Below are positions 1 through 64,000 of a stretch of DNA of 64,000 nt, one piece after another. This stretch comes from Candidatus Aldehydirespirator sp. GTDB taxonomy: Bacteria; Actinomycetota; Acidimicrobiia; Acidimicrobiales; Aldehydirespiratoraceae. The stretch lies in contig OZ242033.1 of NCBI GenBank assembly GCA_965205155.1, positions 2,299,572-2,363,571 on the forward strand, given 5' to 3'. The position numbers were made by a program, and so were the translations under genes. Each line of letters opens with the position of its first letter. Position 1 is the first letter of the stretch. The notes under the pieces are model-generated. The model was given only the letters and a program-made list of their open reading frames with translations, made no database searches and was not told the DNA's origin.

Positions 1-1373
1 ACCAGCAGGGTGGCCAGTCCCTGGGCCCGAGCCTCGCGGATGTCGTCCCACACTGCGGCCTGGGCCCCGACATCGATCCCGCGCGTCGGGTGGTTGGCGA
101 TGAGGACGGCCGGCTCGGCCACCATCTCGCGGCCGAGAATCAATTTCTGCTGGTTGCCCCCCGACAGCGCGTGGGCTGACACCTCGATGTTGGGGGTGCG
201 GACGTCGAAGTCGGTCTTGATCTTGCTCGCCCGGCCCCTCATGCCGGCGCGGCTCAGCCACGGGCCTCGCGAGTACGGCGCCTCGGTCTGGTGGCCGAGG
301 GCGGCGTTCTCCCAGAGGGTGAAGCCCAGCAGCAGGCCGTCCTGGTGGCGGTCCTGCGGTACGTAGCCCAGGCCCATCTCCCGCCGGTGGCGAACCGAGA
401 GATGGGTGATCTCGCGCCCCAGCAGGGTGATGGTGCCCTCATCGGGGTCGTCTAGGCCGATGATGGCGTTCACCAGTTCGGCCTGCCCGTTGCCCTCCAC
501 CCCGGCTATGCCGACGATCTCGCCCCGGTGGACGCGCAGGCTCACGTCGTCGACCACCGCCCGGTCACCCTCTCCGACGACCCGCAGGCCGTCGACTGAG
601 AGGGCGGCGTCCTCGGTAACGGTGGAGGCGCCCGCGTCGGGGACGGGCAGCTCCGAGCCGATCATCATCTCGGCCAGGTCGTGGGCGGTCACCTCGTCGG
701 GCCTGACCGTGCCCACCGTGCGACCCTGGCGCAGCACGGTGATCGTGTCGGCGATCTCCAGCACCTCGTCGAGCTTGTGGTCGATGAACAGGATGGTGGA
801 ACCGCTGGCCTTGAGCTCGCGGATGTTGCGGAACAGCTCGTCCACCTCCTGGGGCACCAGGACCGCGGTCGGCTCGTCGAGGATGAGGATCTCGGCCCCC
901 CGGTACAGGACCTTGATGATCTCCACCCGCTGCCGCTCGCCGATCTCGAGGGTCTCCACCAGGTCGTCGGCGTTGATGTCGAGGCCGTAGGCCCGGCCCA
1001 CTTCGTCGAGGTGCTCGCGCCCGGCGTCGAAGTCGATCCGCCCGAACGAGCGCATCGGCTCGGCCCCGAGGATCACGTTCTCCAGCACGGTGAGCTGATC
1101 GGCCAGCATGAAGTGCTGGTGGACCATGCCGATTCCCAGGTCGATGGCCTGGGCCGGCGAGTGCAGCTCCACGGCCTCGCCCCGGATCCTTATGGTCCCC
1201 GAGTCGGGCGGCTGCATGCCGTAGAGGATCTTCATGAGGGTCGACTTGCCGGCCCCGTTCTCGCCGCAGATGGCGTGGATCTCGCCCTCGGCCACCTCCA
1301 GGTTGATGTCGTCGTTGGCCACGACGCCGGGGAACCGCTTGGTGATCCCTGTCAGCTCGATGGCCAGCGGCAC
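1..1373 (-). CDS. ABC transporter ATP-binding protein, fused double-ATPase type of the BMP/nucleoside uptake family (3' end lies beyond window start)
   Basis: Absent from the ORF track because it runs off the window. Reverse translation from GTG 1373..1371 (GAGGAGG just upstream) gives VPLAIELTGITKRFPGVVANDDINLEVAEGEIHAICGENGAGKSTLMKILYG (Walker A), then ILILDEPTAVL and LSGGNQQKLILGRE in the second half. Lies directly downstream of the BMP lipoprotein gene. Confidence 0.85.
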   Translation of the reverse strand, partial: MPLAIELTGITKRFPGVVANDDINLEVAEGEIHAICGENGAGKSTLMKILYGMQPPDSGTIRIRGEAVELHSPAQAIDLGIGMVHQHFMLADQLTVLENVILGAEPMRSFGRIDFDAGREHLDEVGRAYGLDINADDLVETLEIGERQRVEIIKVLYRGAEILILDEPTAVLVPQEVDELFRNIRELKASGSTILFIDHKLDEVLEIADTITVLRQGRTVGTVRPDEVTAHDLAEMMIGSELPVPDAGASTVTEDAALSVDGLRVVGEGDRAVVDDVSLRVHRGEIVGIAGVEGNGQAELVNAIIGLDDPDEGTITLLGREITHLSVRHRREMGLGYVPQDRHQDGLLLGFTLWENAALGHQTEAPYSRGPWLSRAGMRGRASKIKTDFDVRTPNIEVSAHALSGGNQQKLILGREMVAEPAVLIANHPTRGIDVGAQAAVWDDIREARAQGLATLL

Positions 1374-1481
1374 TTGGCCTCCTCTTCAACGCGACGACCG
1401 GGCCGGACGTTAGCCCGGCCCGGTCGCTTCATCACGAATGCAAATCGTCCAGAACGCTCGCGCGCTCCAGACGCTCGGCTC

Positions 1482-2714
1482 CTAGGGCTCGGTCGGCACC
1501 GCTATGTCGCCGGACACGATCTGAGCCTTGAACGCCTCGAGCTGGCCGGCGATGTCGTCCACGAAGCCGCCCGAGGTGCTGTATCCGACGCCGTCCACCG
1601 ACAGGTCGTAGGCCGTCGGTCCGGGCTGCATGGTGCCCTCGATCACGGACTTGATCATCTCGAAGATCGACACGTCCACCCGCTTGAGCATCGAGGTCAG
1701 GATGTAGTCGCGCACGCCGGCGTCGGCGGTGTGGTACTGGTCGGAGTCGACGCCGATGGCCCACACCTTGGACCCGGTGGCATCGCTCTGCTCCAGGGCG
1801 GCCTGGAAGAGGCCCGCGCCGGAGCCTCCGGCCGCGTGGTACACGATGTCGGCGCCGCCCTCGTACATGGCCAGCGCGATCTCCTTGGCCCGGTCCGGGG
1901 CGTTGAAGCCGTCGAAGTCCGGGGCCTCGGTGATGTAGTTGCTGATGATCTCGATGTCGGGATTGACGGCCCGGGCGCCGGCATTGAAGCCCGCCTCGAA
2001 GCGCTCGATCAGGCCGCCCACGTTGGCGACCCCGCCGATGAAGCCGATAGTGCCCGTCTGGCTCTTGAGAGCGGCAGCTGCGCCGACCAGGAAGGAGCCC
2101 TCATGCTCGGCGAACACCAGGCCGGCGATGTTCTCGCCGTAGGGGGCCGGAGGATCGGCGCCCCAGTTGATCATGGCCGAGTCGACCACGCCGAACATGG
2201 TGTCGGGGTTCTCCGCGCCGACCGCGGCCGCGTCGCCCTCGAACAGGAAGCCGACGCCGATGACGATGTCGTGCTCGCTGGCGGCGAGCTGCAGCAGCTC
2301 GCCCCGGTTCGAGCCGTCGGGCTCGGGGGACGCCTCGGTGAAGGTGATGCCCAGTTCCGCCGCGGCCCGCTCGATGCCGGCGGCGGCCGAGTCGTTGAAC
2401 GACTGGTCGCCCCGGCCGCCGATGTCGAACACCAGGCCGACGGAGATGTCGGTCATCTCGGGCTCGGCTTCGTCCTCGTGGTCGTGGTCTGCCTCGTCCT
2501 CGTGGTCGTGGTCGGCTTCGTCCTCTTGGTCGTGGTCTGCCTCGTCCTCGTGGTCGGCTTCGTCCTCGTGGTCGGGTTCGGGGGCCGGCTCCGGTTCGGC
2601 CGGTGCCGGTTCGGGTGCGCTGACGGTCTCCGGGTCGTCATCGTCGCCGCACGCGGCAGCGAGCAGCGCAAACGACAACAGGATCGCGGTCAGCGCAAGC
2701 AAGCGCTTTCTCAT
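1482..2714 (-). CDS. BMP-family (PnrA/Med-like) ABC transporter substrate-binding lipoprotein
   Basis: ORF 1482..2825 trimmed to ATG 2714 (GGAGGAAGG upstream). Signal plus lipobox MRKRLLALTAILLSFALLAAAC. Body VGLVFDIGGRGDQSFNDSAAAG...IGFIGG is typical of the Bmp family. Confidence 0.9.
   Translation of the reverse strand: MRKRLLALTAILLSFALLAAACGDDDDPETVSAPEPAPAEPEPAPEPDHEDEADHEDEADHDQEDEADHDHEDEADHDHEDEAEPEMTDISVGLVFDIGGRGDQSFNDSAAAGIERAAAELGITFTEASPEPDGSNRGELLQLAASEHDIVIGVGFLFEGDAAAVGAENPDTMFGVVDSAMINWGADPPAPYGENIAGLVFAEHEGSFLVGAAAALKSQTGTIGFIGGVANVGGLIERFEAGFNAGARAVNPDIEIISNYITEAPDFDGFNAPDRAKEIALAMYEGGADIVYHAAGGSGAGLFQAALEQSDATGSKVWAIGVDSDQYHTADAGVRDYILTSMLKRVDVSIFEMIKSVIEGTMQPGPTAYDLSVDGVGYSTSGGFVDDIAGQLEAFKAQIVSGDIAVPTEP
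2464..2578 (-). repeat. Tandem 24/18-nt coding repeats giving a His/Asp/Glu-rich linker (HEDEADHEDEADHDQEDEADHDHEDEADHDHEDEAEPE)
   Basis: Repeated gtcctcgtggtcgtggtc(t/g)gc(c/t)tc units are visible at 2466-2575, just after the lipobox of the BMP lipoprotein. Confidence 0.85.
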
Positions 2715-2772
2715 TGGCCTTCCTCCAGGGTCGATAAGGCGGTCTAGGCCGCGAATGCTAATGGACGGATGC

Positions 2773-3804
2773 TCAGTTCCGCGAGTGGAGAGAGTGATTC
2801 GCGGTCCACTCCAGGAAGGCCTCAACCGGCCACGTGTTCACGATGTCGTCGACGGGCACGCCGCAGCGCACCGCCTTGTCGGCGCCGTACGGCTGCCATT
2901 CGAGCTGACCGGTGGCGTGGGCGTCGGTGTCGACCGACACCTTGCATCCCCATTCCACCGCCAGCCGCAGCAATTCCTCGGGGGGATCCTGGCGCTCGGG
3001 GCGGCAGTTGATCTCGACCGCCTTGTCGAACCGGGCGCAGGCCGCGAACACGATGTCGGCGTCGAACGACGACGGCGGGCGCCCCCCTCCGACCACCTTG
3101 CGGTTGGTGCAGTGGCCGAGGATGTCGGTGTGCGGGCTGGCGATCGCGGCCACCATGCGCGGCGTCATCTCGTCCGAGGGCATTCTCAGCTTCGAGTGGA
3201 CTGAGGCCACGACCACGTCCAGCTCGGTGAGCAGCTCCTCGGACAGGTCCAGCGACCCGTCCTCGAGGATGTCCACCTCCATCCCGGTCAGGATCCTGAA
3301 CGGAGCCATCTCGACGTTGAGTCGGGCGATCTCGGACATCTGGCGTCGCAACCGGCCCTCGTCGAGCCCGTGGGCGACGGTGAGGCGGGCCGAGTGGTCG
3401 GTGATCGCCACCCACTCGTGGCCGAGGGCGGCCGCGGTGGTGGCCATGGCCCGCAGCGACGCCCCACCGTCGGACCAGGTGGTATGGCAGTGGCAGTCGC
3501 CGCGCAGGCTCTCCATCACGGGGCCGCCCGCGCCGGCGGGCACCCGGCTGCGTTGCTCGAGCTGAGCGAGGTAACCGTCGTCGACGCCCGCCATGGCCTC
3601 GGCTATGACCCGCGCCGTGCTGGGGCCCAGGCCGTCGATCTCAGTGAGGGTGCCCGCCGCGACTCGCTCGGCGAGCTCGGTGCTGTCGAGGGCCTCGACC
3701 ACTGCCAGTGCCCGCTGGAACGCTCGCACCTTGGGGGCGGGGGCGAGTTCGCGGTCCAGGTAGTGCACGGCAAGCCCTAGTGCCACCGAAGGCCGCATAA
3801 CCAC
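2773..3804 (-). CDS. PHP-domain phosphoesterase with N-terminal helix-hairpin-helix region (Pol X C-terminal-like)
   Basis: 343-aa ORF. PHP metal motifs GDCHCHTTWSDG, ITDHS, VASVHS, ILGHC and SVDTDAH. N-terminal IDGLGPSTARVIAE is HhH-like. Confidence 0.8.
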   Translation of the reverse strand: MVMRPSVALGLAVHYLDRELAPAPKVRAFQRALAVVEALDSTELAERVAAGTLTEIDGLGPSTARVIAEAMAGVDDGYLAQLEQRSRVPAGAGGPVMESLRGDCHCHTTWSDGGASLRAMATTAAALGHEWVAITDHSARLTVAHGLDEGRLRRQMSEIARLNVEMAPFRILTGMEVDILEDGSLDLSEELLTELDVVVASVHSKLRMPSDEMTPRMVAAIASPHTDILGHCTNRKVVGGGRPPSSFDADIVFAACARFDKAVEINCRPERQDPPEELLRLAVEWGCKVSVDTDAHATGQLEWQPYGADKAVRCGVPVDDIVNTWPVEAFLEWTANHSLHSRN

Positions 3805-3858
3805 CGAAGCTACCCGTCGGGTGCGGCCGTCACGGCGCCGCGGCTCGGGGGCCGTGTT

Positions 3859-3907
3859 TCCCGCTCTTGTTCGCTGCGCTCACGGGCCGCTCGGGCCACG
3901 GCCTCGC
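3859..3907 (-). repeat. Dispersed ~50-nt core repeat, copy A (sense on minus strand)
   Basis: The reverse complement reads GCGAGGCCGTGGCCCGAGCGGCCCGTGAGCGCAGCGAACAAGAGCGGGA, near-identical to the copies at 9743, 12117, 21399, 21451 and 25452. Confidence 0.9.
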
Positions 3908-3933
3908 TCAGAGTCTCGCGAGACACACATGAA

Positions 3934-4305
3934 CTAGCGCCCGCCCGCTCGGCCTCTGAGCCGGTGGCGGTTGGCCGCGATGAGGGCGTAGGCCGGACGC
4001 GCCAGCCAGCACAGCGGAGGGTGGATGATCAACAGTCCGGCCGCGGCCCAGATCCCACCGGCCGCGACCAGGGATCGCCCGATCGCCTCGGCGCCGCGTG
4101 ACCGCCGTGTGCCGCTGCCGCGGTCGTCGATCCACCACACCGCGGCCCGTACGTCAGGCTCGGATAGGCCCAGCCGGTCCAGTTGCAGCGACTGCCACGG
4201 CTCGACCCGGGCATCGGCGGGCAGGTGGGCCTCGATCCAGCGAGCCGACCGGATGCAGAAGCCACACTCGCCGTCGTAGACCAGCAGCACGCCTCCATTC
4301 TGCAT
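3934..4305 (-). CDS. Thiol-disulfide oxidoreductase DCC family protein (DUF393)
   Basis: This is the C-terminal 123 aa of track ORF 3934..5673, starting at ATG 4305: MQNGGVLLVYDGECGFCIRSARWI, the family's DGxCxxC motif. The rest of that 579-aa ORF is antisense to ychF. Confidence 0.75.
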   Translation of the reverse strand: MQNGGVLLVYDGECGFCIRSARWIEAHLPADARVEPWQSLQLDRLGLSEPDVRAAVWWIDDRGSGTRRSRGAEAIGRSLVAAGGIWAAAGLLIIHPPLCWLARPAYALIAANRHRLRGRAGGR

Positions 4306-4403
4306 GCACACGTCCCGCCTGAAACGGAATTGGCCGCGGTGGGTGCCCGTTTGGGCGTTCTCGGCTGCCAATTCCTGTAGGTCCGGCGGTAGCCTGTTTC
4401 GCC

Positions 4404-4493
4404 ATGTCCAAGCGCACGAGCAAGCGCCGGGCCAAGGCTCGCCGATCGAAGGCGAACCACGGACGCAAGCCCAACGCCGGCCGGAACAGCTAG
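4404..4493 (+). CDS. Candidate 50S ribosomal protein bL37 (29 aa, actinobacteria-specific)
   Basis: Not in the ORF track (too short). ATG 4404 to TAG 4491-4493 gives MSKRTSKRRAKARRSKANHGRKPNAGRNS. The K/R-rich peptide with KANHG+KPNA resembles mycobacterial bL37 as I recall it. Confidence 0.6.
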   Translation: MSKRTSKRRAKARRSKANHGRKPNAGRNS

Positions 4494-4548
4494 ACAGCTG
4501 AACGGCTGCGCGGCCGGCCGGTGTGGCCGGTAGGACACGGAGCCCGCA

Positions 4549-5622
4549 ATGGAGCGATTCGGATTCGTCGGGCTGCCCAATTCGGGCAAGACATCGCTGC
4601 ACAATGCTCTGGCCGGCGGCGACGCGGTCGCGGCCCGGCACGCCTTCTCCACGAAGTCGGCCAATGTGGGGGTGGCGAGGGTTCCCGACGCGCGCCTTCT
4701 CCCGCTGGCGGAGATGAGCGGCAGCCGTCGCACGGTGCATGCATCCGTGCAGTTCACCGACATCGGCGGCCTGGTATCGGGCTCGAACCGGGGCGAGGGA
4801 CTGGGCAACGCCTTCCTGGGGCACATTCGTGACACCGACGCGATCGTGTATGTGCTGCGTGCCTTTGCCGATCCCGACATTGCCGGCGATGACGACCCGC
4901 TGAACAGCCTCCGGGTGCTCGAGACGGAGCTGGCCCTGGCCGACCTCGACAGTGCCGCCCGCCAACTCGACAAGCTTGCCCGGGCTGCCAAGGGTGATCC
5001 CTCGCTCCGGGCTGGTCGCGACTTGCTGGCGCGGGTGATCGGGGTGCTCGAAGACGGCGTGCCGCTGTACCGAGCCGGATTCGACGACGGCACCAGGTCC
5101 GGTCTTCGCCCGTTCTTCCTGATCACCAACAAGCCGGTGCTTGCCGTGGTCAACATCGGAGAGGATCAGATCGAAGCCGCAGACGACTTGGCCCAACCGG
5201 TACGGGCCGAGCTGGGCGACGCGGAGGTCATGGCGCTGTGCGTGCAGCTCGAGGCTGAGGCGGCTCAATTCGATGAGCCGGAGCGGCCCGAGATGCTGGC
5301 CGCCCTGGGCCTGGGCAGCGGCGCTCTGGACCGGTTCCTGACCGTCGCCTATCACCTGCTCGGACTCCGGACCTTCTTGACCACGGCCCCCAAGGAGAGT
5401 CGGGCCTGGACCTTCCGGGCCGGAGCGTCGGCGGTGGAATGCGCCGGCGCCGTCCATTCCGACATTCGGCGCGGCTTCATCCGAGCGGACACCATCCGCT
5501 GGGACAAGCTGCTGGAGGCTGGTTCCTGGGTCGCGGCCCGCGATCAGGGCCTGGTGCGGTCCGAGGGCAAGGACTACCGCGTGGCCGACGGCGATGTGCT
5601 GGAGTTCAAGTTCAACGTCTGA
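4549..5622 (+). CDS. ychF: Ribosome-binding ATPase YchF
   Basis: MERFGFVGLPNSGKTSLHNALAG P-loop, FTDIGGLV G3 motif, and C-terminal TGS-like end RSEGKDYRVADGDVLEFKFNV. Confidence 0.95.
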   Translation: MERFGFVGLPNSGKTSLHNALAGGDAVAARHAFSTKSANVGVARVPDARLLPLAEMSGSRRTVHASVQFTDIGGLVSGSNRGEGLGNAFLGHIRDTDAIVYVLRAFADPDIAGDDDPLNSLRVLETELALADLDSAARQLDKLARAAKGDPSLRAGRDLLARVIGVLEDGVPLYRAGFDDGTRSGLRPFFLITNKPVLAVVNIGEDQIEAADDLAQPVRAELGDAEVMALCVQLEAEAAQFDEPERPEMLAALGLGSGALDRFLTVAYHLLGLRTFLTTAPKESRAWTFRAGASAVECAGAVHSDIRRGFIRADTIRWDKLLEAGSWVAARDQGLVRSEGKDYRVADGDVLEFKFNV

Positions 5623-5705
5623 GAGGCCGATGCGGACCGTCCCCTGACTGCGTGACTGTGGTTGAGCGGCCACGGCTGCTGACGTACCCGCACTTTCTCA
5701 TTGCG

Positions 5706-6677
5706 GTGCCCGCCAGCAACTGGCTAGGCTCGCGATTCGTGCCCGTTGCCTCCGATGTCGGGCTGCTCACCGAACTTGAGCCCAGCGTCGAGAGACTCTA
5801 TGAGCGGCACCTTCGACAGACCAAGGAGTGGCATCCCCACGTGCTCGTGCCTTGGAGCCGGGGCGAGGACTTCCCGGCTGACTACGAATGGAGCCCCGAG
5901 GAGGCGGGGCTCAGCGCCGAGGCCCGTAGCGCGCTGTTCGTCAACGTCCTGACGGAGGACAACCTGCCCTACTACTTCCGGGACATTGAGCGCATGTTCG
6001 GCCGCGAGGGCGCCTGGGGCCATTGGGTGAGGCGTTGGACCGCCGAGGAGGGCCGTCACGGGCAGGTGATACACGACTACCTCGCCGTCACCCGGTCCGT
6101 CGATCCCGTCAGTCTCGAGAGGGCGCGCATGGCCCAGGTGCAGTGCGGGCGGGTTCCCGAGCCGCCCAATGCGCTGGAGGGTCTCGCCTATGTAGCCCTA
6201 CAGGAGTTGGCCACCCGCATCTCGCACTTCAACACCGGGCGGCACATCGACGACCCGGCCGGCAGGGCCATCATGCGCCGGGTGTCCTTCGACGAGAACC
6301 TCCATTTTCTCTTCTATCGCGACGCGATGGGCGCTGCGCTCAAGCTGGAGCCGTCCCAAGCGGTAGTGGCTATCGCCAACCAGGTGAAGCGCTTCGCGAT
6401 GCCGGGTGTGGGAATAACCGACTTCGATGCACACGCCCGCACGATTGCTGAGGCAGGCATCTACGACATGGCCATCCATCACGATCAGATTCTTCAGCCA
6501 GTCGTGATGCGGGACTGGAACCTTCCGAGCATCGCCGGCCTTTCGGGGGTGGCCGAGGCGGCCCGGGACAGGCTCATGAAGTTGATAGACCGGATCGGCC
6601 GCGTCGGTCGGCTCATGTTGGAGCGCCGCTCTGAGCGCCGATCGCGCCGGGAGGAGCAAGGGGTCGGGGAGTTCTAG
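5706..6677 (+). CDS. Acyl-ACP desaturase (DesA-like di-iron fatty acid desaturase)
   Basis: TEDNLPYYF, WTAEEGRHG and QELATRISH (EXXH di-iron motifs) lie within ORF 5439..6677. The start is uncertain (GTG 5706 or GTG 5739). The upstream part of the track ORF overlaps ychF. Confidence 0.85.
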   Translation: MPASNWLGSRFVPVASDVGLLTELEPSVERLYERHLRQTKEWHPHVLVPWSRGEDFPADYEWSPEEAGLSAEARSALFVNVLTEDNLPYYFRDIERMFGREGAWGHWVRRWTAEEGRHGQVIHDYLAVTRSVDPVSLERARMAQVQCGRVPEPPNALEGLAYVALQELATRISHFNTGRHIDDPAGRAIMRRVSFDENLHFLFYRDAMGAALKLEPSQAVVAIANQVKRFAMPGVGITDFDAHARTIAEAGIYDMAIHHDQILQPVVMRDWNLPSIAGLSGVAEAARDRLMKLIDRIGRVGRLMLERRSERRSRREEQGVGEF

Positions 6678-6712
6678 CGCTCGCCCGCCCGATCGGCGTA
6701 GCCGATAGACCG

Positions 6713-7075
6713 GTGCAGGAGGCTCCGAGAACTAGATTTGCGTCCATGGCCTGGCTGATGGTCGGTGAGCGGGTGGTGGCGTCCCTCGAGATCGCCTCCA
6801 CCGGCCGCGAGCGTCGTAGGGGCTTGTCCGGACGCGACGGGATCGAGGGTGCCCTGCTGCTCGAGCGAACCCGCTCGGTGCACTCGTTCGGCATGCGCTT
6901 TCCCATCGACGTGGCCCACTGCGACGCCGACATGCGGGTCCTGCGGGTGGCGACCATGCGGCCCAACCGCGTCGGGCGACCGGTGTGGCGGGCCACCGTG
7001 GTCATAGAGGCCGAGGCGGGAAGCATGCAGCGCTGGGGCGTTGCTCCCGGTGTGGAGCTAGAGATCCGGCGATGA
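6713..7075 (+). CDS. DUF192 domain-containing protein
   Basis: 120 aa. RGLSGRDGIEGALLLERTRSVHSFGMRFPIDVAHCDADMRVL...IEAEAG matches the DUF192 (COG1430) pattern. Alternative start ATG 6746. Confidence 0.75.
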   Translation: MQEAPRTRFASMAWLMVGERVVASLEIASTGRERRRGLSGRDGIEGALLLERTRSVHSFGMRFPIDVAHCDADMRVLRVATMRPNRVGRPVWRATVVIEAEAGSMQRWGVAPGVELEIRR

Positions 7076-7120
7076 CCGGTTCGCAACCTGGATCTGCACC
7101 GCCGGCGATGACCGGTTCGC
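7066..7120 (+). repeat. 36-nt-period duplication of the DUF192-stop/rsmI-start junction (19-nt identical cores ccggcgatgaccggttcgc at 7066 and 7102)
   Basis: The exact 19-mer occurs twice. The following sequence is related with indels (aacctggatctgcaccg vs tggtcctggtcggcacg). In frame it gives MTGSQPGSAPPA-MTGSLVLVGTPI. Confidence 0.85.
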
Positions 7121-7941
7121 TGGTCCTGGTCGGCACGCCGATCGGCAACCTCGGCGATCTCAGCCCGAGGGCGGTGGAGGCTCTTGCTTCCGCCGACCTG
7201 GTGTGCTGCGAGGACACGCGGCGCACTGGGCGGCTGCTGGAGCATGCGGGGCTGCAAGGAGTGCGGCTCCGGCGCGTCGACGAGCACACCGAGGCCGCGG
7301 CGGTCACCCACGTCCTCGAGCTGCTCACCGGCGGAGCCTTGGTTGCGGTGGTGACCGATGCCGGCATGCCCGCGCTGACCGATCCCGGCGGCCGGTTGGT
7401 AGCCGCGTCCGCGGAGGCGGGCCACAACGTGACCGTGGTGCCCGGCCCTTCCGCCGGTCTGGCCGCCCTGGCCATCAGCGGTCTTCCCGCAGGCCGCTTC
7501 TGCTTCGAGGGTTTCCTGCCCCGCAAGGGCAAGGCCCGTGCCGAGCGCCTGGAGCAGATAGCGCGGGAGGGGCGCACGACGGTGGTGTACGAGTCACCGC
7601 ATCGCTTGCGGTCCAGCCTCGAAGACCTGTCCGAGGCGTGCGGGCCGTCCCGCCGGGGCGTTGTGGCCCGTGAGCTCACCAAGATGCACGAGGAGGTCGC
7701 GAGAGGGAGCCTGGCCGACTTGTGCCAATGGGCCGCCGGCCCGGTGAAGGGAGAGGTGGTGATCGTGATCGAGGGAGCCGGAGAGGACATGGCCGCCGCG
7801 ACCGATGATGAGCTCAGGGTCGCAGTCGAGTCTCTCGTGGCCGGCGGAGCGAGCCGCAAGGATGCAGTCGAGGTGACCGCGGCCGCTCATGGGGTGTCGC
7901 GCCGTCAGCTCTACAACCTCGTCGTCAACACCGAGGACTGA
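7072..7941 (+). CDS. rsmI: 16S rRNA (cytidine1402-2'-O)-methyltransferase
   Basis: LVLVGTPIGNLGDLSPRAVEALASADLVCCEDTRRTGRLL, FCFEGFLPRKG and VYESPHR. ATG 7072 overlaps the DUF192 stop (ATGA). Alternative start ATG 7108. Confidence 0.9.
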   Translation: MTGSQPGSAPPAMTGSLVLVGTPIGNLGDLSPRAVEALASADLVCCEDTRRTGRLLEHAGLQGVRLRRVDEHTEAAAVTHVLELLTGGALVAVVTDAGMPALTDPGGRLVAASAEAGHNVTVVPGPSAGLAALAISGLPAGRFCFEGFLPRKGKARAERLEQIAREGRTTVVYESPHRLRSSLEDLSEACGPSRRGVVARELTKMHEEVARGSLADLCQWAAGPVKGEVVIVIEGAGEDMAAATDDELRVAVESLVAGGASRKDAVEVTAAAHGVSRRQLYNLVVNTED

Positions 7942-8027
7942 GCCCCGAAGTAGCAAGACGTTCGCAATCCACAATCCGACGGCGGGGCGGTCGCCCCGGC
8001 TGGGGACGGTCTTGGCATCTGGGGATA

Positions 8028-9722
8028 ATGTGGCCCCTTATGGCGGTGCCGGTACTGGTCGCAGTGGCGTGGCCCTACGCGTCCGGAAGTCGCCACCTCG
8101 GCCACCTCGCCGGGGCCTACCTGCCGGCCGACATCTACGCCCGGTACCAGCGGTTGGCCGGCAACGACGTTCTGATGGTGAGCGGGTCGGACGTCCATGG
8201 CACGCCCATCACCGTGCGTGCCGATGCCGAGGGGGTCACTCCGTCCGAGATCGTGGAGCGTTACCACTCCGAGTTCTGCTGCCAGTGGGAGATGCTCGGG
8301 ATCTCGTGGGACCTGTACACCACCACCGGAACCGCCAACCACGCCGAGGTGACCCAGGACATGTTCCTGGTGCAGCTTCAGAACGGCTACATCGACAAGC
8401 GGGTCTCCGAGCAGTTCTACGACCCCGTGGGCGAACGGTTCCTGCCCGATCGCTACATCGAGGGCACCTGCCCGCGCTGCGACTACGGCGCGGCCCGCGG
8501 GGACCAGTGTGAGCACTGCGGCAGCACGCTGGATGCCACCGATCTGATCGAGCCGAGGTCCAAGATCAGCGGTGCAGTGCCGGAACTGCGTACGACCGAG
8601 CACTTCTACTTCCGCTACTCGGACTTCACCGGGAAGGTCGATGCCTGGCTCAGGACCCGCCAGGGATGGCGACCGCACGTGCTCAACTCCAGCTTCGGCT
8701 GGACCAACGAGGGTCTCCAGGACCGGGCGATAACCCGTGACCTCGACTGGGGAGTGGAACTGCCCGTCGACGACCTGGGGGAGGGCAAACGCATCTACGT
8801 GTGGTACGACGCGGTGATCGGCTACCTGTCGGCGTCCAAGGAATGGGCGGCCCGCCGTGGTGATCCCGACGCCTGGAAGCGCTGGTGGCACAACGACGAC
8901 GCACACCACGCCTACTTCATCGGGAAGGACAACATCCCGTTCCACGCCATGCTCTGGCCGGCCCAGCTGATGGGCTACGGCGGCCTGCACTTGCCCGACA
9001 ACGTTCCCGCGAACCAGTACGTGACTTTCTCCGGGGCGAAGATGGCCGCGGGCCGGGGCGTCGGCCTGACCATCGGTGCGGGCCTCAGCCTCTTCGAGCC
9101 CGACGCTCTGCGCTACGCGCTCGCCGCGGCCCTGCCCGAGCACGCCGACACCGAGGTCTCCATCGAGGAGATCGCCCGGCGGATCAACGACGAGTTGGTC
9201 GCCACATGGGGCAACCTCGTGAACCGGGTGCTGTCGTTGGCCCAGTCGGCGCTGGGGGGCGTGGTTCCGGAGGTCGGCCATCGGGACCCCTCCGACACCG
9301 ACCTGCTGTCCGCCACCGACGACGCCCTGCGCGAGGAGGCCGACTGCATCGAGCGGGTGGAGCTGCGGGCCGGCCTCCGCCGCGCCATGGAGGCCGCCGC
9401 CAGGGTGAACGCCTATCTCAACTCGAATGAGCCGTGGAAGCTGGCCTCGGCGGATCCGGACCGTGCCGCGGCGGTGCTGGTGACCGCGCTGGAGGCGATG
9501 GCCGGAGTGCGCACGGGCCTGGCCCCGTACCTGCCGTTCTCGACCGAGGCACTCGACGACCTGTTCGGTCCGGTCGAGAACTGGGAACGCCCCGACCTGC
9601 CGCCGGGCACAGCGGTTCCCAAGCCTGTGCCGCTGTTCGCCAAGGTGGACCTGGACGCCATCGATCTCGCCGCCGGCGGGGACGGGGCCCCAGAGGCCGA
9701 GCGGATAGGCGGCGATTCGTGA
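8028..9722 (+). CDS. metG: Methionine--tRNA ligase
   Basis: WPYASGSRHLGHLAG (HIGH-type motif), CPRCDYGAARGDQCEHCG zinc knuckle, GAKMAAGRG (KMSKS position), and an anticodon-binding C-terminal half. Confidence 0.95.
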   Translation: MWPLMAVPVLVAVAWPYASGSRHLGHLAGAYLPADIYARYQRLAGNDVLMVSGSDVHGTPITVRADAEGVTPSEIVERYHSEFCCQWEMLGISWDLYTTTGTANHAEVTQDMFLVQLQNGYIDKRVSEQFYDPVGERFLPDRYIEGTCPRCDYGAARGDQCEHCGSTLDATDLIEPRSKISGAVPELRTTEHFYFRYSDFTGKVDAWLRTRQGWRPHVLNSSFGWTNEGLQDRAITRDLDWGVELPVDDLGEGKRIYVWYDAVIGYLSASKEWAARRGDPDAWKRWWHNDDAHHAYFIGKDNIPFHAMLWPAQLMGYGGLHLPDNVPANQYVTFSGAKMAAGRGVGLTIGAGLSLFEPDALRYALAAALPEHADTEVSIEEIARRINDELVATWGNLVNRVLSLAQSALGGVVPEVGHRDPSDTDLLSATDDALREEADCIERVELRAGLRRAMEAAARVNAYLNSNEPWKLASADPDRAAAVLVTALEAMAGVRTGLAPYLPFSTEALDDLFGPVENWERPDLPPGTAVPKPVPLFAKVDLDAIDLAAGGDGAPEAERIGGDS

Positions 9723-9742
9723 TGATCATGGCGAGGCACATA

Positions 9743-9792
9743 GCGAGGCCGTGGCCCGAGCGGCCCGTGAGCGAAGCGAACAAGAGCGGGAG
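9743..9792 (+). repeat. Dispersed ~50-nt core repeat, copy B
   Basis: GCGAGGCCGTGGCCCGAGCGGCCCGTGAGCGAAGCGAACAAGAGCGGGAG, between the metG stop and the tatD start. Confidence 0.9.
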
Positions 9793-9846
9793 TGACACCG
9801 CTGCGGCACGACGGGCTATCGCCTGCCCGCGGATGGCCTGAGGGGC

Positions 9847-10614
9847 GTGGTTGCTGTGGCCTGGGCCGATCACCATTGCCACCTCCCCGCCGGGGAAGCG
9901 GCCGCCGCGGTGATCGCCGACGCACGGGCCGCAGGCGTCGAGGTGCTGATCAATGTCGGAACCGATGTGGAGGACTCGGGCAGAGCCCTTGCCGTGGCCG
10001 AGGCCCACGACGGGGTGTGGGCCACCGCGGGGGTCCATCCCCACGAGGCGTCGAGCGGCATCGACGGGCTGGAGTCCTTGATCGGGCGGCGCGAGGTGGT
10101 GGCCGTGGGCGAGGCTGGACTCGACTACCACTACGACCACTCGCCGAGGCCCGTGCAGAGGCGGGTGTTCGCCGCGCAGGTCGAGCTGGCCAACCGCCAC
10201 GATCTGCCGCTCGTGGTCCATTCCCGGTCGGCGTGGGACGACACCCTCGCGGTGCTCGACCGTGAGGGAATGCCGTCCCGGACGGTGATGCACTGCTTCA
10301 CGGGCGGCCCCCATGAGGCCGAGGAGTGCCTGCGACGGGGCGCGGTCCTGTCGTTCTCGGGGATAGTCACGTTCCCCAAGGCTCCCGAAGTGCGCGACGC
10401 CGCCCGGGCCTGCCCGCTCGACCGCCTGCTGGTGGAGACCGACAGCCCGTACCTGGCTCCGGTACCCCATCGCGGCAGGAGGAACCGCCCCGCCCTCGTG
10501 GGCGTCGTGGGAGCGGCGGTGGCGGAGGCCAAGGGTCTCGACGTGACTGATGTGGAGCAGTCGACTTGGGCGACCACCCGAGCGTTCTACGGCCTCGATC
10601 GAGAGGTCGGCTGA
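9847..10614 (+). CDS. tatD: TatD family hydrolase
   Basis: WADHHCHL, AVGEAGLDYHYD, PLVVHSR, MHCFTG and LLVETDSPYLAPVPHRG are TatD metal-binding motifs. Confidence 0.9.
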   Translation: MVAVAWADHHCHLPAGEAAAAVIADARAAGVEVLINVGTDVEDSGRALAVAEAHDGVWATAGVHPHEASSGIDGLESLIGRREVVAVGEAGLDYHYDHSPRPVQRRVFAAQVELANRHDLPLVVHSRSAWDDTLAVLDREGMPSRTVMHCFTGGPHEAEECLRRGAVLSFSGIVTFPKAPEVRDAARACPLDRLLVETDSPYLAPVPHRGRRNRPALVGVVGAAVAEAKGLDVTDVEQSTWATTRAFYGLDREVG

Positions 10615-10615
10615 G

Positions 10616-11251
10616 ATGAGAGCGCCTGCTCGGAGCGCCCGGCTGGGGTTGGTCGGGCTGGCCGCCGCCCTCGTGCTGGCCTTGATGGGCGGGCCCGCGG
10701 CGGCCCAGACATCGTCGACGTCTCCCGAAGTGGAGCCGACAGAGGTCGTCGACGTGAACGACTTCGCCGATCGGGCCCAGCAGTGGAGCGAAGCCCGGCG
10801 CCGAGCCCGGGAGGCAGCCCTCAAGCGCGCCCAGGAGTTGGCCGACGCGGCCCGCAGCACAACCACTACGACGACCACGACCACTGCGGCGCCGACCACC
10901 ACGACCACGACCACCACGACGACAACCACCACGGAGCCGCCGACCGCGACCGAGCCGGCTCCGATCAAGCACCCGATACCCGAGGGAACCACCGAAGAGC
11001 AGTGGCATGCCCTGCGGGAGTGCGAGTCGACGCAGAACTACCGGGCTGTGAGCAAGAGCGGCCGGTACCGCGGCGCCTACCAGTTCTCGATCCGTACCTG
11101 GGACTGGGTCGCAGGCATGCACTACCCGGACCTGGTCGGGGTTGATCCCATAGACGCTTCGCCCTCGGACCAGGACAAGATGGCCTACACGCTCTACGAG
11201 ATCAACGGCTGGGATCCCTGGCCGACCTGCAAGAAGAGGCTGCCCTACTGA
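10616..11251 (+). CDS. Secreted Rpf-like transglycosylase-domain protein with poly-Thr linker
   Basis: ATG 10616, two nt after the tatD stop. Signal MRAPARSARLGLVGLAAALVLALMGGPAAAQ, a long T-rich linker, and C-terminal WHALRECESTQNYRAVSKSGRYRGAYQFSIRTW...GWDPWPTC, which resembles resuscitation-promoting-factor domains. Confidence 0.8.
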   Translation: MRAPARSARLGLVGLAAALVLALMGGPAAAQTSSTSPEVEPTEVVDVNDFADRAQQWSEARRRAREAALKRAQELADAARSTTTTTTTTTAAPTTTTTTTTTTTTTEPPTATEPAPIKHPIPEGTTEEQWHALRECESTQNYRAVSKSGRYRGAYQFSIRTWDWVAGMHYPDLVGVDPIDASPSDQDKMAYTLYEINGWDPWPTCKKRLPY

Positions 11252-11280
11252 CCCACACCGAGTCGGAGCTGAAGGCGCTC

Positions 11281-12144
11281 ATGGACCGTTTCGGTGTGGC
11301 GCCGCGCCGATCCTTCGGGCAACACTTCGTAGCGGATCCCAACACGGTCAGGCGGATTGCCCGGCTCAGCGGTGCGGGGCCGTCGGATCGCGTGCTGGAG
11401 ATCGGTGCCGGGCTGGGTTCGCTCACCCTCGCCCTGGCCGAGACCGGTGCGGCGGTACGGGCCGTGGAGGTCGACACCGGTCTTGCCGCAGCTCTGCGCG
11501 AGGTGGTCGCGGAGGCCGGAGCATCCGATGTCGAGGTGGTCGAAGGAGACGCTTCGACGCTGGACTTCGACGAGGTGCTGAGAGGCTCTGAGCGATGGAT
11601 GCTGGTGGCCAACCTGCCCTACAACATCGCCACGCCGCTGGTACTGGACCTGCTGCGCGATGCCGCTTCCGTCGAGACGATGGTGGTGATGGTGCAACGG
11701 GAGGCGGGAGAGCGACTCACCGCGCCGGCTGGATCGAGAGTTCGAGGCATACCCAGCGTTCTCGTGGAGAGGCGGGGTACGGCGCGGGTGGTGGGCAGGG
11801 TCGCGGCGTCGGTCTTCCGGCCCCGACCGAAGGTCGAGTCGGTCGTGGTCCGGATCGAGCGCCCCCCGCGTTCGGAGGGGCTGACGCTTCCGCCGGAGAC
11901 AGAGGCTCGCTTCGAGCTGCTTGTGCGGGCGGGGTTCGGTCAGCGCCGCAAGATGCTGCGCCGGTCGCTGGCCGGACTGGTCACCCCCGAGGGCTTCGCG
12001 AGTGCCGCGGTGGACCCGGCCAGCCGACCCGAGACGCTCACGTTGGCCCAGTGGGTCGACCTGGCCCGTGCCGCGGAGGCCGAGCCAATGGACCGCGGCC
12101 AGCCGACGGGGCGCGGGCGAGGCCGTGGCCCGAGCGGCCCGTGA
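11281..12144 (+). CDS. rsmA: 16S rRNA (adenine1518-N6/adenine1519-N6)-dimethyltransferase
   Basis: FGQHFVADPNTVRRI, LEIGAGLGSLTLAL and ANLPYNIATPL. The last residues GRGPSGP and the stop are supplied by repeat copy C. Confidence 0.92.
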   Translation: MDRFGVAPRRSFGQHFVADPNTVRRIARLSGAGPSDRVLEIGAGLGSLTLALAETGAAVRAVEVDTGLAAALREVVAEAGASDVEVVEGDASTLDFDEVLRGSERWMLVANLPYNIATPLVLDLLRDAASVETMVVMVQREAGERLTAPAGSRVRGIPSVLVERRGTARVVGRVAASVFRPRPKVESVVVRIERPPRSEGLTLPPETEARFELLVRAGFGQRRKMLRRSLAGLVTPEGFASAAVDPASRPETLTLAQWVDLARAAEAEPMDRGQPTGRGRGRGPSGP

Positions 12145-12166
12145 GCGAAGCGAACAAGAGCGGGAA
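12117..12166 (+). repeat. Dispersed ~50-nt core repeat, copy C (overlaps the rsmA 3' end and provides its TGA)
   Basis: GCGAGGCCGTGGCCCGAGCGGCCCGTGAGCGAAGCGAACAAGAGCGGGAA. The rsmA stop is the TGA inside CCCGTGAGCG (12142-12144). Confidence 0.9.
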
Positions 12167-12177
12167 TGACGTAGTGC

Positions 12178-14463
12178 TCAGGATCCGGCATCTTGAGCGG
12201 CGTCGATGGCCCGCCACACCCTCTGGGGAGTGAACGGCATGTCCAAGTGGTCGATTCCCAGTGGCGCCAGCGCGTCGAGCACCGCGGCCTGAACGGCCGG
12301 GGTGGACCCGATGGTCCCCGATTCGCCGATGCCCTTCGCGCCGAGCGGGTTGAGCGGCGTCGGCGTCTCGGTGTGGGCGGTCTCGAATCGGGGCAGCTCC
12401 GATGCGGCCGGAACGGCGTAGTCGGCGAAGTTCGTGTTGCGGGGGTTGCCGTAGGAGTCGTAGGTCGTCTCCTCGTAGAGGGCCTGCGAGATCCCGGTGG
12501 CCACCCCTCCGTGAACCTGTCCCTCCACCAGGAGCGGATTGAGGATCCGGCCGCAGTCGTCCACCGCTATGTGGCGCAGCGCCCTGGTGTCGCCGGTATC
12601 GGCGTCGATCTCGACCACCGAGACGTGAGCGCCGAACGGATAGGTGGACTCGCTCTGGCTGAAGTCAGTCTCGACAGCCAGCCCACCGGGTTCGACGCCG
12701 TCCGGTAGATCGTCGGCCGTAGCGGCCGCGGCCAGGTCGGCCCAGGAGACCGTCGCGGCCGGCACACCGGCTACCGCCAGGCCGCCGGGAGCCACCACGA
12801 TGTCGTCGCGGTCGGCCTCCAGCAGGCCGGCGGCAAGACGCTTGGCCGTCTCCAGGACCTCATGGGCGGCCGTGAAGACCGCGCTGCCACCGATCTGCAG
12901 CGACCGGGACGCCACCGTGCCGGTGCCGCGGGGGACCTGGCCGGTGTCACTGTGGATCACCCGGGCCTGTGCGGCCGGAACGCCCAGGACCTCGCCCAGG
13001 ATCTGGGAGAAGGCGGTGGCGTGGCCCTGACCGTGGGACGCGGTGCCCACCCGGGCGGTGATGGTGCCGTCGAGTTCGACGGTGACCGCTCCGAACTCGT
13101 TGAACAGGCCTACTGCGGTCACCTCCACATAAGTGGACACCCCAACGCCGAGCAGCCTCCGGCTGCCCGAGGCGCGCCGGCGGGCCTGTTCCTGCCGCAG
13201 TTCGGCGTACCCGGCCTTCTCCAGAGCCAACTCGAGAGCCTGCGCGTACTCACCGCAGTCCATAGTGGCGCCGGTGGGGGTGGTGAGGGGGAAGTCGTCC
13301 GGCGCGAGCAGGTTGCGACGTCGCAACTCGGCGGGGTCCATTCCGATCTCGGCCGCAGCCATGTCGACGATCCGCTCCAGCGTGATAGTTGCCTCGGGCC
13401 GACCCGCCCCGCGGAAGGCCGCCACGGGCGTGGTGTTGGTGACGACCGCGACCGCTTCGTAGTGGACGGCCGGAATGCGATAGGGACCCGATGCCATCGA
13501 CATGGTGAAGAAGGGAATGAACCCGCCGATGCCGGGATAGGCGCCCACATTGGCGGTTGCCCTGATCCTGAGCCAACGGAACATGCCGTCAGCGGTGAGG
13601 CCCAACTCGACGTCGTGAACATGGTCTCGCCCCTGGGTCATGTTGATGAGGTTCTCGCTGCGAGTCTCCACCCACTTGACGGGTCGCTGCAGGTGCCGGG
13701 CCAGCCACGCGGCCGCGACGAACTCCGGGTACACCACGGCCTTCGGGCCGAAGCCGCCCCCCACGGCCGGGGCGATCACCCTCACCTGGTCTCCCTGCAC
13801 CCCGAGGGCTGCGGCCACCGCGTCGCGGGTCTCGTGGGGCCGCTGGGTCGTGCACCACAGCGTCACACCGTTGTCGCGGTCTCCGTTGCCGGGGGCCGCC
13901 AGCACCGCCGACGGCTCGATCGGGGCTCCCGACATTCGATGGTTGACGAACTGTCCTTTCACCACCACGTCGTGGCCGGTCATGGTCTCGGCCTCGGCGG
14001 TTGTGACGAACTCGATCGCCTTGTTCGATCCGTGAGCCTCGATGACCACCGGAGCGTCGGCTTCCAGAGCCTCGGACGGGTCGATCACGGCCGGCAGCGG
14101 GTCGTAGTCCACCTCCACCAGTTCGGCCGCGTCCACCGCGGCGGCACGGGACTCGGCCACCACCGCCGCGATCGGGTCGCCCACATAGCGGGCCTTGTCA
14201 GCCAGCGGCAGGCGGGCGAACTCCGGTGGGAGCATTATGAACAGGGGCTGGGGGGCAATGGGCACGTCCGCGGCGGTCCACACTCCGAGGACGCCCGGTG
14301 CCGACCGCGCCGCTCCGGTGTCGACGGAGGCGATGCGGGCGTGGGCCATCACCGAACGCACGAAGGCCACGTGCACCGTGGCGGGCGGGTCCATGTCGCC
14401 CACATAGCGGGCCTTGCCGGTGAGCAGGTCGGGATCCTCGCGTCTCAGCACGGCATTGCCCAT
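12178..14463 (-). CDS. Xanthine dehydrogenase/aldehyde oxidase-family molybdopterin-binding subunit (CoxL-like, form-II-type loop)
   Basis: ORF 12178..14823 trimmed to ATG 14463 (GAGAGGAGAG upstream). N-terminus MGNAVLRREDPDLLTGKARYVGD. Loop PVAAFRGAGRPEA resembles the AYRGAGR loop of form-II CoxL homologues. No adjacent FAD or FeS subunit genes. Confidence 0.85.
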   Translation of the reverse strand: MGNAVLRREDPDLLTGKARYVGDMDPPATVHVAFVRSVMAHARIASVDTGAARSAPGVLGVWTAADVPIAPQPLFIMLPPEFARLPLADKARYVGDPIAAVVAESRAAAVDAAELVEVDYDPLPAVIDPSEALEADAPVVIEAHGSNKAIEFVTTAEAETMTGHDVVVKGQFVNHRMSGAPIEPSAVLAAPGNGDRDNGVTLWCTTQRPHETRDAVAAALGVQGDQVRVIAPAVGGGFGPKAVVYPEFVAAAWLARHLQRPVKWVETRSENLINMTQGRDHVHDVELGLTADGMFRWLRIRATANVGAYPGIGGFIPFFTMSMASGPYRIPAVHYEAVAVVTNTTPVAAFRGAGRPEATITLERIVDMAAAEIGMDPAELRRRNLLAPDDFPLTTPTGATMDCGEYAQALELALEKAGYAELRQEQARRRASGSRRLLGVGVSTYVEVTAVGLFNEFGAVTVELDGTITARVGTASHGQGHATAFSQILGEVLGVPAAQARVIHSDTGQVPRGTGTVASRSLQIGGSAVFTAAHEVLETAKRLAAGLLEADRDDIVVAPGGLAVAGVPAATVSWADLAAAATADDLPDGVEPGGLAVETDFSQSESTYPFGAHVSVVEIDADTGDTRALRHIAVDDCGRILNPLLVEGQVHGGVATGISQALYEETTYDSYGNPRNTNFADYAVPAASELPRFETAHTETPTPLNPLGAKGIGESGTIGSTPAVQAAVLDALAPLGIDHLDMPFTPQRVWRAIDAAQDAGS

Positions 14464-14565
14464 GAACGAGCCTGATGGCAAGGTTCTCTCCTCTCTTCGC
14501 GGCGAGACCCGTGGACTGTAGCTTTCGCAGTGTGATCGAGGCGTTGATGTGATCGAGGCAGCAGT

Positions 14566-15318
14566 GTGATCGAGACATTCGCGCCGGCGAAGCTGACGCT
14601 GAGTCTGCGGATCACCGGGGTCCGGCAGGACGGCTACCACGAGGTCGACGCCGAGATGGTGACCCTCGATCTTGGGGATCGTCTCGAGATCACCGAGGGC
14701 GGGTCCGGTGTGCGAATGCTCGATGGGGTGGGGACCGAACTCCACGGCGTGGCCGGGCCCGGCGAGAACCTGGTCGAGCGTGCGCTGGTCCTGGCCGGGC
14801 GCCGGGCGGGGGTCACGGTGCACAAGCGGATCCCGATCGGTGCCGGGCTCGGGGGCGGATCAGCCGACGCGGCCGCGGTGCTGCGCTGGTCCGGGATCAC
14901 CGACACGGTGTCGGCCGCATCCATAGGCGCGGACGTGGCGTTCTGCCTTGCGGGCGGCCGAGCCCGGGTGACGGGCATCGGCGAGATCATCGAGCCGCTG
15001 CCCTACCTGTCCGAGCAGTACACCCTGTCGCTGGCACCAGTGGGATGCGACACCGCGGCCGTGTACGCGGCCTGGGACGAACTGGGGGGCCCTGCCGGCG
15101 AGCACGGCAACGACCTGGAAGCCGCGGCTCTGCGGGTTGTCCCGGAGTTGGCGGCCTGGCGCGACGAACTGGGCAACGCCACCGGGCTGACCCCGAGGCT
15201 GGCAGGAAGCGGCAGCACCTGGTTCGTCGGCGGTGCCCACCCGGGTCCGGGCCGCGTCGTGACCACGACCACCAGGCGGTCGCCCGACCAGCCTGAGGAG
15301 TGCGAGCGCGGCGTGTAG
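14566..15318 (+). CDS. ispE: 4-(cytidine 5'-diphospho)-2-C-methyl-D-erythritol kinase
   Basis: APAKLTLSLRITGVRQDGYHEVDAEMVTL and KRIPIGAGLGGGSADAAAVLRW (GHMP kinase motif). Confidence 0.92.
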   Translation: MIETFAPAKLTLSLRITGVRQDGYHEVDAEMVTLDLGDRLEITEGGSGVRMLDGVGTELHGVAGPGENLVERALVLAGRRAGVTVHKRIPIGAGLGGGSADAAAVLRWSGITDTVSAASIGADVAFCLAGGRARVTGIGEIIEPLPYLSEQYTLSLAPVGCDTAAVYAAWDELGGPAGEHGNDLEAAALRVVPELAAWRDELGNATGLTPRLAGSGSTWFVGGAHPGPGRVVTTTTRRSPDQPEECERGV

Positions 15319-15322
15319 GGCG

Positions 15323-15415
15323 CTACTTGCGTCGCTGATGTCGGGTTCGCCGAAGCATCTTCTTGTGCTTCTTCTTGCGCATGCGCTTGCGGCGCTTCTT
15401 TACGAGCGATCCCAC
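15323..15415 (-). CDS. Candidate 30S ribosomal protein bS22 (30 aa)
   Basis: Not resolved by the ORF track. Reverse strand GTG 15415 to TAG 15325-15323 gives VGSLVKKRRKRMRKKKHKKMLRRTRHQRRK, the pattern of actinobacterial bS22 (MGSVIKKRRKRM...-like). Confidence 0.7.
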   Translation of the reverse strand: MGSLVKKRRKRMRKKKHKKMLRRTRHQRRK

Positions 15416-15510
15416 GGAGGGAGAACGCTACCGGGATGGGCGTCCGAACACGCATCTTGACGACACTGGCTATTGTTGGCCGCGGCCGTCCGCCCCCGGG
15501 CGGGCGCCGA

Positions 15511-15583
15511 TGGCCGGTAGTTCAACTGGTAGAACGTCGGACTTTGGCTCCGGATGTTGCAGGTTCGAGCCCTGCCCGGCCAG
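15511..15583 (+). tRNA. tRNA-Gln (anticodon TTG)
   Basis: Hand-folded cloverleaf. Acceptor TGGCCGG/CCGGCCA, D arm GTTC-AACTGGTA-GAAC, anticodon arm TCGGA-CTTTGGC-TCCGG, T arm GCAGG-TTCGAGC-CCTGC. Confidence 0.85.
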
Positions 15584-15627
15584 CACCGTCAATGCTCAAG
15601 CCCGCGCTGCCCCTTGGCCGTCCTACA

Positions 15628-16620
15628 ATGCCGGTCGCCATGAAGCAGCAGACCCAGAAAGAGCTCCGCATCGTGTCGGGGCGGTCGAGCGAGGCCTTCG
15701 CCGCGAGCGTGTGCTCGGAACTCGGCGTCGAGTTGGGCACGAGCCACATCGAGAACTTCGCCAACGGTGAGATCCATGTGCGCTACGGCGAGTCGATCCG
15801 GGGCTGCGACGCCTTCATCGTCGGGACCCATGCCGAATGGGAAGGCGGCTCCATCAACGATGCCATCCTGGAGCAGCTCGTCATGGTCGACGCGGCCAAG
15901 CGGGCCTCCGCCAAGCGCATCACCGTGGTGGCTCCCTTCTACGGATACGCGCGCCAGGACCGCAAGGCCTCCGGCCGGGAGCCCATCTCGGCCCGGCTCC
16001 TGGCCGACCTGTTCCTGGCAGCCGGAGCCAAGAGGCTGCTGTCGGTCGATCTGCACTCCGGCCAGATCCAGGGGTTCTTCGACGGTCCGGTCGACCATCT
16101 CACCGCGATGCCGGTGCTCCTCGAGTACCTGCAGTCCCTGAAGGGCGAGGACCTGGTGATCGTGTCGCCCGACGCGGGACGGGTGAAGGTGGCCGAGCGA
16201 TACACCCATCAGCTCCACGCCGATCTGGCCATCGTCCACAAGCGCCGGCAGAACGCCAAGAATGAGGTGTCGGCCAAGGAGATCGTGGGCGAGGTCGACG
16301 GCCGCACCTGCGTCATCGTCGACGACATGATCGACACCGGCGGCACCATCGTGGCCGCCGCGGAGCTGCTGGCCGCCAACGGGGCCAGCCGGGTGATCGC
16401 GGCCACCACCCATGCCGTGTTCTCCGGGCCGGCGGTGGAGCGCCTCAGGGACTCCGTCATCGATGTGGTGGTGTGCACCGACACACTGCCGCTGACACCC
16501 CGGAAGCAGTTCTCGAAGCTGCAGGTGGTGTCGGTGGCGCCCATCGTGGCCCGAGCCATCTCGGCGGTGTTCGAGGACACGTCGGTCAGTGAGATCTTCG
16601 GCGGAAACAACCTGGTGTAG
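15628..16620 (+). CDS. prs: Ribose-phosphate diphosphokinase
   Basis: FANGEIHVRYGESIRGCDAFIV, YARQDRK, DLHSGQIQGFF and VDDMIDTGGT. Start is ATG 15628 or ATG 15640. The longer track ORF overlaps the tRNA. Confidence 0.93.
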   Translation: MPVAMKQQTQKELRIVSGRSSEAFAASVCSELGVELGTSHIENFANGEIHVRYGESIRGCDAFIVGTHAEWEGGSINDAILEQLVMVDAAKRASAKRITVVAPFYGYARQDRKASGREPISARLLADLFLAAGAKRLLSVDLHSGQIQGFFDGPVDHLTAMPVLLEYLQSLKGEDLVIVSPDAGRVKVAERYTHQLHADLAIVHKRRQNAKNEVSAKEIVGEVDGRTCVIVDDMIDTGGTIVAAAELLAANGASRVIAATTHAVFSGPAVERLRDSVIDVVVCTDTLPLTPRKQFSKLQVVSVAPIVARAISAVFEDTSVSEIFGGNNLV

Positions 16621-16672
16621 TACACCTTTCGGGGCAGTGGAGCGGACTCCGCTCGGCAGTAGCCTCAGGCGG

Positions 16673-17344
16673 ATGGCTATGAACCTGGTGAAGGCCGAGA
16701 TCGGCCGGGAGCAAGGCACCCGGCCCAGCCGGCGGCTGCGCCGGACCGGGCGCGTCCCCGCAGTGGTCTATGGCATGGGTGCAGAGCCGCTGACGGTGTC
16801 GGTGGACAAGACCGACCTGCGGGTCGCGCTGAACACCGAGGCCGGGCTGAACGCCCTGATAACGCTCGACGTCGAAGGCGGCCGGCAGCTGTCGATCGTC
16901 AAGGACCTCCAGCGCCACCCGGTCCGCCGCGACGTGCTCCACGTCGACTTCCTGCGGATAGATCCCGACCAGGAGGTGGAGGTCGACGTTCCTCTTATCC
17001 TCACCGGCGAGGCCAAGAAGGTCACCCAGGCCAGCGGGATGGTCGACCAGGTGATGCACCACCTGCCGGTGCTGGCCAAGCCGGCCGACATCCCCGTCGA
17101 GGTCACCGCGGACGTCAGCGACCTGGAGGTCGGATCCTCGCTGCGGGTGAGCGACATCGATCTGCCCGCGGGGGTAACGCCGGCCGGCGACGGCGACGCC
17201 ACCTTCGCGGTGGGCCTCATCACCCGCTCCACCAAGGAGTACCTGCGCCAGCTGAAGGCCGAGGAGGAGGCCGCGGAGGCGCTCATCGTCATGGGCGAGG
17301 CCGCCGATGACGAAGAGGCGGCCGAGGACGAAGAAGAGTCCTGA
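16673..17344 (+). CDS. rplY: 50S ribosomal protein L25/general stress protein Ctc
   Basis: RRLRRTGRVPAVVYG, LQRHPVRRDVLHVDFLRI and an acidic C-terminal tail. Start ATG 16673 or 16679. Confidence 0.9.
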   Translation: MAMNLVKAEIGREQGTRPSRRLRRTGRVPAVVYGMGAEPLTVSVDKTDLRVALNTEAGLNALITLDVEGGRQLSIVKDLQRHPVRRDVLHVDFLRIDPDQEVEVDVPLILTGEAKKVTQASGMVDQVMHHLPVLAKPADIPVEVTADVSDLEVGSSLRVSDIDLPAGVTPAGDGDATFAVGLITRSTKEYLRQLKAEEEAAEALIVMGEAADDEEAAEDEEES

Positions 17345-17368
17345 GACCGGCCGGCGCGCCTTCTAGTA

Positions 17369-17971
17369 GTGGCCATAGGCTCGCGCTCCGGATCTTCGGC
17401 CGACTTGCTGGTGGTGGGTCTGGGCAACCCCGGTGACCAGTACGCCCTCACCCGCCACAACGCGGGACGCTGGGTGGTGGACGAGTTCGTGCGGCGCCAT
17501 GGGGGACGGCTGCGCCGCGCTCGGCGCCAGCAGGCCCTGGTGTGCGAGTTGCGCCTGGCCGGGCGGCGAGTCGCCGCGGCTGCCCCCGTCACGTGGATGA
17601 ACGAGTCCGGTCGGGCGGTCGGACCGCTCGTGCGTCGCTACAGGATCGGGGACTTGAGCACCCTCGTCGTCGTGCACGATGAGCTGGACCTGCCCGTTGG
17701 GCGCCTCAAGGTCAAGACCGGTGGCGGGATCGCAGGGCACAAGGGCCTGCAGTCGATCCGCGCACACCTGCGCAGTGACGCCTTCACCCGGGTGCGAATC
17801 GGCGTCGGCCGACCCGACTTCACCCCCAAGGGAGGCGACTACGTGCTCAAGCGGCCGGGTCGGGCGGAGAGAGCTGAGTTGGAGGCCACTGTCGAGCGGG
17901 CCGCCGAGGCCGTCGAGCATTTCCTCGACCACGGCCTCGAGTCCACCATGAACCGCTTCAACGCGCCCTGA
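17369..17971 (+). CDS. pth: Peptidyl-tRNA hydrolase
   Basis: LVVGLGNPGDQYALTRHNAG, VVHDELDLPVGRLKVKTGGGIAGHKGLQS. Confidence 0.93.
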   Translation: MAIGSRSGSSADLLVVGLGNPGDQYALTRHNAGRWVVDEFVRRHGGRLRRARRQQALVCELRLAGRRVAAAAPVTWMNESGRAVGPLVRRYRIGDLSTLVVVHDELDLPVGRLKVKTGGGIAGHKGLQSIRAHLRSDAFTRVRIGVGRPDFTPKGGDYVLKRPGRAERAELEATVERAAEAVEHFLDHGLESTMNRFNAP

Positions 17972-20900
17972 TGGGCGTGGCAGCCGGGACTTCCGCGAGC
18001 CAGGCCGGCCTGCGCCGGCTGCTGCCGCGGTTGGCCGAGCATCCCGCGCTCCTGTCGCTGCTGGGGCGGCGCACGGCCACGCTGGCTGTGCCCACCGCGG
18101 CCCGGGCCATGGCGGTGGCCGGGCTCAGCGCGGCGTCCGGCCGGCGGCCGCTGCTGGTGGCGGTGCCGACCCGCCTGGAGGCCGAGACTCTGTCGGCGGA
18201 CCTCACCGCCTTCCTGGGGCCGGGCGAGGTCGAGGAGTTGCCCGCCTGGGAGACACTGCCATTCGAGAGGGTCAGTCCCTCGGTCGAGACGATGGGTCGC
18301 CGCTGCCGTGTGCTGCACCGTATGGCGGATGACGGGCAGCAACGGCCTGCCGTGGTGGTCGTTTCCGCCCGGGCGCTGGCCCAGTTCGTGGACCCGGCCA
18401 CGGCGACCGCGCCGGTCACGGTGCGCCACCGGGACATTCTCGACCAGTTCGAACTGGTGCAGCGCCTGTCGGAGTTCGGATACCGGCGCGAGCACCAGGT
18501 GGAGCACCGGGGGGAGATGGCCGTGCGGGGCTCGATCGTCGATGTCTACGGATCGACGGCGGCCGCGCCGGTTCGCATCGACTTCTGGGGAGACGATGTC
18601 GACAGGATCGCTGAGTTCTCGGTGGGGGATCAACGCTCGGTGGCGTCGCTGGAGCAGGTCGAGGTCTATCCCGCCCGGGAGTTGCGACCCGATGCGGCTA
18701 TGCGCAGGCGGGCCGCGTCACTGGTGGCGGGCCAGCCCTGGGGCCGCGAACAGTGGGACCGCCTGGCCGACGGAGAGCTCTTCGAGGGCATGGAGTCGTG
18801 GTGGCCCTGGCTGGTCGAGCGGCTCGCGGTGGTACCCGATCTGGTGCCTGACGACGGGGCGGTCGTCCTGGTCGAGCCCCGCCGGCTGGGTGACAGGGCC
18901 GGCGAGATCCTGGCCGAGGAGGAGGATCTGGCGGCTGGACTGGCCAAGACCTGGGGTACCGATGCGGCCGGGATGCCGCGATTGCACGGCGGCTTCGAGG
19001 ACCTGCTCGACGGCGTCACCGCGCCCGTCTGGATGATGCCTGCCGCGCCCGACTCCGGTGGCACGCAGGCTCTCGCCGCATCCGGTTGGGACCGCACCCA
19101 TGGAAGCATCGAACCGCTGGCGGCGCGCCTGCGCGATCTGGCGGCCGACGGTTACCAGGTCATGCTGGGCGCGCCGGGCTCGACCGCGGATCGGCTGAGC
19201 GCCCTGCTGGCCGAACACGGTGCCCGCGTCGAGCCGTTGGACGCCAGCCTCGACCGGGGCGCGGTGCTGGGCGACATCAAGCTGGCGGTACTGGCGGAGA
19301 CCGACGTGACCGGCCGGCGGCGCACCCACCGACCCCCCAGGGCCCGATCGCGGGACCAGCGCCGCTTCCTCGCCGACCTCGCGCCGGGCGCGTTCGTGGT
19401 TCACCAGCATCACGGGGTCGCCAGATTCGAGGGGATGGTGCGCCGGGCCATCGGCGGCCATGAGCGCGAGTACCTGCTGCTCGCGTACCGGGGCGGTGAC
19501 CGGCTCTATGTGCCCTCCGACCAGATCGACTCGATCCGCCACTACACCGGCGGGGAGGCACCGGCGCTGTCGCGCATGGGCGGCTCCGACTGGTCGGCGA
19601 CCAAGAGCCGGGTGCGCAGGGCTGTGGCCGTGGTGGCCCAGGAGCTGGTGGTGCTCTACCAGAGGCGGATGACCACCGCCGGCCGCGCCTTCGGTCCCGA
19701 CACCCCGTGGCAGCGAGAGCTGGAGGACTCCTTCGAATACCAGGAGACGCGCGACCAGCTGCAGGCCATCGCCGATGTCAAGAGCGACATGGAGCGGTCC
19801 GTGCCCATGGACCGCCTGATCGTGGGGGACGTGGGCTTCGGCAAGACCGAGATCGCGGTGCGGGCGGCGTTCAAGGCGGTGCAGGACGGGTGCCAGGTCG
19901 CGGTACTGGTGCCCACCACGTTGCTGGCCCAGCAGCACACCCAGACATTCCGGGACCGCTGTGCACCGTTCCCGGTGAGAGTGGAGACGCTGAGCCGGTT
20001 CCTGACCCCTCCACAGGCTCGAGAGGTGCTGAGGGGACTCGCAGCCGGTGAGGTGGATGTCGTGGTGGGCACCCACCGCATGCTGTCAGCCGATGTGAGC
20101 TTCAAGCGCCTGGGGCTGCTGGTCATCGATGAGGAGCAGCGATTCGGAGTCCGCCACAAGGAGGCCATCAAGTCGATTCGGGCCGACGTGGACGTGCTCA
20201 CGCTCACCGCTACGCCGGTGCCCCGGACGCTGGAGATGAGCCTGACCGGCATACGCGACATGTCGCTCCTGGACACCCCTCCCGCCGATCGCCAGCCCAT
20301 CCTCACCTACGTCGGGGAGCATGCCGACCGGCCCGTGGCCGAGGCCATCAGACGCGAGCTGCTGCGGGAGGGGCAGATCTTCTACGTCCACAATCGGGTG
20401 GCCGACATCGAGCATGCCGCGGCGCGGGTGCGCCGCATGGTCCCCGAGGCCCGGGTGGCGGTCGCCCACGGCCAGATGGACGAGGGCACGCTGGAGCGAG
20501 TCGTGCTCGACTTCGCCGACTACCGATACGACGTGCTGGTATGCACGACCATCATCGAGTCGGGCATCGACATGCCCACTGTCAACACCCTGGTAGTGGA
20601 CCGGGCCGACCGGCTGGGCCTGGGCCAGCTGCACCAGATCCGGGGCCGGGTGGGCCGGGCGGGCCGAAGGGCTTACGCCTACCTGTTCCACCCGGTGGAC
20701 CGCGTGCTCAGCGAGGACGCCTACGAGCGGCTCAAGACCATCGGTGAGGCGACCCAGCTCGGGTCGGGCTACCGGATCGCCATGCGCGACCTGGAGATCC
20801 GCGGCGCCGGCAACCTGCTGGGCGAGGCCCAGTCGGGGCACATCGCCGCGGTCGGGTACGACCTGTACTGCCGCCTGGTCAACGAAGCGGTCGCCGAGCT

Positions 20901-21471
20901 GCGGGGTGAGACGATCCCGGAGCCGCCCGAGGTGAGCATCGAGGTGCCCGTCGACGCTCACATCCCGGCCACCTACATCAGCCGGGAAGCGGCCCGCCTC
21001 GAGGCGTACCGCCGGCTGGCCGCAGTGACCGGGCACGCCGAGCTGGACGACATCCGGGCCGAGTGGACCGACCGGTTCGGCCCTGTTCCGGAGCCGGCCG
21101 AGTCACTGCTGTCCATCGGCAGGCTGCGAGTGGAGTGCCTTCTGGCCGGTGTCTCGGAAGTGGTGGTCACCCGCCGCGGCGGGAGTGCTCTGTCGGCGGA
21201 GCGCTTCGCGACGCGTCTGGCTCCGGTGGACCTGCCGGCCAGCCGCCGGGTGCGGCTTCGCCGGCTCCACGGGGACCGGGCCATCCTGAAGGAGGACTCC
21301 CGGGAACTGCACGTTCCCCTCCGAGCCGACGCAGGCCCGGTGATCGACCAGGTCGTCTCGCTGCTGACCGATGTGGTGGCAGCCGAGAGGCCGAGCTTGC
21401 GAGGCCCCGGGCCCGAGCGGCCCGTGAGCGGAGCGAGCAAGAGCGGGCAGCACGGCCCGAGCGGCCCGTGA
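17971..21471 (+). CDS. mfd: Transcription-repair coupling factor
   Basis: 1166 aa. [10 protein letters not shown] helicase motif [16 protein letters not shown], and the TRG motif region [14 protein letters not shown]. The last ~25 codons run through the tandem repeat copies D1/D2. Confidence 0.97.
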
Positions 21472-21497
21472 GCGGAGCGAACAGGAGCGGAAGTGAC
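21399..21497 (+). repeat. Dispersed core repeat, tandem pair D1 (21399-21449) + D2 (21451-21497)
   Basis: GCGAGGCCCCGGGCCCGAGCGGCCCGTGAGCGGAGCGAGCAAGAGCGGGCA followed by CACGGCCCGAGCGGCCCGTGAGCGGAGCGAACAGGAGCGGAAGTGAC. The mfd stop is the TGA of D2 (21469-21471). Confidence 0.9.
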
Positions 21498-21527
21498 GTG
21501 CCGGAGCAGCGATAGGGTTCAGACCTC

Positions 21528-22472
21528 GTGAGCCTCGTTCGCCCCATCGCAGCGGTCGGCGCCGCCGCGGCGACGGTCTTGATCCTGGCGACCGGCTGCG
21601 GCGCTTCCGCGGATGTGGCCGCGGAGGTCGGCGGGGTGGAGTACACGGTCGACGACCTGGACGACTACCTGGCCACCACGGATCCCGACAACGCCGCGAG
21701 GGCACCCCGCGAGGCGGCCGCCCTGTGGCTCAGCGACTGGGTGTTCTTCACGGCCGTGGAGCTGGAGCTGGCCGAGCGGGGGATGACCGTGTCCAACGAC
21801 CATGAGGCGCAGGCGGTCGCCGAGATGACCCAGGCGGACCCCTCCTTCGTGCCCGGTGCCGGCGGTGGCGACTTCGCCGTCCACCAGCGGGCCATCGTCC
21901 TTGCCGCGCTGGAGTGGGCCGAGCGCGAGGCGCCCGGCGCGCCGGTCGCCGGCCCGCTGCGCCATCTCTGCTCCAGGCACATCCTCGTTGAGTCGCAGGC
22001 GGAGGCGGAGGCGGTTCTGGCCCTCCTCGACGCGGGGCAGGAGTTCGGATTCCTGGCCATCGAGCTCTCGCTGGATCCGGGCAGTGGATCGTTGGGCGGG
22101 GATCTCGGTTGTGTGGTCGAGGGCTCCTTCGTGGCGCCCTTCGAGACGGCCGCCTACGCCGCCGGGCCCGGCGAGACCGTGGTGGCCGAGTCGCAGTTCG
22201 GCTTCCACGTGATCCAGGTGATCAGCTCGGGTCCGGCGACCCCCGAGAACCATCCCCAGCTCGACGCCGAACGGCTGGCTCTCATGGCCGAGGACGCCGA
22301 GCTGGCGGCAGCCGAGCGAGCCCAGAGCGCGGCCCAGGACGAGCGCCAGCAGTTGCTGGTCAACCTGCAGGAGACCGTCGTGCTGAGCTACGCACCTGAG
22401 GTGCGGATCGACGAGCGCTACGGGTACTGGGATCCCGAGCAGTTCCGGGTGGTCCTGGAGTCGCCCGGCTGA
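21528..22472 (+). CDS. Parvulin-type peptidylprolyl isomerase lipoprotein (PrsA/SurA-like)
   Basis: Lipobox VLILATGCG. PpiC domain SRHILVESQAEAEAVLALLDAGQEFGFLAIELSLDPGSGSLGGDLG...QFGFHVIQV. Confidence 0.8.
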   Translation: MSLVRPIAAVGAAAATVLILATGCGASADVAAEVGGVEYTVDDLDDYLATTDPDNAARAPREAAALWLSDWVFFTAVELELAERGMTVSNDHEAQAVAEMTQADPSFVPGAGGGDFAVHQRAIVLAALEWAEREAPGAPVAGPLRHLCSRHILVESQAEAEAVLALLDAGQEFGFLAIELSLDPGSGSLGGDLGCVVEGSFVAPFETAAYAAGPGETVVAESQFGFHVIQVISSGPATPENHPQLDAERLALMAEDAELAAAERAQSAAQDERQQLLVNLQETVVLSYAPEVRIDERYGYWDPEQFRVVLESPG

Positions 22473-22478
22473 CGGGGG

Positions 22479-23276
22479 TTGGGCTGCGTGGACGAAGACA
22501 CTGCCGACGGCGACCTGTGCCCTGGTGGCAACGCGGCTGCCGACATCGACCTGATCAGCGCGATGCTCCGTCTCGACGAGTTGGTGCGGACCCTGCGCCG
22601 GCAGTGCCCGTGGGACCGTGAGCAGACCCACACCAGCCTGCGGCGTTACCTGCTGGAGGAGACCTACGAGACGCTCGAGGCTCTCGATGCCAGGATTGCT
22701 GGTCCCGACCGCGACGGCGGCGGCGACCGCGAAGGCAGCCAAATCGAGGATCTGGATCGGCACCTGTGTGAGGAACTCGGCGACCTGCTGTACCAGGTCT
22801 GGTTCCAGGCCCATCTGGCCTCCGAGCGCGATGCGTTCGGCATGGCGGACGTAGCCCGAGAGGTTCGCACCAAGCTGGTGGCCCGCCACCCCCATGTCTT
22901 CGGGGACGTGGAGGCCCACGACGCCGATGCGGTGCGGGGCATGTGGGACGCCATCAAGCTCCGGGAGAAGGGGCGGGACTCGGTGATGGACGGCATACCG
23001 GCAACGCTGCCCGCGTTGCTGCGGGCGGTGAAGGTGCAGAAGCGGGCCGCCGCGGCCGGACTCCTGATCGATGACTGGGACGAGCGCGAGTTCGCTGAGA
23101 CCGAGCGGGCCTTGGCGGAGCTTCGCGCCGACCGGAGCGAGCAAGACTTCGGTGAGCTGCTGCTGGCTGTGGTGGAGTTGGGCCGGCGCCTCAAAGTCGA
23201 TCCCGAGGATGCCCTGCGGTCCGCCACCGAGCGCGCCCAGCGCCGGTATCGCGCACTGGAGCAGGACCCCGGCTAA
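22479..23276 (+). CDS. mazG: Nucleoside triphosphate pyrophosphohydrolase MazG
   Basis: LRRQCPWDREQTHTSLRRYLLEETYETLEALD, EELGDLLYQV, RHPHVFGD. Confidence 0.88.
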   Translation: MGCVDEDTADGDLCPGGNAAADIDLISAMLRLDELVRTLRRQCPWDREQTHTSLRRYLLEETYETLEALDARIAGPDRDGGGDREGSQIEDLDRHLCEELGDLLYQVWFQAHLASERDAFGMADVAREVRTKLVARHPHVFGDVEAHDADAVRGMWDAIKLREKGRDSVMDGIPATLPALLRAVKVQKRAAAAGLLIDDWDEREFAETERALAELRADRSEQDFGELLLAVVELGRRLKVDPEDALRSATERAQRRYRALEQDPG

Positions 23277-23335
23277 GATCGATGTCCGCACCGACGGACG
23301 CCGAGGGACTCAAGCGGAGCGGCGCCCGACTGTGA

Positions 23336-24996
<1,661 letters not shown>

Positions 24997-25008
24997 CCTT
25001 CGGATTCT

Positions 25009-25413
25009 GTGCCCGCCCATCGGTTCAGTGTCAAGGTCCGGTTCTATGAGCTCGACCCCTACGGCCATCTCAACCACTCCGCCTACATCCAGTTCTTCGA
25101 GACCGGACGGATCGAGCTGCTGGAGCAGGTCGGGATGGACCTGGAGTCCTTGGCGGCCCGCGGATACCGGTTCGTGGTTAATCGCATCCACACGTCGTTC
25201 GATCGTCCGGTGCACGCCGGCGACACGGTGACGGTCGAAACGGAGGTCGTGGAGATGAGGCGGGCCTCGTCGACTTGGCGCCAGCGTCTGGTGCGCGACG
25301 GTGAGGTGGTGGCCCGCCAGGAGCTGAGGTCCGCCATCACCGACAACGACGGCAAGCCGGTGCGGGCCCCCGAGTACTTGGCCGAGGCGCTGGCCCCCTA
25401 CTTCGTGAGATAG
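25009..25413 (+). CDS. Acyl-CoA thioesterase (4HBT/YbgC-like hotdog fold)
   Basis: VRFYELDPYGHLNHSAYIQFFETGRIELL is the typical 4HBT N-terminal catalytic region. 134 aa. Confidence 0.75.
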   Translation: MPAHRFSVKVRFYELDPYGHLNHSAYIQFFETGRIELLEQVGMDLESLAARGYRFVVNRIHTSFDRPVHAGDTVTVETEVVEMRRASSTWRQRLVRDGEVVARQELRSAITDNDGKPVRAPEYLAEALAPYFVR

Positions 25414-25451
25414 CGCGGGTAGGCACAAGCCTGTCGCGTTGCTAGGGGGTG

Positions 25452-25502
25452 TCTCCCGCTCTTGTTCGCTGCGCTCACGGGCCGCTCGGGCCACGGCCTC
25501 GC
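25452..25502 (-). repeat. Dispersed ~50-nt core repeat, copy E (inverted relative to flanking genes)
   Basis: The reverse complement reads GGCGAGGCCGTGGCCCGAGCGGCCCGTGAGCGCAGCGAACAAGAGCGGGAGA. The insert is flanked by 11-bp direct repeats GTGAGATAGCG at 25405 and 25545. Confidence 0.9.
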
Positions 25503-25567
25503 CCGTATGGGCCGGATTCGCGTACCTACTCGCTCGGCCTCTTGGTGAGATAGCGACGCACCGGAAT

Positions 25568-26509
25568 ATGCTCGGTCGGATGCCGGCTGTTGACCTGCGC
25601 TCCGTTTCGTGTGTCGAAGACGTATGGCAGGGACTTCGCGACAACGCCTACCTGCCCGACGAGGCCCTGGCCACTGCGGTGTACCTCGCCCTGCGCCTGC
25701 GCCGGCCGCTGCTGCTGGAGGGCGAGCCCGGCGTGGGCAAGACCGAGGTGGCCAAGGTGATCGCCGACTGGGGCGGCGGGCGGCTCATCCGGCTGCAGTG
25801 CTACGAGGGCATCGACGCCTCCCAGGCCGTCTACGAGTGGGACTACGCCCGCCAGCTGATGCACCTCCGGACGATGGAGGCCACCGGGAGGGCCCAGGGC
25901 GCCGACGAGGCCAGCCTCGCCGACGAGCTCTACAACGAGCGCTTCCTGGTGCGCCGGCCGCTGCTGGAGGCGATCGAGGCCGGCGACGGTCCTCCTCCCG
26001 TGCTGCTCGTCGACGAGGTCGACCGCTCCGACGACGAGTTCGAGGCCTTCCTGCTCGAGGTTCTGTCGGACTACTCGATAACCATCCCCGAGGTCGGCAC
26101 GTTCGTGGCCGTCGATCCGCCGGTGGTGGTCATCACCTCCAACCGCACCCGCGACGTGCACGACGCCCTGAAGCGGCGCTGCCTGTACCACTGGGTGTCT
26201 CACCCCGGCGCGCAGCGCGAGGCGGAGATCATCCGGCTGCGGGCACCGGAGGTGGCCGACACTCTGGCCCAGGAGGTGGCTCATGCCGCGGCCGCCATCC
26301 GCGACGTCGGCCTCTACAAGCCGCCCGGAGTGGCTGAGACCATCGACTGGGCCCGCGCCCTGAGCCTCCTCGGCGGAGCCAAGCTCGATCTGGCCAACGC
26401 GTCCGCCACCCTGGGCGCCCTGCTGAAGTACCGCGAGGACCGCGACCGGGTCATCGAGCACGACCTGGCTGCCATCGTGAACGAGGCTGCAGCCGCCCAC
26501 AGCACATGA
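25568..26509 (+). CDS. MoxR-family AAA+ ATPase (CoxD-like)
   Basis: LLLEGEPGVGKTEVAKVIA Walker A, VLLVDEVDR Walker B, ITSNRTRDVHDALKRRC. Start is ATG 25568 or 25580. TTG 25439 would read in frame through the inverted repeat. Confidence 0.9.
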   Translation: MLGRMPAVDLRSVSCVEDVWQGLRDNAYLPDEALATAVYLALRLRRPLLLEGEPGVGKTEVAKVIADWGGGRLIRLQCYEGIDASQAVYEWDYARQLMHLRTMEATGRAQGADEASLADELYNERFLVRRPLLEAIEAGDGPPPVLLVDEVDRSDDEFEAFLLEVLSDYSITIPEVGTFVAVDPPVVVITSNRTRDVHDALKRRCLYHWVSHPGAQREAEIIRLRAPEVADTLAQEVAHAAAAIRDVGLYKPPGVAETIDWARALSLLGGAKLDLANASATLGALLKYREDRDRVIEHDLAAIVNEAAAAHST

Positions 26510-27738
26510 GTCAGCAGAGCGACTTGGTCCGGGAGCCGGGCCGCGGCGGCTCCGATCCGATCGACGTGGCCGTGGGATTCGCCGGCGCGCTGCGCCGGGC
26601 CGGTCTGGAGGTCTCGCTCACCTCCGCGCTGCTCTACTCGGAAGCACTGTCGGTTTGCGACGTCACCAGCCGCGAGTCGCTGTACTGGGCCGGCCGGTGC
26701 GCGCTGGTCCACCGCTTCGAGGACGTCGGGGTGTACGACGCCGTCTTCGGGGCCTACTGGCTGGGCAAGCCCCTGGGCACGGTCTCACCCACCACCGCGG
26801 TGAGCATCCCGGTGGTGCTGCAGGTCGACGACGCCGGCGACGCCGCCACCGACGAGGAGGAGCCCGGCCGCGACTCCGATGTGATCACCGTTCGCTACAG
26901 CGCCACCGAGACCCTCGCTACCAAGGACTTCGCCGACTACACCGACGATGAGCTCGAAGAGGCCCGCCGGCTGATGGAGCGGCTGAGGTTCCGCAGCCCG
27001 ACTCGGCCCAGCCGCCGTCTCGAGCCGGCCCGGTCGTGCCGGGGCCGCCTGGATGTGCGGCGCACGGTACGGGCCGCCATGCGCTCGGGGGGCGAGCCCA
27101 TGCGCATGCACCGCCGGGTCAGCGGCCGCAGGCCCCGGCGCCTGGTGCTGCTGCTGGACGTGTCGGGGTCGATGGAACGCTACGCCCGGGCTCTACTTCG
27201 CCTGGTCCACGCCGCAGTCGCGGGCCGCAGCCGGGTCGAGGCCTTCGCTCTAGGCACCCGGCTCACCCGGCTCACCCGGGAGTTGTCGTCGCGCGATCCG
27301 GACCGGGCCCTGCGGGCCGCGTCGGATGCAGTCCCCGATTGGAGCGGCGGCACCCGCCTCGGCTCGGGCCTGCGGTCATTCAACGACGAGTGGGGCTGCC
27401 GGGGGATGGCTCGCGGCGCGGTGGTGGTGATCCTCTCCGACGGCTGGGACCGGGGCGATCCGGCCGAGATGTCCGAACAGATGCAGCGCCTCCGCAGGGT
27501 CGCCAATCGGGTGGTGTGGGTGAATCCCCTCAAGGCCTCGCCGGGGTATGCCCCCCTGGCGCGGGGGATGGCCGCGGCCCTGCCGTTCGTGGACGACTTC
27601 GTGGAGGGGCACAACCTGGAGTCGTTGGAACGGTTGGCCGAACTCGTCCTCACCGAGACCGGTCACCGCTCGCGGGGGCCGCGGCCGCACACCGCGGATG
27701 AGGGTCCGGTTCCAGTAGCCGTGGGAGCGGGACAGTGA
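26506..27738 (+). CDS. VWA domain-containing CoxE-like protein
   Basis: LVLLLDVSGSMERYARALL (MIDAS DxSxS), GTRLG, VVILSDGWDRGDP, VVWVNPL. ATGA overlap with moxR. Confidence 0.85.
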   Translation: MSQQSDLVREPGRGGSDPIDVAVGFAGALRRAGLEVSLTSALLYSEALSVCDVTSRESLYWAGRCALVHRFEDVGVYDAVFGAYWLGKPLGTVSPTTAVSIPVVLQVDDAGDAATDEEEPGRDSDVITVRYSATETLATKDFADYTDDELEEARRLMERLRFRSPTRPSRRLEPARSCRGRLDVRRTVRAAMRSGGEPMRMHRRVSGRRPRRLVLLLDVSGSMERYARALLRLVHAAVAGRSRVEAFALGTRLTRLTRELSSRDPDRALRAASDAVPDWSGGTRLGSGLRSFNDEWGCRGMARGAVVVILSDGWDRGDPAEMSEQMQRLRRVANRVVWVNPLKASPGYAPLARGMAAALPFVDDFVEGHNLESLERLAELVLTETGHRSRGPRPHTADEGPVPVAVGAGQ

Positions 27739-27764
27739 AGGGGATCCGGCAGTGAAGGAGATCC
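27731..27764 (+). repeat. 17-nt tandem duplication of the coxE-stop/xdhC-start junction
   Basis: gacagtgaaggggatcc / ggcagtgaaggagatcc (15/17). Mini-ORF GTG 27735..TGA 27755 (VKGIRQ*) ends on the xdhC GTG at 27752. Confidence 0.85.
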
Positions 27765-28867
27765 TCGCCGACCTGGATCGCTGGCGGTCGGGCGGGGAGC
27801 GGGCCGCGGTGGCCCGGGTCGTCGACCTCGAAGGGTCGGGACCGCGCGCTCCCGGCGCGGCGATGGCCGTCACCGCTGAGGCCGAGGTCGTCGGCTCGGT
27901 GTCCGGCGGCTGCGTGGAGGGCGCGGTAGTCACCGAGTCCCTCGAGGTGATCGCTACCGGCGACCGGCGCATCGTCACGTTCGGCTACAGCGACGATGAG
28001 GCCTTCGCGGTCGGGCTCACCTGCGGGGGGACCATCCACTTGTTCGTGGAGCCCCTGGACTGGGGCCCGGTCCATGACGAGCTGGGCTCGGATCTCGCCG
28101 CCGAGTCCCCAGCCGCGCTGGCCACCGTGGTCGAGGGCCCCGGAACGGGCGCCAAGATGCTGGTGCGCCCGGAGGGTCTGGAGACCGTCGGCTCGCTGGG
28201 CAAGCCGGGCCTCGACCGGGCCGTGCAGCGCGACGCCCGCGGCGAGCTGGTCGCGGGCCGTTCGGGCCTGCGCCGCTACTCCACCCACGGCGAGTACTCC
28301 GAGCAGGGCGAGACCTGCGGCGAGGAGGTGGCCGTGTTCGTGGAGTCGTTCGCCCCGCCGCCCCGGATGCTGATCTTCGGCGCGGTGGACTTCACCTCCG
28401 CCCTGGCCCGGGTGGCCAAGGTGCTCGGCTACCGGGTCACGGTGTGCGACGCCCGGTCGGTGTTCGCCACCTCCAAGCGGTTCCCGATGGCCGACGAGGT
28501 GGTGGTCTCATGGCCCGACCGGCTGCTCGACGCAGTGGGGGAGCACCTCGGCCCGCGTGACGCGGTGTGCGTGCTCACCCACGACGCCAAGTTCGATGTG
28601 CCCGCCATCACCTCGGCTCTGGCCACCGATGTCGGCTACATCGGGGTGATGGGCAGCCGCCGCACCCACGACGACCGCACCGGCCGGCTGGTCGAGGCCG
28701 GGGTGACCGGCGAGCAGCTGGCTCGCCTCCGCTCGCCCATCGGCCTCGACATCGGCGCGGCCACCCCCGAGGAGACCGCGGTCTCCATCGTCTCGGAGAT
28801 CATCTCGCTGCGCACCGGCCGCCAGGCCCAAGCTCTCTCAGCCACCACCGGCCCCATCCACGACTGA
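27752..28867 (+). CDS. XdhC/CoxF-family molybdenum-hydroxylase maturation protein
   Basis: AAVARVVDLEGSGPRAPGAAMAV...GSVSGGCVEGAVV (XdhC_CoxI N domain) and a Rossmann-like C-terminal half, LIFGAVDFTSALARVAKVLGYRVTVCD. Confidence 0.85.
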   Translation: MKEILADLDRWRSGGERAAVARVVDLEGSGPRAPGAAMAVTAEAEVVGSVSGGCVEGAVVTESLEVIATGDRRIVTFGYSDDEAFAVGLTCGGTIHLFVEPLDWGPVHDELGSDLAAESPAALATVVEGPGTGAKMLVRPEGLETVGSLGKPGLDRAVQRDARGELVAGRSGLRRYSTHGEYSEQGETCGEEVAVFVESFAPPPRMLIFGAVDFTSALARVAKVLGYRVTVCDARSVFATSKRFPMADEVVVSWPDRLLDAVGEHLGPRDAVCVLTHDAKFDVPAITSALATDVGYIGVMGSRRTHDDRTGRLVEAGVTGEQLARLRSPIGLDIGAATPEETAVSIVSEIISLRTGRQAQALSATTGPIHD

Positions 28868-28894
28868 TCCCGGCCAAACTGCGGCCCGGCACAA

Positions 28895-28917
28895 GTTGTG
28901 TAGCACAAAATACATGT
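28895..28917. promoter_or_regulatory. Two short perfect palindromes (TTGTGTAGCACAA, TACATGTA) in an AT-rich patch; candidate operator
   Basis: Seen directly at 28895-28907 and 28910-28917, in the 214-nt gap between xdhC and the mocA-like gene. The local AT-richness contrasts with the surrounding sequence. Confidence 0.3.
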
Positions 28918-28926
28918 AATGATGCG

Positions 28927-28987
28927 AAGTGCCGGAATGCCGCCCCCCACGCCGTTTGGAGACCGGTGGGGCGGTGCTCCGGCACTT
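28927..28987 (+). other. Long imperfect hairpin (10-bp outer stem AAGTGCCGGA/TCCGGCACTT, inner CCGCCCC/GGGGCGG); possible I-shaped terminator or structured RNA
   Basis: The complementarity can be read directly from the sequence. There is no U tract after it. Confidence 0.4.
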
Positions 28988-29081
28988 GCGTGATATCTAG
29001 TGTAACTTCACTCGCTGCGCCGCGCAACCGGCGGGCGTTACGGTTGGTCCTAGTCGTGCCGGCGGCGGGCAGACTGGGGCG

Positions 29082-29669
29082 GTGACCGAGGATCATCGCG
29101 AGGAGCGCCGCCTGGGGGCAGCTGCGGTCGTGCTGGCCGCAGGAGCGGGCGAACGCTTCGAGGGGGAGCGCCACAAGCTGCTGTGCGAGGTGGGGGGCGT
29201 GCCGCTGGTGCGCCGGGCCGTGGACGCGGCCCTGGCCGCCGGCCTCGACGAGACCATCGTGGTCATGGGGGCCGTCGACCTGCTGGAGGTACTGCCCGAG
29301 GAAGTGACCGTGCTGCACAACGAGGCCTGGGAGCAGGGCCAGGCCACATCGCTGGCCGCGGCGGTGAGCTACGCAGGGTCGCGGGGCCACCGGGCGGTGG
29401 TGTTCGGGTGCGGCGACCAGCCCGGCGTGCCCGCGGAGGCCTGGGCCGCGGTGGCGAGCGCCGACTGCGACCTGGCGGTGGCCGACTTCGGCGGGGCCCG
29501 CCGGCCTCCGGTCCGGATCGGCGCCGCGCTGTGGAGCCACCTGCCCCTGACCGGCGACGAGGGCGGCCGGGTATTGATGCGCCGCAGACCGGAGCTGGTG
29601 CGGGCGATACCATGCGAGGGGAATCCCGACGACATCGACACGCTGGAGGACCTCCGAAAATGGAACTGA
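29082..29669 (+). CDS. MobA-like NTP transferase (molybdenum cofactor cytidylyltransferase MocA-like)
   Basis: AAVVLAAGAGERFEGERHKLLCEVGGVPLVRRAVDAAL and GCGDQPGV are typical of the MocA/MobA nucleotidyltransferase family. Confidence 0.75.
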   Translation: MTEDHREERRLGAAAVVLAAGAGERFEGERHKLLCEVGGVPLVRRAVDAALAAGLDETIVVMGAVDLLEVLPEEVTVLHNEAWEQGQATSLAAAVSYAGSRGHRAVVFGCGDQPGVPAEAWAAVASADCDLAVADFGGARRPPVRIGAALWSHLPLTGDEGGRVLMRRRPELVRAIPCEGNPDDIDTLEDLRKWN

Positions 29670-30319
29670 ACGACTCGTTCGAAGTAGCCCATCCCATCGG
29701 CGCCGTCTGGGGGGTCATCACCGATGTGGAACGGATCGCGCCGTGCCTGCCGGGCGCCCAGCTCACCGGCAGCGACGGCGACGTCCACGAGGGCCTCGTC
29801 AAGGTCAAGGTCGGACCGATCACCTCCCAGTACAAGGGGAAGGCTTCGTTCACCGAGCGCGATGACGACGCCCACCGGCTGCTGATGTCGGCCAGCGGGC
29901 GGGACACCCGCGGCGCGGGGAACGCGTCGGCTGAGATCACCGTGGCGCTCGAGGCCGTGACCGAGACGTCCACGAGGGTGAGCGTCCACACCGACCTGAC
30001 GATCACGGGCAAGGTCGCGCAGTTCGGTCGGGGCGTGCTGGCCGACGTGAGCCGCAAGCTGATGGGGCAGTTCGCCGACAACCTCGCCGAGCTGGTAGCC
30101 GCCGACGCCGAGCCCGCCGCGGACGCGGGGGATGCCGAGGCATCGGCGGACGACACTCCCGCGGCTCCCGCGGCTCACACTCCCGAGGCTCCCGCGGCCG
30201 AGGTCGAGGCCGTGGACCTGTTGGGAGTTGCCGGGGCTCCGTTGCTGAAGCGCCTGGCGCCCGTGATCGTAGCGGTCATCCTGATCGTGGTCATCGTCGT
30301 CATCGTCGCGACTGCTTGA
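29660..30319 (+). CDS. SRPBCC-fold CoxG-family protein with C-terminal membrane anchor
   Basis: ATG 29660 inside track ORF 29183..30319. MELNDSFEVAHPIGAVWGVITDVERIAPCLPGAQL...KVGPITSQYKGKASF. Ala/Pro/Asp-rich linker, then LAPVIVAVILIVVIVVIVATA. Confidence 0.8.
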   Translation: MELNDSFEVAHPIGAVWGVITDVERIAPCLPGAQLTGSDGDVHEGLVKVKVGPITSQYKGKASFTERDDDAHRLLMSASGRDTRGAGNASAEITVALEAVTETSTRVSVHTDLTITGKVAQFGRGVLADVSRKLMGQFADNLAELVAADAEPAADAGDAEASADDTPAAPAAHTPEAPAAEVEAVDLLGVAGAPLLKRLAPVIVAVILIVVIVVIVATA

Positions 30320-30454
30320 TCAGCATGGGTGGGCTGCGCCGGCGCGAGTTGCCGGCCGGCTCTCGTTCGCCTTGGCCCGGCATTCGCTTCGAGCAGTAGG
30401 TCTGGGCAAGCCTCGCGAGCGGCTCCAGCTATCGTTTGCTGCTAGTATGAAATC

Positions 30455-30664
30455 ATGGATACAGTACGCACCACCTTTACTCTGGACAGCGAACTGGCCG
30501 AGCAGGCCCGCCGGCTCAACGTGAACGTCTCCGCTGCGGCCCGAGACGGCGTCGCTGCGTCGGTCAGAAGGGCACTGGCGGAGGCCGACAGGCAGGCCTA
30601 CCTGCGTCGTCCGGAGCAGCCCGACGACTTCTGGGAGAAGGCCCAAGCCTGGAGCGATGCATGA
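30455..30664 (+). CDS. Type II antitoxin (ribbon-helix-helix-like, MazE-position)
   Basis: 69 aa, overlapping the toxin gene by ATGA. TAGTAT lies about 7 nt before the ATG, which suggests a leaderless transcript. Confidence 0.6.
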   Translation: MDTVRTTFTLDSELAEQARRLNVNVSAAARDGVAASVRRALAEADRQAYLRRPEQPDDFWEKAQAWSDA

Positions 30665-30972
30665 ACCGCGGCGAGATCTGGTGGACTGAGATCGCCTCGA
30701 AGAGGCGCCCGGTGCTGGTGCTCACCCGTGATGAGGTCATCGCCGTCCGCGAGCTGGTGACCGTCGCCGAGGTCACCACCAGCGGCCGCGGACTCTCCGT
30801 CGAGGTGCCTATCGATTCCGAGATCAGCGGCCTCTCGCGACAGTCGGTCGTCAACTGCGACGGCCTGTACACGGTGAGGCGGTCGACGCTGCGCGAGCTC
30901 GCCGGGCAACTCGACGGCGCAGTCATGGGGCGAATCTGCCGGGCAGTGTCGTACGCGCTGGACTGTCGGTGA
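30661..30972 (+). CDS. mazF: Type II toxin, PemK/MazF family endoribonuclease
   Basis: MNRGEIWWTEIASKRRPVLVLTRDEVI...SVVNCDGLYTV is the characteristic MazF/PemK pattern. 103 aa. Confidence 0.8.
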   Translation: MNRGEIWWTEIASKRRPVLVLTRDEVIAVRELVTVAEVTTSGRGLSVEVPIDSEISGLSRQSVVNCDGLYTVRRSTLRELAGQLDGAVMGRICRAVSYALDCR

Positions 30973-31451
30973 CCACCGCCACCTCCGGCGACGACTACGA
31001 GCAGGTGGCGCAGCTCCTGGGCCGCCCGCCGGCCGGCGATTTCGAGGTGGTGGTCCGGGACGCCTCGGGGTGCCCTGCAGTGATCCGCAACGCTCCGATC
31101 CTGGCCGGCGGGCGGCCCATGCCGACCCGCTACTGGCTGGTCGACGAGCATCTGCGACGCCTAGTCGGGCAGCTGGAGTCCGACGGCGGGGTACGGGCCG
31201 CGGAGGCGGCCGTCGACGCCGCGGAACTGGCCGCGGCCCACGCTCGCTACGGGGCCGAGCGTGACGCAGCCCTGCCCGGCGACCACGACGGGCCGCGTCC
31301 GTCTCACGGCGTGGGGGGCACCCGCCACGGAGTCAAGTGCCTGCATGCCCACTATGCGTGGCATCTGGCCGGCGGCAACGACCCGGTGGGCCGCTGGGTC
31401 GCCGAGCGCCTCGGACCGAGCGCGGCGGCATCCCTTCGGAGGGTGCTGTGA
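30969..31451 (+). CDS. DUF501 domain-containing protein
   Basis: QVAQLLGRPPAGDFEVVVRD...PTRYWLV...GVKCLHAHYAWHLAGGNDPVGRWV. GTGA overlap with the mazF stop. Confidence 0.8.
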   Translation: MTTATSGDDYEQVAQLLGRPPAGDFEVVVRDASGCPAVIRNAPILAGGRPMPTRYWLVDEHLRRLVGQLESDGGVRAAEAAVDAAELAAAHARYGAERDAALPGDHDGPRPSHGVGGTRHGVKCLHAHYAWHLAGGNDPVGRWVAERLGPSAAASLRRVL

Positions 31452-31471
31452 CCGGGAGGGTGCTGTGACCG
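31438..31471 (+). repeat. Exact 17-nt tandem duplication (ggagggtgctgtgaccg x2) of the DUF501-stop/ppx-start junction
   Basis: Copies at 31438-31454 and 31455-31471. Mini-ORF GTG 31448..TGA 31468 (VTGRVL*) ends on the ppx GTG at 31465. Confidence 0.95.
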
Positions 31472-32382
31472 GTGGTCCAGTGGCCGTGGTGGACTGTGGC
31501 ACCAACACCACCCGGCTTCTCATCACCGGCGGCCGGGAGCCCGCGGCCGCCAGGCGCTCGGAGATAACCCGCCTGGGGAGGGGCGTGGACGCCACCGGCC
31601 GCCTTGATCCCTCCGCCGTCGAGCGCACCCTGGAGTGTCTGAGGGAGTACCGGCGGGCCATCGACGGGCACAACCCGACCGCGGTCAAGGTCATCGCGAC
31701 CTCCGCGGTGCGTGACGCGGCCAACCGGTCGGAGTTCCTGGAGCCGGCCGAGAGGATCCTCGGCGCGGCGCCTGAGGTCCTGTCGGGACGCGAGGAGGCC
31801 GAGACAGCCTTCCGGGGCGCGGTCAGCGACTTGGACCCGGCCGAGGGCCCGTATCTGGTCGTAGACATCGGAGGCGGGTCCACCGAGCTGTCCTTCGGCG
31901 AGCGTCACTGCACCGATGCGCTGTCGCTCGACATCGGCAGCGTGCGCCTGACCGAGAAGTACATAGATCACGACCCGCCCCTGCCCGAGGAGCTGTCGGC
32001 GTGCCTGTCCGTCACCGAGCTTCATCTCGACGACGCGGTGCGGGCTGTTCCCGCCCTCGCCGGGCCCTGCCGGCTGGTCGGTGTGGCCGGGACCATCACG
32101 ACCGTCGCGGCGGTGGAGTTGGGCCTGGCGACCTACGACCGGGATCGGGTCCATCACTTCAGGCTGTCGAAGGACGCGGCCGAGGACGTGTTCCGGACCC
32201 TGGCCACCGAGGCGCTCCCCGACCGGGTCCACAATCCCGGTCTGCACCCCGGCCGGGCCGACGTGATCGTGGCCGGAGTCTGCATCCTGGTGATGATCAT
32301 GCGGTACTTCGACTTCGACGAGTGCCTGGTGTCGGAGGCCGACCTGCTCGACGGCCTCGCCCTGTCGCTGCTCGAAGCCTGA
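31465..32382 (+). CDS. ppx: Ppx/GppA-family exopolyphosphatase
   Basis: VAVVDCGTNTTRLLI, DIGGGSTEL and GVAGTITTVAAV (ASKHA fold motifs). The GTG 31465 start lies in the second copy of the 17-nt duplication. Confidence 0.88.
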   Translation: MTGGPVAVVDCGTNTTRLLITGGREPAAARRSEITRLGRGVDATGRLDPSAVERTLECLREYRRAIDGHNPTAVKVIATSAVRDAANRSEFLEPAERILGAAPEVLSGREEAETAFRGAVSDLDPAEGPYLVVDIGGGSTELSFGERHCTDALSLDIGSVRLTEKYIDHDPPLPEELSACLSVTELHLDDAVRAVPALAGPCRLVGVAGTITTVAAVELGLATYDRDRVHHFRLSKDAAEDVFRTLATEALPDRVHNPGLHPGRADVIVAGVCILVMIMRYFDFDECLVSEADLLDGLALSLLEA

Positions 32383-32504
32383 GCTGTCCCGGCGGCGCCA
32401 TGCTGCCGCCGAACATGGCCGAACATGAAGGAGTTAACCACCTCAGCGGTGGCAAACCGCTTCATGTTCATCGCCATACGGTCCAAGGACTAGAGTGCGC
32501 GGCC

Positions 32505-33119
32505 GTGAGCACACTGCTGGGGCGGCGAGTGTTGCTGAGACCCTTGACACGCGACGACTTCGGCGCATGGCGGGAGGTTCGCCGGCGCAACCGCGCCCGT
32601 CTGAAGCAATGGGAGCCGCGGCCCATGCCGGGCCGGCCCGACACCGCCGAGGACCCCAAGGCGTTCAGCGAGCGCTGCTCGGCCCGCCGGCGGGAGCGGC
32701 AGCAGGGGACCGGGTACGGGTTCGGCGTGTTCGTCGACAGGTCCTTCCGGGGCGAGATGAACCTGTCGTCCATCCAGCGGGGCCCGTTCCAGTCGTGCTA
32801 CGTCGGCTACTGGATCGACGAGGCCGTCGGCGGCAACGGCTACACGCCGGAGGCGCTGGTGGTGGCCGCCCGCTTCGCTTTCGAGGAGCTGCGGCTGCAC
32901 CGGCTACAGGTGTCCATCGTGCCCCGCAACTCGGCCAGCCTGCGGGTGGTCGAGAAGCTCGGGCTGCGGTACGAGGGGCTGGCCGAGCGCTACGTCGAGA
33001 TAAACGGGGTGTGGGAGGACCATCACCGCTTTGCCATCACCGAGGAGGAGTGGCGGATGCGGGCCCCGGAGCTGATCGCCGAATGGATCGCGCCGGTGCG
33101 GGCCCAGCTGCCGGGCTAG
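32505..33119 (+). CDS. GNAT family N-acetyltransferase (RimJ/RimL-like)
   Basis: LLRPLTRDDFGAWREVRRRN...YWIDEAVGGNGYTPEALVVAARFAFEELRLHRLQVSIVPRNSASLRVVEKLGLRYEG. Start uncertain (GTG 32505; ATG 32400 is possible). Confidence 0.8.
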   Translation: MSTLLGRRVLLRPLTRDDFGAWREVRRRNRARLKQWEPRPMPGRPDTAEDPKAFSERCSARRRERQQGTGYGFGVFVDRSFRGEMNLSSIQRGPFQSCYVGYWIDEAVGGNGYTPEALVVAARFAFEELRLHRLQVSIVPRNSASLRVVEKLGLRYEGLAERYVEINGVWEDHHRFAITEEEWRMRAPELIAEWIAPVRAQLPG

Positions 33120-36100
33120 CTGGCGGCTTCGGGGCTGGCGGCGCGGCCTGCGGGGCGGATCTCGAGTATCAGGTCCCCGGGCTCCAGCAGGGCGCCCGGC
33201 GGGGCCATGATCGACGCGACCGTGCCGGCCACCGGTGCCGAGATCGACGACTCCATCTTCATGGCCTCGATCACCGCCACCGTGTCGCCCGCTGCGACGC
33301 GGTCGCCGACCGCCACCGACACGTTGACCGCGCCCCGGAACGGTGCGGCCACATGGCCCGGCATGGTCGGGTCGGCCCGGGCGTGCTCGGGCCGGTCCGA
33401 GGCCACGGTGCGGTCGAGGGCATCGATGTCGCGGGGCTGGCCGTTCACCCGGAAGCCGACGATGCGGATCCCCTCGTCGTTGGGCTCGCTTATCGAGCGG
33501 AGTCCGAGCAGCAGCCGCACGCCCCGGCCGAGCACCACCGCGGTGTCCTCGGAGTGGGGGTCGAGGCCGTACCAGAACAGCAGCGACGGCAGCACCGAGA
33601 GGTCGCCGTAGCGGTCCGTTTTCTCGGCCTGCGACGCCGACGGCGTGGGGAACAGCAGCCGGTTGAGGGTGTTGCGCCGGTGGAGGGACAGACCCTCGAT
33701 GTCGGCTTCGGTGAGGTCGTTGTGGGTCGGCGCCCACGACCGGCCCTCGGTGGCCTTGGAGCGGAAGGGCTCGGGGAATCCGCCCGGCGGCGTGCCCAAC
33801 TCGCCGTGGAGGAACCCGACGACGCTGTCGGGCAGGTCGACGCTGGCCGGATCCTCCAGCAACTGCTCCGGTGTGACGCCCGACGCCACCAGGTGGAGGG
33901 CCAGATCGCCTACCACCTTGGACGACGGTGTGACCTTGATGGGCCGCCCGAGCAGCTCATTGCAAGCGGCGTAGAGCCTCTCCACCTCTTCGAACCGGTG
34001 GCCCAGGCCCAGAGCCCGGGCCTGGGCCCGGAGGTTCGACAACTGCCCGCCGGGGATCTCGTGGCGGTAGACGGTGCCCGTCGGCGACTGCAGGCCCGCC
34101 TCGAAGGGGGCGTACACCCGCCGCACCGCCTCCCAGTAGGGCTCCTGGTCGCCGATGGCATTGAGGTCCAGGCCGGTGGCCCGCTCGGTGTCGTCGGTCA
34201 TGGCCACCACGGAGGCGATCGACGGTTGGGAGGTCATGCCGGACAGGGGAGGCGCGGACGCGTCCACCGCGTCCACCCCGGCCTCGATGGCGGCCAGGTA
34301 GGTGGCCAGCTGGCCGCCGCCGGTGTCGTGGGTGTGCAGATGCACGGGCTGGTCGAAGCGCTCTCGCAGCGCGGTCACCAGCGTGGTGGCCGCGCCGGCT
34401 CGCAACAGCCCGGCCATGTCCTTGATGCACAGGATGTGAACCCCGGCCTCCACCAACTCCTCGGCGACCCCCAGGTAGTAGTCGAGCGTGTAAAGGTCCT
34501 CGGCCGGGCTCGACAGGTTGCCCGAGTAGCAGATCGTCCCCTCGGCGATGGCCCCGGCCTCGAGCACCGCGCTGATGGCCGGGCGCATCTGGTCGATGGA
34601 GTTGAAGGCGTCGAAGACCCGGAAGATGTCCATCCCGGTCGCGGCTGCCTCGGCCACGAAGTGGCCCGCCACCGAGTCCGGGTAGGGCGAGTATCCGACC
34701 GTGTTGCGGCCCCGCAGCAGCATCTGGGTGCAGATGTTGGGAGCAGCCTCCCGGATCCGGGCCAGCCGCTCCCACGGGTCCTCGTGCAGGAACCGCAGGG
34801 CCACGTCGAAAGTGGCGCCTCCCCAGCACTCCATGCTCAGAAGCTCCGGCATGGTGTGGGCCATCTCGCGGGCTCCGGCCACCAGATCTATGGTGCGCAA
34901 CCGGGTGGCGAGGATCGACTGGTGGGCGTCCCGCAGGGTCGTGTCGGTCACCTGCACCGGGCCCGCCGCCCGCAGCTCGGCCGCGAACTTCACGGGCCCG
35001 AGCTCCAGCAGGCGCTGGCGCGACCCCGGCAGCGGCTGTCCGGTGCGGGACTCCGTCAGCTTGGTCGCCGGGCTGACCCTCGTGGGAGCGGGCCCGTGGG
35101 GGAGATGGACGGTCACGTCGGCCAGGTATCGCAACAGGCGGGTGGCCCGGTTGGCCCCCACCGACGCCGCGGTCAGCTCGGGGCGGTCGTCGATGAAGCT
35201 GGTGGTGACCGGACCGGCCCGGAACTGGTCGTCGGCCAGGATGGCCTGCAGGTAGGGCTGGTTGGTCGACACCCCCCGCACCCGGTACTCGGCCAGCGTG
35301 CGCTGCATCCGGCGCACGACGGTGGAGAAGTCCTTGCCCCGGCAGGTGACCTTCTCGATCATCGAATCGAAGTGGGGGGTTATCTCCACGCCCTGGTAGA
35401 CGCAGCCGTCGAGGCGCACGCCGGCTCCGCTGGCCGGCCGGTAGGCCACGATCCTCCCGGTGTCGGGCCGGAAGTCGTTGGAGGGATCCTCAGCGGTCAC
35501 CCGGCACTGCAGGGCGAAGCCTCGAAGGCTGATCGAATCCTGGGTCAGCCCCAGGTCCGGCAGCGTGACGCCGGAGGCGATCAGCAACTGCGACTCGACC
35601 AGGTCGATGTCGGTGACCTCCTCGGTCACGGTGTGCTCCACCTGGATCCTGGGGTTCATCTCGATGAAGACGTAACGGCCGGAGCCGTCCACCAGGAACT
35701 CCACCGTGCCGGCGTTGGCGTATCCGATCGAGGAAGCGAAGCGAACCGCGTCGGCCAGCAGGCTGTCGCGCACCGTCGGGTCCAGATCCCGGGCAGGCGC
35801 CATCTCGACCACCTTCTGGAAGCGCCGCTGGACCGAGCAGTCCCGTTCGTAGAGGTGGATGACGTTGCCGGCCGTGTCGGCCAGTACCTGGGCCTCGATG
35901 TGGCGGACGGCGGTCATGGCCTCTTCCAGGAAGACGGTGGAGTCCCCGAAGGCACTCCCGGCCTCTCGCTGGGCCGCCTCGACAGCCTCAACCAGGTCGG
36001 CCGGGCGCTCGACCCGGCGCATGCCCCGCCCCCCGCCGCCGGACGAGGCCTTCACGAACAGCGGGAAGCCGATCTCGGCGGCGTGCGCCTCGGCCTCGGC

Positions 36101-36526
36101 CGGATCGTCGATCGGTGGGGACTGGCGCAGCACCGGCAGCCCGGCTTCCTCGGCGGCGCGCCGGGCCCGCATCTTGTTGCCGGTCAGCCTCAGCACCGCG
36201 GCGCTGGGTCCCACGAACGTCACCCCCGCGTCGGCGCAGGCCCCGGCGAGGTCGGGACTCTCCGACAGGAAGCCGTAGCCGGGATACACGGCGTCCGCTC
36301 CGACCTCGACGGCCTTCGCCACGATGGCCCCGTAGTCGAGATAGGCCCTCACCGGACGGCCCGGCTCGCCGATCACGTAGGCCTCGTCGGCCTTGATGCG
36401 ATGGAGCGCACCGCTGCGCTCCTCCTCGATGGGGAGGATGGCGACGGTCCTGATGCCCAGTTGGGTAGCGGCCCGGAAGGCTCGGATGGCTATCTCACCG
36501 CGGTTGGCGACCAGGAGCTTCTCCAT
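33116..36526 (-). CDS. pyc: Pyruvate carboxylase
   Basis: 1136 aa. Biotin carboxylase N-terminus MEKLLVANRGEIAIRAFRAA, carboxyltransferase region DTTLRDAHQS, and biotinyl motif IEAMKMES near the C-terminus. Confidence 0.97.
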   Translation of the reverse strand: MEKLLVANRGEIAIRAFRAATQLGIRTVAILPIEEERSGALHRIKADEAYVIGEPGRPVRAYLDYGAIVAKAVEVGADAVYPGYGFLSESPDLAGACADAGVTFVGPSAAVLRLTGNKMRARRAAEEAGLPVLRQSPPIDDPAEAEAHAAEIGFPLFVKASSGGGGRGMRRVERPADLVEAVEAAQREAGSAFGDSTVFLEEAMTAVRHIEAQVLADTAGNVIHLYERDCSVQRRFQKVVEMAPARDLDPTVRDSLLADAVRFASSIGYANAGTVEFLVDGSGRYVFIEMNPRIQVEHTVTEEVTDIDLVESQLLIASGVTLPDLGLTQDSISLRGFALQCRVTAEDPSNDFRPDTGRIVAYRPASGAGVRLDGCVYQGVEITPHFDSMIEKVTCRGKDFSTVVRRMQRTLAEYRVRGVSTNQPYLQAILADDQFRAGPVTTSFIDDRPELTAASVGANRATRLLRYLADVTVHLPHGPAPTRVSPATKLTESRTGQPLPGSRQRLLELGPVKFAAELRAAGPVQVTDTTLRDAHQSILATRLRTIDLVAGAREMAHTMPELLSMECWGGATFDVALRFLHEDPWERLARIREAAPNICTQMLLRGRNTVGYSPYPDSVAGHFVAEAAATGMDIFRVFDAFNSIDQMRPAISAVLEAGAIAEGTICYSGNLSSPAEDLYTLDYYLGVAEELVEAGVHILCIKDMAGLLRAGAATTLVTALRERFDQPVHLHTHDTGGGQLATYLAAIEAGVDAVDASAPPLSGMTSQPSIASVVAMTDDTERATGLDLNAIGDQEPYWEAVRRVYAPFEAGLQSPTGTVYRHEIPGGQLSNLRAQARALGLGHRFEEVERLYAACNELLGRPIKVTPSSKVVGDLALHLVASGVTPEQLLEDPASVDLPDSVVGFLHGELGTPPGGFPEPFRSKATEGRSWAPTHNDLTEADIEGLSLHRRNTLNRLLFPTPSASQAEKTDRYGDLSVLPSLLFWYGLDPHSEDTAVVLGRGVRLLLGLRSISEPNDEGIRIVGFRVNGQPRDIDALDRTVASDRPEHARADPTMPGHVAAPFRGAVNVSVAVGDRVAAGDTVAVIEAMKMESSISAPVAGTVASIMAPPGALLEPGDLILEIRPAGRAASPEAAS

Positions 36527-36568
36527 GCGGCTGAGATTACATCCAGGCTGACAGTCGATTGTTCGCTG

Positions 36569-37339
36569 TTAGGACCTCGCTGAGGCGATCTGCGACTGGA
36601 GCCTGCGTACGAGGTCCGTGAAGGCGGGCTGGTCCATGGACCACAGTTGGGGATGCAGTTCGTGGTCGACCGCGGCGGCCGAGTCTGCAATCTCGTCCAG
36701 GGACAGGATCGTGGCCTTGGTCCGGGCCACCAGTTCCTTGGGCTGGGCCGCGGCCCGGGCGGCGAGATCGTGGGCCCGGGCCAGCAGGGAGTCGTCGTCG
36801 ACGACTTCCCATGCCAGCCCGGTGCGCTGCGCTTCGTCGGCCGCCAGAACCTCGCCGAACACCACCATCGCCATGGCGGTGGTGCGGTCGGTCGCGTGCC
36901 GGAGGCGCCAGGTGTGGCCTCCGCCGGGATGTATGCCGATCTGCAGGAAGCGCGAGTCGAAGCGGGCGTAGCGGCGCCCGGCCAGCACGATGTCGCAGGC
37001 CAGCACCATGTTCATGCCCGCGCCCACCGCGGCGCCGTTGACCGCGGCCACGGTGGCCAGCGGTGAGTGGGCCACCCGCAGGAATCCCTCGTAGATGCGG
37101 GTTATGCCGGTGGACTTCGCAGCCAGCAGGTCGTCCAGGTCGGCTCCCGCGCAGAAGCCCTTGCCCGCGCCGGTCACCACCAGTGCGCCGATGGCCGGGT
37201 CGGGCTCGAGCTCGTCCAGGGCGGCGACGAGTTCGTCGTTCATGGCCTGGTTGATCGCGTTGCGCTTGCCGGGATCGTTGAGCGTGAGTTGGGCAACGCC
37301 GTCTGAGGTGTCGATCATCACGTAGGGCATGGCTGGCAT
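36569..37339 (-). CDS. Enoyl-CoA hydratase/isomerase family protein
   Basis: C-terminal 256 aa of track ORF 36569..38695. LTLNDPGKRNAI, VVTGAGKGFCAGADL, AAVNGAAVGAGMNMVLACD. Start ATG 37339 or 37330. Confidence 0.88.
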   Translation of the reverse strand: MPAMPYVMIDTSDGVAQLTLNDPGKRNAINQAMNDELVAALDELEPDPAIGALVVTGAGKGFCAGADLDDLLAAKSTGITRIYEGFLRVAHSPLATVAAVNGAAVGAGMNMVLACDIVLAGRRYARFDSRFLQIGIHPGGGHTWRLRHATDRTTAMAMVVFGEVLAADEAQRTGLAWEVVDDDSLLARAHDLAARAAAQPKELVARTKATILSLDEIADSAAAVDHELHPQLWSMDQPAFTDLVRRLQSQIASARS

Positions 37340-37357
37340 TATGGCGGGTCGGCGCCG

Positions 37358-38707
37358 ATGTGGGGCCCGATGCCCGTGGCGGCGCGCCCGCGGCGGTACG
37401 GTGCCCGGGTGCCCCCCGCTGCGTTCGCCTCCTTCGGCCATCGCAGCTTCCGCTACTTCTGGTTCGGCGGGATCACGACCAATTCGGCACGGTGGTTCCA
37501 GTACGTGGCCCTGCCCGCGGTCGTCTGGGACCTGACCGCCAGCCCCGGCTGGGTCGGCTTCGCAGGGTTTGCGCAGTTCACGGCGATGGCGGTGGTCGCC
37601 CCGGTTGCGGGGATGGTGGCCGACCACTATTCGAGGCGCACGATCCTGATGGTCACGCAAGCCTTCATGGGCCTGGTCGCGGTGGCCATGGCCCTGGCGT
37701 GGACCCAGGGTGTGCGCTCCCCGGCCGCCTATGTGGCGCTGGCTGCGGCTTCGGGGCTGGGCGGGGGCTTGAACCTGCCCGTGTGGCAGTCGTTCGTGAG
37801 CGAGCTGGTGCCCAGGGACCTCCTCCTCAACGCGGTGACCCTGAACTCCGCCCAGTTCAACAGCTCCCGGCTGGTCGGCCCGATGCTGGGAGGCATCACC
37901 GTGGCTGCGGCCGGTCCGGCAGTGGCGTTCTGGATCAGCGCGGCCGGTGCTGTGGTAGTGCTGTTCGCGTTGGCCCTTGTCCAGTCCGGGCAAGCTGTGT
38001 TGGCCGGGACTCCGAGCATGAGGGTGATCCGCAATACGTTGGCCGTGGCCCGGTACGTGAGAGCCCGCCGCGGTCTGGTGGTCGCCTTCGTCACGGTCGC
38101 GCTCATCGGAGCGCTCGGGCTGCCGGTCCAGATGCTCACCGTCGTCTTCGCCGAGGATGTGTTCGATCGGGGGCCGGGCGGGTTCGGACTCATGCTCACC
38201 ATGCTCGGGGTGGGTGCGGTGGTGGCCGCGCCCATGGTGGCGTCTCTGGGTGGGCGGGTGTCGCGGTCGAAGATCCAGAGGGTCGCGCTCGTCGTCTACG
38301 GCGCGGCCGTCCTGGCGCTGGCGGTGGCCCCCACCTTCCTGGTGTATCTGGTGCCGTTGGCGGCGATAGGGGCGGCCCATCTCGCGTCGGCGAGCGCGCT
38401 CAACACCGCGGTGCAGCTCCAGGTGGACGAGGAACGCAGGACTCAGGTGATGTCGCTGTATGTGATGGTGCTGATGTCTTCCAACCCTCTCGGACAGCTT
38501 GCGTTGGGCCAGCTGATCGAGGCGATCGGCGCTCGGCCCGCCTTCGGCCTCTACGGCGCTCTGCTGCTGGCCGGGACGGCCGTGCTCCACGTCAGGGGCT
38601 GGTTGCGACAGCTGGACATCGAGGTCGGGGGGTACTCTCCTCAGGTGGCGCCCGAGATCCACCCGACGACCCCGGCGCCTCCCCGCCGGCCGCATCCGAG
38701 GACATAG
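37358..38707 (+). CDS. MFS transporter
   Basis: About 12 predicted hydrophobic segments. FRYFWFGGITTNSARWF and DHYSRRTILM resemble MFS_3/EntS-like exporters. Start uncertain (ATG 37370 and GTG 37409 are alternatives). Confidence 0.8.
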   Translation: MWGPMPVAARPRRYGARVPPAAFASFGHRSFRYFWFGGITTNSARWFQYVALPAVVWDLTASPGWVGFAGFAQFTAMAVVAPVAGMVADHYSRRTILMVTQAFMGLVAVAMALAWTQGVRSPAAYVALAAASGLGGGLNLPVWQSFVSELVPRDLLLNAVTLNSAQFNSSRLVGPMLGGITVAAAGPAVAFWISAAGAVVVLFALALVQSGQAVLAGTPSMRVIRNTLAVARYVRARRGLVVAFVTVALIGALGLPVQMLTVVFAEDVFDRGPGGFGLMLTMLGVGAVVAAPMVASLGGRVSRSKIQRVALVVYGAAVLALAVAPTFLVYLVPLAAIGAAHLASASALNTAVQLQVDEERRTQVMSLYVMVLMSSNPLGQLALGQLIEAIGARPAFGLYGALLLAGTAVLHVRGWLRQLDIEVGGYSPQVAPEIHPTTPAPPRRPHPRT

Positions 38708-38743
38708 GCCATGGCGACTTCACGCCGTAGCCCGACCACCTGA

Positions 38744-39691
38744 CTATGTTTCCCACCCGGCCGACTCCAGGTACTCGGTTCCCTCGTCGCAGTCGAGTTG
38801 CACCGGGCACCACCGGCAGGCCGGACCGGGGGCGACATCGGGCAAGCGGTGACCGGACGCGAGCTCCACATAGCGATGGGCGCCGTCGATGACCCGCTCG
38901 GCTGCCGACAGCAGCAGGTCGCGGGTGACCTCCTCGGGGTGGAACCGGCCCTGGTCGAGGTAGTAGGTGGCCAGCAGCCGGGGCGGCAGGATGCGCAAGG
39001 CCTCGAGGAGCGCGTAGAAGCGCAGGTCCTCTCGATGCGAAGGTGAGAACTTGCCGGTCTTGAAGTCGATGATGACCTTGCCGGCCAAGGTGCCTTCGGG
39101 TTGGCCGAGCGTGAGGTCGGGCTTGCCCGACAGCACGATCAGACCGCCGTGCAGCTCTGCCCGGATCGGACTGTCCGTCGTGGGCCTCCACTTGGTCTTG
39201 AGCGGGGGGAAGCACTCCAGGAACTGGGTCATGGCCGCTCCGGCCTCGGCCCGCATTTCGGCCCGCTCGGTCTCGTCGCAGCGCTCCAGGTAGTCGGCGA
39301 TGCTCTTGTCGGCGTTCTGGAGGCGGGCCATGGCCTCGTCGACCAGCTCCAGCGGTGATGCCTCGCCCCGCCAGTGCACCGACAGCTCGATGGCCTTGTG
39401 GGTGACCGTGCCCCGCGCGGTGGGGATGGACCATTGGAACGGCTCTGCGAGCTCTGCCATGAACTTCCGCTCGCACCCGAGTGCCTGCGTGAGCATGTAC
39501 TTGCTCAGGTAGAGGATGTCGTCGTCGAACCGGTCGGACTTGATGGTGTCCACCAGCGGTTCCAGGCGTTCCTCCAGCAGGCTTCGCAACTCGCCGCGCA
39601 GGCCCGCGTCGAAGGTGGGACGGTCATCCTTAGGGGCTCCGAGCAGGCTCACGACCGCCTGCTGGGCCGGGTTGTACTGGTCGGCGTGCAT
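38744..39691 (-). CDS. PD-(D/E)XK nuclease family protein (RecB/Cas4-like with C-terminal Cys cluster)
   Basis: 315 aa. GKPDLTLG...IIDFKTGK nuclease core and C-terminal CRWCPVQLDC, the Fe-S cysteine pattern of RecB-family exonucleases. Confidence 0.75.
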   Translation of the reverse strand: MHADQYNPAQQAVVSLLGAPKDDRPTFDAGLRGELRSLLEERLEPLVDTIKSDRFDDDILYLSKYMLTQALGCERKFMAELAEPFQWSIPTARGTVTHKAIELSVHWRGEASPLELVDEAMARLQNADKSIADYLERCDETERAEMRAEAGAAMTQFLECFPPLKTKWRPTTDSPIRAELHGGLIVLSGKPDLTLGQPEGTLAGKVIIDFKTGKFSPSHREDLRFYALLEALRILPPRLLATYYLDQGRFHPEEVTRDLLLSAAERVIDGAHRYVELASGHRLPDVAPGPACRWCPVQLDCDEGTEYLESAGWET

Positions 39692-39727
39692 GGGGCTGGG
39701 GACAGGCTCCTGAGCGGTGGCGGGGCG

Positions 39728-40144
39728 ATGTCACACCCCAGCGCGACGATAGCTCTCGTGGGAATGACATCTCTCGACTTCGGAGCCGCAGCCCGCTCGC
39801 TCGCACGGGCGTCCCACCTGCGCGGTCTGGTAGTGCCAGTCTTTGCCAGCCCGCCGTCCCGCTCCGACCTAGACCGGTCCATCCGCCGCCGCAACGGGTC
39901 ACCCGTGGTCTCGATCCGCCTACGGAACCGGCCCCGCGGGGCGGTACTCGCCGACATGATCGAGGGGATCGTGGTGGCCAACTATCTCGAGGGCGCCCGA
40001 GCGGACCTGGTGCGGTCCGCGCTGTGGCTGGCAATCGACGGCGAGGATGGAAAGGGTGATGCCTGCCCACTCACCTTGAGGACAGAGGTAGTCGAGACCG
40101 CCCCGCCTTCACCACCCCAACCCAGGGAAGCCACCGCAGCTTGA
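39728..40144 (+). CDS. Hypothetical protein
   Basis: ATG 39728 within track ORF 39374..40144, whose 5' part is antisense to the nuclease gene. The composition is protein-like (AVLADMIEGIVVANYLEG) but I recognise no family. Confidence 0.4.
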   Translation: MSHPSATIALVGMTSLDFGAAARSLARASHLRGLVVPVFASPPSRSDLDRSIRRRNGSPVVSIRLRNRPRGAVLADMIEGIVVANYLEGARADLVRSALWLAIDGEDGKGDACPLTLRTEVVETAPPSPPQPREATAA

Positions 40145-40193
40145 CCGCGCTCAGGCTGGCGGTCAGCGGGACACGGGCTACCGTGACGCGCGT

Positions 40194-40280
40194 GCCCGGG
40201 TGGCGCAACTGGCAGACGCGGCCCGCTTAAAACGGGCTGCCCTAACGGGCATGTGGGTTCGAGTCCCACCCCGGGCACCA
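40194..40280 (+). tRNA. tRNA-Leu (anticodon TAA), CCA encoded
   Basis: Acceptor GCCCGGG/CCCGGGC, anticodon arm GCCCG-CTTAAAA-CGGGC, long variable arm TGCCCTAACGGGCAT, T arm GTGGG-TTCGAGT-CCCAC, then ACCA. Confidence 0.9.
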
Positions 40281-40372
40281 AGAACCACCCAAAAAATAGC
40301 CTCTGACCTCTAGATATCAGTCAAGCCACAAAGTCAGTTACCACTCTAGCTACAGCCAACGCCATACCGGAA

Positions 40373-40401
40373 CTTGACACTTGACACTTGACAACTTGAC
40401 A
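40373..40401 (+). repeat. Four CTTGACA heptamers (three tandem, one offset by 1 nt)
   Basis: cttgaca cttgaca cttgaca a cttgaca, in the AT-rich stretch about 90 nt downstream of tRNA-Leu. TTGACA equals the canonical -35 hexamer. Confidence 0.9.
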
Positions 40402-40514
40402 GGGCTTGGTCAGCAGTTCAGGTACCTGAAGGGTGAGGACAGCCGGCTGGATTGCCCCTGCCTCCAGGGCGCTGGCGCATCCGGTTGTGGGGCGCCGGAC
40501 CGGGCGTAGTGGGG

Positions 40515-40703
40515 ATGGCCGAGAGACTGGACGCGGGCGACGCGGGCGACGGGTTGTACGTCGTCGGTTCGGCCGATGGCGTCAACTGGTTGGCCGAGCG
40601 GTTCCATACGGCCTGGGATCACCGCTTCGAGATCAACGGCAATGTGATAGTCGGGGTCCACTATTCCGGAGAGATCCGACGCTTCGTCATCCCAGAGCAC
40701 TGA
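40515..40703 (+). CDS. Hypothetical small protein (62 aa)
   Basis: MAERLDAGDAGDGLYVVGSADGVNWLAERFHTAWDHRFEINGNVIVGVHYSGEIRRFVIPEH looks more protein-like than the overlapping minus-strand ORF. No family recognised and the RBS is weak. Confidence 0.3.
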   Translation: MAERLDAGDAGDGLYVVGSADGVNWLAERFHTAWDHRFEINGNVIVGVHYSGEIRRFVIPEH

Positions 40704-41088
40704 GTCGCATTTTCTCGCGACGGTTCTCTGTCTGTACGACTGTCTTCTCTCCACGCCGGTCGAGGACCCCGTATGGGATGAGGCGACCGCAGCTGTGCTT
40801 GCTGAGGAGTTCATAGTAGAGGACGGCGGCCAACCCTCGCCGGAGTTGGTCCAAGCCGCAGCAGACGCCCTGTGGCAGATGACTACGGTGCCGCAGTCGG
40901 GAGCGTGCCCATGGCACTATCCGGCTGGGACCTTCGAGCCCGAGTTCGTCGAGCAGATGAAGGAGGAAAGGCGAGCCGCCCTCAAATGACGGCAGTTCAG
41001 GCAGGGCGCAGGACTCAGATCCCCCAGCGTCGTCGCGGTTGGGGCGGATTCCTGGTGGTGCTGGCGTGCCGGGCGTTGTCGGGTTGTC

Positions 41089-43110
41089 TCAGGGCTGTTG
41101 GGGTTCGAGGTGGCACCACTGGTCGGTCTGCAGTCTCCAGCCGTTGTCCTCTGCCGCGACCGTGTCGGTGATGGTCGGTCCCCAGGGTGCTCCTGTGGTG
41201 ATGATCTCCCAGCGCACGATGGACTGTGTGGACTCGGCGACGGCGATGGTGTAGCTCACTGTCGGCAGCGCGCTCAGGTGCTCGGTCAGTGCCGCTCCAG
41301 GGGTGGGCTGTAGGAGTGGCTCCGGGACCTGGTCGTGGCCTGCTGTGACCAGCGGGCAGTCGGAGAAGTCCGCTGGTGGCTGCAGGTGTTCGCGTATCTG
41401 TGCCACGCTGAGCCTGACGGTGTCGCTCTGTCCGGTGTCGGTCAGGCACCACCGGGCCTGTTGGATGTGCCATCGGCCGTCGGTGGTCTGTTCGGACTGC
41501 ACGGTGCCGAGGTGCACGTCGCCGCTGGAGTCCTCGATCGCGATCCGCCACCTTGTGTGCCGGTGGCCGCGTTCGGCGACTTCGATGTCATAGAGAGGCT
41601 CCGACAGGTCCCCGAGGTGCGCCATCAGAGCCCGGTTGGCGGTGTCGAAGGTGTCAGGGCCCTCGGTGCCAGAGGCCTCTGCGTAGGCCGACCCTGAGCG
41701 GCACGGATAGGAGTCGCGGTACTCCGAGGAGGTCGGCGGATCGGCTACCGCCACCAGGGGTTTGGGCGGGAAGTGAAGCCCGTCATATATCCAGCGCTCA
41801 CCCAGCGGCGCCGCCAGCTCGACGGTCACAGCGGTCCAGGGGTTGCCCGGGCAGGCGGCCGACCCGGCGATGGGCACCACCGCGAAGGCGACCACCACCG
41901 CGTTGTCGGTCTCGATCACCTGGGGGCCCCGCAGTGCGTCGCCCATCTCGCGTCCGCTGGCGCATCCCAGCTCCGACACCAGCACGTCGACGGTGCTGTC
42001 ACCAGGGCCGGGCATCGAGTCGGGATCGAGGAGCACCTCCACCGGCGCGAGCCCCGGAGGCAGCGGGATGGTCGGCTCGCAGGGGCGTCCGGACGCCTCC
42101 CCGGCGAAGATCCATCGGTCGCCGCGCCGCTCGACTCCGGCGACGCCGAAGCTGTGTTCGGACAGCGCCGCGAACGTGGCGCTGTCTGAGTCGATGCTGA
42201 TCACGACCCAGCGGCCCCGGGGCAGCGGCTCGCCCCCCGCAGTGTCCAGCTCGGCCCGCAGAACGTCCACTGCCGGATGGTCGACGTCGTCGATGGAGGG
42301 CGGGGCGATCATCTGCGAGTAGCGCACCGCAGGAGTGCCCGGGCACGACACCACAGGATCCTCCACATCCAGATCCGGGATCACGTCCAGCGGCCCCTCG
42401 GGCGGCTGCGGCGTGCGGGTGACCTCCACACACACCGCCGAAGGATCCGGGATCCGTTCGGCGATCTCGGCCAGCGCCCCCTCGGGCGGGTTCACCAGGA
42501 TCAGGTTCATCCGCTGGCGGTGGATGTCGTATGACGTGCCGTCGAGACCGAGCTCTCTCCACTCGCTCATGGGGATGGACCGTGACGTCTCATCCAGCAG
42601 GGCCTCCATCTCGGGCAGGCTGAAGCGGACTCGCATCACGTCGATGACCACGTCGTCGCGCTCGCCCAGCGGCCGGTCGTCGGTGATCGGCGGGGGCGGG
42701 TCCACCGCTGGGTAGTCGTCGGGGGTGGGGCGCCGGGCCAGGATCGCGGCCCGGTGCGGCTCGGGATCGTCGGTGAACCCCATCATCAGCACCCCGCCGC
42801 TGTCACGATCGATCCAGCGGCCCGCGAACGTGTCGGGATGCTCCATCCCGTAGGTCAACAGCACACCGTCGATGATCGGATCGGGGTTCTGGCGGGCACC
42901 GAGCTTGCCCTCGAGCTGCGACCTCAGCTCCGGCAGGTCCTCACAGTTTGCCAGCCCACCCGCGCCGGCGGGCACATCCTGTGGCTCCACGCCGGACGGC
43001 TCCACGCCGGACGGCACCAGCTCCGAGCCGCCGACCACAACGTCGCCGGAGTCCCCGCCGCATCCCACGGCCAGCACCGCCACCATCAACAGAACCGCTA
43101 ACGCCCTCAT
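41089..43110 (-). CDS. Large lipoprotein of unknown function (673 aa)
   Basis: ORF 41089..43419 trimmed to ATG 43110 (AGGGGA upstream). MRALAVLLMVAVLAVGCGGDSG lipobox. No domain recognised. Confidence 0.7.
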   Translation of the reverse strand: MRALAVLLMVAVLAVGCGGDSGDVVVGGSELVPSGVEPSGVEPQDVPAGAGGLANCEDLPELRSQLEGKLGARQNPDPIIDGVLLTYGMEHPDTFAGRWIDRDSGGVLMMGFTDDPEPHRAAILARRPTPDDYPAVDPPPPITDDRPLGERDDVVIDVMRVRFSLPEMEALLDETSRSIPMSEWRELGLDGTSYDIHRQRMNLILVNPPEGALAEIAERIPDPSAVCVEVTRTPQPPEGPLDVIPDLDVEDPVVSCPGTPAVRYSQMIAPPSIDDVDHPAVDVLRAELDTAGGEPLPRGRWVVISIDSDSATFAALSEHSFGVAGVERRGDRWIFAGEASGRPCEPTIPLPPGLAPVEVLLDPDSMPGPGDSTVDVLVSELGCASGREMGDALRGPQVIETDNAVVVAFAVVPIAGSAACPGNPWTAVTVELAAPLGERWIYDGLHFPPKPLVAVADPPTSSEYRDSYPCRSGSAYAEASGTEGPDTFDTANRALMAHLGDLSEPLYDIEVAERGHRHTRWRIAIEDSSGDVHLGTVQSEQTTDGRWHIQQARWCLTDTGQSDTVRLSVAQIREHLQPPADFSDCPLVTAGHDQVPEPLLQPTPGAALTEHLSALPTVSYTIAVAESTQSIVRWEIITTGAPWGPTITDTVAAEDNGWRLQTDQWCHLEPQQP

Positions 43111-43228
43111 ATCCCCTATGACGACCCCGGCGCCGCCGCGAGTTCCCATCCCACGCCAACAAATCTCCCTCAACACTTCTAGCGGATACCCGGAGCCCAG
43201 GCGCGTCCCGGCCAAGAACCGGGTGGGA

Positions 43229-43882
43229 ATGCAATGGGCCGAAGAGGCACCTGGCGCTAGCGGCTTGACCGCAACATCAGCCAAGAACCTCAGACCAGCA
43301 CGCCCACTGGCGGGCCAGCAGCCATCAAGGGCGACGGACAACCCGAGGCAGGCTCCGAAACAGCCCGAACGTGGCACGAGGATCAAGCTGTGGTCCTCCG
43401 ATCTCATGGCGTTACGCATCGAACTGCGACGTGCCCTAGTCGGGCGGGGCTTTGACGAGCAATCAATTGGCCGGACTGTCGCCCAGATGACGGCTGCATT
43501 CCCCGCCGCCTCCGTTGTGGGCTATGAGCCGCTGATCGATTCGATGACCTGCGACCCGGGCGACCGCCATGTGCTCGCGGCCGCGGTTCACGCCAAGGCC
43601 GGGGCCATCGTGACGTTCAACGACGTGGACTTTCCGCAATCGAGCACTCACCGTTACGGGATACAGGTGATGCGGCCGGACGACTTCCTGCTGGACTTGC
43701 TGGACCTCTCCTCGGCGGCTGTGCTTGATGAACGTGAGATGCAGGCCGCTGCGTACCAGAGAGAACCAATGGAACTACCCGGCCGTTGTCACGGCGCCTC
43801 GGCCCGGTCCACTCCCGCGGACGGAGGCTCCGGCTGCGGCACTTGCAGGACGCTCCAGTCGGTCCAGGCTCCGATCCGGTAA
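43229..43882 (+). pseudogene. Degenerate PIN-domain (PIN_3-like) toxin homologue without cognate antitoxin
   Basis: KLWSSDLMALRIELRRALVGRG...VVGYEPLIDSMTCDPGDRHVLAAAVHAKAGAIVTFNDVDFP matches the C-terminal two thirds of actinobacterial PIN_3 proteins as I recall them. The N-terminal acidic-residue region is replaced by low-complexity sequence (GLTATSAKNL...QPSRATDNPRQAPKQPERG). The 3' end overlaps the serpin gene antisense. Confidence 0.45.
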
Positions 43883-45738
43883 CGGCCGTCACCGGCGTCG
43901 GGCGCCGCCGCGGAGGCTGCTCTCCATCTGACGGTGGACAGCGCCGGAGCCGGCACCAGGAACGCGTCGATGTAGTCCTCGGGGTCCGGGGTTACCGCCT
44001 CCCACAGCCCGACGCCCTCCAGCTCGACGACCGTCCGGTCGCGGGTGTTGCCGTCTGCGATCTCGAACAGGATCCGGCCGCCGTCCGCGGCGGCGGTCAG
44101 CGCCGGCGCGTCGAACGCCGCGTCGGCATACACCAGCGGCACGGTGAGCTGCTGCGCCCAGTGGAGCCGCCCCAGCGGCCCGAGCTGCGAGTGCGTGCCC
44201 GTCGGAGGCTCCGGACCCGGCTGCGGAGCGTCCGAAGCAGCGGAGTTGCCGGGACGGGCTGTGTCCACCGGATACGAGACCGTCGGCGCGTCCGGGGCCT
44301 GTGAGGGGGCTCCCGGCTCTGTGGCCTCGGCGCTGTCGCGGTTCTCGGCCGGGTCTACCACCCGGCCCAGGAACAGCACAGCTCCGGTCGGCTGGTGGAC
44401 GATGGCCCACAGGAACGGCCGGTCAGCGACAACAGTGATATCAGGCAGGGGAGGGGCGGACTCCTGGAACGCCATGGCGGTGGCTGCGGCTGCCTCGGTG
44501 CCCTTCTCGTCGACTATGACCTTGGCCCCGTGGAGCGCCGCGGTGATGAAGATGCCCGGCGCGATGCCGTCGAACCCGGCGCCGGCGCAGAACCCCTGCG
44601 GGCACAGCCACTCGAACAGGTCGGTGGGCGGCAGGGTCTGCTCCCACTTGGGCATGGTGAGGTCGACGTAGCCGGCCTGGGCGGCGCTCGCCAGCGAGGT
44701 CAGCGCCGCTGCGTCGAGTGCCTCTTCGACGGCTGCGAGCCCGTCGCGGTCGCGAGGCACGACAATCCACATAGCCAGCCCGCCGTCGAGGTACGGCAGC
44801 TCGACCGCATCGGCGCCGTCCAGGCGGACATAGCGGCGCCAGAGGGGTTCGCTGTCGGTCATGAACGGCACCGTCACCGACCGGTCGCCGGTGGCGAAGT
44901 AGCCGCTGTGGGTGTGCCCGGCCAGGAACGGCTGGGCCCATGCCGCTTGCAGGTACACGGTGTTGACCAGGACCAGCCTCTGGTCCTGCACGGTGCCGCC
45001 GTCGACTATCACGGGGACCAGTCCCCGCGTGCTCTGTGCTACCCACCGGTTGACGGCCTCGGCCGCGGCGTCGCCGTCGGCAGTGTCGACCGGTTCGATG
45101 CCCGCCCCGTAGTGCGTGGAGGCGACCTCCAGGAACTCGGGCCGCATCGTGAAGCCATCGTCGGGGAACAGGCGGTTGGCCACCTCCAAGGTGGTGGTAT
45201 CCACTGAGGCCCCTGCCAGCGCGAGATCGACGGCGTTGGCGGCCTCGTGGACGCCAGTCTCGGGGTATCCGAAGATCGCGTCGAGAACGGCGGCGGAGTC
45301 CGCCGAAGCACCCGCCCGGCTCATGCTGAACGCGATGCCGATGCTCATGGGGCTGGAGACTGCGTTGCCTTCGAGGTGGCGGTGGAAGCCCCATCCGGCT
45401 GCGTTGATCCCAGCGACCCAGGCGTCGACGGGTGCGTCGGGATCGGCGGGCAGCCGGTCAGCCACCGGCTCCAACACTGCCGTAGGAGTGCCAGGTTCAG
45501 TCGCTGGCTGGACCGTCTCTGGGGCCGGGACCGTCGTGGAGTTGTCAGGGCTGGCCGCTGGCTGGTCCGTGCCTGAGGCTGTCGTGGGCGCTCCGGGATC
45601 GGCTGCTGGCTGGTCGGGGTCCGGGCCCGCGACCGTGGTGGGAGTGTCGGAGTCTGGGGCTGAGCCTGGCGTGGGGGTGTCTCCGCACGCCGCTGCTATC
45701 AGGCACAGCGCGAGCAGGGATGCGATCAGCTTGGTCAT
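43789..45738 (-). CDS. Serpin-family protease inhibitor lipoprotein with ~200-aa C-terminal extension
   Basis: ATG 45738 (or 45744). MTKLIASLLALCLIAAACG lipobox and a Pro/Thr/Asp-rich linker. Serpin core NAVSSPMSIGIAFSM...VNRWVAQSTRGL...LVLVNTVYLQAAW. Hinge DEKGTEAAAATAMAF and ADRPFLWAIV. Confidence 0.88.
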   Translation of the reverse strand: MTKLIASLLALCLIAAACGDTPTPGSAPDSDTPTTVAGPDPDQPAADPGAPTTASGTDQPAASPDNSTTVPAPETVQPATEPGTPTAVLEPVADRLPADPDAPVDAWVAGINAAGWGFHRHLEGNAVSSPMSIGIAFSMSRAGASADSAAVLDAIFGYPETGVHEAANAVDLALAGASVDTTTLEVANRLFPDDGFTMRPEFLEVASTHYGAGIEPVDTADGDAAAEAVNRWVAQSTRGLVPVIVDGGTVQDQRLVLVNTVYLQAAWAQPFLAGHTHSGYFATGDRSVTVPFMTDSEPLWRRYVRLDGADAVELPYLDGGLAMWIVVPRDRDGLAAVEEALDAAALTSLASAAQAGYVDLTMPKWEQTLPPTDLFEWLCPQGFCAGAGFDGIAPGIFITAALHGAKVIVDEKGTEAAAATAMAFQESAPPLPDITVVADRPFLWAIVHQPTGAVLFLGRVVDPAENRDSAEATEPGAPSQAPDAPTVSYPVDTARPGNSAASDAPQPGPEPPTGTHSQLGPLGRLHWAQQLTVPLVYADAAFDAPALTAAADGGRILFEIADGNTRDRTVVELEGVGLWEAVTPDPEDYIDAFLVPAPALSTVRWRAASAAAPDAGDGRYRIGAWTDWSVLQVPQPEPPSAGVDRAEAP

Positions 45739-46051
45739 GCCCATTGGACGCTGCGGGCATCTCACAGGTTCCCAGCGATGGGAAATGTGGATCATCGGCG
45801 TGGCTCGTTGAGGCATTCCGTTCTCCTCTATGCGCTCGCGGCACGGCTATGGGCGGACTCTACGGATGCAGCGACGCCGAGCGGGAACTCCACGCAGCCC
45901 GCGCCGACGCGTCCGCAAGCCTGAGGGCACTAATCGAAGCAGTGTCGTGAGGCCACCCGCCCGCTACAAAGGACGCCACCAGCCCGCGGCCCAAGCTGCA
46001 TGGCCACCCGGTGTCAACGAAACCGGGTCAGCTCCAGATCGCTGTGGACGG

Positions 46052-49000
46052 TCATGGTGTCGATCGGGGGGTGGTGGCGGCCCATCGGATGGTGCTGGGC
46101 GACGCGAGGTGGTAGGGGCTCCAGCAGTCGACGGTGCCGTCGGTGCGCAGCCCGCAGGAGTGCTGCTCGCCGGTGGAGAAGCTGCGGAAGGTGCCTGCGA
46201 GGCGCACCATGTAGTCCGACGGGGTCCATCCCCAGCAGATGACGGCGCCGCCGGTGCGCAGCCCGCACGAGTGGCCCCGTCCGGTCGAAACGGCGCTGAA
46301 GGGTCCGGTGACCGTGAAGCCGTCGGGGTCGGCGCCTAGGCCGCCCCAGCATTCGATGTCGCCGCCGGCGGCGACCCCGCAGGTCTGCCACACGCCGGCG
46401 GAGACCGCGCTGAAGGAACCCTCGGGCGCGTCCAGTTGGTGGTCCCGGTTGCTGCCCCAGCACTCGACGGCGCCGTCGGTGCGCAGCCCGCAGGAGTGGT
46501 CCTCGCCTGCCGACACCGCGCTGAAGGCCCCGTCGGGCGCGTCGGCCTGGCCGGAGTAGTTCTTGCCCCAGCACTGCACTGTGCCGGCCGGGTCCAGCCC
46601 GCAGGTGTGGAACGCGCCCGCGGAGACGGCGGTGAAGGCTGCCGGCGGCGGGTCGGACTGCCCGTAGTTGTTGCCGCCGCGCAGGTTGGTCCAGCACTCG
46701 ACAGCGCCGATGGAGAGGATCCCGCAGGTGTGCACGTAGCCCGCGGAGACGGCGGTGAAGGCTGCCGGCGGCGGGCCGGTTCCCGCGGTGCGGTCATGCC
46801 AGCATTCGACGGCGCCGCCGGGGCGCAGCCCGCAGGTGTGGTCCCTGCCGGCCGAGACCGCGACGAACTCGCCGGGGGGCGGCTCGCTCGCCGCGGCGTC
46901 GTTGTGGCCCCAGCAGGACACGGACCCGTCGGCGTGGACCCCGCAGGCGATCGTGCTGCCGACCGACACCGTCGTGTAGCGGCCGGGGGCGGGGACGAAG
47001 CCGGGCCAGAAGTCGTTGATGGCTCCGAGGACGTCCTGGCCCCAGCAGATCACGGAGCGGTCTTCGCGGACCGCGCAGGAGTGGTACTCGCCGGCCGCGA
47101 CCGCCACGAACGTTCCCCGGGGGCTGTTGGCCTGGCCGTACTGGCCGTTGCCCCAGCATTCGACGGTCCCGCCCGCGGCGAGGCCGCATGCGTGCTCGTG
47201 GCCGGCCGACACGGCGGTGAACGCCCCGGCGGGCGGGTCGATGCCGGCGCGGGTGCCCCAGCACTCGACGGCGCCGCTGGGGCGCAGCCCGCAGGCGAGA
47301 TACCGGCCGGTGGAGATCTCGCTGAAGCGTCCCTGGGGCGCCTGGGCGTCCCAGATGGACGTGTCGCCCCAACACTCCGCGGTGGCGTCGCTGCGCAGCC
47401 CGCAGGTGTGCCAGGTCCCCGCCGACACCTGCGTGAAGGCCCCTTCCGGCGGGGCGAGCCGCCCGTCGTGGTCGTCGCCCCAGCATTCGACGGCGCCGCC
47501 GGCGCGCACTCCGCATGAGTGCCACCAGCCGGCCGACACCGACACGAACTCGCCCGAGGGTGCGAAGGCCTTTCCGTACTCGTTGTTCCCCCAGCACGCC
47601 ACCGTTCCGTCCGCGGACAGGCCGCAAGCGTGGGAATCGCCGGCGGAGACCGACTCGAAGCGGGTCACCTCGCGCACCGCGTACACGGCGACAGCCTCGC
47701 CCGAGTCGGCCACCGTCTTGGCGGCGGTTGCGCCGTCGTCGGGCTCGGCCGGGGGCTCGCCGGACCCCGCGCCGGGGTCCGGCGGCGTGAACCAGCGCAC
47801 GAACGGCGGCGCCGGCGTCCACGGGGGGCTCCAGCAGATCAGGGCGCCGCCGGTGCGAAGCCCGCAGGAGTGCCCGCCGCCCGCCGACACGGCGCTGAAG
47901 GCGCCCGCCGGTGCGTCGGCCTGGCCCTCGTCGTTGTTGCCCCAACACGTCAAGGTCTGGTCCGATCTCACGGCGCAGGTGTGGTCGGCCCCGGCGCTGA
48001 CCGACGCGAACGTGCCCGCCGGTGCGTCGCTCTGGCCGTGGTCGTTGTCGCCCCAGCAGTTCAGCGCGCCGTCAGCGTCGAGCGCGCACGAATGCTGCGA
48101 GCCCGTCACCACCGCGCTGAACGTGCCCGGCGGTGCGTCGCTCTGGCCGTGGTCGTTGTCGCCCCAGCATTCGACGGCGCCGCCGGGGCGCAGCCCGCAG
48201 CTGTGGAGGGCGCCCGCCGACACCGAGGCAAAGGCGCCCGCCGGTGCGTCGCTCTGGCCGTGGTCGTTGTTGCCCCAGCATTCGATGTCGCCGCCGGTGC
48301 GCAGCCCGCAGCTGTGGAGGCCGCCGGTCGACACCGAGGAGAAGGTGCCCGCGGGCGCGTCGGCCTGGCCCGTCTCGTTGTATCCCCAGCATTCGACGGT
48401 GGCGTCGGTGCGCAGCCCGCAGTGATGCCAGCCGCTGGAGGTCACCGCGCTGAAGGGACCCGCCGGAGGCTCGTCGAGGATGCCTGGGGGCGGTTCGCTG
48501 TCGTAGAGATCGATGTGGCCCCAGCATTCGACGGTGCCGTCGGGGCGCAGCCCGCAGGAGCGGTCCGATCCCGCTGACACCTCGGTGAAGGCGCCGTGGG
48601 GCGCAGCGACCCGCGCGAACAGCGTCGGGTCACCGCCCCAGCATTCCACGGTGCCGTCGGTGCGCAGCCCGCACGAGAAGAAGAGTCCGGTGGCCACCGC
48701 GGTGAACGCTCCCGCCGGCTCGTCGTCGAAGTCCCAGCATTCCACGGTGCGGTCGGTGCGCAGCCCGCAACTGTAGGTCGAGCCCGCGGAGACGTCGGTG
48801 AAGGCCCCCTCGGGCGGCTGGATCCCGTCGCCGCCGTCGCCCCAGTCGAAGAGGTCCCACTCGGAGTCTCCCCAACAGGCGATCGTCTCGTCGCTGCGCA
48901 GACCGCAGGAGTAGGCGGTGCCGGCAGAGACCCGGCTGAAGGCCCCGCCGGGCGGGTCGGCCTGGCCGTAGTCGTTGTTGCCCCAGCACTCGACGCCACC

Positions 49001-50068
49001 GCCGGCGCGCAGCCCGCATGTGTGCGCTTCACCGGCGGCCAAGTCGATGAAGCTGCCCTCGGGTTCGTCGGCTTGGCCCTCGTCGTTGTCGCCCCAGCAC
49101 TCGACGGCGCCGCCGGGGCGCAGCCCGCAGCTGTGGATCCCGCCGGCGGCCACAGCGCTGAAAGCCCCAGCAGGCGGGCTGGCTTGGCCGTAGTCGTTGT
49201 TGCCCCAGCATTCGACGGCGCCGCCGGCGCGCAGCCCGCAGTTGTGGACGCCGCCCACCGCGACCGACATGAACGACCCCGCTGGGGCCTCGGCGGAGCC
49301 GAAGAGGTTGTTGCCCCAGCATTCGACGCCGCCGTCGGCGAGGATCACGCAGCCGTGGGCGTAGCCCACCGCGAGAACCCTGCCCCCGACAGGATCGGGG
49401 ACCATCGCCGCCGCGGTGTCAGTCGACTGTGCGCCGCCAGCCTCAACGCGGCCATCGGTGTCCGGCGCCGGGTCTGGTTGTCGGCTGTCGGTGTCCGGGC
49501 CCCGGTCTGGTTGCCGGCCGACGGTATCCGGGTCCGGAGCAGGATCCTGGCCGTCGGTGTCCGGGTCCGGAGCAGGATCCTGGCCGTCGGTGCCCGGGTC
49601 CGGAGCAGGATCCTGGCCGTCGGTGCCCGGGTCCGGAGCAGGATCCTGGCCGTCGGTGCCCGGGTCCGGAGCAGGATCCTGGCCGTCGGTGCCCGGGTCC
49701 GGAGCAGGTTGCTCGCCGGCAGTCCCGTCGCTGGTCCCGGTACCGGCGATGTTGCCGTCGCGCTGGTCGGCTCCGACTTCCCCGGCGAGCTGGGACCCAT
49801 CGCGGGAACCCACCGCGCCGTCGGACCCGCAACCGGCGGCGAGGACCGCAGCCGCCACCGCGGCCGCCGCGGCTCTCGCGAGCCGAACTCGCCGACTCGT
49901 GCGGGTCCGAGAGGATGTCCTCGACTCCGTTGGCGCACGGACCCCGGTGACGCAACGAACACGGGACCCCAGCACCCGATCCGCCCGTCGGTGCCCAGCC
50001 CGCAACAGTGGACGCCGCTGCTGTCGGGGTTGTCGCTCCCCACGCCGGACGTGGCGAACAAACCCCAC
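46052..50068 (-). CDS. Giant RCC1-repeat (beta-propeller) lipoprotein, 28 blades
   Basis: 28 occurrences of the H-x-C-G-L-R-x-D/G-G-x-V-E-C-W-G blade signature, counted in the translation. N-terminal SRRVRLARAAAAAVAAAVLAAGCG (twin-Arg-like, lipobox). Start uncertain (GTG 50068 or GTG 49975). Confidence 0.85.
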   Translation of the reverse strand: MGFVRHVRRGERQPRQQRRPLLRAGHRRADRVLGSRVRCVTGVRAPTESRTSSRTRTSRRVRLARAAAAAVAAAVLAAGCGSDGAVGSRDGSQLAGEVGADQRDGNIAGTGTSDGTAGEQPAPDPGTDGQDPAPDPGTDGQDPAPDPGTDGQDPAPDPGTDGQDPAPDPDTDGQDPAPDPDTVGRQPDRGPDTDSRQPDPAPDTDGRVEAGGAQSTDTAAAMVPDPVGGRVLAVGYAHGCVILADGGVECWGNNLFGSAEAPAGSFMSVAVGGVHNCGLRAGGAVECWGNNDYGQASPPAGAFSAVAAGGIHSCGLRPGGAVECWGDNDEGQADEPEGSFIDLAAGEAHTCGLRAGGGVECWGNNDYGQADPPGGAFSRVSAGTAYSCGLRSDETIACWGDSEWDLFDWGDGGDGIQPPEGAFTDVSAGSTYSCGLRTDRTVECWDFDDEPAGAFTAVATGLFFSCGLRTDGTVECWGGDPTLFARVAAPHGAFTEVSAGSDRSCGLRPDGTVECWGHIDLYDSEPPPGILDEPPAGPFSAVTSSGWHHCGLRTDATVECWGYNETGQADAPAGTFSSVSTGGLHSCGLRTGGDIECWGNNDHGQSDAPAGAFASVSAGALHSCGLRPGGAVECWGDNDHGQSDAPPGTFSAVVTGSQHSCALDADGALNCWGDNDHGQSDAPAGTFASVSAGADHTCAVRSDQTLTCWGNNDEGQADAPAGAFSAVSAGGGHSCGLRTGGALICWSPPWTPAPPFVRWFTPPDPGAGSGEPPAEPDDGATAAKTVADSGEAVAVYAVREVTRFESVSAGDSHACGLSADGTVACWGNNEYGKAFAPSGEFVSVSAGWWHSCGVRAGGAVECWGDDHDGRLAPPEGAFTQVSAGTWHTCGLRSDATAECWGDTSIWDAQAPQGRFSEISTGRYLACGLRPSGAVECWGTRAGIDPPAGAFTAVSAGHEHACGLAAGGTVECWGNGQYGQANSPRGTFVAVAAGEYHSCAVREDRSVICWGQDVLGAINDFWPGFVPAPGRYTTVSVGSTIACGVHADGSVSCWGHNDAAASEPPPGEFVAVSAGRDHTCGLRPGGAVECWHDRTAGTGPPPAAFTAVSAGYVHTCGILSIGAVECWTNLRGGNNYGQSDPPPAAFTAVSAGAFHTCGLDPAGTVQCWGKNYSGQADAPDGAFSAVSAGEDHSCGLRTDGAVECWGSNRDHQLDAPEGSFSAVSAGVWQTCGVAAGGDIECWGGLGADPDGFTVTGPFSAVSTGRGHSCGLRTGGAVICWGWTPSDYMVRLAGTFRSFSTGEQHSCGLRTDGTVDCWSPYHLASPSTIRWAATTPRSTP
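49460..49715 (-). repeat. 33-nt tandem coding repeat (five identical units 49528-49692 plus degenerate flanking units) encoding PAPDPGTDGQD
   Basis: ccgggtccggagcaggatcctggccgtcggtgc repeats exactly from 49561 to 49692. The unit at 49528 differs only at its last base. Confidence 0.9.
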
Positions 50069-50074
50069 ATTTCC

Positions 50075-50290
50075 AACGGTACAACAACCTCACCGCTCCA
50101 CGACCCGCAAGACAATCCCCACGCCGACCAGATGAAACCACACAGAGGATTCCGGCCTCGTTCGGCCGTCTTGGCAGTCTGCGAGCGTCCCAGGACCAGC
50201 ATTAGATGGTGCCGCCGGTTCGCGGCCCGCGGGTCTGGCCGCTTCCGGTCGAGACCTGGCTGGAGTTGCCGTCGGAGGGTTCGGCATGCG
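50075..50290 (-). pseudogene. Decayed RCC1 blades upstream of the RCC1 gene
   Basis: Minus-strand frames read SQVSTGSGQTRGPRTGGTI*CWS (in-frame stop where E is expected) and NPLCGF..SAWG..LSCGSWSGEVVVPLEMWG. One further blade (VHCCGLGTDGRIGCWG, 49965-50060) overlaps the annotated 5' end in another frame. Confidence 0.5.
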
Positions 50291-50323
50291 GCTAGCGTCG
50301 GCGTCGTGGCAGGAGCGCGTGAC

Positions 50324-50710
50324 ATGAGGCTCAGACACCAGTACCTGGGTGCCTGTGACCGAGTGATCAGCAAGACAGGCACCGCGCGTGTGCCGTATCG
50401 CATACCTGAGGATGCGACACTGAAGCAGTGTGCCGGCTACATGGAGGACTACATCATCCGTGATCGACAGCACTTTCGGTACGACTACTACATGAGAATG
50501 TTGGACTTCGGTTTCGGACGGGAACTTGACGTTGAACGAGGCGGATCCAAGCCGCTGATCACGACCCGCATCTCGCTGACCTTCCGGACCGTGCACTCGC
50601 GACCTCGGACGTCGGATTCGCAGGACCCGGCAGACGCGACAGCAGGTTCTCAGGGCCCGAAGGCGGCGATGGGTACGGCCGCGACGCCGTCGGAGCAGCC
50701 GCAGCGGTAG
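50324..50710 (+). CDS. Hypothetical protein (128 aa)
   Basis: ATG 50324 with AGGAG 8 nt upstream, in a locally lower-GC stretch. MRLRHQYLGACDRVISKTGTARVPYRIPEDATLKQCAGYMEDYIIRDRQHFRYDYYMRMLDFGFGRELD. No family recognised. Confidence 0.45.
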   Translation: MRLRHQYLGACDRVISKTGTARVPYRIPEDATLKQCAGYMEDYIIRDRQHFRYDYYMRMLDFGFGRELDVERGGSKPLITTRISLTFRTVHSRPRTSDSQDPADATAGSQGPKAAMGTAATPSEQPQR

Positions 50711-50721
50711 CCGCCGCGCGG

Positions 50722-51480
50722 CTATTCGGCGGGTTCGCCGAGGGTTCGGTCGAGGCGGGCCCGAAGCTCCGCGACCTCCGCCTCGGCGGCGACGGCGCGT
50801 GTCTCGGCCGCTTGGCGGGCGGCGGCCTCATTGGCGGCGCGTGTCTCGGCTGCTTGGCGGGCGGCGGCCTCCTCGTCGGGGTCGGGTAGCCAGGCTTGTT
50901 CGGTGATGTCCCACAGCCGCAGTTTGGGCGGCTGCCAGCGCAGGTCCAGGCCCAGCACGTTGCTGCGGCCCCGGAGCCCGCCGCCGACCTCGGGTGTGAC
51001 CTCGATGGGCGCCCAGCGGCCCGAGACGCGTCGTTCGCCTTGCAGCGGCGGGTTGAGCAGGTCGCCGCCGGTGGGGTCGAGGCGCCAGTACTCCTGTACG
51101 CCGAGCTCGGCGTACTTGTCGGGCTTGTCTTCGAGGTCGGTCTTCACGGTTGCGCGCGACGCGACCTCCAGCACGAAGCACGGCGCGGCGCCGGCGTCCC
51201 ACACCCGGAAGGTGTTCTCGGCCTCCTGCGCGGCGGCGTCCACCCCGAACGCGACGGCCACGTCGGGCGCCACCACGGCTTCGGGGTCGCCCTTCTTGTA
51301 GTAGATGTTGATGTCGCAGCACACCCAGGCGCCCACGTCGTCGCCGCGCCGGTCGAACCAGTGCCGCAGCGCCCACTCCAGTTCCACGCGCCGCCGGTGA
51401 TGCAGGTACCCCTCCGGCATCGGGGTCCCCTCCGGATAGTCGACTTCTATCTCGGGAGGCTCGGTCACGATCGAACCCAT
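50722..51480 (-). CDS. Uma2-family endonuclease (DUF820)
   Basis: ATG 51480 within track ORF 50722..51810. YPEGTPMPEGYLHHRRRVELEWALRHWF...DINIYYKKGDPEAVVAPDVAV...FVLEVASRATVKTDLEDKPDKYAELGVQEYWRLDP. The C-terminus has a duplicated AAARQAAETRA segment. Confidence 0.8.
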   Translation of the reverse strand: MGSIVTEPPEIEVDYPEGTPMPEGYLHHRRRVELEWALRHWFDRRGDDVGAWVCCDINIYYKKGDPEAVVAPDVAVAFGVDAAAQEAENTFRVWDAGAAPCFVLEVASRATVKTDLEDKPDKYAELGVQEYWRLDPTGGDLLNPPLQGERRVSGRWAPIEVTPEVGGGLRGRSNVLGLDLRWQPPKLRLWDITEQAWLPDPDEEAAARQAAETRAANEAAARQAAETRAVAAEAEVAELRARLDRTLGEPAE

Positions 51481-51599
51481 AAAGCGCACCTCCGATCCGC
51501 TGCACCCGACACTACCCCTGCACCCGGCCGGACCGCAACCGGAGACCCCCAAAACACATGACAACTCACAATACGGCACCCCTGAGGGCGCGGATCGGG

Positions 51600-51720
51600 C
51601 GCTGGACACGACGGCCACGCCGGGCGCCGCCACCGCTCCGGGGTCGCCCCGCCTGCAGTGGGCGTCGATGTCGCTGCCCACCCGCGCCCCGGCGCCGCCG
51701 CCCAGTCGAACCGGGCGCCC
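51600..51720 (-). pseudogene. Fragment of a second Uma2 gene
   Basis: The DNA at 51608-51715 aligns by eye with 51252-51360 of the intact gene (acggccacg(t/c)cgggcgcc...ggggtcgcc...gtcgatgtcgc). The peptide reads SDIDAHCRRGDPGAVAAPGVAVV versus DINIYYKKGDPEAVVAPDVAVA. Confidence 0.6.
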
Positions 51721-52011
51721 CGACCTGGCCGCACCGGACGCTCCTGTCGGCTCGGGTGGCGGAGGCCCGCTCCCGCCGCTCATCGTCGCGCACCGGACAG
51801 AGTGATACATCTGCTGACTTGGCTACCGTACGGTTCTTATGTGCATCATTCGGCTCATGCGGCACGCATGCGATACCCTTCTGTGCTGATGGGCCTCACA
51901 TCCGACACCGGGACCAGCAGCCGCCGCGAAGTGCGCCGCCCGCTGGGGCGGCTGCGTCCCCTGTCCCCGGTTGCCTCGCTGCGCGGCCCTGACGCGACGA
52001 CGTCCGCGGCG

Positions 52012-52067
<56 letters not shown>

Positions 52068-52254
52068 GCTCTCTAGCGGCACCGGGCCGGGGCCGCGCGG
52101 CGGCGCCGGTGGCCCTTGGCGTCAGGTGCCCCGACATGACCGAGCCCGGTAGGGCACGCCGCTCTTCTGCCGCGCCCGGTCCCTGGGGCCGCGCCTGCAC
52201 CGTCCGAACCAGCAACCCGACCATCCAACGTTGAGAGCATCCAGGAGGACATCT

Positions 52255-52656
52255 ATGACCGGTCTCTTTGCCCGCACTTGTCGCAGGCTGACCCAGACGC
52301 TCAGCAGGCGGCTGCCCGAGCGCTACCGCCGCGACGACAGCGGCCTCACCACCCTCGAGTGGCTCCTGATAGTCGCCGCCGTGGCCGGCCTGGCCGCCCT
52401 GGCGGTGGTGCTGGTCACCAACGTGGTCGGCGACACCTCCGAGCAGATATCTGGCCAGAGCGCGCGAGCGACGGCCGCGAAAGTCGCAGGTCAGAGCATC
52501 AGCGATCGACATCCCGCCGAACTTGATAACGATGAGGCTAAGGAGCGGTGCGAGAGACTGCCGATCGTCTACAGCGACTTGGATGGCTTCGACGCCAACT
52601 GGGATCCAACCCAAGTCGCCCCCGCGTCCAAGTGTGTACTCACCGGTCTGCCGTAG
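52255..52656 (+). CDS. Pilin-like protein 1: Flp-type leader (G/LTTLEW) with ~90-aa C-terminal domain and Cys pair
   Basis: ATG 52255 with CCAGGAGGAC upstream. ...RRDDSG-LTTLEWLLIVAAVAGLAALAVVLV has Glu at +5 after Gly. The C-terminal domain has C...C (RCERLPIVYSD...SKCVLTGLP). Confidence 0.7.
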   Translation: MTGLFARTCRRLTQTLSRRLPERYRRDDSGLTTLEWLLIVAAVAGLAALAVVLVTNVVGDTSEQISGQSARATAAKVAGQSISDRHPAELDNDEAKERCERLPIVYSDLDGFDANWDPTQVAPASKCVLTGLP

Positions 52657-52667
52657 CAGGAGGAACC

Positions 52668-53204
52668 ATGAATTGCCTTGATTCGAACCAGACGGCCGGT
52701 CGGAGCCATGACGAGCGCCGCCGACGCGGCGACAGCGGCCTGACCACCTTGGAGTGGCTGTTGATCGTCGCGGCGGTGGCCGGTTTGGCCGCCTTGGCGG
52801 TTGTGTTGGTAACCAACGTGGTCGGCGACACGTCCGAACAGATATCCGGCCAGAGCGCCCGCGCGATCGCCGCACGGGTCGCTGGTGATGAGGTCATGCG
52901 AGACGCGGACAGAGACGCGGGTGAGCAGCCGGCGGCAGCGAAGACGTTCGGCAAATGGGAGACCCATTACACCAGCAAGTGCAACATCATTGCGATCACC
53001 TATGGAGACGCGGGAGTCACCACGCAAGCGAGATTCGACTACAACGTTTCAGGAAGCCACACCGACAACGACGCTGTCGCAGCCGCCAGCATCACCACCT
53101 ACGACGTCGAAGGAAGTACCGCCACCGGGTACACCAATGGGCTCAAAGACGCCCCAGTTACGTCGGGACAGGCAGTAGCGCATTGTGTTGTCAATGTGCC
53201 ATAG
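52668..53204 (+). CDS. Pilin-like protein 2 (paralog; N-terminal 45 aa identical to protein 1)
   Basis: ATG 52668 with AGGAGG upstream. ...RRRGDSG-LTTLEWLLIVAAVAGLAALAVVLVTNVVGDTSEQISGQSARA, then a divergent 110-aa domain with KCNIIAITYGD...AHCVVNVP. Confidence 0.7.
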   Translation: MNCLDSNQTAGRSHDERRRRGDSGLTTLEWLLIVAAVAGLAALAVVLVTNVVGDTSEQISGQSARAIAARVAGDEVMRDADRDAGEQPAAAKTFGKWETHYTSKCNIIAITYGDAGVTTQARFDYNVSGSHTDNDAVAAASITTYDVEGSTATGYTNGLKDAPVTSGQAVAHCVVNVP

Positions 53205-53601
53205 TGAACGGCGGCGACCTGAGACTTCGGCGGTTCCTGCTTGACCGCGCCGGGACGTGGTCGTGGTAGCCGGCAACGTTGAGCACACTGCGGAGCGGGT
53301 CTCGAACTCCGAGGCGCGGGCTGCAGCCGCGGTCCACACGGCCTTCGGTGTCGAGAGCGACGCCAAGGCTGCCTCGGCCGGCGACTTCGACTCGTGGGGC
53401 GACTGGGAGAGGCACTTCCGCCGGGAGTGCAGCCTCATCGACGTGCTCTACGCCGACTCCGGCGTCCAGGTGCTGAGCAACAACTTCAACCGGGCGACCG
53501 GGGGCACGGCCTTCGACGCGGCTGCGGCCGGACATACGGCTGCGGCCGACGGGCAGCCTGCCACCGCGGTCAAGGCGCAGGTCCAGTGCGACGTCGGCTG
53601 A
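53204..53601 (+). pseudogene. Decayed third pilin paralog (leader/TM region has a net 25-nt deletion and frameshift)
   Basis: 53204-53269 reads VNGGDLRLRRFLLDRAGTWSW* (compare GDSGLTTLEWLLIV...). ORF 53257..53601 resumes in another frame as VVVAGNVEHTAERVSNSEARAAAAV...ECSLIDVLYAD...VQCDVG, homologous to the mature domains. Confidence 0.55.
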
Positions 53602-53938
53602 GCCCTGCCGGTCGGGCCGGTGCCGAGCTTCCCCCGCCTTGGCGGTCGTGGCCCGGTCGACGGGTCCGGGCCGCCACGGTGGGCCCGCCCGGGCCCGGGT
53701 GTCCTCGTTCGGCGCCGCCCCTGTGCGGCGGACGCGGCGCCGGGGCGGTCGAAGGGTCGATGCGGCGCTTCGTGCAGGCACGGCCGTGCCCGTCCCGTCG
53801 GCGGGTGTCGCCTGCGGGCGGTGAACGGTCCGACGGGAGGTCGTCGACTTGACTCGCTCCGAGACACAGCCTGAGCCGGCACCGGACCCGGCGCAGCCCG
53901 AGAACGCCCGGCGGGCCCTGCCGGCGTGTCCGGCCGGT

Positions 53939-54403
53939 TCAGCCCGCCGCGTCCGCCGGCTCGGAGTCGGCGGGTTCGGCGGCTGGGAGCCTGCCCTCGA
54001 CGGCGGCGTCCACAAGGCCGGTCATCTCCAGCCCTGCGATCAGCGCAGTCAGCTTCAGGTCGAGTTCGTTGATCAGCGTGGTGAGCTTCAGGTTGGCCTC
54101 GTCGATCTTGGCGTCAAGGCCATCGACCTTGGCTTCGACCTTGTCGATGCGTGCGGTCAGCCTGGCTTCGGCCTTGTCGATCTTGGTGTCCACCTTCTCG
54201 ATCTTGTTGTCGAGGGTGGTGAGCGAGAAGAAGAGCAGTCCCACCGCGAGGGTGGCGAGCGCGGTCTGGATCGGGTGGTCGCCGAGCCGGGCCCAGGACC
54301 GGGCCTTGGCCTCGGGCTCGGCGGCGGTGGCTGCCGGGGCTGGGGCCGGGTCGGGTCGCAGGTCGGAGGTGGGGGCCATCGGGGTCGGTTGGGTTGCGGT
54401 CAT
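53939..54403 (-). CDS. Membrane-anchored coiled-coil protein (hypothetical)
   Basis: 154 aa. Pro-rich N-terminus, TM helix ALATLAVGLLFFSL, then repeats KIEKVDTKIDKAEARLTARIDKVEAKVDGLDAKIDEANLKLTTLINELDLKL. Confidence 0.5.
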   Translation of the reverse strand: MTATQPTPMAPTSDLRPDPAPAPAATAAEPEAKARSWARLGDHPIQTALATLAVGLLFFSLTTLDNKIEKVDTKIDKAEARLTARIDKVEAKVDGLDAKIDEANLKLTTLINELDLKLTALIAGLEMTGLVDAAVEGRLPAAEPADSEPADAAG

Positions 54404-54509
54404 GGGGCGCCTCGCTGCGGTTCCGGGGTGGAGGTGCCCGTCGCATCGTGTCGGGCATCTTGGCGCACCGTCGATGCCCGGTGGCGAGGCTCGTCCCGCA
54501 CCATATCAG

Positions 54510-54562
54510 TCCGTGTATTGTCATGCAACTCGACCTCGCCATTCCGTGCAATGTCATGCAAC
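54510..54562 (+). promoter_or_regulatory. Two 20-nt direct repeats (TCCGTGTATTGTCATGCAAC / TCCGTGCAATGTCATGCAAC) 33 nt apart; candidate operator upstream of the cpaB-like operon
   Basis: 17/20 identical, at 54510-54529 and 54543-54562, and 49 nt upstream of the TTG start at 54611. Confidence 0.4.
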
Positions 54563-54610
54563 CCGGCAGCGCCGTTGCGGGCGCTCGGCTGTCTGTAGGA
54601 GGTCGGCGAT

Positions 54611-55765
54611 TTGACCGATGTGAACATTGAGGACGGCCCCGAGGGCCAGGCCGGGGCCGCGCCGGTGGCGGCGACGGCGGAGAAGTCCCGGCGCGGGCTG
54701 CCGGACTCGACCAAGCGGATCCTGTTGATCCTCGCGGGCGTGGTGGTGCTCGCGGGCAGCGTCTACGGCTTCTACTACACCTCCGACGCCTTCGACGACC
54801 GGGTGCCGGTGCTGGTGTCGGCCAGGCGCATCGAGGCGGGCGAGGCGCTGAGCTCCGCCGATTTGACCTCGGACCGGGTGCTGGTCGGGTCGATCCCCCA
54901 CATCGCGTGGACGCCGGACGCTCCGTTCGCGTTCGAGGGCATGGTGGCCACCCAGCCGATCCCGCAGGGCGCGCTCGTCAGCTACGAGATGGTCAAGCTG
55001 GACGAGACCCCCACCGACGGCGTCGTGCTGGAGCTGGACATACCGCTCGATCTGATCATGGCCACCGACGCGGTGGCCGAGGGCGACCCGGTGCTGCTGG
55101 TCGATCCCGGAGCGCCGCCGGTGCCCGGCGACGACGGCCGGCCGCGGCAGGTGGTGCGCCAGTTCGAGCTCACCAACTTCGACGGCTCGCGGATGCAGCT
55201 GTTCCTGGCGCCCGAGGAGTGGGCCGAGTGGGAGGAGCTGGTCGAGGAGGCGGGCGGAACGCTGATGATCGTCGACCTCGAGCTGGGCGACGACGCCGAC
55301 GACGCCGAGGCGCGGCTCAACGCGGTGTGGCAGGCCCAGTGGGACGAGGCGGTGGCCGAGCTGGCCGAGTCGCTGGCCGAGGCGGCGCCCACCGCCGGGC
55401 CGGGCGAACTCGAGATAATCGTGGCCCTCGACGACGGCCTGGTGCCCTCGGGCGTGTCCGAGGGCGACACCGTGCTGCTGGTCGACCCCGGCGAGGCGCC
55501 CGAGGGCAACGACTCGGGCCGTCCCATGGAGGTGATCGGCCTGCTGGAGCTCGACAACTACGCCGACGGCGTGATCCAGATGTTCGTGCCGCCCGAGGAG
55601 TGGCACTACTGGCTCACCCTGCCGGTGCTGCTCGGCGCCGACCCGCTGGTGCTGCCGGTGGCCGAGGGCACCGACGTGGACGACATGGCCGCCCGCCTCA
55701 ACGCCGAGTGGCGGGCCGCCTGGGAGGCCTTCGCGGCCGCGGCCCTGGCGCCGGAGCCGCAGTGA
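54611..55765 (+). CDS. cpaB: CpaB/RcpC-like pilus assembly protein (TM + SAF domain) with internally duplicated C-terminal module
   Basis: TTG 54611 with AGGAGG 8 nt upstream. ILLILAGVVVLAGSVYGFYY TM helix. VPVLVSARRIEAGEALSSADL is SAF-like. Two homologous ~110-aa modules (GDPVLLVDPG...EEWAEWEEL / GDTVLLVDPG...EEWHYWLTL). Confidence 0.7.
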   Translation: MTDVNIEDGPEGQAGAAPVAATAEKSRRGLPDSTKRILLILAGVVVLAGSVYGFYYTSDAFDDRVPVLVSARRIEAGEALSSADLTSDRVLVGSIPHIAWTPDAPFAFEGMVATQPIPQGALVSYEMVKLDETPTDGVVLELDIPLDLIMATDAVAEGDPVLLVDPGAPPVPGDDGRPRQVVRQFELTNFDGSRMQLFLAPEEWAEWEELVEEAGGTLMIVDLELGDDADDAEARLNAVWQAQWDEAVAELAESLAEAAPTAGPGELEIIVALDDGLVPSGVSEGDTVLLVDPGEAPEGNDSGRPMEVIGLLELDNYADGVIQMFVPPEEWHYWLTLPVLLGADPLVLPVAEGTDVDDMAARLNAEWRAAWEAFAAAALAPEPQ

Positions 55766-55882
55766 CCGTCGCCCGCCCGGTTGGGGAGGCGCCGTGCTAG
55801 CGGTGGTCGCCGTCGGGGGCGCAGTGACGGTCGTCCGCTGGGTTGGGGAGGCGCCGTGCTAGCGGTGGTCGCCGTCGGGGAC
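55759..55882 (+). repeat. 62-nt tandem duplication (57/62) of the cpaB-stop/tadZ-start junction
   Basis: Units 55759-55820 and 55821-55882. Each contains cagTGA, GGGGAGG and GTGCTAGCGGTGGTCGCCGTCGGGG. Confidence 0.9.
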
Positions 55883-56890
55883 GCGCAGCTCGATGCCGGG
55901 TCGGTCGGGCTGGCGGTGGCCCGCCGCTGGAGCGACTCCGGCGAGGGGGTGCTGTTCGTGGACGCCGACGCGGCCGGCTCGGGCCTGGCGCAGCGTCTCG
56001 GCGAGGCCGACCGCGCCGAGTACTCGCCCGCGGTGCGGGGCCTGCCGTCGCTGATGGTGGCCCGCGAGCCGGTCACTCTCAGGCTGCTGGCGGACCATTG
56101 CTACAGCCTCGACACCTCCGGCGGGTCGCTGTGGGCGCTGCTGGCGCCGTCGCACCCCGCGGGCGCGAGGCGCGCCGCCGCGTGGCTCGGCCAGAGCGCC
56201 GCCGGCTTGAGGGCCGTCGACGTCGAGCGCCGCGTGGTGGTGTCGTCGTCGCTGCCGGCCGCCGCCGACCCGGTGGTGCCGCTGCTGAAGGCGGCGCGGA
56301 TGGTGACAGTGCTGGCCCCCGTCGAGTCCGCCGACGCCGCCAAGGCGCTCTGGACGGCGTGCAGGGACGCCGGGCTGCACGGCTTCGACCGGGGCCTGCG
56401 GGTGCTGATCGTGGAGGGCGAATCGCCCCTCGACGACGACGACCTGCGAACCGAGACGGGCATGGTGGTGGCCGGGAGGCTGCCGGCCGTGCCCGACGAC
56501 AGGCTGCTGCGGCTGCAGGGCGGGCGCCGCGACCGGGCGTTCATCAAGAGCCTCGACAGGATCTCCGCCCGGCTGCTGGAAGCGTCCAAGCTCGACGCCG
56601 ACCGAGGCGCCGGACCCGGCCGCGAGCCGGACGCACAGGCCCCGCCCCAGCCCGAGCCCGCCCCCCAACCTCAGCGCGTGCCCACAGGCCATCCCCAGCC
56701 CGTGTCCACAGGCTCCGCGCCCGGCGGCTCGGTACCGGCGCGGCCCGAGCCGCGCCCGCAGCCGGTCCCGCCGGCGCGCCCGCCGGGGCCGTCGCCCGCC
56801 GGGAGTGTGACGGCGCCGGGACAGCACGCCCCGGAGCAGGGGCTCGAGGCCCCCGGCCGGAGCCGCGCAACCCGCCGCGGGAGGTTCTGA
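55856..56890 (+). CDS. TadZ/CpaE-like ParA-fold protein with degenerate P-loop and Pro-rich tail
   Basis: GTG 55856 in the second duplication unit. VLAVVAVGDAQLDAGSVGLAVARRWSDSGEGVLFVDADAAGSGLAQRLG aligns with the MinD/ParA N-terminus, but KGGxGK is replaced by GDAQLDAGS. Confidence 0.55.
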   Translation: MLAVVAVGDAQLDAGSVGLAVARRWSDSGEGVLFVDADAAGSGLAQRLGEADRAEYSPAVRGLPSLMVAREPVTLRLLADHCYSLDTSGGSLWALLAPSHPAGARRAAAWLGQSAAGLRAVDVERRVVVSSSLPAAADPVVPLLKAARMVTVLAPVESADAAKALWTACRDAGLHGFDRGLRVLIVEGESPLDDDDLRTETGMVVAGRLPAVPDDRLLRLQGGRRDRAFIKSLDRISARLLEASKLDADRGAGPGREPDAQAPPQPEPAPQPQRVPTGHPQPVSTGSAPGGSVPARPEPRPQPVPPARPPGPSPAGSVTAPGQHAPEQGLEAPGRSRATRRGRF

Positions 56891-56892
56891 CG

Positions 56893-58488
56893 ATGGTGCT
56901 GCGCGAGGAGATCTGGGAGGCGGTGCTGCCGGAGGTGCGCGAGTTCCGGCTGACCGCCGACGACGAGGACGAGTCGGAGGCCTGCCAGCGGATGGCCGTC
57001 GCCGCCATCCGGACCCGCGAGGCCCGGGCGCTCGACAGCACCGGCGAGATGCTCTCCGACGAGGACCTGGAGTGGGTGTTCGACCAGCTCTCCGCGCTGC
57101 TGGGGGCCGGCCCCATGCAGCGGTTCCTGCGCCGCCGCGACGTGGAGAACATCTACGTGTTCGGGCCGAACTATGCGGTGCTGGGCCTCACCGGCGGGCG
57201 CCAGGAGCATGTGCGCGAGCCGGTGTTCGCCGACGAGGACGAGATGGTCCGCTACATCGCCCACCTGGCCACCACCCACGGCCAGACCGGCCGCCGCTTC
57301 GACCAGTCGGCGCCGCTTTTGGACCTGCGGCTGCGCACCGGCGAGCGCATCTTCGCGGCGATGGCGGTGTGCGGCACCCCGTTCCTGACGGTGCGCTGCC
57401 ACCGCCAGCGGACCATCCGGCTCGAGAACCTGGTGGAGAGCGGGTCGCTGTCGCAGCAGGCCGCCGACTTCCTGCGGGCCGCGGTGCGCCCCCCGGCGCC
57501 GGTGAACATGCTGGTGTGCGGCGCGCTCGGCGCGGGCAAGACCACCCTGCTGCGCGCCCTGCTGGCCGAGATCGGCCCCTCTGAGATCGTGTGCACCCTC
57601 GAGCAGACCTTCGAGCTGTTCCTGGACCAGTCCCATCCGCTGACCTTCGCGGTGGAGACCCGCGAGGCCAACAGCGACGGCTCAGGCGAGATCACCATGG
57701 AGGAGCTGGCCAAGCGGTCGCTGCGCTCGGGCGCCGACCGGGTGATCGTGGGCGAGCTGCGCGGCTCGGAGGCGGCCACGTTCCTCTCCGCGTGCGGCAC
57801 CGGGTCCGACGGCTCGATGGCCACCATCCACGCCTCCTCTCCCCGCCAGGCCATGGCCCGCCTGGTGCGCTACTGCCTCGGCGCCATCGGCGCGCCCGCC
57901 CAGTCGGCGCTGGTGCAGGAGGCCTCCGAGGTGATCCACCTGGTGGCGCACCTGCGGGGCGACCCCCGCACCGGGTTCCGGGGCGTGAACACCATCTCGG
58001 AGGTGCTCAGCTCCGACGGCGACCGCTTCGAACTGCATGACGTGTTCGGGCGCCGCCAGCGCGGCGGCCCCATGACCCTGCTCGGCCGGCCCCGCAGCCC
58101 CGAGGTGATCGAGCGCCTCGCCGAGGGCGGTCTCGACATCTCCGACTGGCCCGAGCACGGCGACGACGCCGACGCGGGGGGCCGGTCCGCGCGGCCGCGG
58201 GCCTTCCCCGGCGACGGTCCTGACGACGGCGGCGACGACGCCGACGCGAGGGGCCGGTCCGCGCAGCCGTGGGCGGTTCCCGGCGACGGCTTCGGTGATG
58301 ACCTCGGCGACGACGCCGGCGCGGGGGCGGGGGGCCGGTCCGCGCGGCCGTGGGCCTTCGGGGGCGATGGTCCTGACGACGGCGGCGACGACGCCGGTGC
58401 GGGGGGCCGGTCCGCGCGGCCGTGGGCGGTTCCCGAGGGCGGCTTCGGTGATGACCTCGGCGACCGCATCTGGCCCGAGGACGGCTGA
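56893..58488 (+). CDS. tadA: CpaF/TadA-family secretion ATPase with repeat-containing acidic C-terminal tail
   Basis: ATG 56893 within track ORF 55843..58488. LVCGALGAGKTTLLRAL Walker A, DRVIVGELRGSEA Walker B region, GSMATIHASS His box. Confidence 0.88.
   Translation: MVLREEIWEAVLPEVREFRLTADDEDESEACQRMAVAAIRTREARALDSTGEMLSDEDLEWVFDQLSALLGAGPMQRFLRRRDVENIYVFGPNYAVLGLTGGRQEHVREPVFADEDEMVRYIAHLATTHGQTGRRFDQSAPLLDLRLRTGERIFAAMAVCGTPFLTVRCHRQRTIRLENLVESGSLSQQAADFLRAAVRPPAPVNMLVCGALGAGKTTLLRALLAEIGPSEIVCTLEQTFELFLDQSHPLTFAVETREANSDGSGEITMEELAKRSLRSGADRVIVGELRGSEAATFLSACGTGSDGSMATIHASSPRQAMARLVRYCLGAIGAPAQSALVQEASEVIHLVAHLRGDPRTGFRGVNTISEVLSSDGDRFELHDVFGRRQRGGPMTLLGRPRSPEVIERLAEGGLDISDWPEHGDDADAGGRSARPRAFPGDGPDDGGDDADARGRSAQPWAVPGDGFGDDLGDDAGAGAGGRSARPWAFGGDGPDDGGDDAGAGGRSARPWAVPEGGFGDDLGDRIWPEDG
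58159..58470 (+). repeat. Four 72-78-nt coding repeats (GDDADAGGRSARPxAxPGDGxxDD) at the TadA C-terminus
   Basis: ggcgacgacgcc recurs at 58159, 58231, 58306 and 58384. The peptide repeats are visible in the translation. Confidence 0.85.
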
Positions 58489-58489
58489 G

Positions 58490-58564
58490 ATGGCGGAGGC
58501 CCCGATCATCGGCGCGCCGGACGCGACGGGCTCCGGATCGGTGCGGGCGGGGGCATCGGGATGA
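58490..58564 (+). other. 24-aa leader mini-ORF; diverged duplicate of the tadB start
   Basis: ATG 58490 lies 1 nt after the tadA TGA. MAEAPIIGA... parallels tadB MIEGLIFGV... Its TGA (58562-58564) overlaps the tadB ATG at 58561. Offset 71 nt. Confidence 0.6.
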
Positions 58565-59469
58565 TCGAGGGCCTGATCTTCGGTGTGCTGGCCACCGCCG
58601 GGCTGGCCCTGGTGGCGCTGTCGGGTGCGCTCAGCCGCCTCCGCGTCCGCCGCAAGGACCAGGACCGCGACGGCAGGGCGGCTCACGCCGCGGCGCGGCG
58701 CGCCTCGGCCAAGGCCACCGGCGCCCAGCGGATCAGCCCGCTGATGGCGGTGCAGCTGGTGGCGGCCGTCGCCGGCGGGATCCTGGGCTGGACCGCTACG
58801 GGCCTGCTGGGGATGATGGTCCTGCTGGGCGGGCTGGGCGCCCTGCTGCCGCCGTTCATGGCCGCGCCCGCCCGCCGGCGCCGCCAGACCCGCCAGGCGC
58901 TGGCGTGGTCGCTGTGGAGCCGCCAGCTGGCCGAGCTGGCCCGGGCCGGCTCGAGCCTGGTCGAGTCGCTGCGCGGCAGCGTCGAGCACGCCCCAGCCGA
59001 GATCACAGCCACCGTCGAGCACGTCGCGGTCACCGCCGAGCTCGAAGGCCTCGAGGAGGCCCTCGACAGCCTCGCCGCCGCCGGCACGGTGTGGGAGCCC
59101 GAGGTGGCCGCCGGCCTGCGCGTGGCCGCCACCTCAGGCGGCGCGGTGGCCGATCCGCTGTTCGACCTGTGCGGCCGCATCGGCGACGTGGTCGACCTGC
59201 ACCGCTCCAAGACTGAAGCTGTGGTTCAGCTTTGGACCCAGACCATCGCGCTGCTGGGCCTGGCCGGCGGGGTGGTGCTGTTGATGTACCGCAACAACCC
59301 GGCCTACTTCGAGCCCTACGAGCAGGGCACCGGCCAGCTCGTGTTCGTCGGCATCGCGGGCCTGCTGCTGCTGTCGACGTCGTTTCTGGTGTACCACTCG
59401 GTGGTCCGCACCGAGAACTCGGTGCTGGTGCCGCCCCGCCGCCGCAGCCGGGCCAAGGACCCGATATGA
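58561..59469 (+). CDS. tadB: TadB-like type II secretion system F-family membrane protein
   Basis: N-terminal TM helix. T2SSF-like region LWSRQLAELARAGSSLVESLRGSVEHAP...GGAVADPLFDLCGRIGDVVDLHRSKTEAVVQLW. C-terminal TM helices. Confidence 0.65.
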   Translation: MIEGLIFGVLATAGLALVALSGALSRLRVRRKDQDRDGRAAHAAARRASAKATGAQRISPLMAVQLVAAVAGGILGWTATGLLGMMVLLGGLGALLPPFMAAPARRRRQTRQALAWSLWSRQLAELARAGSSLVESLRGSVEHAPAEITATVEHVAVTAELEGLEEALDSLAAAGTVWEPEVAAGLRVAATSGGAVADPLFDLCGRIGDVVDLHRSKTEAVVQLWTQTIALLGLAGGVVLLMYRNNPAYFEPYEQGTGQLVFVGIAGLLLLSTSFLVYHSVVRTENSVLVPPRRRSRAKDPI

Positions 59470-59539
59470 GCCCGCGTTCCACCCGGCAGGAAACGCCATG
59501 AGCCCGCGTTCCACCCGGCAGGGGACGCCATGAGCCCGC
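59466..59539 (+). repeat. 32-nt tandem repeat x2.3 at the tadB-stop/tadC-start junction
   Basis: atgagcccgcgttccacccggcagg(aa/gg)acgcc at 59466 and 59498 (30/32), and a third copy atgagcccgc starting tadC at 59530. This gives two 11-aa mini-ORFs, MSPRSTRQ(E/G)TP*, each ending in an ATGA overlap. Confidence 0.95.
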
Positions 59540-60351
59540 TGGTGCTGGGGGCCGCGCTGGCGTTCTTCGCCGGGGTGGTGCTGATCGCGGTCGGCGTGGT
59601 GGGGCCGCCGGAGCGCAGCCGCAGGTCGCAGACCCCCGGCGAGACGCTGCGCGACCTGCTGCCCACCATCAAGGAGGGCGACGAGCAGAACCTGCGCCTG
59701 GCCGGCATCACCCCGGAGTCGTACTCGCTGCAGCGCTTCGGCGGCCTGGTGGTCGGCTTGGCCGTCGGCGCGGTCATCAGCGCGGCCACGGGACGGGGCC
59801 TGGTGGGGGCGGCGCTGCTGTCGGTCGCCGCCGGCGCGGCCGGCTGGGTGCTTCCCATGCTGGGCGTGCGCGACACCGCCAAGAAGGCCCGGGCCGAGAT
59901 CGACCAGGTCATCAGGGTGTGGATCGCGCTGGTGGCCCAGCAGGTGTCGGCCGGGGTGGACCCGTCGGTGGCGATGCTGGCCGCGGCCCGGGTGGGGGAG
60001 CGCAACAGCTGGCGGCTGCTGCACCGGTTCCTGCTCGCCGCGCAGCAGGACCGCCGCCCGGTCTGGGAGGGCCTGGGCGACATGGTCAGCCGCTACGGCA
60101 TCCACACCCTTGCCCCGGCGGTCTCGGCGCTGGGCCTGGCCGCGGAGCGGGGCACCCGCATGGCCGAGGCCATCCTGGTGGCCGCCGACACGCTGTGGCG
60201 CGACGGCACCTCCCGCGAGCGCGAGAAAGCGGCCCGGCGGGCCCAGATCATCGTGGTGCCCGCCACCGGCGTGGCCCTCGCCTTGGCCGGCATCCTCGTC
60301 TACCCGCCGTTCACGTCGCTCACCGGCGGCGGCATCACCAGCCTGCCGTGA
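59530..60351 (+). CDS. tadC: TadC-like type II secretion system F-family membrane protein
   Basis: N-terminal TM helix, then IDQVIRVWIALVAQQVSAGVDPSVAML...AVSALGLAAERGTRMAEAILVAADTL (T2SSF-like) and a C-terminal TM helix. Confidence 0.65.
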   Translation: MSPLVLGAALAFFAGVVLIAVGVVGPPERSRRSQTPGETLRDLLPTIKEGDEQNLRLAGITPESYSLQRFGGLVVGLAVGAVISAATGRGLVGAALLSVAAGAAGWVLPMLGVRDTAKKARAEIDQVIRVWIALVAQQVSAGVDPSVAMLAAARVGERNSWRLLHRFLLAAQQDRRPVWEGLGDMVSRYGIHTLAPAVSALGLAAERGTRMAEAILVAADTLWRDGTSREREKAARRAQIIVVPATGVALALAGILVYPPFTSLTGGGITSLP

Positions 60352-60373
60352 GGCCCGCACCGTGAGCGCCGCC
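60346..60373 (+). repeat. 14-nt tandem duplication (11/14) of the tadC-stop/pilin-3-start junction
   Basis: ccgtgaggcccgca / ccgtgagcgccgcc. Mini-ORF GTG 60348..TGA 60365 (VRPAP*) ends on the pilin-3 GTG at 60362. Confidence 0.6.
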
Positions 60374-60772
60374 GCCGACGCCGGCCTCATCACCCTGGAG
60401 TGGCTCCTCATCGTGGGCGCCGTCGCGGGCCTGGCCGCGTTCTCGGTGCTGGCTGTGCAGCGGGTGATCGACGACACCGCCGAGGCGCCCGCCGACCCGG
60501 TGGTGCGCCTGCTGGAGGCCGACATAGCCGCCGCCTTCGTGGCCTCCGACGCCCAGGCCGACTTCGACGCGGCGGTCAGCGCCGGGAACCCGTCCTCCTA
60601 CGTGGACGGGAACTTCTCAAGTCGCTGCACCGGCGTCCGGACCGACTTCGGCGATGTAGTCGCGAACACGGTCTGGACGCCGCCTGCAGACTCGGGCACG
60701 CCGGCCAATCTCGACGACGACGTGCCCGCGAGGTGCGTGGTCACGCCACAATCGGCGGGCTTGGGGGGCTAG
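60362..60772 (+). CDS. Pilin-like protein 3 (short leader VSAAADAG/LITLEW)
   Basis: GTG 60362. LITLEWLLIVGAVAGLAAFSVLAV, then a ~100-aa domain with a Cys pair (SRCTGVRTDFGD...ARCVVTPQ). Confidence 0.65.
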   Translation: MSAAADAGLITLEWLLIVGAVAGLAAFSVLAVQRVIDDTAEAPADPVVRLLEADIAAAFVASDAQADFDAAVSAGNPSSYVDGNFSSRCTGVRTDFGDVVANTVWTPPADSGTPANLDDDVPARCVVTPQSAGLGG

Positions 60773-60925
60773 GCGATGGCTCTTAGCCCCGTAGGTGCGG
60801 ACAGCGGCCGGCAGCGGGCGGGCGGTTCGGGTCAGCACTCGGGCATGTCGGCGGGGACCGTCAGATCCTGCTGGCCCTGCTGGGGCGGGAGCAGCAGCGC
60901 CGGGCCGGTCGCGGCTGCGAGGGCC

Positions 60926-61558
60926 TCAGCAGGGTGGGAGCTGGGCGGGGATGTCGATCCCTCGCCGGTTGGCGGGGTCGTCGGGCGGCACCAGCAGAGC
61001 GGGGCCTTGAGCAGCCGCGTAGACGCGGTCCCAGCGGTTGGGCCACAGCGCGGCCAGCGGCCCGAACACCTCGCCGGAGACCACCACGCGCACCCACCCC
61101 GCCTCGTCGGCGACGGGCCTGCGGCTGCCCGGCGGACCGCTGGGATCCCCTCGAGGATTGAAGCACCAGTCGCTGTGCACCTCGGCCACGCCCGGTGTCC
61201 ACCAGCGCCATCCGCCCTCGGTGGCCGCCGCCCGGGCCACCGCGTCCTCGGCTGCCGCGGCCATGGCGAGCACGTCCGGATGCGGCTCGTCGGCCTCATA
61301 GAGGTTCCCGGTGTTCGGGTCGGTCAGGAAGTCGGAGCCGGCGGCGGCGCGCCATGCCGAGCGCAGGCCCTGCGACGCGGCCAGCTCGGCCTCGGAGCGG
61401 GCGTTGGTGACGATGAACGCGTGCACCAGCAGCAGCAGGATCGCGGTGATCAGCGCGGGCCACACCACCAGCAGGGCCAGTGTCTCGCCCCGCTCGTCGC
61501 GCCTCCTGCGAACTGGCGGCCGGCCTGCGGCGGCTCCGCGTCGCAACACGACCGCCAC
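60926..61558 (-). CDS. TadE/TadG-like pseudopilin family protein
   Basis: GTG 61558 (GGAGGG 12 nt upstream) within track ORF 60926..61714. RRRRDERGETLALLVVWPALITAILLLLVHAFIV resembles the ERG-x-hydrophobic N-terminus of TadE/G-like proteins. Confidence 0.55.
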   Translation of the reverse strand: MAVVLRRGAAAGRPPVRRRRDERGETLALLVVWPALITAILLLLVHAFIVTNARSEAELAASQGLRSAWRAAAGSDFLTDPNTGNLYEADEPHPDVLAMAAAAEDAVARAAATEGGWRWWTPGVAEVHSDWCFNPRGDPSGPPGSRRPVADEAGWVRVVVSGEVFGPLAALWPNRWDRVYAAAQGPALLVPPDDPANRRGIDIPAQLPPC

Positions 61559-61595
61559 GATACCGCCGGCGCCCTCCGGCGTCGGCAAGGACAGA

Positions 61596-61701
61596 CCCGA
61601 GGCGACCATCTGGAGGTGGCCCCATGAACGCAAGGACTTACCCGCTGCGACCCGGCGCGAGCACTTTCCCGAGGCGACCATCTGGAGGTGGCCCCATGAA
61701 C
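61596..61701 (+). repeat. 72-nt-period in-frame duplication of the RBS/start region of the PBP1 lipoprotein gene
   Basis: The identical 34-mer cccgaggcgaccatctggaggtggccccatgaac occurs at 61596 and 61668. ATG codons at 61624 and 61696 are in frame. Confidence 0.9.
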
Positions 61702-63057
61702 ACCAGGCACGCAAGGAGCACCAGTCATGCGAGGCTCATCAGGCCCGGGAGGCTCATCGAGCCCGCGGGGGCGCTGGTGGCGGCTGTGGCCGCGGTGGTG
61801 CTGCTGGCCGCGGCGTGCGGCGGCGGTGGCGACTCGGCGCCTGCGCCGACGGTGGCGCCGTCGGTGACTGAGCAACCCGATCCGGGACCGGACCCTGACG
61901 GCGTTGCGGACCCTGACGAGGCGCCGCCGGACGGGGAGGCACCGCCGGACGAGGCGCCGGTCGACGGCGAGGCGCCCGTGGATGGGGAGGCACCGGACGG
62001 GGAGGCGCCCGACGCGACGGCGACCCCGGGCGAGGACGAGCCCGCGGTGGAGGCGCCGTCGGGGCCGCCGCATGTGGCCGAGCTGCCGTGGGGCAACTTC
62101 GTGCTGGCCGAGCGGATCGCGGCCAAGCTCGAAGCCCAGGAGAGGCTGAACTTCGTGATCTCGCTCACCGCGGTCGGCGAGGACGGCCACGCGGCGCAGT
62201 TCGAGCCCGGCTGGTCGAGCGCGGCCGGCGAGGTGGCCGAGGAGTACGGCGCCGATGTTCATGCCAGGGTGATCGGCCCCAACTCCGCCGACGCCGAGGC
62301 CCAGGCGGCCACCATCGAGTCGCTGGTCGAGACTGGTGACATCGACTGTCTGGCGGTGGAGGCGGCCGGGCTGCGGCTGATGACCGACGCCATCGACGCG
62401 GCGGTGGACGCGGGCGTGCCGGTGGTGTCGGTGGGCGGCGACAGCCCCGACTCCAAGCGGTTCGCGTTCTACGGCATCGACGCCTACGCCTCGGGCTACG
62501 CGACCGGGCAGTTCGTCGGGCTGTGGGCCGCCGACGGCGGGATCCTGATGCGCCGCGGCGGGGTGCTCACCGGCGACGCGGGCGACCAGCGGTCCTTCGA
62601 CCTGATGAGGGGGTTCGTGGACGGCTTCAGCGAGATCCACTCCGGCCTGGAGTGGGCCAACACCCCCAACGACGTCGACTCGTTCGGCTTCGAGCCCTTC
62701 GCGGTGTATGACGCCACCGAGGCGTGGGTGCTCGAGAACGTCGACGCCGACGTGGTGTTCCACACCGATGCGGGGCTCGAGCAACTGGCCGCGGTGATGG
62801 CCGACCAGTTGCTCTACGGCGACATGTACGCCGTCGGGTTCCACATGAGCGCGCCGGTGGCCGACTACATCCGCGAGCGGCTGGTGGTGACGGCCATGGA
62901 CGAGCGCCGCTCAGAGCAGGCCCGCCTCGCCGGGCTGGCCTGCGGCGACTTCCTGCTCGGCGGCGTCCACAACACCGGACACGTGGTGGTCGAGCCCGAG
63001 GCGGTGACCCGCGACAACGTAGACGAGACCGACGGGGCGCCGGCGGACAACCAGTAA
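61624..63057 (+). CDS. Periplasmic-binding-protein type I (sugar-binding-like) lipoprotein
   Basis: Start ATG 61624 or 61696. Lipobox VVLLAAACGGGG and an EAPPDGEAP-type repeat linker. Body ...AEAQAATIESLVETGDIDCLAVEAAG...DAGVPVVSVGGDSPDSKRFAFYGIDAYASGYATGQFV... resembles RbsB-like PBP1 proteins. Confidence 0.75.
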   Translation: MNARTYPLRPGASTFPRRPSGGGPMNTRHARSTSHARLIRPGRLIEPAGALVAAVAAVVLLAAACGGGGDSAPAPTVAPSVTEQPDPGPDPDGVADPDEAPPDGEAPPDEAPVDGEAPVDGEAPDGEAPDATATPGEDEPAVEAPSGPPHVAELPWGNFVLAERIAAKLEAQERLNFVISLTAVGEDGHAAQFEPGWSSAAGEVAEEYGADVHARVIGPNSADAEAQAATIESLVETGDIDCLAVEAAGLRLMTDAIDAAVDAGVPVVSVGGDSPDSKRFAFYGIDAYASGYATGQFVGLWAADGGILMRRGGVLTGDAGDQRSFDLMRGFVDGFSEIHSGLEWANTPNDVDSFGFEPFAVYDATEAWVLENVDADVVFHTDAGLEQLAAVMADQLLYGDMYAVGFHMSAPVADYIRERLVVTAMDERRSEQARLAGLACGDFLLGGVHNTGHVVVEPEAVTRDNVDETDGAPADNQ

Positions 63058-63132
63058 GTCTCGACTGAAGATCGAGGGTTGGCCCGGACGGGAGGCATCG
63101 GCGGTGACCCGGTGACACCCCCGGCCGGGATC

Positions 63133-64000
63133 GTGCGGCGTCGCAGAGCAAGCGCAAGCGGCGATCAGCGGGGTGGTGCGGTGAGCCTCTGGGTGGTGCT
63201 GATGGTGCCGGTGTCGGCGTTCGCGGCGGTGGTGGCCATGGCCGGCCCCCAGAGGCTGGCCGCGGAGTCCTCCGTGCAGGAGGCCGCCGACGATCTGGCC
63301 ATGTTCACCGTCGCCTGGCGCGACGGCGCCCAGGACCCCGAAGGCCCGCTGGCGGCGTTCCCACCCGACTGCGCGGCCCGCACGGCACAGCAGCAGGCCG
63401 ACATGGCCGCTCTCGACGGCAAGATCACCGCGCTGGACCCGGACGATGTGGACTTCCTCACCGACCTGGATGCGCTCAACATGGAACTGGACAAGTTGCG
63501 CGAGGGGCTGAGGCAGCAGCCGCCCTGGGGGGCCGTAGCCGGCACCAACCAGGAACTCAAAGACGATCTCAGGAAGCGATTCGACGAGTTCGAGGAACTG
63601 CTCAAAGAGTGGGACGCGATGTGCGAGTTCCTGTTCGAGGCGCTGCTTCGCGACCTCGGAAACCTCGGCGTCGACATGGCCTCGCTGCGCGGCTCCTACA
63701 GCGACTCCCTCAAGGGCACCTGCTCCGACCCGGCCCACACCAGCGAGTCCGCGTGCACCGGCGCAGGCGAGACATGGTTCCTGCCCTGCCTGGTGGCAAT
63801 CGGGCGCTCGGAGCCGAAGGCGGACGTGGTGGTGAGCGACGCGGCCCATGTGGCCCTGGCCGCCGACTGGCAGGACGCGGGCTGGGCCGCCGCGCAGGTG
63901 TGGCCCGACGGTCTGCCCATGGCGGCGGAGTCGATCGGCCGGTTGAGCGAGTACGACTACACCAACGCTCCTCCGCCCCGATGCGGCGGGCAACTCGTCG
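63133..64000 (+). CDS. TadE/TadG-like protein (3' end beyond window)
   Basis: Not in the track because it runs off the window. GTG 63133 gives VRRRRASASGDQRGGAVSLWVVLMVPVSAFAAVVAMAG..., then a coiled-coil-like segment and Cys-rich region. Start uncertain (GTG 63112 and GTG 63181 are alternatives). Confidence 0.5.
   Translation, partial: MRRRRASASGDQRGGAVSLWVVLMVPVSAFAAVVAMAGPQRLAAESSVQEAADDLAMFTVAWRDGAQDPEGPLAAFPPDCAARTAQQQADMAALDGKITALDPDDVDFLTDLDALNMELDKLREGLRQQPPWGAVAGTNQELKDDLRKRFDEFEELLKEWDAMCEFLFEALLRDLGNLGVDMASLRGSYSDSLKGTCSDPAHTSESACTGAGETWFLPCLVAIGRSEPKADVVVSDAAHVALAADWQDAGWAAAQVWPDGLPMAAESIGRLSEYDYTNAPPPRCGGQLV

Follow-up and report, generated by a model that had tools for sequence, protein, structure and literature searches.

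Mini-ORF chains at a small mobile repeat in operons of Candidatus Aldehydirespirator are probably by-products of its insertion at gene 3' ends

The window, i.e., the whole stretch of DNA that was analysed, covers 64,000 nt of Candidatus Aldehydirespirator sp. (GCA_965205155.1, contig OZ242033.1, positions 2,299,572-2,363,571, forward strand). It contains six copies of a short repeat core where none are expected, and the repeat described in an earlier note on this DNA is thus real. The extents of the copies were set with an nhmmer profile built from 42 full-length copies, which found no further copies in the window. Copy A (3850-3959, minus strand, profile positions 2-107) lies between a DCC1-like gene and a PHP gene; it has a 5' arm, AGAGGCCGAGCGG, at 3957-3945, a long spacer and a core at 3897-3861, and it lacks the 3' arm. 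Copy B (9690-9839, plus strand, profile positions 2-146) lies between metG and tatD and is full length, with the 5' arm, a long spacer, the core and the 3' arm. Copy C (12076-12172, plus strand) lacks the 3' arm; its neighbours, rsmA and a Mo-cofactor dehydrogenase gene, are convergent, and bridging between them is therefore impossible. Copies D1 (21397-21451) and D2 (21453-21520), both partial and on the plus strand, are found at the junction of mfd and a PPIase gene and form a 44-nt tandem duplication that begins with D1. Copy E (25407-25544, minus strand), between a thioesterase gene and moxR, is full length and inverted relative to its flanking genes.

The repeat is ~50-150 nt long, dispersed and insertion-polymorphic. 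An alignment of 151 copies reveals a modular build with three spacer size classes. The core of ~50 nt, GCGAGGCCGTGGCCCGAGCGGCCCGTGAGCGcAGCGAACAAGAGCGGGA, can be accompanied by an optional 5' arm, (T/C)NAG followed by AGGCCGAGCGGATAGGCG, which is absent in 25 of the aligned copies, and by an optional 3' arm, ...CACCTATCCGCGC..GCTCT(A/T)AG. The terminus of the element reads AGAGGCCGAGCGGATAGG. An imperfect inverted repeat of ~24 nt exists between both arms (5' TAAGAGGCCGAGCGGATAGGCG against the reverse complement of the 3' arm, TTAGAGCGTGCGCGGATAGGTG); 8 of its first 9 positions are paired in 70-93% of the copies and the ninth in 61%. There are also mini-elements that consist only of the TIRs, with TAG on their flanks, and orphan 5' arms, as well as a variant core, CCCTCAGGTCGC, without GTGA. 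Tandem arrays occur with a period of 44 nt at D1/D2, of 44-45 nt at L009, L071 and L076, of 94 nt at L086 and of 138 nt at L082. The copy number can vary at a single site, as the tandem pair at D in the window corresponds to a single unit in L194.

Outside the window, when one genome per species was scanned for exact matches to a 27-nt pattern from the core, more than 113 core-pattern loci were among the matches listed. Every match listed comes from an Acidimicrobiia MAG, with Ca. Aldehydirespirator and Ca. Poriferisodalis accounting for many of these, and the locus closest to the window among them is ~90% identical. Many of the repeat-bearing Acidimicrobiia MAGs carry names of sponge-symbiont genera. 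No published description of the repeat was found in the literature. It is, as far as could be found, an undescribed but real family of small bacterial mobile repeats of the MITE, MIRU or Correia-like kind.

The earlier note proposed that wherever the core lies between co-directional genes, small ORFs link the upstream stop to the downstream start. The codons named for copies A, B and D2 are indeed at the positions given. At copy A, on the minus strand, the DCC1-like gene occupies 3934-4371 only and ends with TAG at 3936-3934; the 579-aa ORF at this place is antisense to ychF. Mini-ORF 1 (3880-3930, MCVSRDSERGRGPSGP) starts at ATG 3930 in the spacer of the element, 3 nt past the DCC TAG, and its TGA lies inside the core. 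This TGA is overlapped by the core's own GTG 3883, the start of mini-ORF 2 (3830-3883, VSAANKSGKHGPRAAAP). Mini-ORF 3 (3810-3833, VTAAPDG) starts at GTG 3833, which overlaps the ancestral DCC stop (RTGA), and GTG 3804 follows 5 nt after its end.

Relatives show the age of these links. In L199 and L200, which are element-free here, the DCC gene ends with SRAAAP and a stop (CGG GCC GCG GCG CCA TGA). An ATG overlaps this TGA (ATGA) and opens an 8-codon ORF, MTACPDDR, that ends 10 nt before the PHP ATG. L201 has a core-only orthologous copy at the copy A site and a GTGA with an 8-codon ORF, VSARAGHE. In all three relatives the short last ORF ends 5-10 nt upstream of the PHP start. Thus, mini-ORF 3 and the GTGA at 3833 pre-date the element. 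In the same way, mini-ORF 2 closes with GPRAAAP and a TGA that come from the old DCC C-terminus and stop, in their original frame. The insert of 103 nt entered ~10 codons before the ancestral DCC stop and shifts the frame. GTG 3804, given earlier as the PHP start, exists as a codon; by homology the PHP start is probably ATG 3798, with a gap of 11 nt.

At copy B, the metG TGA at 9720-9722 overlaps GTG 9719, and a 40-aa ORF (9719-9841, plus strand) spans the copy and stops at 9839-9841. The corresponding empty sites (L114, L197 and L200) read ...GGCC TGA GGGGGC GTG GTT GCT GTG GCC TGG, i.e., the native metG-tatD gap is 6 nt from the metG stop to the first GTG, or 15 nt to the annotated tatD start. 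In the window, GGCC TGAG GGGC GTG at the 3' edge of the element is the 3' copy of a duplicated GGCC-TGAG target, while the 5' copy now reads GGCC CCAG through decay. As a result, metG continues for 10 codons within the element, and MetG has 560-564 aa in the window compared with 551-552 aa in relatives. The copy was thus inserted at the metG stop codon, with an insert of 149 nt, and from the junction sequence in the element-free relatives, the end of the 40-aa ORF before tatD is the ancestral metG stop. For tatD, GTG 9847 is likewise present, and homology to relatives favours GTG 9856 as the probable start, with a gap of 14 nt.

The third chain is found at D2, where the mfd TGA (21469-21471, inside the D2 core) overlaps the core GTG at 21468 and a 15-aa ORF ends at TAG 21513-21515. 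In L195 and L196, which lack the element, a native 4-nt overlap (GTGA) joins the mfd stop to the PPIase GTG, with the end of mfd at 10004 and the start of the PPIase gene at 10001. The same GTGA is present at the PPIase start in the window (21528-21531, plus strand), and its TGA is the mfd stop of the element-free relatives. The D insertion took place ~14 codons upstream of this ancestral stop and was then tandem-duplicated; it shifted the mfd stop 57 nt from the PPIase start, and the C-terminal tail of Mfd is now encoded by D1. We also considered TAG 21513-21515 as the ancestral mfd stop and rejected it, since mfd originally stopped in the GTGA at the PPIase start; L195 and L196 carry the same TAG in their native mfd tail, where it is out of frame. 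In L194, the single orthologous D unit reads GCTGA, i.e., the GTG is lost, and mfd reads through until a TAG that precedes the PPIase gene by 12 nt.

The NTGA links reported earlier are therefore present, but those at 3883 and 21468 are the GTGA of the repeat core and the one at 3833 is ancestral. At copy E there is no chain. The copy fills a 154-nt gap between the thioesterase stop (25411-25413) and the moxR start at 25568, which is identified by the length of MoxR in relatives (308-313 aa). The ORF 25439-26509 that had been taken to keep copy E open in the moxR frame exists and is open through the copy; however, with moxR starting at 25568, the extension from TTG 25439 is spurious.

One clear MIRU-like -4 outcome was found, in L194, where an element is inserted on the native moxR-VWA ATGA overlap. 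The junction was duplicated and the insert of 147 nt is in frame. A 41-codon element ORF starts 24 nt past the moxR stop and ends with ATGA on the VWA start, and it is the duplicated ATGA junction that made this outcome.

The comparisons above rest on syntenic relative loci that were collected via TatD, PPIase and YchF homologues (85-92% protein identity). Among them each of the sites A-E is either filled or empty; the orthologue of copy C, for example, is present in L195 and absent from L194 and L196, copy E is polymorphic, and L194 has extra copies at prs-L25 and moxR-VWA. L077 was rejected as an empty site for comparison with the window, as homology breaks directly after tRNA-Leu. L105 and L065 differ by a clean insertion of 93 nt that duplicated TAG, and TA(G) is duplicated at the filled/empty pair L071 and L107. 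Longer duplications are also seen. A junction of ~8 nt is duplicated at copy B and at the L194 moxR-VWA site, direct repeats of about 13-15 nt surround copy E (25401-25415 and 25541-25555), and direct repeats of 11-15 nt flank 6-8 of 129 copies (control maximum 10). In the family as a whole the flanking direct repeats vary from 3 to ~15 nt, a variability that poorly fits one transposase with a fixed stagger.

The upstream stop codon lies exactly at the 5' boundary of the element in 26 of 90 copies, and where a copy lies in a gene it affects the stop or the last 10-14 codons and leaves the interior of the protein untouched. In a census of 128 independent sites, the element is in sense orientation at 49 and in antisense at 19 sites with co-directional flanks, while 18 sites have convergent and 16 divergent flanks. 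The sense bias of 2.6:1 (p = 3.6e-4) is a bias and not a rule. Simple transposition leaves this bias unexplained.

The element, with its six copies in the window, is thus a mobile repeat of the MITE/MIRU type, presumably non-autonomous, and we suggest that its mini-ORF chains are probably by-products of insertion rather than a conserved coupling device. The repeat inserts at or just within the 3' end of a gene, often precisely on the stop codon, and the insertion duplicates a short target stretch of variable length. Chains would then have three causes: (i) a GC-rich, stop-poor and GTG-rich insert leaves frames open, (ii) a single GTGA happens to sit in the core and (iii) the old junction is kept downstream, with the ancestral stop, the C-terminal tail, the RBS spacing and the start. 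As the old junction is left intact, a frame that survives through the insert ends at the old stop of the upstream gene. The mechanism would be transposition, presumably with a preference for TA- or stop-like targets, and we infer that the ORFs are free of selection. The earlier note had suggested a constraint that preserves translational coupling. Comparison with insert-free relatives speaks against it, as the terminal links pre-exist the element and the native junctions are tighter (mfd-PPIase GTGA; metG-tatD 6 nt), so that the insertions loosened them.

The alternative that survives best is that termination and reinitiation through the mini-ORFs, built or selected for this purpose, keeps the operons coupled, as has been proposed for MIRUs (PMC12548453 and PMC3184786). 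The chains at A, B and D2, the L194 moxR-VWA ORF and the sense bias of the family would all fit such a relay. We nevertheless consider it unlikely. For the family-wide counts, gene starts were taken from an iterated dicodon gene caller, validated only against Pfam and annotated relatives, and a liberal chain rule was used, in which each ORF starts -1 to +12 nt from the prior stop and the last stop lies at most 12 nt from the next start. Complete chains are found for 21 of 64 sense copies between co-directional genes (33%) and for 6 of 18 naturally inverted copies (33%), compared with 27 of 169 element-free gaps of 60-300 nt (16%) and ~10-15% of shuffled gaps. The rate with an element is roughly double that of element-free gaps, a point against a pure by-product. 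About two thirds of the copies between co-directional genes are thus chainless, inverted copies score as high as sense copies, and the proposed rule fails for these as it does for copy E; nor is every intra-operon copy open or coupled.

A -4 NTGA coupling on the downstream start is present in 11 of 65 sense and 4 of 18 inverted copies and in none of the window copies, where the gaps are 5-14 nt. Downstream starts in the NTGA configuration are more frequent in element-bearing pairs (32%) than in element-free co-directional pairs (19%), which would favour a relay. The -4 counts are at about the level expected with 19-32% NTGA starts anyway.

How unusual the chains are depends on the comparison. 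In the window, a full chain with gaps of at most 12 nt appears in 4.8% (A), 10.9% (B) and 24% (D2) of dinucleotide-shuffled gaps. The pattern is unusual for random sequence, but no longer so when the ancestral junctions that were kept are allowed for. When whole gaps are flipped in silico, chains fall from 31% to 14% for sense copies and from 33% to 6% for inverted copies, while element-free gaps show no difference (14-16% against 13%). Flips of the element only, with starts forced downstream of the element, gave 14 discordant pairs in favour of the native orientation against 3 (p ~0.013). When elements were swapped between sites, the observed and expected chains were 7 and 3.5 for gaps of at most 5 nt (p 0.017), 8 and 6.5 for at most 12 nt (p 0.26), and 16 and 10.5 for at most 20 nt (p<0.003). 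The native excess over the flip and swap nulls, which argues for a relay, is thus weak and parameter-dependent, and it is gone at the 12-nt setting of the swap test. It may reflect a mild selective filter for insertions that are compatible with coupling, i.e., relay-competent.

Further points against a relay come from the element itself. The terminal links are ancestral and not supplied by it, and no start codon is found in the 5' arm or the short spacer, so copies that sit on a stop codon cannot restart there. Sequence inspection found no SD-like motif 5-10 nt upstream of the core GTG, and the GTGA is lost at the orthologous L194 site and missing from the variant core. The open frames are accounted for by composition: five of the six reading frames of the core are open, stop triplets occupy 1.3% of the window positions, and the probability that one frame is open over 45 codons is ~0.55. 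A designed ORF in frame a of the long-spacer class was considered and rejected, since a start at the B/L194 spacer position exists in no more than ~9 of 45 long-spacer copies, and a stop often closes the frame directly upstream of the core.

Some REP and Correia elements act as 3'-UTR or intercistronic stabilisers or processing sites. Similarly, the core could be a cis element in the transcript or a protein-binding site, with the ORFs irrelevant and the sense bias (49:19) due to a function at the RNA level, which we find quite unlikely. Copies directly after stop codons and the motif GAGCGG, which occurs three times within the element, agree with this idea, as does the almost invariant core of dispersed copies in several genera, also outside the 27-nt search pattern, although the core served to find the copies and its conservation is partly ascertainment. 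At orthologous sites, where loci were fetched by synteny and not by the core pattern, the cores are 84-88% identical and the flanking genes 78-91%. The cores thus diverge as fast as the genes next to them and are under no additional constraint at their sites, and we reject extra purifying selection on them; the near-identity of dispersed cores is due to recent spread and ascertainment.

The copies have no Rfam match at the gathering threshold, nor does copy B at E up to 5. Folds of single copies are no more stable than those of shuffles (z -0.6 to +1.5), and RNAalifold on 39 copies finds invariant local pairs only and no compensatory changes. The arm helix shows weak covariation, and overall arm pairing is 74% against 71% with permuted partners. 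From fold stability, RNAalifold and Rfam, we reject a role as a structured RNA. A promoter or terminator role is also rejected, since no promoter or terminator consensus is present on the sense strand of any copy.

It can further be speculated, as a rather improbable combination, that the family persists in operons since junction-duplicating insertion together with one open frame lets ribosomes terminate again at the duplicated junction, that only relay-competent insertions survive in tightly coupled pairs, and that the repeat is an independent, MIRU-like "operon-compatible" element outside Mycobacterium whose core might also act in the transcript. That the mini-ORFs encode functional small peptides is hardly credible: the core frame ARPWPERPVSAANKSG has genome-typical codons and recurs in B and L194, but the frames differ by copy (two frames in A, frame a in B, inside mfd in D1), the ORF lengths and ends differ at each site, and the frame start at the B/L194 spacer position is found in 9 of 45 long-spacer copies.

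Our preferred reading, of a mobile repeat whose chains are by-products, can be compared with known systems. MIRUs are, according to PMC3184786 and PMC12548453 (after Supply et al. 1997), small GC-rich operon repeats of mycobacteria. The likeness to MIRUs drawn in the earlier note stands in several respects: the repeat studied here is also small (40-150 nt), GC-rich and found inside actinobacterial operons, it is biased towards co-orientation with the flanking genes, it shows tandem copy-number variation, it has imperfect TIRs and short direct repeats that suggest transposition, and ORFs cross it and touch the ends of neighbouring genes. However, the lineage is Acidimicrobiia and not Mycobacterium, the comparison being one of descriptions and not of sequences, and the tandem unit of 44 nt is no multiple of three. 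MIRUs insert at start codons and their ORF, coupled at -4 nt, ends with NTGA on the downstream start, according to PMC12548453, while this -4 coupling is missing from all window copies. The analogy is thus fair as a description and, in few cases, as an outcome; neither selection for translational coupling nor membership of the MIRU family is demonstrated for this repeat.

The Correia/CREE MITEs of Neisseria (see also PMC3184786) are similar in size (~100-150 nt), in having TIRs of ~25 nt and a TA-containing target duplication, in their many intergenic copies that are co-transcribed with neighbours, in insertion polymorphism between close relatives and in internally deleted size classes. Here, however, the direct repeats range from 3 to ~15 nt rather than being a fixed TA, conservation is highest in the internal core and not at the termini, many copies are one-armed and there is a marked orientation bias. 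In the ~1.4 Mb of loci covered, neither a cognate transposase nor an autonomous partner was seen. REP/BIME/REPIN sequences are also short GC-rich extragenic repeats at gene 3' ends and within operons, sometimes in clusters or tandem arrays, and they can act on the upstream mRNA or on its translation. The present repeat differs in having no palindromic unit of ~35 nt with a conserved head and no inverted REP doublet; its hairpin stability is not above that of shuffles and its core contains no palindromic unit. Rickettsia palindromic elements (RPE; PMC3184786) resemble it in that copies become part of coding regions, where they lengthen a C-terminus or take its place, as is seen here in the Mfd tail, the 10 additional codons of MetG, the DCC tail and the L194 Mfd, which reads through the whole element. 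In contrast to RPEs, absorption here reaches no further than the stop or the last 10-14 codons and is not consistently in frame (103 nt at A, 149 nt at B and 147 nt in L194).

For the annotation of Acidimicrobiia MAGs, these insertions matter in two ways. The copies rewrite C-termini, with 10 codons added to MetG and the tails of Mfd and DCC replaced, and they create spurious N-terminal extensions, as in moxR, as well as spurious small ORFs. An insertion-polymorphic and tandemly variable family could also be used to mark strains, like MIRU-VNTRs. The evidence does not show that coupling is maintained. The repeated landing of the element on the stops and NTGA overlaps of tightly coupled genes is a natural experiment on how far the uncoupling of operons is tolerated.

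The copy number of the repeat core is sharply different between lineages, as L194, a close relative with 89% PPIase identity, carries seven cores in 21 kb, while no core was found in about 65 kb of the syntenic loci L197-L200. Two of the L194 core sites are a triple array 3' of the prs stop (L194:4990-5140) and a copy placed on the moxR-VWA ATGA overlap (L194:17062-17207). Further members of the same superfamily were found in relatives: L197 has the 5' arm in a 46-nt tandem array that lacks the core (L197:5144-5280), and L002, a locus from another Acidimicrobiia genome, has a mini-element of about 40 nt made up of the terminal inverted repeats only, with TAG on both flanks (L002:6179-6225). 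In L199/L200, a variant core, CCCTCAGGTCGC, which lacks GTGA, lies exactly on the ychF stop (position 9074).

The repeat has a constant 5' end and a variable 3' end, which follows either the core or the 3' arm. The direct repeats around the copies, among them copy E and those of L098, L016, L067, L034 and L053, range from 3 nt (TAG) up to 11-15 nt; those flanking copy E lie at 25401-25415 and 25541-25555 of the window. Such variation does not fit one transposase with a fixed stagger.

Copy E lies in the gap between the thioesterase and moxR genes. The corresponding gap of two relatives scored as empty (L195:13933-14005 and L196:13958-14029) holds a stretch of about 37 nt resembling the 5' arm plus a short spacer, in the orientation opposite to copy E. 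In both relatives the 3' end of the thioesterase gene is also duplicated, in an imperfect form of older date. These features suggest that the site has been used repeatedly.

At the junction of the DCC1-like and PHP genes, a 7-8-codon ORF on the minus strand (window 3810-3833; L199/L200 about 7405-7440; L201 about 7200-7260) is present in three lineages, whether the repeat is there or not. Its overlap with the DCC stop has the form RTGA, it ends 5-10 nt upstream of the PHP start, and it differs among the lineages by an in-frame 3-nt indel. This may be a real, conserved ORF with a coupling role.

Elsewhere in the window, a fatty-acid desaturase gene (5652-6677) contains, in antisense, an Rfam ASdes sRNA match (6048-6115, minus strand), which scores 42.6 bits against a gathering threshold of 40; the same arrangement is known from mycobacteria. 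A 1338-aa protein consisting of at least 18 RCC1 repeats with a DNA period of 111 nt (46052-50068, minus strand) and the adjoining 675-aa serpin (43789-45816, minus strand) are eukaryote-like. Their genes are located within or beside a stretch of lower GC (about 0.66), which may be a genomic island. It starts after tRNA-Leu (40194-40280), and homology to L077, the closest relative among the matches listed, breaks at the same point.

On the antisense strand of copy A (3846-3863, plus strand), a hairpin and the CTCTTGTTCG that follows it match a terminator weakly. If functional, this feature could account for the under-representation of antisense copies between co-directional genes.

Follow-up and report, generated by a model that had tools for sequence, protein, structure and literature searches.

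The closest described system is the MIRU-VNTR of Mycobacterium tuberculosis (Supply et al., 1997), in which units of 40–100 bp stand in tandem between co-directional operon genes. As this system is described (PMC12548453; PMC3184786), a unit carries a small ORF that overlaps the flanking stop and start at −4 nt and copy number varies between strains; coupling is thought to be kept because the ends of the unit ORF overlap the flanking stop and start. MIRUs form one dispersed family of about 40–50 related copies, for which mobility has been proposed and which have tetranucleotide direct repeats on their flanks. The unit lengths in MIRU-VNTR locus names are 53 bp (seven loci), 77 bp (two), 54 bp (two) and 51 bp (one) (PMC3558156), which gives nine loci of class 3n+2, three of class 3n and none of class 3n+1. 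Termination–reinitiation coupling at ATGA or GTGA junctions needs an overlap or a very short spacer, according to three reports (PMC6728339; PMC10666635; PMC12548453), so that a spacer without a relay of short ORFs should be costly.

An earlier note on the 64,000-nt stretch of DNA analysed here (the window) had listed eight junctions with a duplicated stop/start region, six of period 3n+2 and two of period 3n. It ascribed this to retained stop/start coupling and knew of no general description of the phenomenon beyond the MIRU elements, which are related in concept. The host is a high-GC sponge-associated actinobacterium, and start-signal repeats at gene boundaries also occur in its relatives.

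Repeats at gene starts in the window

Each of the eight repeats was found where it had been reported, and the mini-ORF frames and the frame arithmetic of the period classes were correct on recomputation, with qualifications on the identities of J7 and J8 (Table 1). Direct repeats with a score of at least 13 number 84 in the window, against about 3 per window in codon-block shuffles. Gene starts were called with an in-house codon-model caller.

Table 1. Repeats at gene junctions of the window. Peptides are given up to the stop codon.
Feature	Coordinates	Strand	Repeat	Upstream stop	Mini-ORFs	Downstream start
J1	27731–27764	+	17-nt tandem duplication of stop/start overlap, 15/17	CoxE-VWA	27735–27755 (VKGIRQ; GTG 27735 to TGA 27753–27755)	XdhC, true start GTG 27752
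J2	31438–31471	+	exact 17-nt tandem duplication, 17/17	DUF501	31448–31468 (VTGRVL)	Ppx-GppA, true start GTG 31465
J3	55759–55882	+	62-nt unit, two copies, 57/62	CpaB (SAF domain), 55763–55765	55762–55800 (12 aa); 55794–55862 (22 aa)	TadZ-like, GTG 55856
J4	58490–58564	+	71-nt offset, 38/71	TadA, 58486–58488	24-aa bridging ORF	TadB, ATGA 58561
J5	59466–59539	+	32-nt unit, 2.3 copies, 30/32	TadB, ATGA 59466	59466–59501; 59498–59533 (11 aa each, MSPRSTRQxTP, ATGA to ATGA)	TadC, ATG 59530
J6	60346–60373	+	claimed 14-nt repeat, 11/14	TadC	VRPAP (formal)	next small gene, GTG 60362
J7	7066–7120	+	in-frame 36-nt minisatellite (12 aa, MTGSQPGSAPPA), N-terminal leader	DUF192		RsmI, ATGA 7072; second ATG 7108
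J8	61596–61701	+	34-nt exact direct repeat, 72-nt spacing; 45/72 overall	small Tad gene		periplasmic-binding-protein gene, ATG 61624 in frame with ATG 61696
J9	14530–14574	+	17-nt unit, three copies; absent from the earlier note		14532–14552 (VIEALM); 14549–14569 (VIEAAV)	GHMP kinase (IspE-like), true start GTG 14566
Dispersed element, not of the local-duplication class	21410–21490	+	two adjacent copies of about 50 nt, 44 nt apart, Mfd 3' end	Mfd, TGA 21469–21471 in the element

J1, J2, J3, J5 and J7 are solid repeats. The mini-ORF of J1 ends atop the XdhC start. The J2 unit holds a Shine–Dalgarno (SD) motif (GGAGG) together with the GTGA of the stop and start, on which its mini-ORF stops. That of J3 holds the GTGA, an SD and the first eight TadZ codons, and both mini-ORFs stop at a TAG that starts 4 nt beyond the opening G of the following GTG (GTGCTAG). 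The IspE-like gene at J9 has no co-directional gene upstream. At J4 the bridging ORF begins 1 nt past the TadA stop and ends on the ATGA of the TadB start; its 5' end resembles that of TadB (MAEAPIIG versus MIEGLIFG). The start-to-start alignment of 22/31 and 38/71 is matched by 6e-5 and 6e-4 of phase-matched coding windows, and J4 is probably an old, diverged 71-nt duplication.

Three assignments changed. The 14-nt copy and mini-ORF of J6 were reproduced, but a match of this level occurs at about 2% of random positions and so cannot be separated from chance. The period-0 case J7 is indeed an in-frame leader minisatellite, starting at the ATGA shared with the DUF192 stop, although in the window only its first 19 nt are repeated (22/36 overall). 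J8, claimed as a 72-nt tandem copy, is a solid repeat of A-B-A layout whose first 34 nt alone are exact; it spans the 3' end of the upstream gene, an SD (GGAGG) and the ATGA, and the in-frame ATGs point to a possible 24-aa N-terminal extension.

Single-copy ancestors and copy-number variation

Sister genomes, proposed earlier as a check, supplied both single-copy ancestral states and copy-number variation; all relatives compared are Acidimicrobiia MAGs. Ten of them, with XdhC 87–92% identical, have one CAGTGAAGGAGATCC in a 4-nt overlap without duplication at J1 (read from sequence in L023–L030 and from gene coordinates in L040 and L041), and J2 is a plain single-copy NTGA overlap in eight; both are therefore true duplications. 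In an independent genome (L042) the junction matching J1 has six 17-nt units, so that copy number there is 1, 2 or 6 across genomes; the 17-nt period arose separately in the window and in L042, and the linker bases differ. J9 has three copies with an intact relay in L031, L033 and L034 and a single copy in L037 and L038. J3 has two copies in the window and four in L001, where the relay is kept, and the enolase junction has one, two or four (L023, L026 and L025). Within one species J7 varies from one to three units: contigs with RsmI identical to that of the window carry two and three full units, while in L038 the leader is unrepeated at the same length of 16 codons.

The TadB/TadC junction of J5 is a bare ATGA overlap in its ancestral state (L004, L005, L006, L009, L010, L013 and L014). 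Inserts of 2 × 32, 44, 92, 122, 101, 140 and 89 nt are found there in seven lineages, the window and six others, and a complete mini-ORF relay is kept in all seven; four of the inserts are unrelated in sequence.

The sequences are MAGs and metagenome contigs, and J1 and J2 rest on one assembly of the species, so mis-assembly of short repeats could be blamed for the extra copies. This deserves almost no credence: J3, J4, J5-type, J6 and J8 arrangements were found again in an independent assembly (L001, with J8 identical) and J7 and J9 in four independent metagenome assemblies, a single read is longer than the repeats, copies differ by point substitutions (15/17, 57/62), and dozens of unrelated assemblies contain comparable arrays.

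The units are copies of adjoining gene sequence, namely the N-terminal codons of the downstream gene and the 3' end of the upstream one. It might still be supposed that they are a small dispersed element of the MIRU kind which inserts at NTGA junctions, since the geometry (an ORF that overlaps the stop and the start on either side), the 3n+2 periods and the VNTR behaviour are shared. The clade does have a true dispersed element of about 50 nt that forms tandem arrays at gene ends, present in L025 in three copies and as a 101-nt unit in nine. That element, however, differs in sequence, and its arrays (43, 44 and 101 nt) follow no period rule. Apart from the orthologous site, no further copy of the J1–J5 or J7–J9 units was found in the window or in 22 loci; they are built from the adjoining genes' own codons, and relatives have exactly one copy of the unit sequence, as the native junction. 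A mobile origin is accordingly highly improbable.

Period classes and reading frame

The earlier statement that no start junction has period 3n+1 holds in the window, where repeats of this class comprise a 10-nt exact tandem at 32408–32427, intergenic and off any start, and two chance-level matches of score 12. Taken by itself the window is weak evidence (P = 0.06 for no 3n+1 among seven events), and significance comes from related loci. Over 1.9 Mb of these, 23 start-duplicating repeats are divided 13:9:1 among 3n+2, 3n and 3n+1 (chi-square p = 0.008; binomial p = 0.002 for 3n+2 versus 3n+1), counts that include orthologous junctions of related genomes and hence are not wholly independent, and whose 3n class is heterogeneous, with some members given brief inspection only. 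The automated classifier overlooked multi-copy arrays, and the event list was in part curated by hand. Unequal classes against the background had been predicted, and junction or intergenic repeats of the same loci that do not duplicate a start are spread evenly over the classes (16:18:18; Fisher p = 0.003, or 0.012 on a conservative count). Intragenic repeats are divided 90:0:2 among 3n, 3n+1 and 3n+2.

Could such a bias arise without selection, by chance, by a mutational length preference such as favoured 17-nt slippage, or from codon-phase composition? The value for the window alone would allow this, a length of 17 nt is frequent (J1, J2, J9, L010, L042, L061 and the ambiguous L050), and at NTGA overlaps the codon phases would align at 3n+2, inflating weak similarities such as J6. 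Yet the non-start repeats are period-uniform although they include 17-nt units, and the strong cases are not phase artefacts since single-copy relatives validate them. The unrelated TadB/TadC inserts of 44–140 nt are moreover all 3n+2 with an open frame (at least five independent states; (1/3)^5 = 0.004 at most). The bias is also restricted to junctions whose upstream stop carries an NTG: at the 161 of this kind the distance to the start is 2, 0 or 1 mod 3 in 73, 51 and 37 cases (p = 0.002), whereas the 414 junctions that lack one show an even distribution. An origin without selection is thus very unlikely, and the pattern points to selection, not mutation, as the source of the period bias.

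Frame composition is in line with such a filter. Stops are frequent in the +1 frame of these genes (2.29 per 100 codons; median distance from the start to the first one 19 nt) and sparse in the +2 frame (0.72 per 100 codons; median 281 nt); in high-GC genes NTG-A codon pairs make the +1 frame rich in TGA. One 3n+1 unit does occur (L002, 19 nt in two copies), although it is nested in a 92-nt relay. In L002 an internal out-of-phase ATG is followed by more than 288 codons without a stop. Bridging ORFs were observed at 54 junctions where 23 were expected, and at the Pth/Mfd junction a relay is present in 12 of the 15 spaced cases, with ORFs of 2–18 aa.

Probably, then, these are locus-specific minisatellites which arise at translation starts and are filtered by frame. 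A segment of 14–104 nt with the ribosome-binding region and start codon, and at NTGA overlaps also the upstream stop, would be duplicated in tandem through replication slippage or unequal recombination, and the array could later expand and contract. Each upstream copy would retain a usable start, and therefore survival would depend on the period. At 3n+2 the extra start would be in frame +1 relative to the next copy and be closed early by the NTGA or another stop; the mini-ORF of 5–33 codons would end on or a few nt from the next start, a termination–reinitiation relay would hand ribosomes on, and with so short an ORF stopping at the real start, or a few bases from it, the extra start would do no harm. 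At 3n translation would run through the copies in frame and give an N-terminal extension, or the copies would sit inside a bridging ORF with its stop unmoved. At 3n+1 ribosomes would run in the stop-poor +2 frame about 90 codons through the true start, and such alleles would be purged. Any insert between coupled genes may be under a like constraint, spacers lasting if a bridging ORF spans stop to start. We infer from these arrangements that the mini-ORFs are translated and that reinitiation follows.

Retention of coupling, the cause given earlier, is not the full cause: IspE has no co-directional upstream gene, the mini-ORFs of J3 and L011 stop 4–7 nt past a non-NTGA start, and 3'-tail duplications of relatives (L010) have the same period preference. 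Behind all of these lies a broader cause, the asymmetry of frames in such high-GC genes, with stops abundant in +1 and scarce in +2.

A pure tolerance filter does not account for the density of start duplications in the window, which make up five of the seven non-intragenic repeats with a score of at least 15, against about 5 of 40 in distant relatives and about 10–30% under a uniform model. The units might instead be positively selected, an extra ribosome-loading site or SD altering the translation ratio of neighbouring genes, with arrays serving as rheostats that are set reversibly by copy number (contingency loci), particularly those of the Tad pilus operon. Arrays do grow to 4–6 copies, the XdhC junction was struck twice independently with the same period, early codons of J1, L042 and J9 (AAGGAG/AAGGGG, GAGG) fall SD-like 7–8 nt before the next start, and Tad junctions are affected across many lineages. 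However, duplications also occur at housekeeping junctions (Ppx, IspE, RsmI, enolase), start duplications in distant relatives are not above expectation, and the period bias needs nothing more than the frame filter. Such tuning is a rather unlikely alternative to frame filtering.

Comparison with known systems

What remains of the earlier interpretation is recurrent, copy-variable duplication and the depletion of 3n+1; the classing of J6, J7 and J8, coupling as full cause and novelty needed revision. As to novelty, the locus-specific, locally generated form is new, while the period principle is not, being implicit in the MIRU-VNTR unit sizes, and MIRU coupling at −4 nt has been published. Like MIRUs, the arrays consist of tandem units with an ORF overlapping stop and start, vary in copy number and nearly always have 3n+2 or 3n sizes. 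Unlike them, the units are locus-unique copies of adjacent genes, down to 17 nt, in Acidimicrobiia hosts, and the frame logic also applies at a first gene without an upstream partner (IspE).

As in termination–reinitiation coupling, the ancestral junctions are canonical −4 overlaps, and the mini-ORFs remake that overlap at each step; the studies of such coupling concern single junctions of real genes, without relay chains made by duplication or a period rule. Short uORFs that pass ribosomes to the gene downstream (PMC12548453; iraD uORF, PMC5574718) likewise have no conserved peptide and a stop over the start of the main gene, but the known ones are single, fixed and regulatory, whereas those described here are recent copies of the gene's 5' end, iterated and polymorphic.

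The 3n VNTRs of surface or low-complexity regions, which are in-frame coding minisatellites, resemble J7 (36 nt, 12 aa per unit, 1–3 units) and the N-terminal leader repeats of L023 (18 nt), L037 (24 nt) and L079 (18 nt). In contrast, the units here also bring along a start codon and the upstream stop's NTGA, so that any 3n copy could be an alternative start site. Finally, the ambush hypothesis states that off-frame (hidden) stop codons make frameshifted translation less costly. In both cases the gain is that ribosomes in the wrong frame stop early, but at these junctions this would bear on the survival of gene-start duplications rather than on ribosomal slippage.

Repeats at gene junctions of the window

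The observation of repeats at gene junctions is real and is extended here. All eight tandem repeats described in the earlier note (J1–J8) were reproduced in the window sequence with their coordinates, identities and mini-ORFs, and the stronger ones were recovered by an unbiased repeat scan as well. Direct repeats scoring at least 13 numbered 84 in the real window versus about 3 in codon-block shuffles. The scan added a ninth case, J9, at the IspE start, where two 6-aa ORFs each take the next GTGA as their stop. J6 was dropped as a real duplication, since about 2% of random positions show an identity as high as its 11/14. With significance levels of 6e-5 to 6e-4 for the start-to-start alignment, J4 is probably an old duplication.

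Genes of the window (G+C about 70%) were called by our own codon model trained on the window, so the starts are predicted ones, and junction genes were annotated with Pfam. According to these calls, the units of J1–J9 lie between co-directional operon genes in the same orientation, except J9, whose gene is the first of its unit. Intragenic repeats of the window have periods of 3n in 29 of 32 cases. At the Rfam gathering threshold, no RNA family was matched at any junction; the only matches were two tRNAs and ASdes, a TB sRNA (42.6 bits, gathering score 40), which probably reflects conserved desaturase coding sequence. The features are collected in the table.

Positions and units of junction repeats (J), duplications in related loci (L) and other features
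Feature	Position	Unit or size	Site
J1	27731-27764	17 nt	CoxE-VWA / XdhC junction (Pfam)
J2	31438-31471	17 nt	DUF501 / Ppx-GppA junction (Pfam)
J3	55759-55882	62 nt	Tad-like locus
J4	58490-58564		Tad-like locus
J5	59466-59539		Tad-like locus
J6	60346-60373		Tad-like locus
J7	7066-7120	36 nt	DUF192 / RsmI junction (Pfam)
J8	61596-61701		Tad-like locus
J9	14530-14574	17 nt x3	IspE start
L007		98-nt duplication	TadA start
L008		74-nt duplication	TadA start
L011		104-nt duplication	
L003		74-nt duplication	
L025		35-nt unit x3.7	enolase junction
L026		35-nt unit x1.7	enolase junction
L064		20-nt duplication	
L061		17-nt duplication	
L042		six 17-nt units	same junction as J1; linker bases differ
Pth/Mfd relay, L050	9886-9938		
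Pth/Mfd relay, L057	2630-2658		
Pth/Mfd relay, L060	9934-9959		
Dispersed element, window copies	3860-3897(-), 9753-9790(+), 12127-12164(+), 21410-21447(+), 21454-21490(+), 25455-25492(-)	~50 nt	intergenic
C-terminal extension of TadA/CpaF ATPase	58158-58464	in-frame 72-nt and 153-nt repeats	
Coding repeats, ordinary 3n	2464-2580	24/48 nt, in frame	within gene 1482-2714(-)
(CACGAC)n-like array, ordinary 3n coding repeat	10858-10944		within gene 10649-11251(+)
Large repeat protein	46052-49858(-)	~111 nt (37 aa), whole length	
Near-perfect array	49516-49708	33 nt x5.8	within the large repeat protein
Perfect (TC)21 microsatellite	52015-52057		765-nt intergenic region
CcdA-like antitoxin and PemK/MazF-like toxin pair	30455-30972		inserted between CoxG and DUF501
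Exact tandem duplication of GCCGAACATG	32408-32427	10 nt x2, period 1 mod 3	low-GC3 intergenic DNA upstream of GNAT gene
ASdes match	6048-6115(-)		antisense within fatty-acid desaturase gene

Five of the eight original cases (J3–J6 and J8) had been assigned to a Tad-like locus, and gene calls and Pfam place them there. This locus comprises a SAF/CpaB protein, a TadZ-like gene, a T2SSE ATPase, T2SSF proteins and small genes. Pfam matched SAF, T2SSE and one T2SSF domain and gave no match for the TadZ-like, TadC-like and small genes, which are syntenic in 16 relatives; pilin and prepilin peptidase were not identified by gene calls and Pfam. In most relatives, alignment with the 531-residue TadA stops near residue 420–436. 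The TadZ-like start carries a conserved GTGCTAG at 55856 and in L001, L002, L003, L005, L006, L007 and L016 (ATGCTAG in L010), and the TAG right after this start, in the +1 frame, is the terminus of bridging ORFs from the CpaB side; in L002 a 49-aa bridging ORF containing 42-nt repeats ends there.

Elsewhere in the window, the toxin–antitoxin pair is absent in 8/8 relatives examined, and there is a 4-nt overlap between the stop of its toxin gene and the DUF501 start. The exact 10-nt duplication is away from any start codon and shares bases with one arm of the inverted repeat GAACATGAAG(29 nt)CTTCATGTTC, a possible operator.

Origin, recurrence and periods of start duplications

The window was compared with 121 related loci (1.89 Mb) from Acidimicrobiia MAGs, mostly from sponges (Ca. 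Aldehydirespirator, Poriferisodalis and Poriferisocius). The J1 junction is a plain 4-nt overlap in ten relatives whose XdhC is 87–92% identical, and J2 is plain in the eight of these ten that cover it; because such overlaps hold exactly one unit copy, both 17-nt duplications arose in the lineage of the window. An exact-protein look-up with the window XdhC and DUF501 gave no match to a second same-species assembly. The IspE triplication is common to relatives with RsmI 93–100% identical, with its relay (a chain of mini-ORFs, each ending on or a few nt past the next start) intact, and is single-copy at 82–89%. Seven relatives have just an ATGA overlap at the TadB/TadC junction.

Copy numbers vary, as in VNTRs: 1, 2 or 6 units at the XdhC junction and 1, 2 or 4 at the enolase junction; the 62-nt unit of J3 is present twice in the window versus four times in L001, where the relay is kept. 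J7, an in-frame 12-aa repeat forming an N-terminal leader, has 1, 2 or 3 copies in contigs whose RsmI is identical or nearly so. Apart from the long TadB/TadC inserts of L003, L007, L011 and L016, filled sites hold duplicated native sequence and no foreign DNA, and the 'empty' sites of relatives hold one unit. Searching the window and 22 loci by blastn-short with every unit returned self and orthologous-site matches only, so the units are not a dispersed family.

Similar duplications recur in nine related loci (L003 to L064 in the table), where the first residues of the mini-ORFs resemble those of the downstream protein and their stops fall on the next start or just past it. The mini-ORF ends overlap the flanking stop and start (-4) in J1, J2, J5, J9, L007, L025, L042 and L064, those of J3 and L011 end 4–7 nt past the start, and at every relay step stop and start overlap or lie a few nt apart. 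Judged by eye, there is a lead that the 17-nt duplications may create a ribosome-binding motif from early codons.

Start-duplicating events, counted as independent although orthologous junctions are not fully so, have periods of 3n+2 in 13 cases, 3n in 9 and 3n+1 in one, versus 16:18:18 for control junction or intergenic repeats that duplicate no start (Fisher p = 0.003; 0.012 on a conservative count). For the window by itself the bias is not significant (p about 0.06). The lone 3n+1 event, a 19-nt x2 repeat in L002, lies within a 92-nt relay; one more candidate is ambiguous. Events were listed partly by hand curation, and the final list was inspected by eye, because the automated classifier missed multi-copy arrays (J5, L042) and took the shortest period, hiding the 74-nt period of L008. 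Two apparent 3n+1 counter-examples duplicate no start: the 37-nt period of L028 contains a stop codon, and the 43-nt period of L025 is an intergenic array of a dispersed element.

This intergenic element of about 50 nt (consensus GCGAGGCCGTGGCCCGAGCGGCCCGTGAGCGmAGCGAACAAGAGCGGGA) is common in the clade, with 14 core copies in L025, 8 in L038 and 4 in L037. The copies share about 95% identity, and every one lies at a gene end. Mfd (21469-71) and an RsmA-like gene (12142-44) take their stop codon from the TGA inside the element; in L023 and L024 the Mfd end lacks it. The element has no match in Rfam, and its tandem arrays repeat every 43, 44 or 101 nt (x9 in L025). The 44-nt repeat at 21410, a candidate tenth 3n+2 case, consists of two such copies and was left out of the census.

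Frame asymmetry and probable selection for a relay

The period rule had been ascribed to the overlapping stop/start (NTGA) combined with a 3n+2 period. The arithmetic is correct, and the cause appears broader than NTGA. The +1 frame of window genes has 2.29 stops per 100 codons, the first one lying at a median distance of 19 nt from the start; for the +2 frame the figures are 0.72 and 281 nt, and in L002 a frame of the +2 type stays open for more than 288 codons. A start duplicated at 3n+2 would read the +1 frame and stop at once, while one duplicated at 3n+1 would read the open +2 frame and cross the true start, because the former frame is stop-rich and the latter stop-poor. Such an asymmetry would also cover starts without NTGA (J3, L011), IspE, which lacks an upstream gene, and 3'-tail duplications (L010).

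On the sequence evidence, selection for a relay at junctions is directly supported by three results. At TadB/TadC, the complete relay is kept in 7/7 lineages with an insert (2x32, 44, 92, 122, 101, 140 and 89 nt); six of the seven inserts are a single open ORF, NTGA to NTGA, at 3n+2, and four are unrelated in sequence, the relay being kept nonetheless. Frame-preserving spacers also recur at a second junction, Pth/Mfd. In L042–L121, in the stretch directly preceding the Mfd match, relay ORFs of 2–18 aa occur at 12 of 15 spaced junctions, 11 of these 12 having an ORF that ends exactly on the NTGA of the in-frame Mfd start, and nine lineages show direct overlap. Thirdly, among 575 co-directional junctions with gaps of 12–300 nt, the 161 with NTG on the upstream stop are biased to 3n+2 (stop-to-start distances 73:51:37 for 2:0:1 mod 3, p = 0.002), whereas the 414 without it are uniform; a single bridging ORF spans 54 of the 161, versus 23 expected.

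Compared with distant relatives, the window has a much higher density of duplications that contain a start. A tolerance filter alone leaves this density unexplained, so that there is room for positive selection or local mutational bias. The former would be carried furthest if junction minisatellites served high-GC bacteria in general as a heritable, reversible rheostat of translation, with start-region duplications favoured by selection and alleles of 1–6 units tuning subunit stoichiometry, which we regard as improbable. Each relay mini-ORF would then reset the number of ribosomes reaching the next gene, for example for Tad pilus stoichiometry in sponge symbionts, akin to contingency loci. A mutational process targeted at start sites would also account for the independent 17-nt period at one junction.

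Should the frame filter be real, operon junctions of high-GC genomes would have a simple, testable rule for the insertions and duplications they tolerate; the filter would account for MIRU-VNTR units of 53 or 77 bp and imply that local sequence can give rise de novo to a MIRU-like architecture, with no mobile element involved. It would also define a class of non-coding relay ORFs prone to mis-annotation as N-terminal extensions or small genes, a natural allelic series (1–6 units) for measuring termination-reinitiation efficiency, and hypervariable markers by which strains of uncultured sponge symbionts could be typed.

Comparison with known systems

MIRUs are mycobacterial elements thought to keep -4 coupling (PMC12548453, PMC3184786), and the unit lengths in the names of the 12 standard MIRU-VNTR loci are 53, 77, 54 or 51 bp, never 3n+1 (PMC3558156). 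Since MIRU-VNTRs follow the same rule, the frame rule is less novel than the earlier note claimed; they are the only precedent found in the literature for period-mod-3 rules at junction repeats. No general description was found there of locally generated start-site minisatellites or their period rule, and in this form the claim of novelty holds. The earlier interpretation is supported in its core and needs generalising.

The repeats described here share with MIRUs a mini-ORF overlapping the flanking stop and start (-4), a position between co-directional operon genes and VNTR behaviour. Nevertheless, MIRUs are a dispersed, possibly mobile family with one related 40–100-bp consensus and arrive by insertion, as foreign sequence flanked by tetranucleotide direct repeats, and the present units differ from them in both respects. 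Termination-reinitiation is reported to need overlaps or very short spacers (PMC6728339, PMC10666635, PMC12548453). In sequence, the junctions resemble such coupled pairs in the stop/start overlap or few-nt gap at every relay step.

Follow-up and report, generated by a model that had tools for sequence, protein, structure and literature searches.

Two chained mini-ORFs between tadB and tadC of a sponge-associated Acidimicrobiia genome: a probable junction duplication that would keep translational coupling

In the Tad/Flp pilus operon of a sponge-associated member of the Acidimicrobiia, tadB and tadC are separated by two 32-nt units that form two consecutive 11-codon ORFs, joined to each other and to both flanking genes by overlapping stop and start codons. 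This arrangement probably arose when the tadB/tadC coupling junction was recently duplicated in tandem at its own site, a change that would have been tolerated because it preserves termination-reinitiation coupling. The duplicated module would comprise the ATGA at which stop and start overlap, an SD-like GGA ahead of it and the opening codons of tadC. The evidence fits such a tolerated duplication better than a dedicated regulatory device, and it points to selection on coupled translation and not on the peptides that the bridging ORFs would encode. Coupling of translation through overlapping stop/start codons is a widespread arrangement, for whose active maintenance by selection reporter assays in a small number of model organisms supply most of the evidence.

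Anatomy of the tadB-tadC junction

The window, that is, the whole 64-kb stretch of DNA that was analysed, derives from a Ca. Aldehydirespirator-like genome, and the closest genomes are those of Ca. Aldehydirespirator. On its forward strand, tadB (58561-59469) encodes a 302-aa platform protein of the T2SSF family, as supported by the ORF list, Pfam PF00482 and 46 homologous loci. It is followed by tadC (59530-60351, forward strand), which encodes a T2SSF-like paralogue of 273 aa recognised by tblastn. The tadC starts used here were assigned by homology and not mapped; in the window, the N-terminus MSPLVLGA... aligns with relatives from residue 1. TadB scores 29.7 bits against T2SSF, over the gathering score of 25.2, while TadC remains under the cut-off (19.3 bits, E=0.0012), and many TadC homologues carry PF00482. 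The upstream ATPase matches T2SSE with 92 bits and the TadA-family model TIGR03819 with E=1.5e-58, the latter under its cut-off. A T2SSF-type domain in both proteins, encoded beside a TadA-type ATPase, agrees with Tad/Flp platform proteins. The gene names given in the first-pass annotation are reasonable on these grounds, the TadB and TadC labels being assigned from gene order alone.

The 3' end of tadB reads ...AAG GAC CCG ATA TGA, and it is the rare ATA codon preceding the TGA (59467-59469) that creates an overlapping ATG at 59466-59468. This ATG opens the first mini-ORF (59466-59501, forward strand; MSPRSTRQETP and a stop), whose TGA at 59499-59501 overlaps a second ATG at 59498. From there the second mini-ORF (59498-59533, forward strand; MSPRSTRQGTP and a stop) runs to a TGA at 59531-59533 that overlaps the tadC ATG at 59530. 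The 4-nt or 1-nt stop/start overlap characteristic of termination-reinitiation is thereby found at every link, as ATGA at 59466-69, 59498-501 and 59530-33. The two units (59466-59497 and 59498-59529) are identical at 30/32 positions, with AA at 59491-92 versus GG at 59523-24 as the sole difference, and the first 10 nt of the unit, ATGAGCCCGC, are present again at 59530. TRF delimited an array at 59466-59539 with a period of 32, 2.3 copies, 95% matches and a score of 134, and the 28-nt core of the unit occurs twice in the window vs 0 in 100 shuffles. Every sequence statement of the first-pass annotation on these two chained ORFs, their three overlaps and the 32-nt unit was borne out. The register of the array can slide to a start at 59456 within tadB (AGGACCCGAT ATGAGCCCGC... 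vs AGGAAACGCC ATGAGCCCGC..., 88%; repeat search), and therefore the repeated module comprises the SD-like GGA, a spacer, the ATGA and the first tadC codons. With this module, [GGA-spacer-ATGAGCCCGC-...], the full tandem array spans 59456-59539 on the forward strand and holds about 2.6 copies (TRF, repeat search and shuffle control).

Each restart codon comes with a potential ribosome-binding element. An SD-like AAGGA (59455-59459, forward strand) lies in the tadB tail, 6 nt before the ATG at 59466, and is kept as AAGGAyCCG in nearly all relatives; further SD-like elements lie inside the first mini-ORF (AGGAAA, 59488-59493) and the second (AGGGGA, 59520-59525). Every restart codon, in the inserts of relatives too, is preceded by a GGA motif, which lies 4-6 nt upstream at the junction of the window; the anti-SD duplexes of these elements are, at a mean of -5.7 kcal/mol, only modestly more stable than the background of -4.1 kcal/mol. 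Since each link has its own SD-like GGA, de novo loading of ribosomes would also be possible, if only from weak SDs. The first-pass annotation had stated that ribosomes finishing tadB would have to reinitiate three times to reach tadC; the stop/start chain behind this statement is real, but the obligation is too strong, as tadC could initiate independently and the relay be merely harmless.

No structured start site that would need unfolding was found, either by folding of 59430-59580, where the MFE is no better than that of shuffles (z = +0.58), or among 16 direct-overlap junctions, which yielded no consensus RNA structure. Because of these two results, a conserved hairpin formed by 17-nt imperfect inverted repeats (SD regions vs tadC codons 10-15) was considered unsupported. 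Rfam gave nothing but a sub-threshold chance match, and a consensus scan of 58400-60500, restricted to sigma-70-type promoters and intrinsic terminators, found 0 promoter-like and 0 terminator-like signals.

Inserts and their phase in related genomes

A direct overlap of the tadB stop with the tadC start (ATGA, GTGA or TGATG) is found in about 36/46 related loci, and a shared ATGA is evidently the ancestral state of this junction. Inserts are present in 17 loci from at least eight lineages, and 15 of them are tiled exactly by one or more ORFs leading from the tadB NTGA to the tadC RTGA. These bridged inserts measure 2x32, 44, 152, 92, 74, 71, 122, 89, 140, 125, 59, 62, 68, 122 and 56 nt, and all their links have a length of 2 mod 3. 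The overlapping start persists because the codon before the tadB TGA is kept as CTG or as one of the rare codons ATA and CTA. The two exceptions are a 72-nt in-frame fusion (L056) and an unbridged plain spacer of 205 nt (L020), which has no overlapping start because its tadB ends in CTC TGA. Among inserts of a single clade, the length differences are multiples of 3 (32/44/92/125/152 in one clade, 59/68/71 in another). A 19-nt sub-unit in L003 has a period of 1 mod 3, yet two sub-units together preserve the relay.

The origin of the inserts appears to be local. They match nothing but orthologous inserts or the tadB tail, and the 3' end of tadB is repeated in insert tails (...CGGGCCAAGGACCCGCTGTGA in L055, AAGGACCCGCCATGA in L003). 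The closest relative, L001, has a single 44-nt insert whose tail aligns as identical to the tail of the second mini-ORF, CGGCAGGGGACGCC, and most genomes have no unit at all. The insertion probably arose in the lineage of the window and was duplicated later to give the two 32-nt units. This two-unit (2x32 nt) state at tadB-tadC was seen in the window alone: the unit core was found in none of 59 related loci, exact-protein look-ups of TadC and TadB for same-strain contigs gave no match, and a metagenome scan returned only a duplicate of the L003 insert and loci with direct overlaps. Such uniqueness would be expected if the second unit were spurious, a product of assembly or of errors in long reads. 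However, two mismatches between the units show that the second is not a stutter copy; independently assembled relatives have homologous inserts that share head and tail, and other assemblies contain multi-copy junction arrays (four copies in L001, two in L019). An artefact is accordingly regarded as very improbable.

The phase of the inserts provides the main argument for coupled translation. With shuffled spacers and random phase, a relay is expected with P 0.23-0.33 per locus, that is, in 4.6 loci versus the 15 observed of 17; the resulting p ~4e-6 treats the loci as independent and overstates their independence because they are phylogenetically related. Counted by lineage, 7-8 of 8 show the relay (p = 2.5e-3 to 1.5e-4); the NJ tree, built from a 273-aa protein, is rough. 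By phase, 15 links/inserts are 2 mod 3 and one is 1 mod 3 (p = 2.6e-4). Of the other, generic spacers >=15 nt long in two 20-kb relatives, none (0/8) has a bridging ORF. Comparison of the stop/start chain with related genomes, as proposed in the first-pass annotation, suggests, through this exact relay phase, that the chain is biologically meaningful and not a coincidence.

The same data can be set against the idea of a neutral, untranslated scar, in which tadC would be initiated from its own SD and the mini-ORFs would be coincidental in a spacer of ~80% G+C where stops are rare. The per-locus P ~0.3 comes almost wholly from the 1/3 phase term, open frames being near-automatic in GC-rich spacers once the phase is right, and both the SD-like element ahead of tadC and the lack of a coding signature in the mini-ORFs agree with a scar. 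Nevertheless, a scar would account neither for the phase bias, which recurs at the X-Y junction and in 6/6 window arrays (see below), nor for the retention of the rare ATA codon to which the overlapping ATG is due, and generic spacers do not behave in this way. This alternative is therefore judged unlikely.

Across lineages, nothing is kept except the 3n+2 phase of each link, the overlapping start and the SD-like GGA. The bridging peptides themselves are unrelated between lineages and vary from 5 to 64 residues, and the bridging ORFs do not show the codon-position bias of a coding sequence (GC1/GC2/GC3 of 0.85/0.78/0.82 vs 0.76/0.52/0.95 in tadB). It could be argued that the mini-ORF products of 11 residues, or their longer counterparts in relatives, act as micropeptides in pilus assembly, given their similarity inside clades (an MSVPTP... 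family and an MSPP... family). This similarity, however, matches the close relatedness of the genomes concerned, and a functional micropeptide was rejected as highly improbable on account of the missing conservation and codon-position bias. The comparison points to the peptides being by-products on which selection would not act.

Relay ORFs and arrays at other junctions

A bridged architecture is also found at three other junctions of the operon and at three sites elsewhere in the window, and the Tad pilus machinery has relay ORFs at 4/5 of its junctions. At the X-Y junction (55758-55884, forward strand; TRF, translations and a strict relay walk), between the SAF/CpaB-like gene X (54611-55765) and the next gene, Y, a 62-nt unit is present in 2.0 copies. 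The X TGA (55763-65) overlaps a GTG at 55762 that opens a 12-aa ORF; its TAG (55798-800) overlaps a GTG at 55794 that opens a 22-aa ORF, and the TAG of the latter (55860-62) overlaps the GTG at 55856 with which Y starts. This junction is bridged in 12/16 loci with spacers >20 nt (p ~8e-4).

Between tadA and tadB, which are adjacent in most relatives, an ORF encoding MAEAPIIGAPDATGSGSVRAGASG (58490-58564, forward strand, from translation) begins 1 nt past the tadA stop (TGA 58486-88) and ends with a TGA at 58562-64 that overlaps the tadB ATG at 58561. The same ORF occurs in L001; the window, L001 and L012 each have one such link and L019 a two-link chain from a 71-nt duplication, a survey that is anecdotal only because it is noisy where TadB N-termini fail to align. 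Downstream of tadC, the 5-codon ORF VRPAP (60348-60365, forward strand; TRF and sequence), common to L001 and L002, originates from a 14-nt x 1.9 duplication according to TRF. Its GTG overlaps the tadC TGA (60349-51) and its TGA overlaps the GTG at 60362 of a pilin-like gene (VSAAADAGLITLEWLLIV..., to 60772), weaker evidence since this downstream start is itself inferred.

Tandem arrays located at start sites or junctions number six in the window, with units of 17, 17, 17, 14, 32 and 62 nt, all 2 mod 3. A low-threshold TRF census contained mostly weak intragenic arrays (39 with a period of 2 mod 3 vs 23 at 1 mod 3), the informative arrays being only the strong ones at junctions. Neither of two large arrays, one of 122 nt x 5 in L028 and one of 74 nt x 2.8 in L022, forms a relay chain.

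Unit number differs among close relatives, a possibility raised in the first-pass annotation: tadB-tadC holds 0, 1 or 2 units, and the 62-nt X-Y unit is present twice here vs four times in L001. Such variation is one reason to consider an evolvable rheostat or contingency locus, the idea put forward in the first-pass annotation, in which slippage between the 10-nt direct repeats would change the unit number, each extra link would alter the fraction of ribosomes reaching tadC, and TadB:TadC stoichiometry or pilus expression would be set adaptively. The perfect flanking repeats offer a slippage substrate whose contraction would precisely restore the ancestral ATGA, and several such arrays lie within 64 kb. 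On the other hand, the array has merely 2.3 copies, already diverged at two adjacent positions, and purifying selection against out-of-phase inserts accounts for the same data without adaptive tuning. Adaptive tuning is consequently seen as rather unlikely, even if less so than an untranslated scar, and a tolerated duplication of the junction remains the preferred reading.

Coupled translation, known systems and significance

Under a tolerated duplication, a ribosome finishing tadB would ancestrally have restarted on tadC at the shared ATGA. The two genes now lie 64 nt apart, a distance that would normally abolish termination-reinitiation; gaps of ~20 nt already nearly abolish this coupling (PMC10666635). 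Because the unit is 3n+2 nt long, the 11-codon ORF that starts on the tadB stop ends exactly on the next ATG, and does so twice, so that the spacer would be translated and ribosomes handed from tadB to tadC via two short links. Short ORFs are able to deliver ribosomes to a coupled gene (PMC12548453). From the comparative data we infer that the mini-ORFs are translated and that tadC is fed by reinitiation rather than by independent initiation; the phase conservation in 15/17 inserts lends indirect support to a dependence of downstream translation on upstream translation and termination. What would be maintained is the phase, the overlapping start/stop codons and the SD-like element. The likely benefit would be that the two platform paralogues are made in a coupled, stoichiometric way and/or that ribosomes cover the operon mRNA continuously, and overlaps are enriched among genes of heteromeric complexes (PMC10666635).

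Among the closest known counterparts is the mycobacterial interspersed repetitive unit, MIRU or MIRU-VNTR (Supply et al. 1997, summarised in PMC3184786 and PMC12548453). According to these descriptions, MIRUs are short, often tandem, variable-number units between co-transcribed genes of a high-G+C actinobacterium, their ORF ends overlap the flanking stop and start with a -4 spacing that has minimal impact on downstream translation, and a tetranucleotide repeat flanks the insert. The tadB-tadC junction likewise has an intercistronic unit with an internal ORF overlapping both flanking codons, the tetranucleotide being NTGA. Nevertheless, MIRUs are portrayed there as a dispersed family of 40-100-bp units at ~40-50 loci of Mycobacterium, thought to be mobile, whereas the unit described here is 32 nt long, belongs to an Acidimicrobiia host and is visibly junction-derived (tadB 3' tail, ATGA and tadC codons). 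It occupies a single junction, with no further copy at <=3 mismatches in the 64-kb window and none in the 59 related loci, and a mobile or dispersed repeat, as a true MIRU would be, was rejected on this basis.

The NUGA/URRUG-coupled uORFs of M. tuberculosis are similar in that short, non-conserved ORFs are joined by 4-nt overlaps, both among themselves and with annotated genes (bioRxiv 10.1101/2022.06.01.494293). The same hand-over of ribosomes has been proposed for them and for termination-reinitiation in general, as has a role of tight coupling in guarding against premature Rho-dependent termination, and overlaps are enriched between subunits of one complex (bioRxiv 10.1101/2022.06.01.494293, PMC6728339, PMC10666635). 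Most of them are uORFs in 5' leaders or simple gene pairs, whereas the tadB-tadC ORFs are intercistronic fillers from a duplicated direct overlap, for which the evidence is comparative (phase conservation) and not ribosome profiling. A further likeness exists with the synthetic bicistronic design or translational-coupler cassette (cited in PMC12548453 as ref. 78), in which a short leader ORF holds the SD of the next cistron, ends on its start, and delivers or unmasks ribosomes whatever the downstream sequence. The tadB-tadC case differs from it in being natural, in having two links in series and in lacking a detected structured start site.

Taken as a natural experiment, these loci indicate that separated coupled junctions survive almost only with an insert length that allows a codon-perfect throw-away ORF. 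Such bridging has appeared in at least eight lineages and at several junctions, with the bridging sequence itself free to evolve, and selection on ribosome hand-over can be read from it by comparison alone. For annotation, it follows that such mini-ORFs should not be called genes and that the gap should not be treated as untranslated. Local junction duplication, rather than transposition, is also a possible general origin of MIRU-like intercistronic repeats. A more far-reaching and speculative proposal, with a small chance of being correct, is that sponge-associated Acidimicrobiia harbour a genome-wide VNTR-like class of overlapping junctions and start sites, in which recurrent 3n+2 duplications of SD, NTGA and first codons expand and contract via flanking direct repeats as reversible stepwise rheostats of relative translation in operons. 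If true, such loci would correspond to MIRUs but be intrinsic and non-mobile, and they would amount to an experiment on termination-reinitiation that nature runs at population scale. Should copy number indeed tune expression, uncultured symbionts would possess a simple and reversible adjustment of their subunit ratios.

The tadB-tadC junction of the window

The window (70% G+C) holds a Tad-like gene set comprising X (54611-55765, SAF/CpaB-like), Y (55856-56890, with no match in the family search), tadA (56893-58488, a TadA-type ATPase; T2SSE, 92 bits), tadB (58561-59469; T2SSF, above cut-off), tadC (59530-60351; T2SSF-like, below cut-off) and a pilin-like gene (60362-60772, inferred from its N-terminal sequence). 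Its nearest relatives are sponge-associated Acidimicrobiia MAGs of Ca. Aldehydirespirator and Ca. Poriferisodalis. A mechanical ORF of 881 aa (55843-58488) overcalls tadA, whose real start lies near ATG 56893; the stretch 55856-56890, in another frame than tadA, is a separate gene. In the C-terminal tail of TadA (58158-58464) there are tandem repeats, in frame and rich in Gly/Asp/Arg/Pro (72-nt x 3.7 and 153-nt x 1.9, 91%), an extension that is unusual for a TadA-type ATPase.

Between tadB and tadC, the first-pass annotation had described two 11-aa mini-ORFs chained by ATGA overlaps, and its coordinates, overlaps and peptides are all reproduced from the sequence. The 3' end of tadB reads ATA TGA, and ATG 59466, which shares bases with this stop, opens MSPRSTRQETP, whose own stop (TGA 59499-59501) overlaps ATG 59498; the latter opens MSPRSTRQGTP, the stop of which (TGA 59531-59533) overlaps the tadC ATG at 59530. 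The sole difference between the two 32-nt units is AA (59491-92) versus GG (59523-24). TRF describes the array with a period of 32, 2.3 copies, 95% matches and a score of 134, and the core of the unit occurs twice in the window versus 0 times in 100 shuffles. When the register is slid, the array begins at 59456, within tadB, so that the repeated module consists of an SD-like GGA, a 4-6-nt spacer, ATGA and the first tadC codons. SD-like purine runs precede all three ATGs (AAGGA 59455-59, AGGAAA 59488-93 and AGGGGA 59520-25). No Rfam family, conserved RNA structure, sigma-70-type promoter or intrinsic terminator was found around this junction.

Reading phase and origin of the inserts in related loci

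Homologous tad loci were fetched from related genomes (numbered L001 to L059, later additions included). In about 36 of the 46 genome loci, the stop codon of tadB directly overlaps the start codon of tadC (ATGA, GTGA or TGATG); what permits the overlap is the codon right before TGA, either a rare one (ATA or CTA) or CTG. To judge from these sequences, direct overlap is the ancestral, classically coupled arrangement. A TadC protein search together with look-ups of contigs supplied further loci, which bring the insert-bearing junctions to 17, the window counted; in 15 of these, one or more ORFs tile the insert exactly, running from the NTGA of tadB to the RTGA of tadC, an arrangement here termed a relay. 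Beside the 2x32 nt of the window (11 + 11 aa), the inserts and their bridging ORFs measure 44 nt and 15 aa (L001), 152 and 51 (L002), 92 and 31 (L003), 74 and 25 (L006), 71 and 24 (L010), 122 and 41 (L012 and L058), 89 and 30 (L022), 140 and 47 (L032), 125 and 42 (L053), 59 and 20 (L054), 62 and 21 (L055), 68 and 23 (L057), and 56 and 19 (L059); the length of every link is 2 mod 3. Under a null model of shuffled spacers and randomised phase, in which the chance per locus is 0.23-0.33, 4.6 relays are expected versus the 15 observed (p ~4e-6, loci taken as independent). The inserts fall in at least 8 lineages of a rough TadC tree, with the relay kept in 7-8 of 8 (p = 2.5e-3 to 1.5e-4), and inside each of two larger clades their lengths differ by multiples of three.

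Two loci depart from this pattern. L056, whose insert family is common to L010, L054 and L057, has 72 nt that extend TadC in frame at its N-terminus. L020 (3745-3949) has the only plain unbridged spacer, of about 205 nt, and its tadB ends in CTC TGA, so the overlapping start is lost. Within this spacer lie the palindrome TTCCGGCAGAGGCCGGAA and a 35-nt stretch that matches, at 94%, an unrelated site of L028 near a 19-nt tandem array; the spacer may thus represent another type of insertion, of the REP/MITE-like sort.

Across lineages the bridging ORFs keep their start on the tadB stop and their end on the tadC start, and a GGA-containing motif is kept 5-9 nt upstream of each restart codon, where the anti-SD duplex energy averages -5.7 versus a background of -4.1 kcal/mol, a modest difference. 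The bridging peptides are unrelated between lineages and their pooled GC1/GC2/GC3 is flat (0.85/0.78/0.82 versus 0.76/0.52/0.95 for tadB), which indicates that the bridging sequences evolve like non-coding DNA constrained in reading phase alone. The tails of the inserts duplicate the 3' end of tadB, most clearly in L055 and L003 and recognisably in the window, and thus the inserts arise as duplications of the junction itself. A dispersed mobile family is ruled out, since across the 64-kb window and the fetched related loci inserts matched only orthologous inserts or tadB tails.

In experiments with E. coli and Haloferax volcanii, termination-reinitiation depends on codons that overlap or lie very close together and is nearly abolished by a gap of about 20 nt, and stop/start overlaps are enriched among genes whose products belong to the same complex (PMC6728339, PMC10666635). 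Because coupling is nearly lost at such gaps, an untranslated 64-nt insert would uncouple tadC from tadB. With a 3n+2 insert the chain of overlaps would stay unbroken; a 3n insert would fuse an extension onto TadC, and with a 3n+1 insert ribosomes from the retained ATG would cross the tadC start out of frame. That 3n+1 inserts are almost lacking is expected if purifying selection maintains ribosome hand-over, and equally so if ribosomes are selected to cover the mRNA and thereby prevent Rho-dependent polarity, as has been proposed for M. tuberculosis (bioRxiv 10.1101/2022.06.01.494293). The comparative evidence supports the first-pass proposal that ribosomes would reach tadC through a chain of reinitiations, to which de novo loading could contribute through the SD of each link. 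Added links might either raise or lower TadC output, and the number of units might, as that annotation suggested, set the TadB:TadC ratio.

Other bridged junctions and tandem arrays

At the X-Y junction, a 62-nt x 2 array (55758-55884) holds ORFs of 12 and 22 aa that lead to the Y start by GTGA and GTGCTAG overlaps, and across relatives X-Y spacers >20 nt are bridged in 12 of 16 loci (p ~8e-4). L001 (22-279) has four tandem 62-nt units, which make up a chain of four links (12+22+22+22 codons), versus two units in the window; the two genomes, whose TadB proteins are about 96% identical, differ here in a VNTR-like manner. L019 has independent two-link chains at X-Y and at tadA-tadB. The conserved GTGCTAG opens gene Y in the window (55856-55862) and in L002, L003, L004, L006, L008, L009, L012-L015, L019, L022 and L023; its rare CTA Leu codon puts TAG in the overlapping frame, where upstream bridging ORFs of 12-64 aa stop, and may be retained for that stop.

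A 24-aa ORF (58490-58564) bridges tadA and tadB, and a 5-codon ORF, the product of a 14-nt duplication, bridges tadC and the pilin-like gene. Outside the operon, three further GTGA-chained cases in the window each derive from a 17-nt repeat. At 14526-14574, the sequence around the start of an IspE-like gene (GTG 14566, VIETFAPAKLTL...) has been triplicated in units of 17 nt (x 2.9, GTGTGATCGAGG...), which yields two 6-codon uORFs, VIEALM and VIEAAV, joined by GTGA overlaps; as no gene lies upstream on that strand, this is a 5'-leader uORF chain and not an intercistronic relay. At about 27733-27766, where one gene ends (27738) and another begins (GTG 27752), two imperfect 17-nt copies (CAGTGAAGGGGATCCGG / CAGTGAAGGAGATCCTC) yield VKGIRQ. 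At 31438-31472, VTGRVL is encoded by a 17-nt x 2.1 array of identical copies (GGAGGGTGCTGTGACCG) and lies between a gene whose end is at 31451 and a Ppx/GppA-like gene whose GTG start is at 31465. Periods are 2 mod 3 in all six such arrays of the window. As a control, two 20-kb loci from relatives were scanned for other spacers (15 nt or longer) between co-directional genes; 0 of 8 were bridged, their starts being ordinary and SD-led.

Large young arrays lie downstream of the tad genes in L028 (5717-6325, 122 nt x 5.0, 95%) and L022 (6046-6254, 74 nt x 2.8, 95%), with several frames open and a relay chain in neither. Elsewhere in the window, a perfect (TC)x21.5 dinucleotide microsatellite (52015-52057), unusual for bacterial DNA of 70% G+C, may be prone to slippage. 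The minus-strand ORF 46052-50068 probably encodes a large repetitive surface protein; its repeats, at 46343-49708, comprise several blocks of 111 nt (73-78% identity) and, at 49516-49708, a 33-nt x 5.8 array with 98% identity.

Relation to known coupling elements

The closest analogue of the tadB-tadC element is the mycobacterial MIRU: its units of 40-100 bp, often tandem and variable in number, lie between operon genes and contain an ORF with a -4-nt coupling to the gene that follows (PMC12548453, PMC3184786). Though it would work alike, the tadB-tadC element is non-dispersed, 32 nt long, locally derived and from another class of Actinomycetota, and so lacks the features that define the MIRU family. 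Its mini-ORFs can likewise be seen as an intercistronic version of the NUGA-coupled uORFs of M. tuberculosis and as a natural counterpart of synthetic bicistronic designs. Taken singly, the tadB-tadC locus is modest; more interesting is the wider pattern of phase-locked throw-away ORFs at many once-overlapping junctions, together with copy-number differences between relatives.
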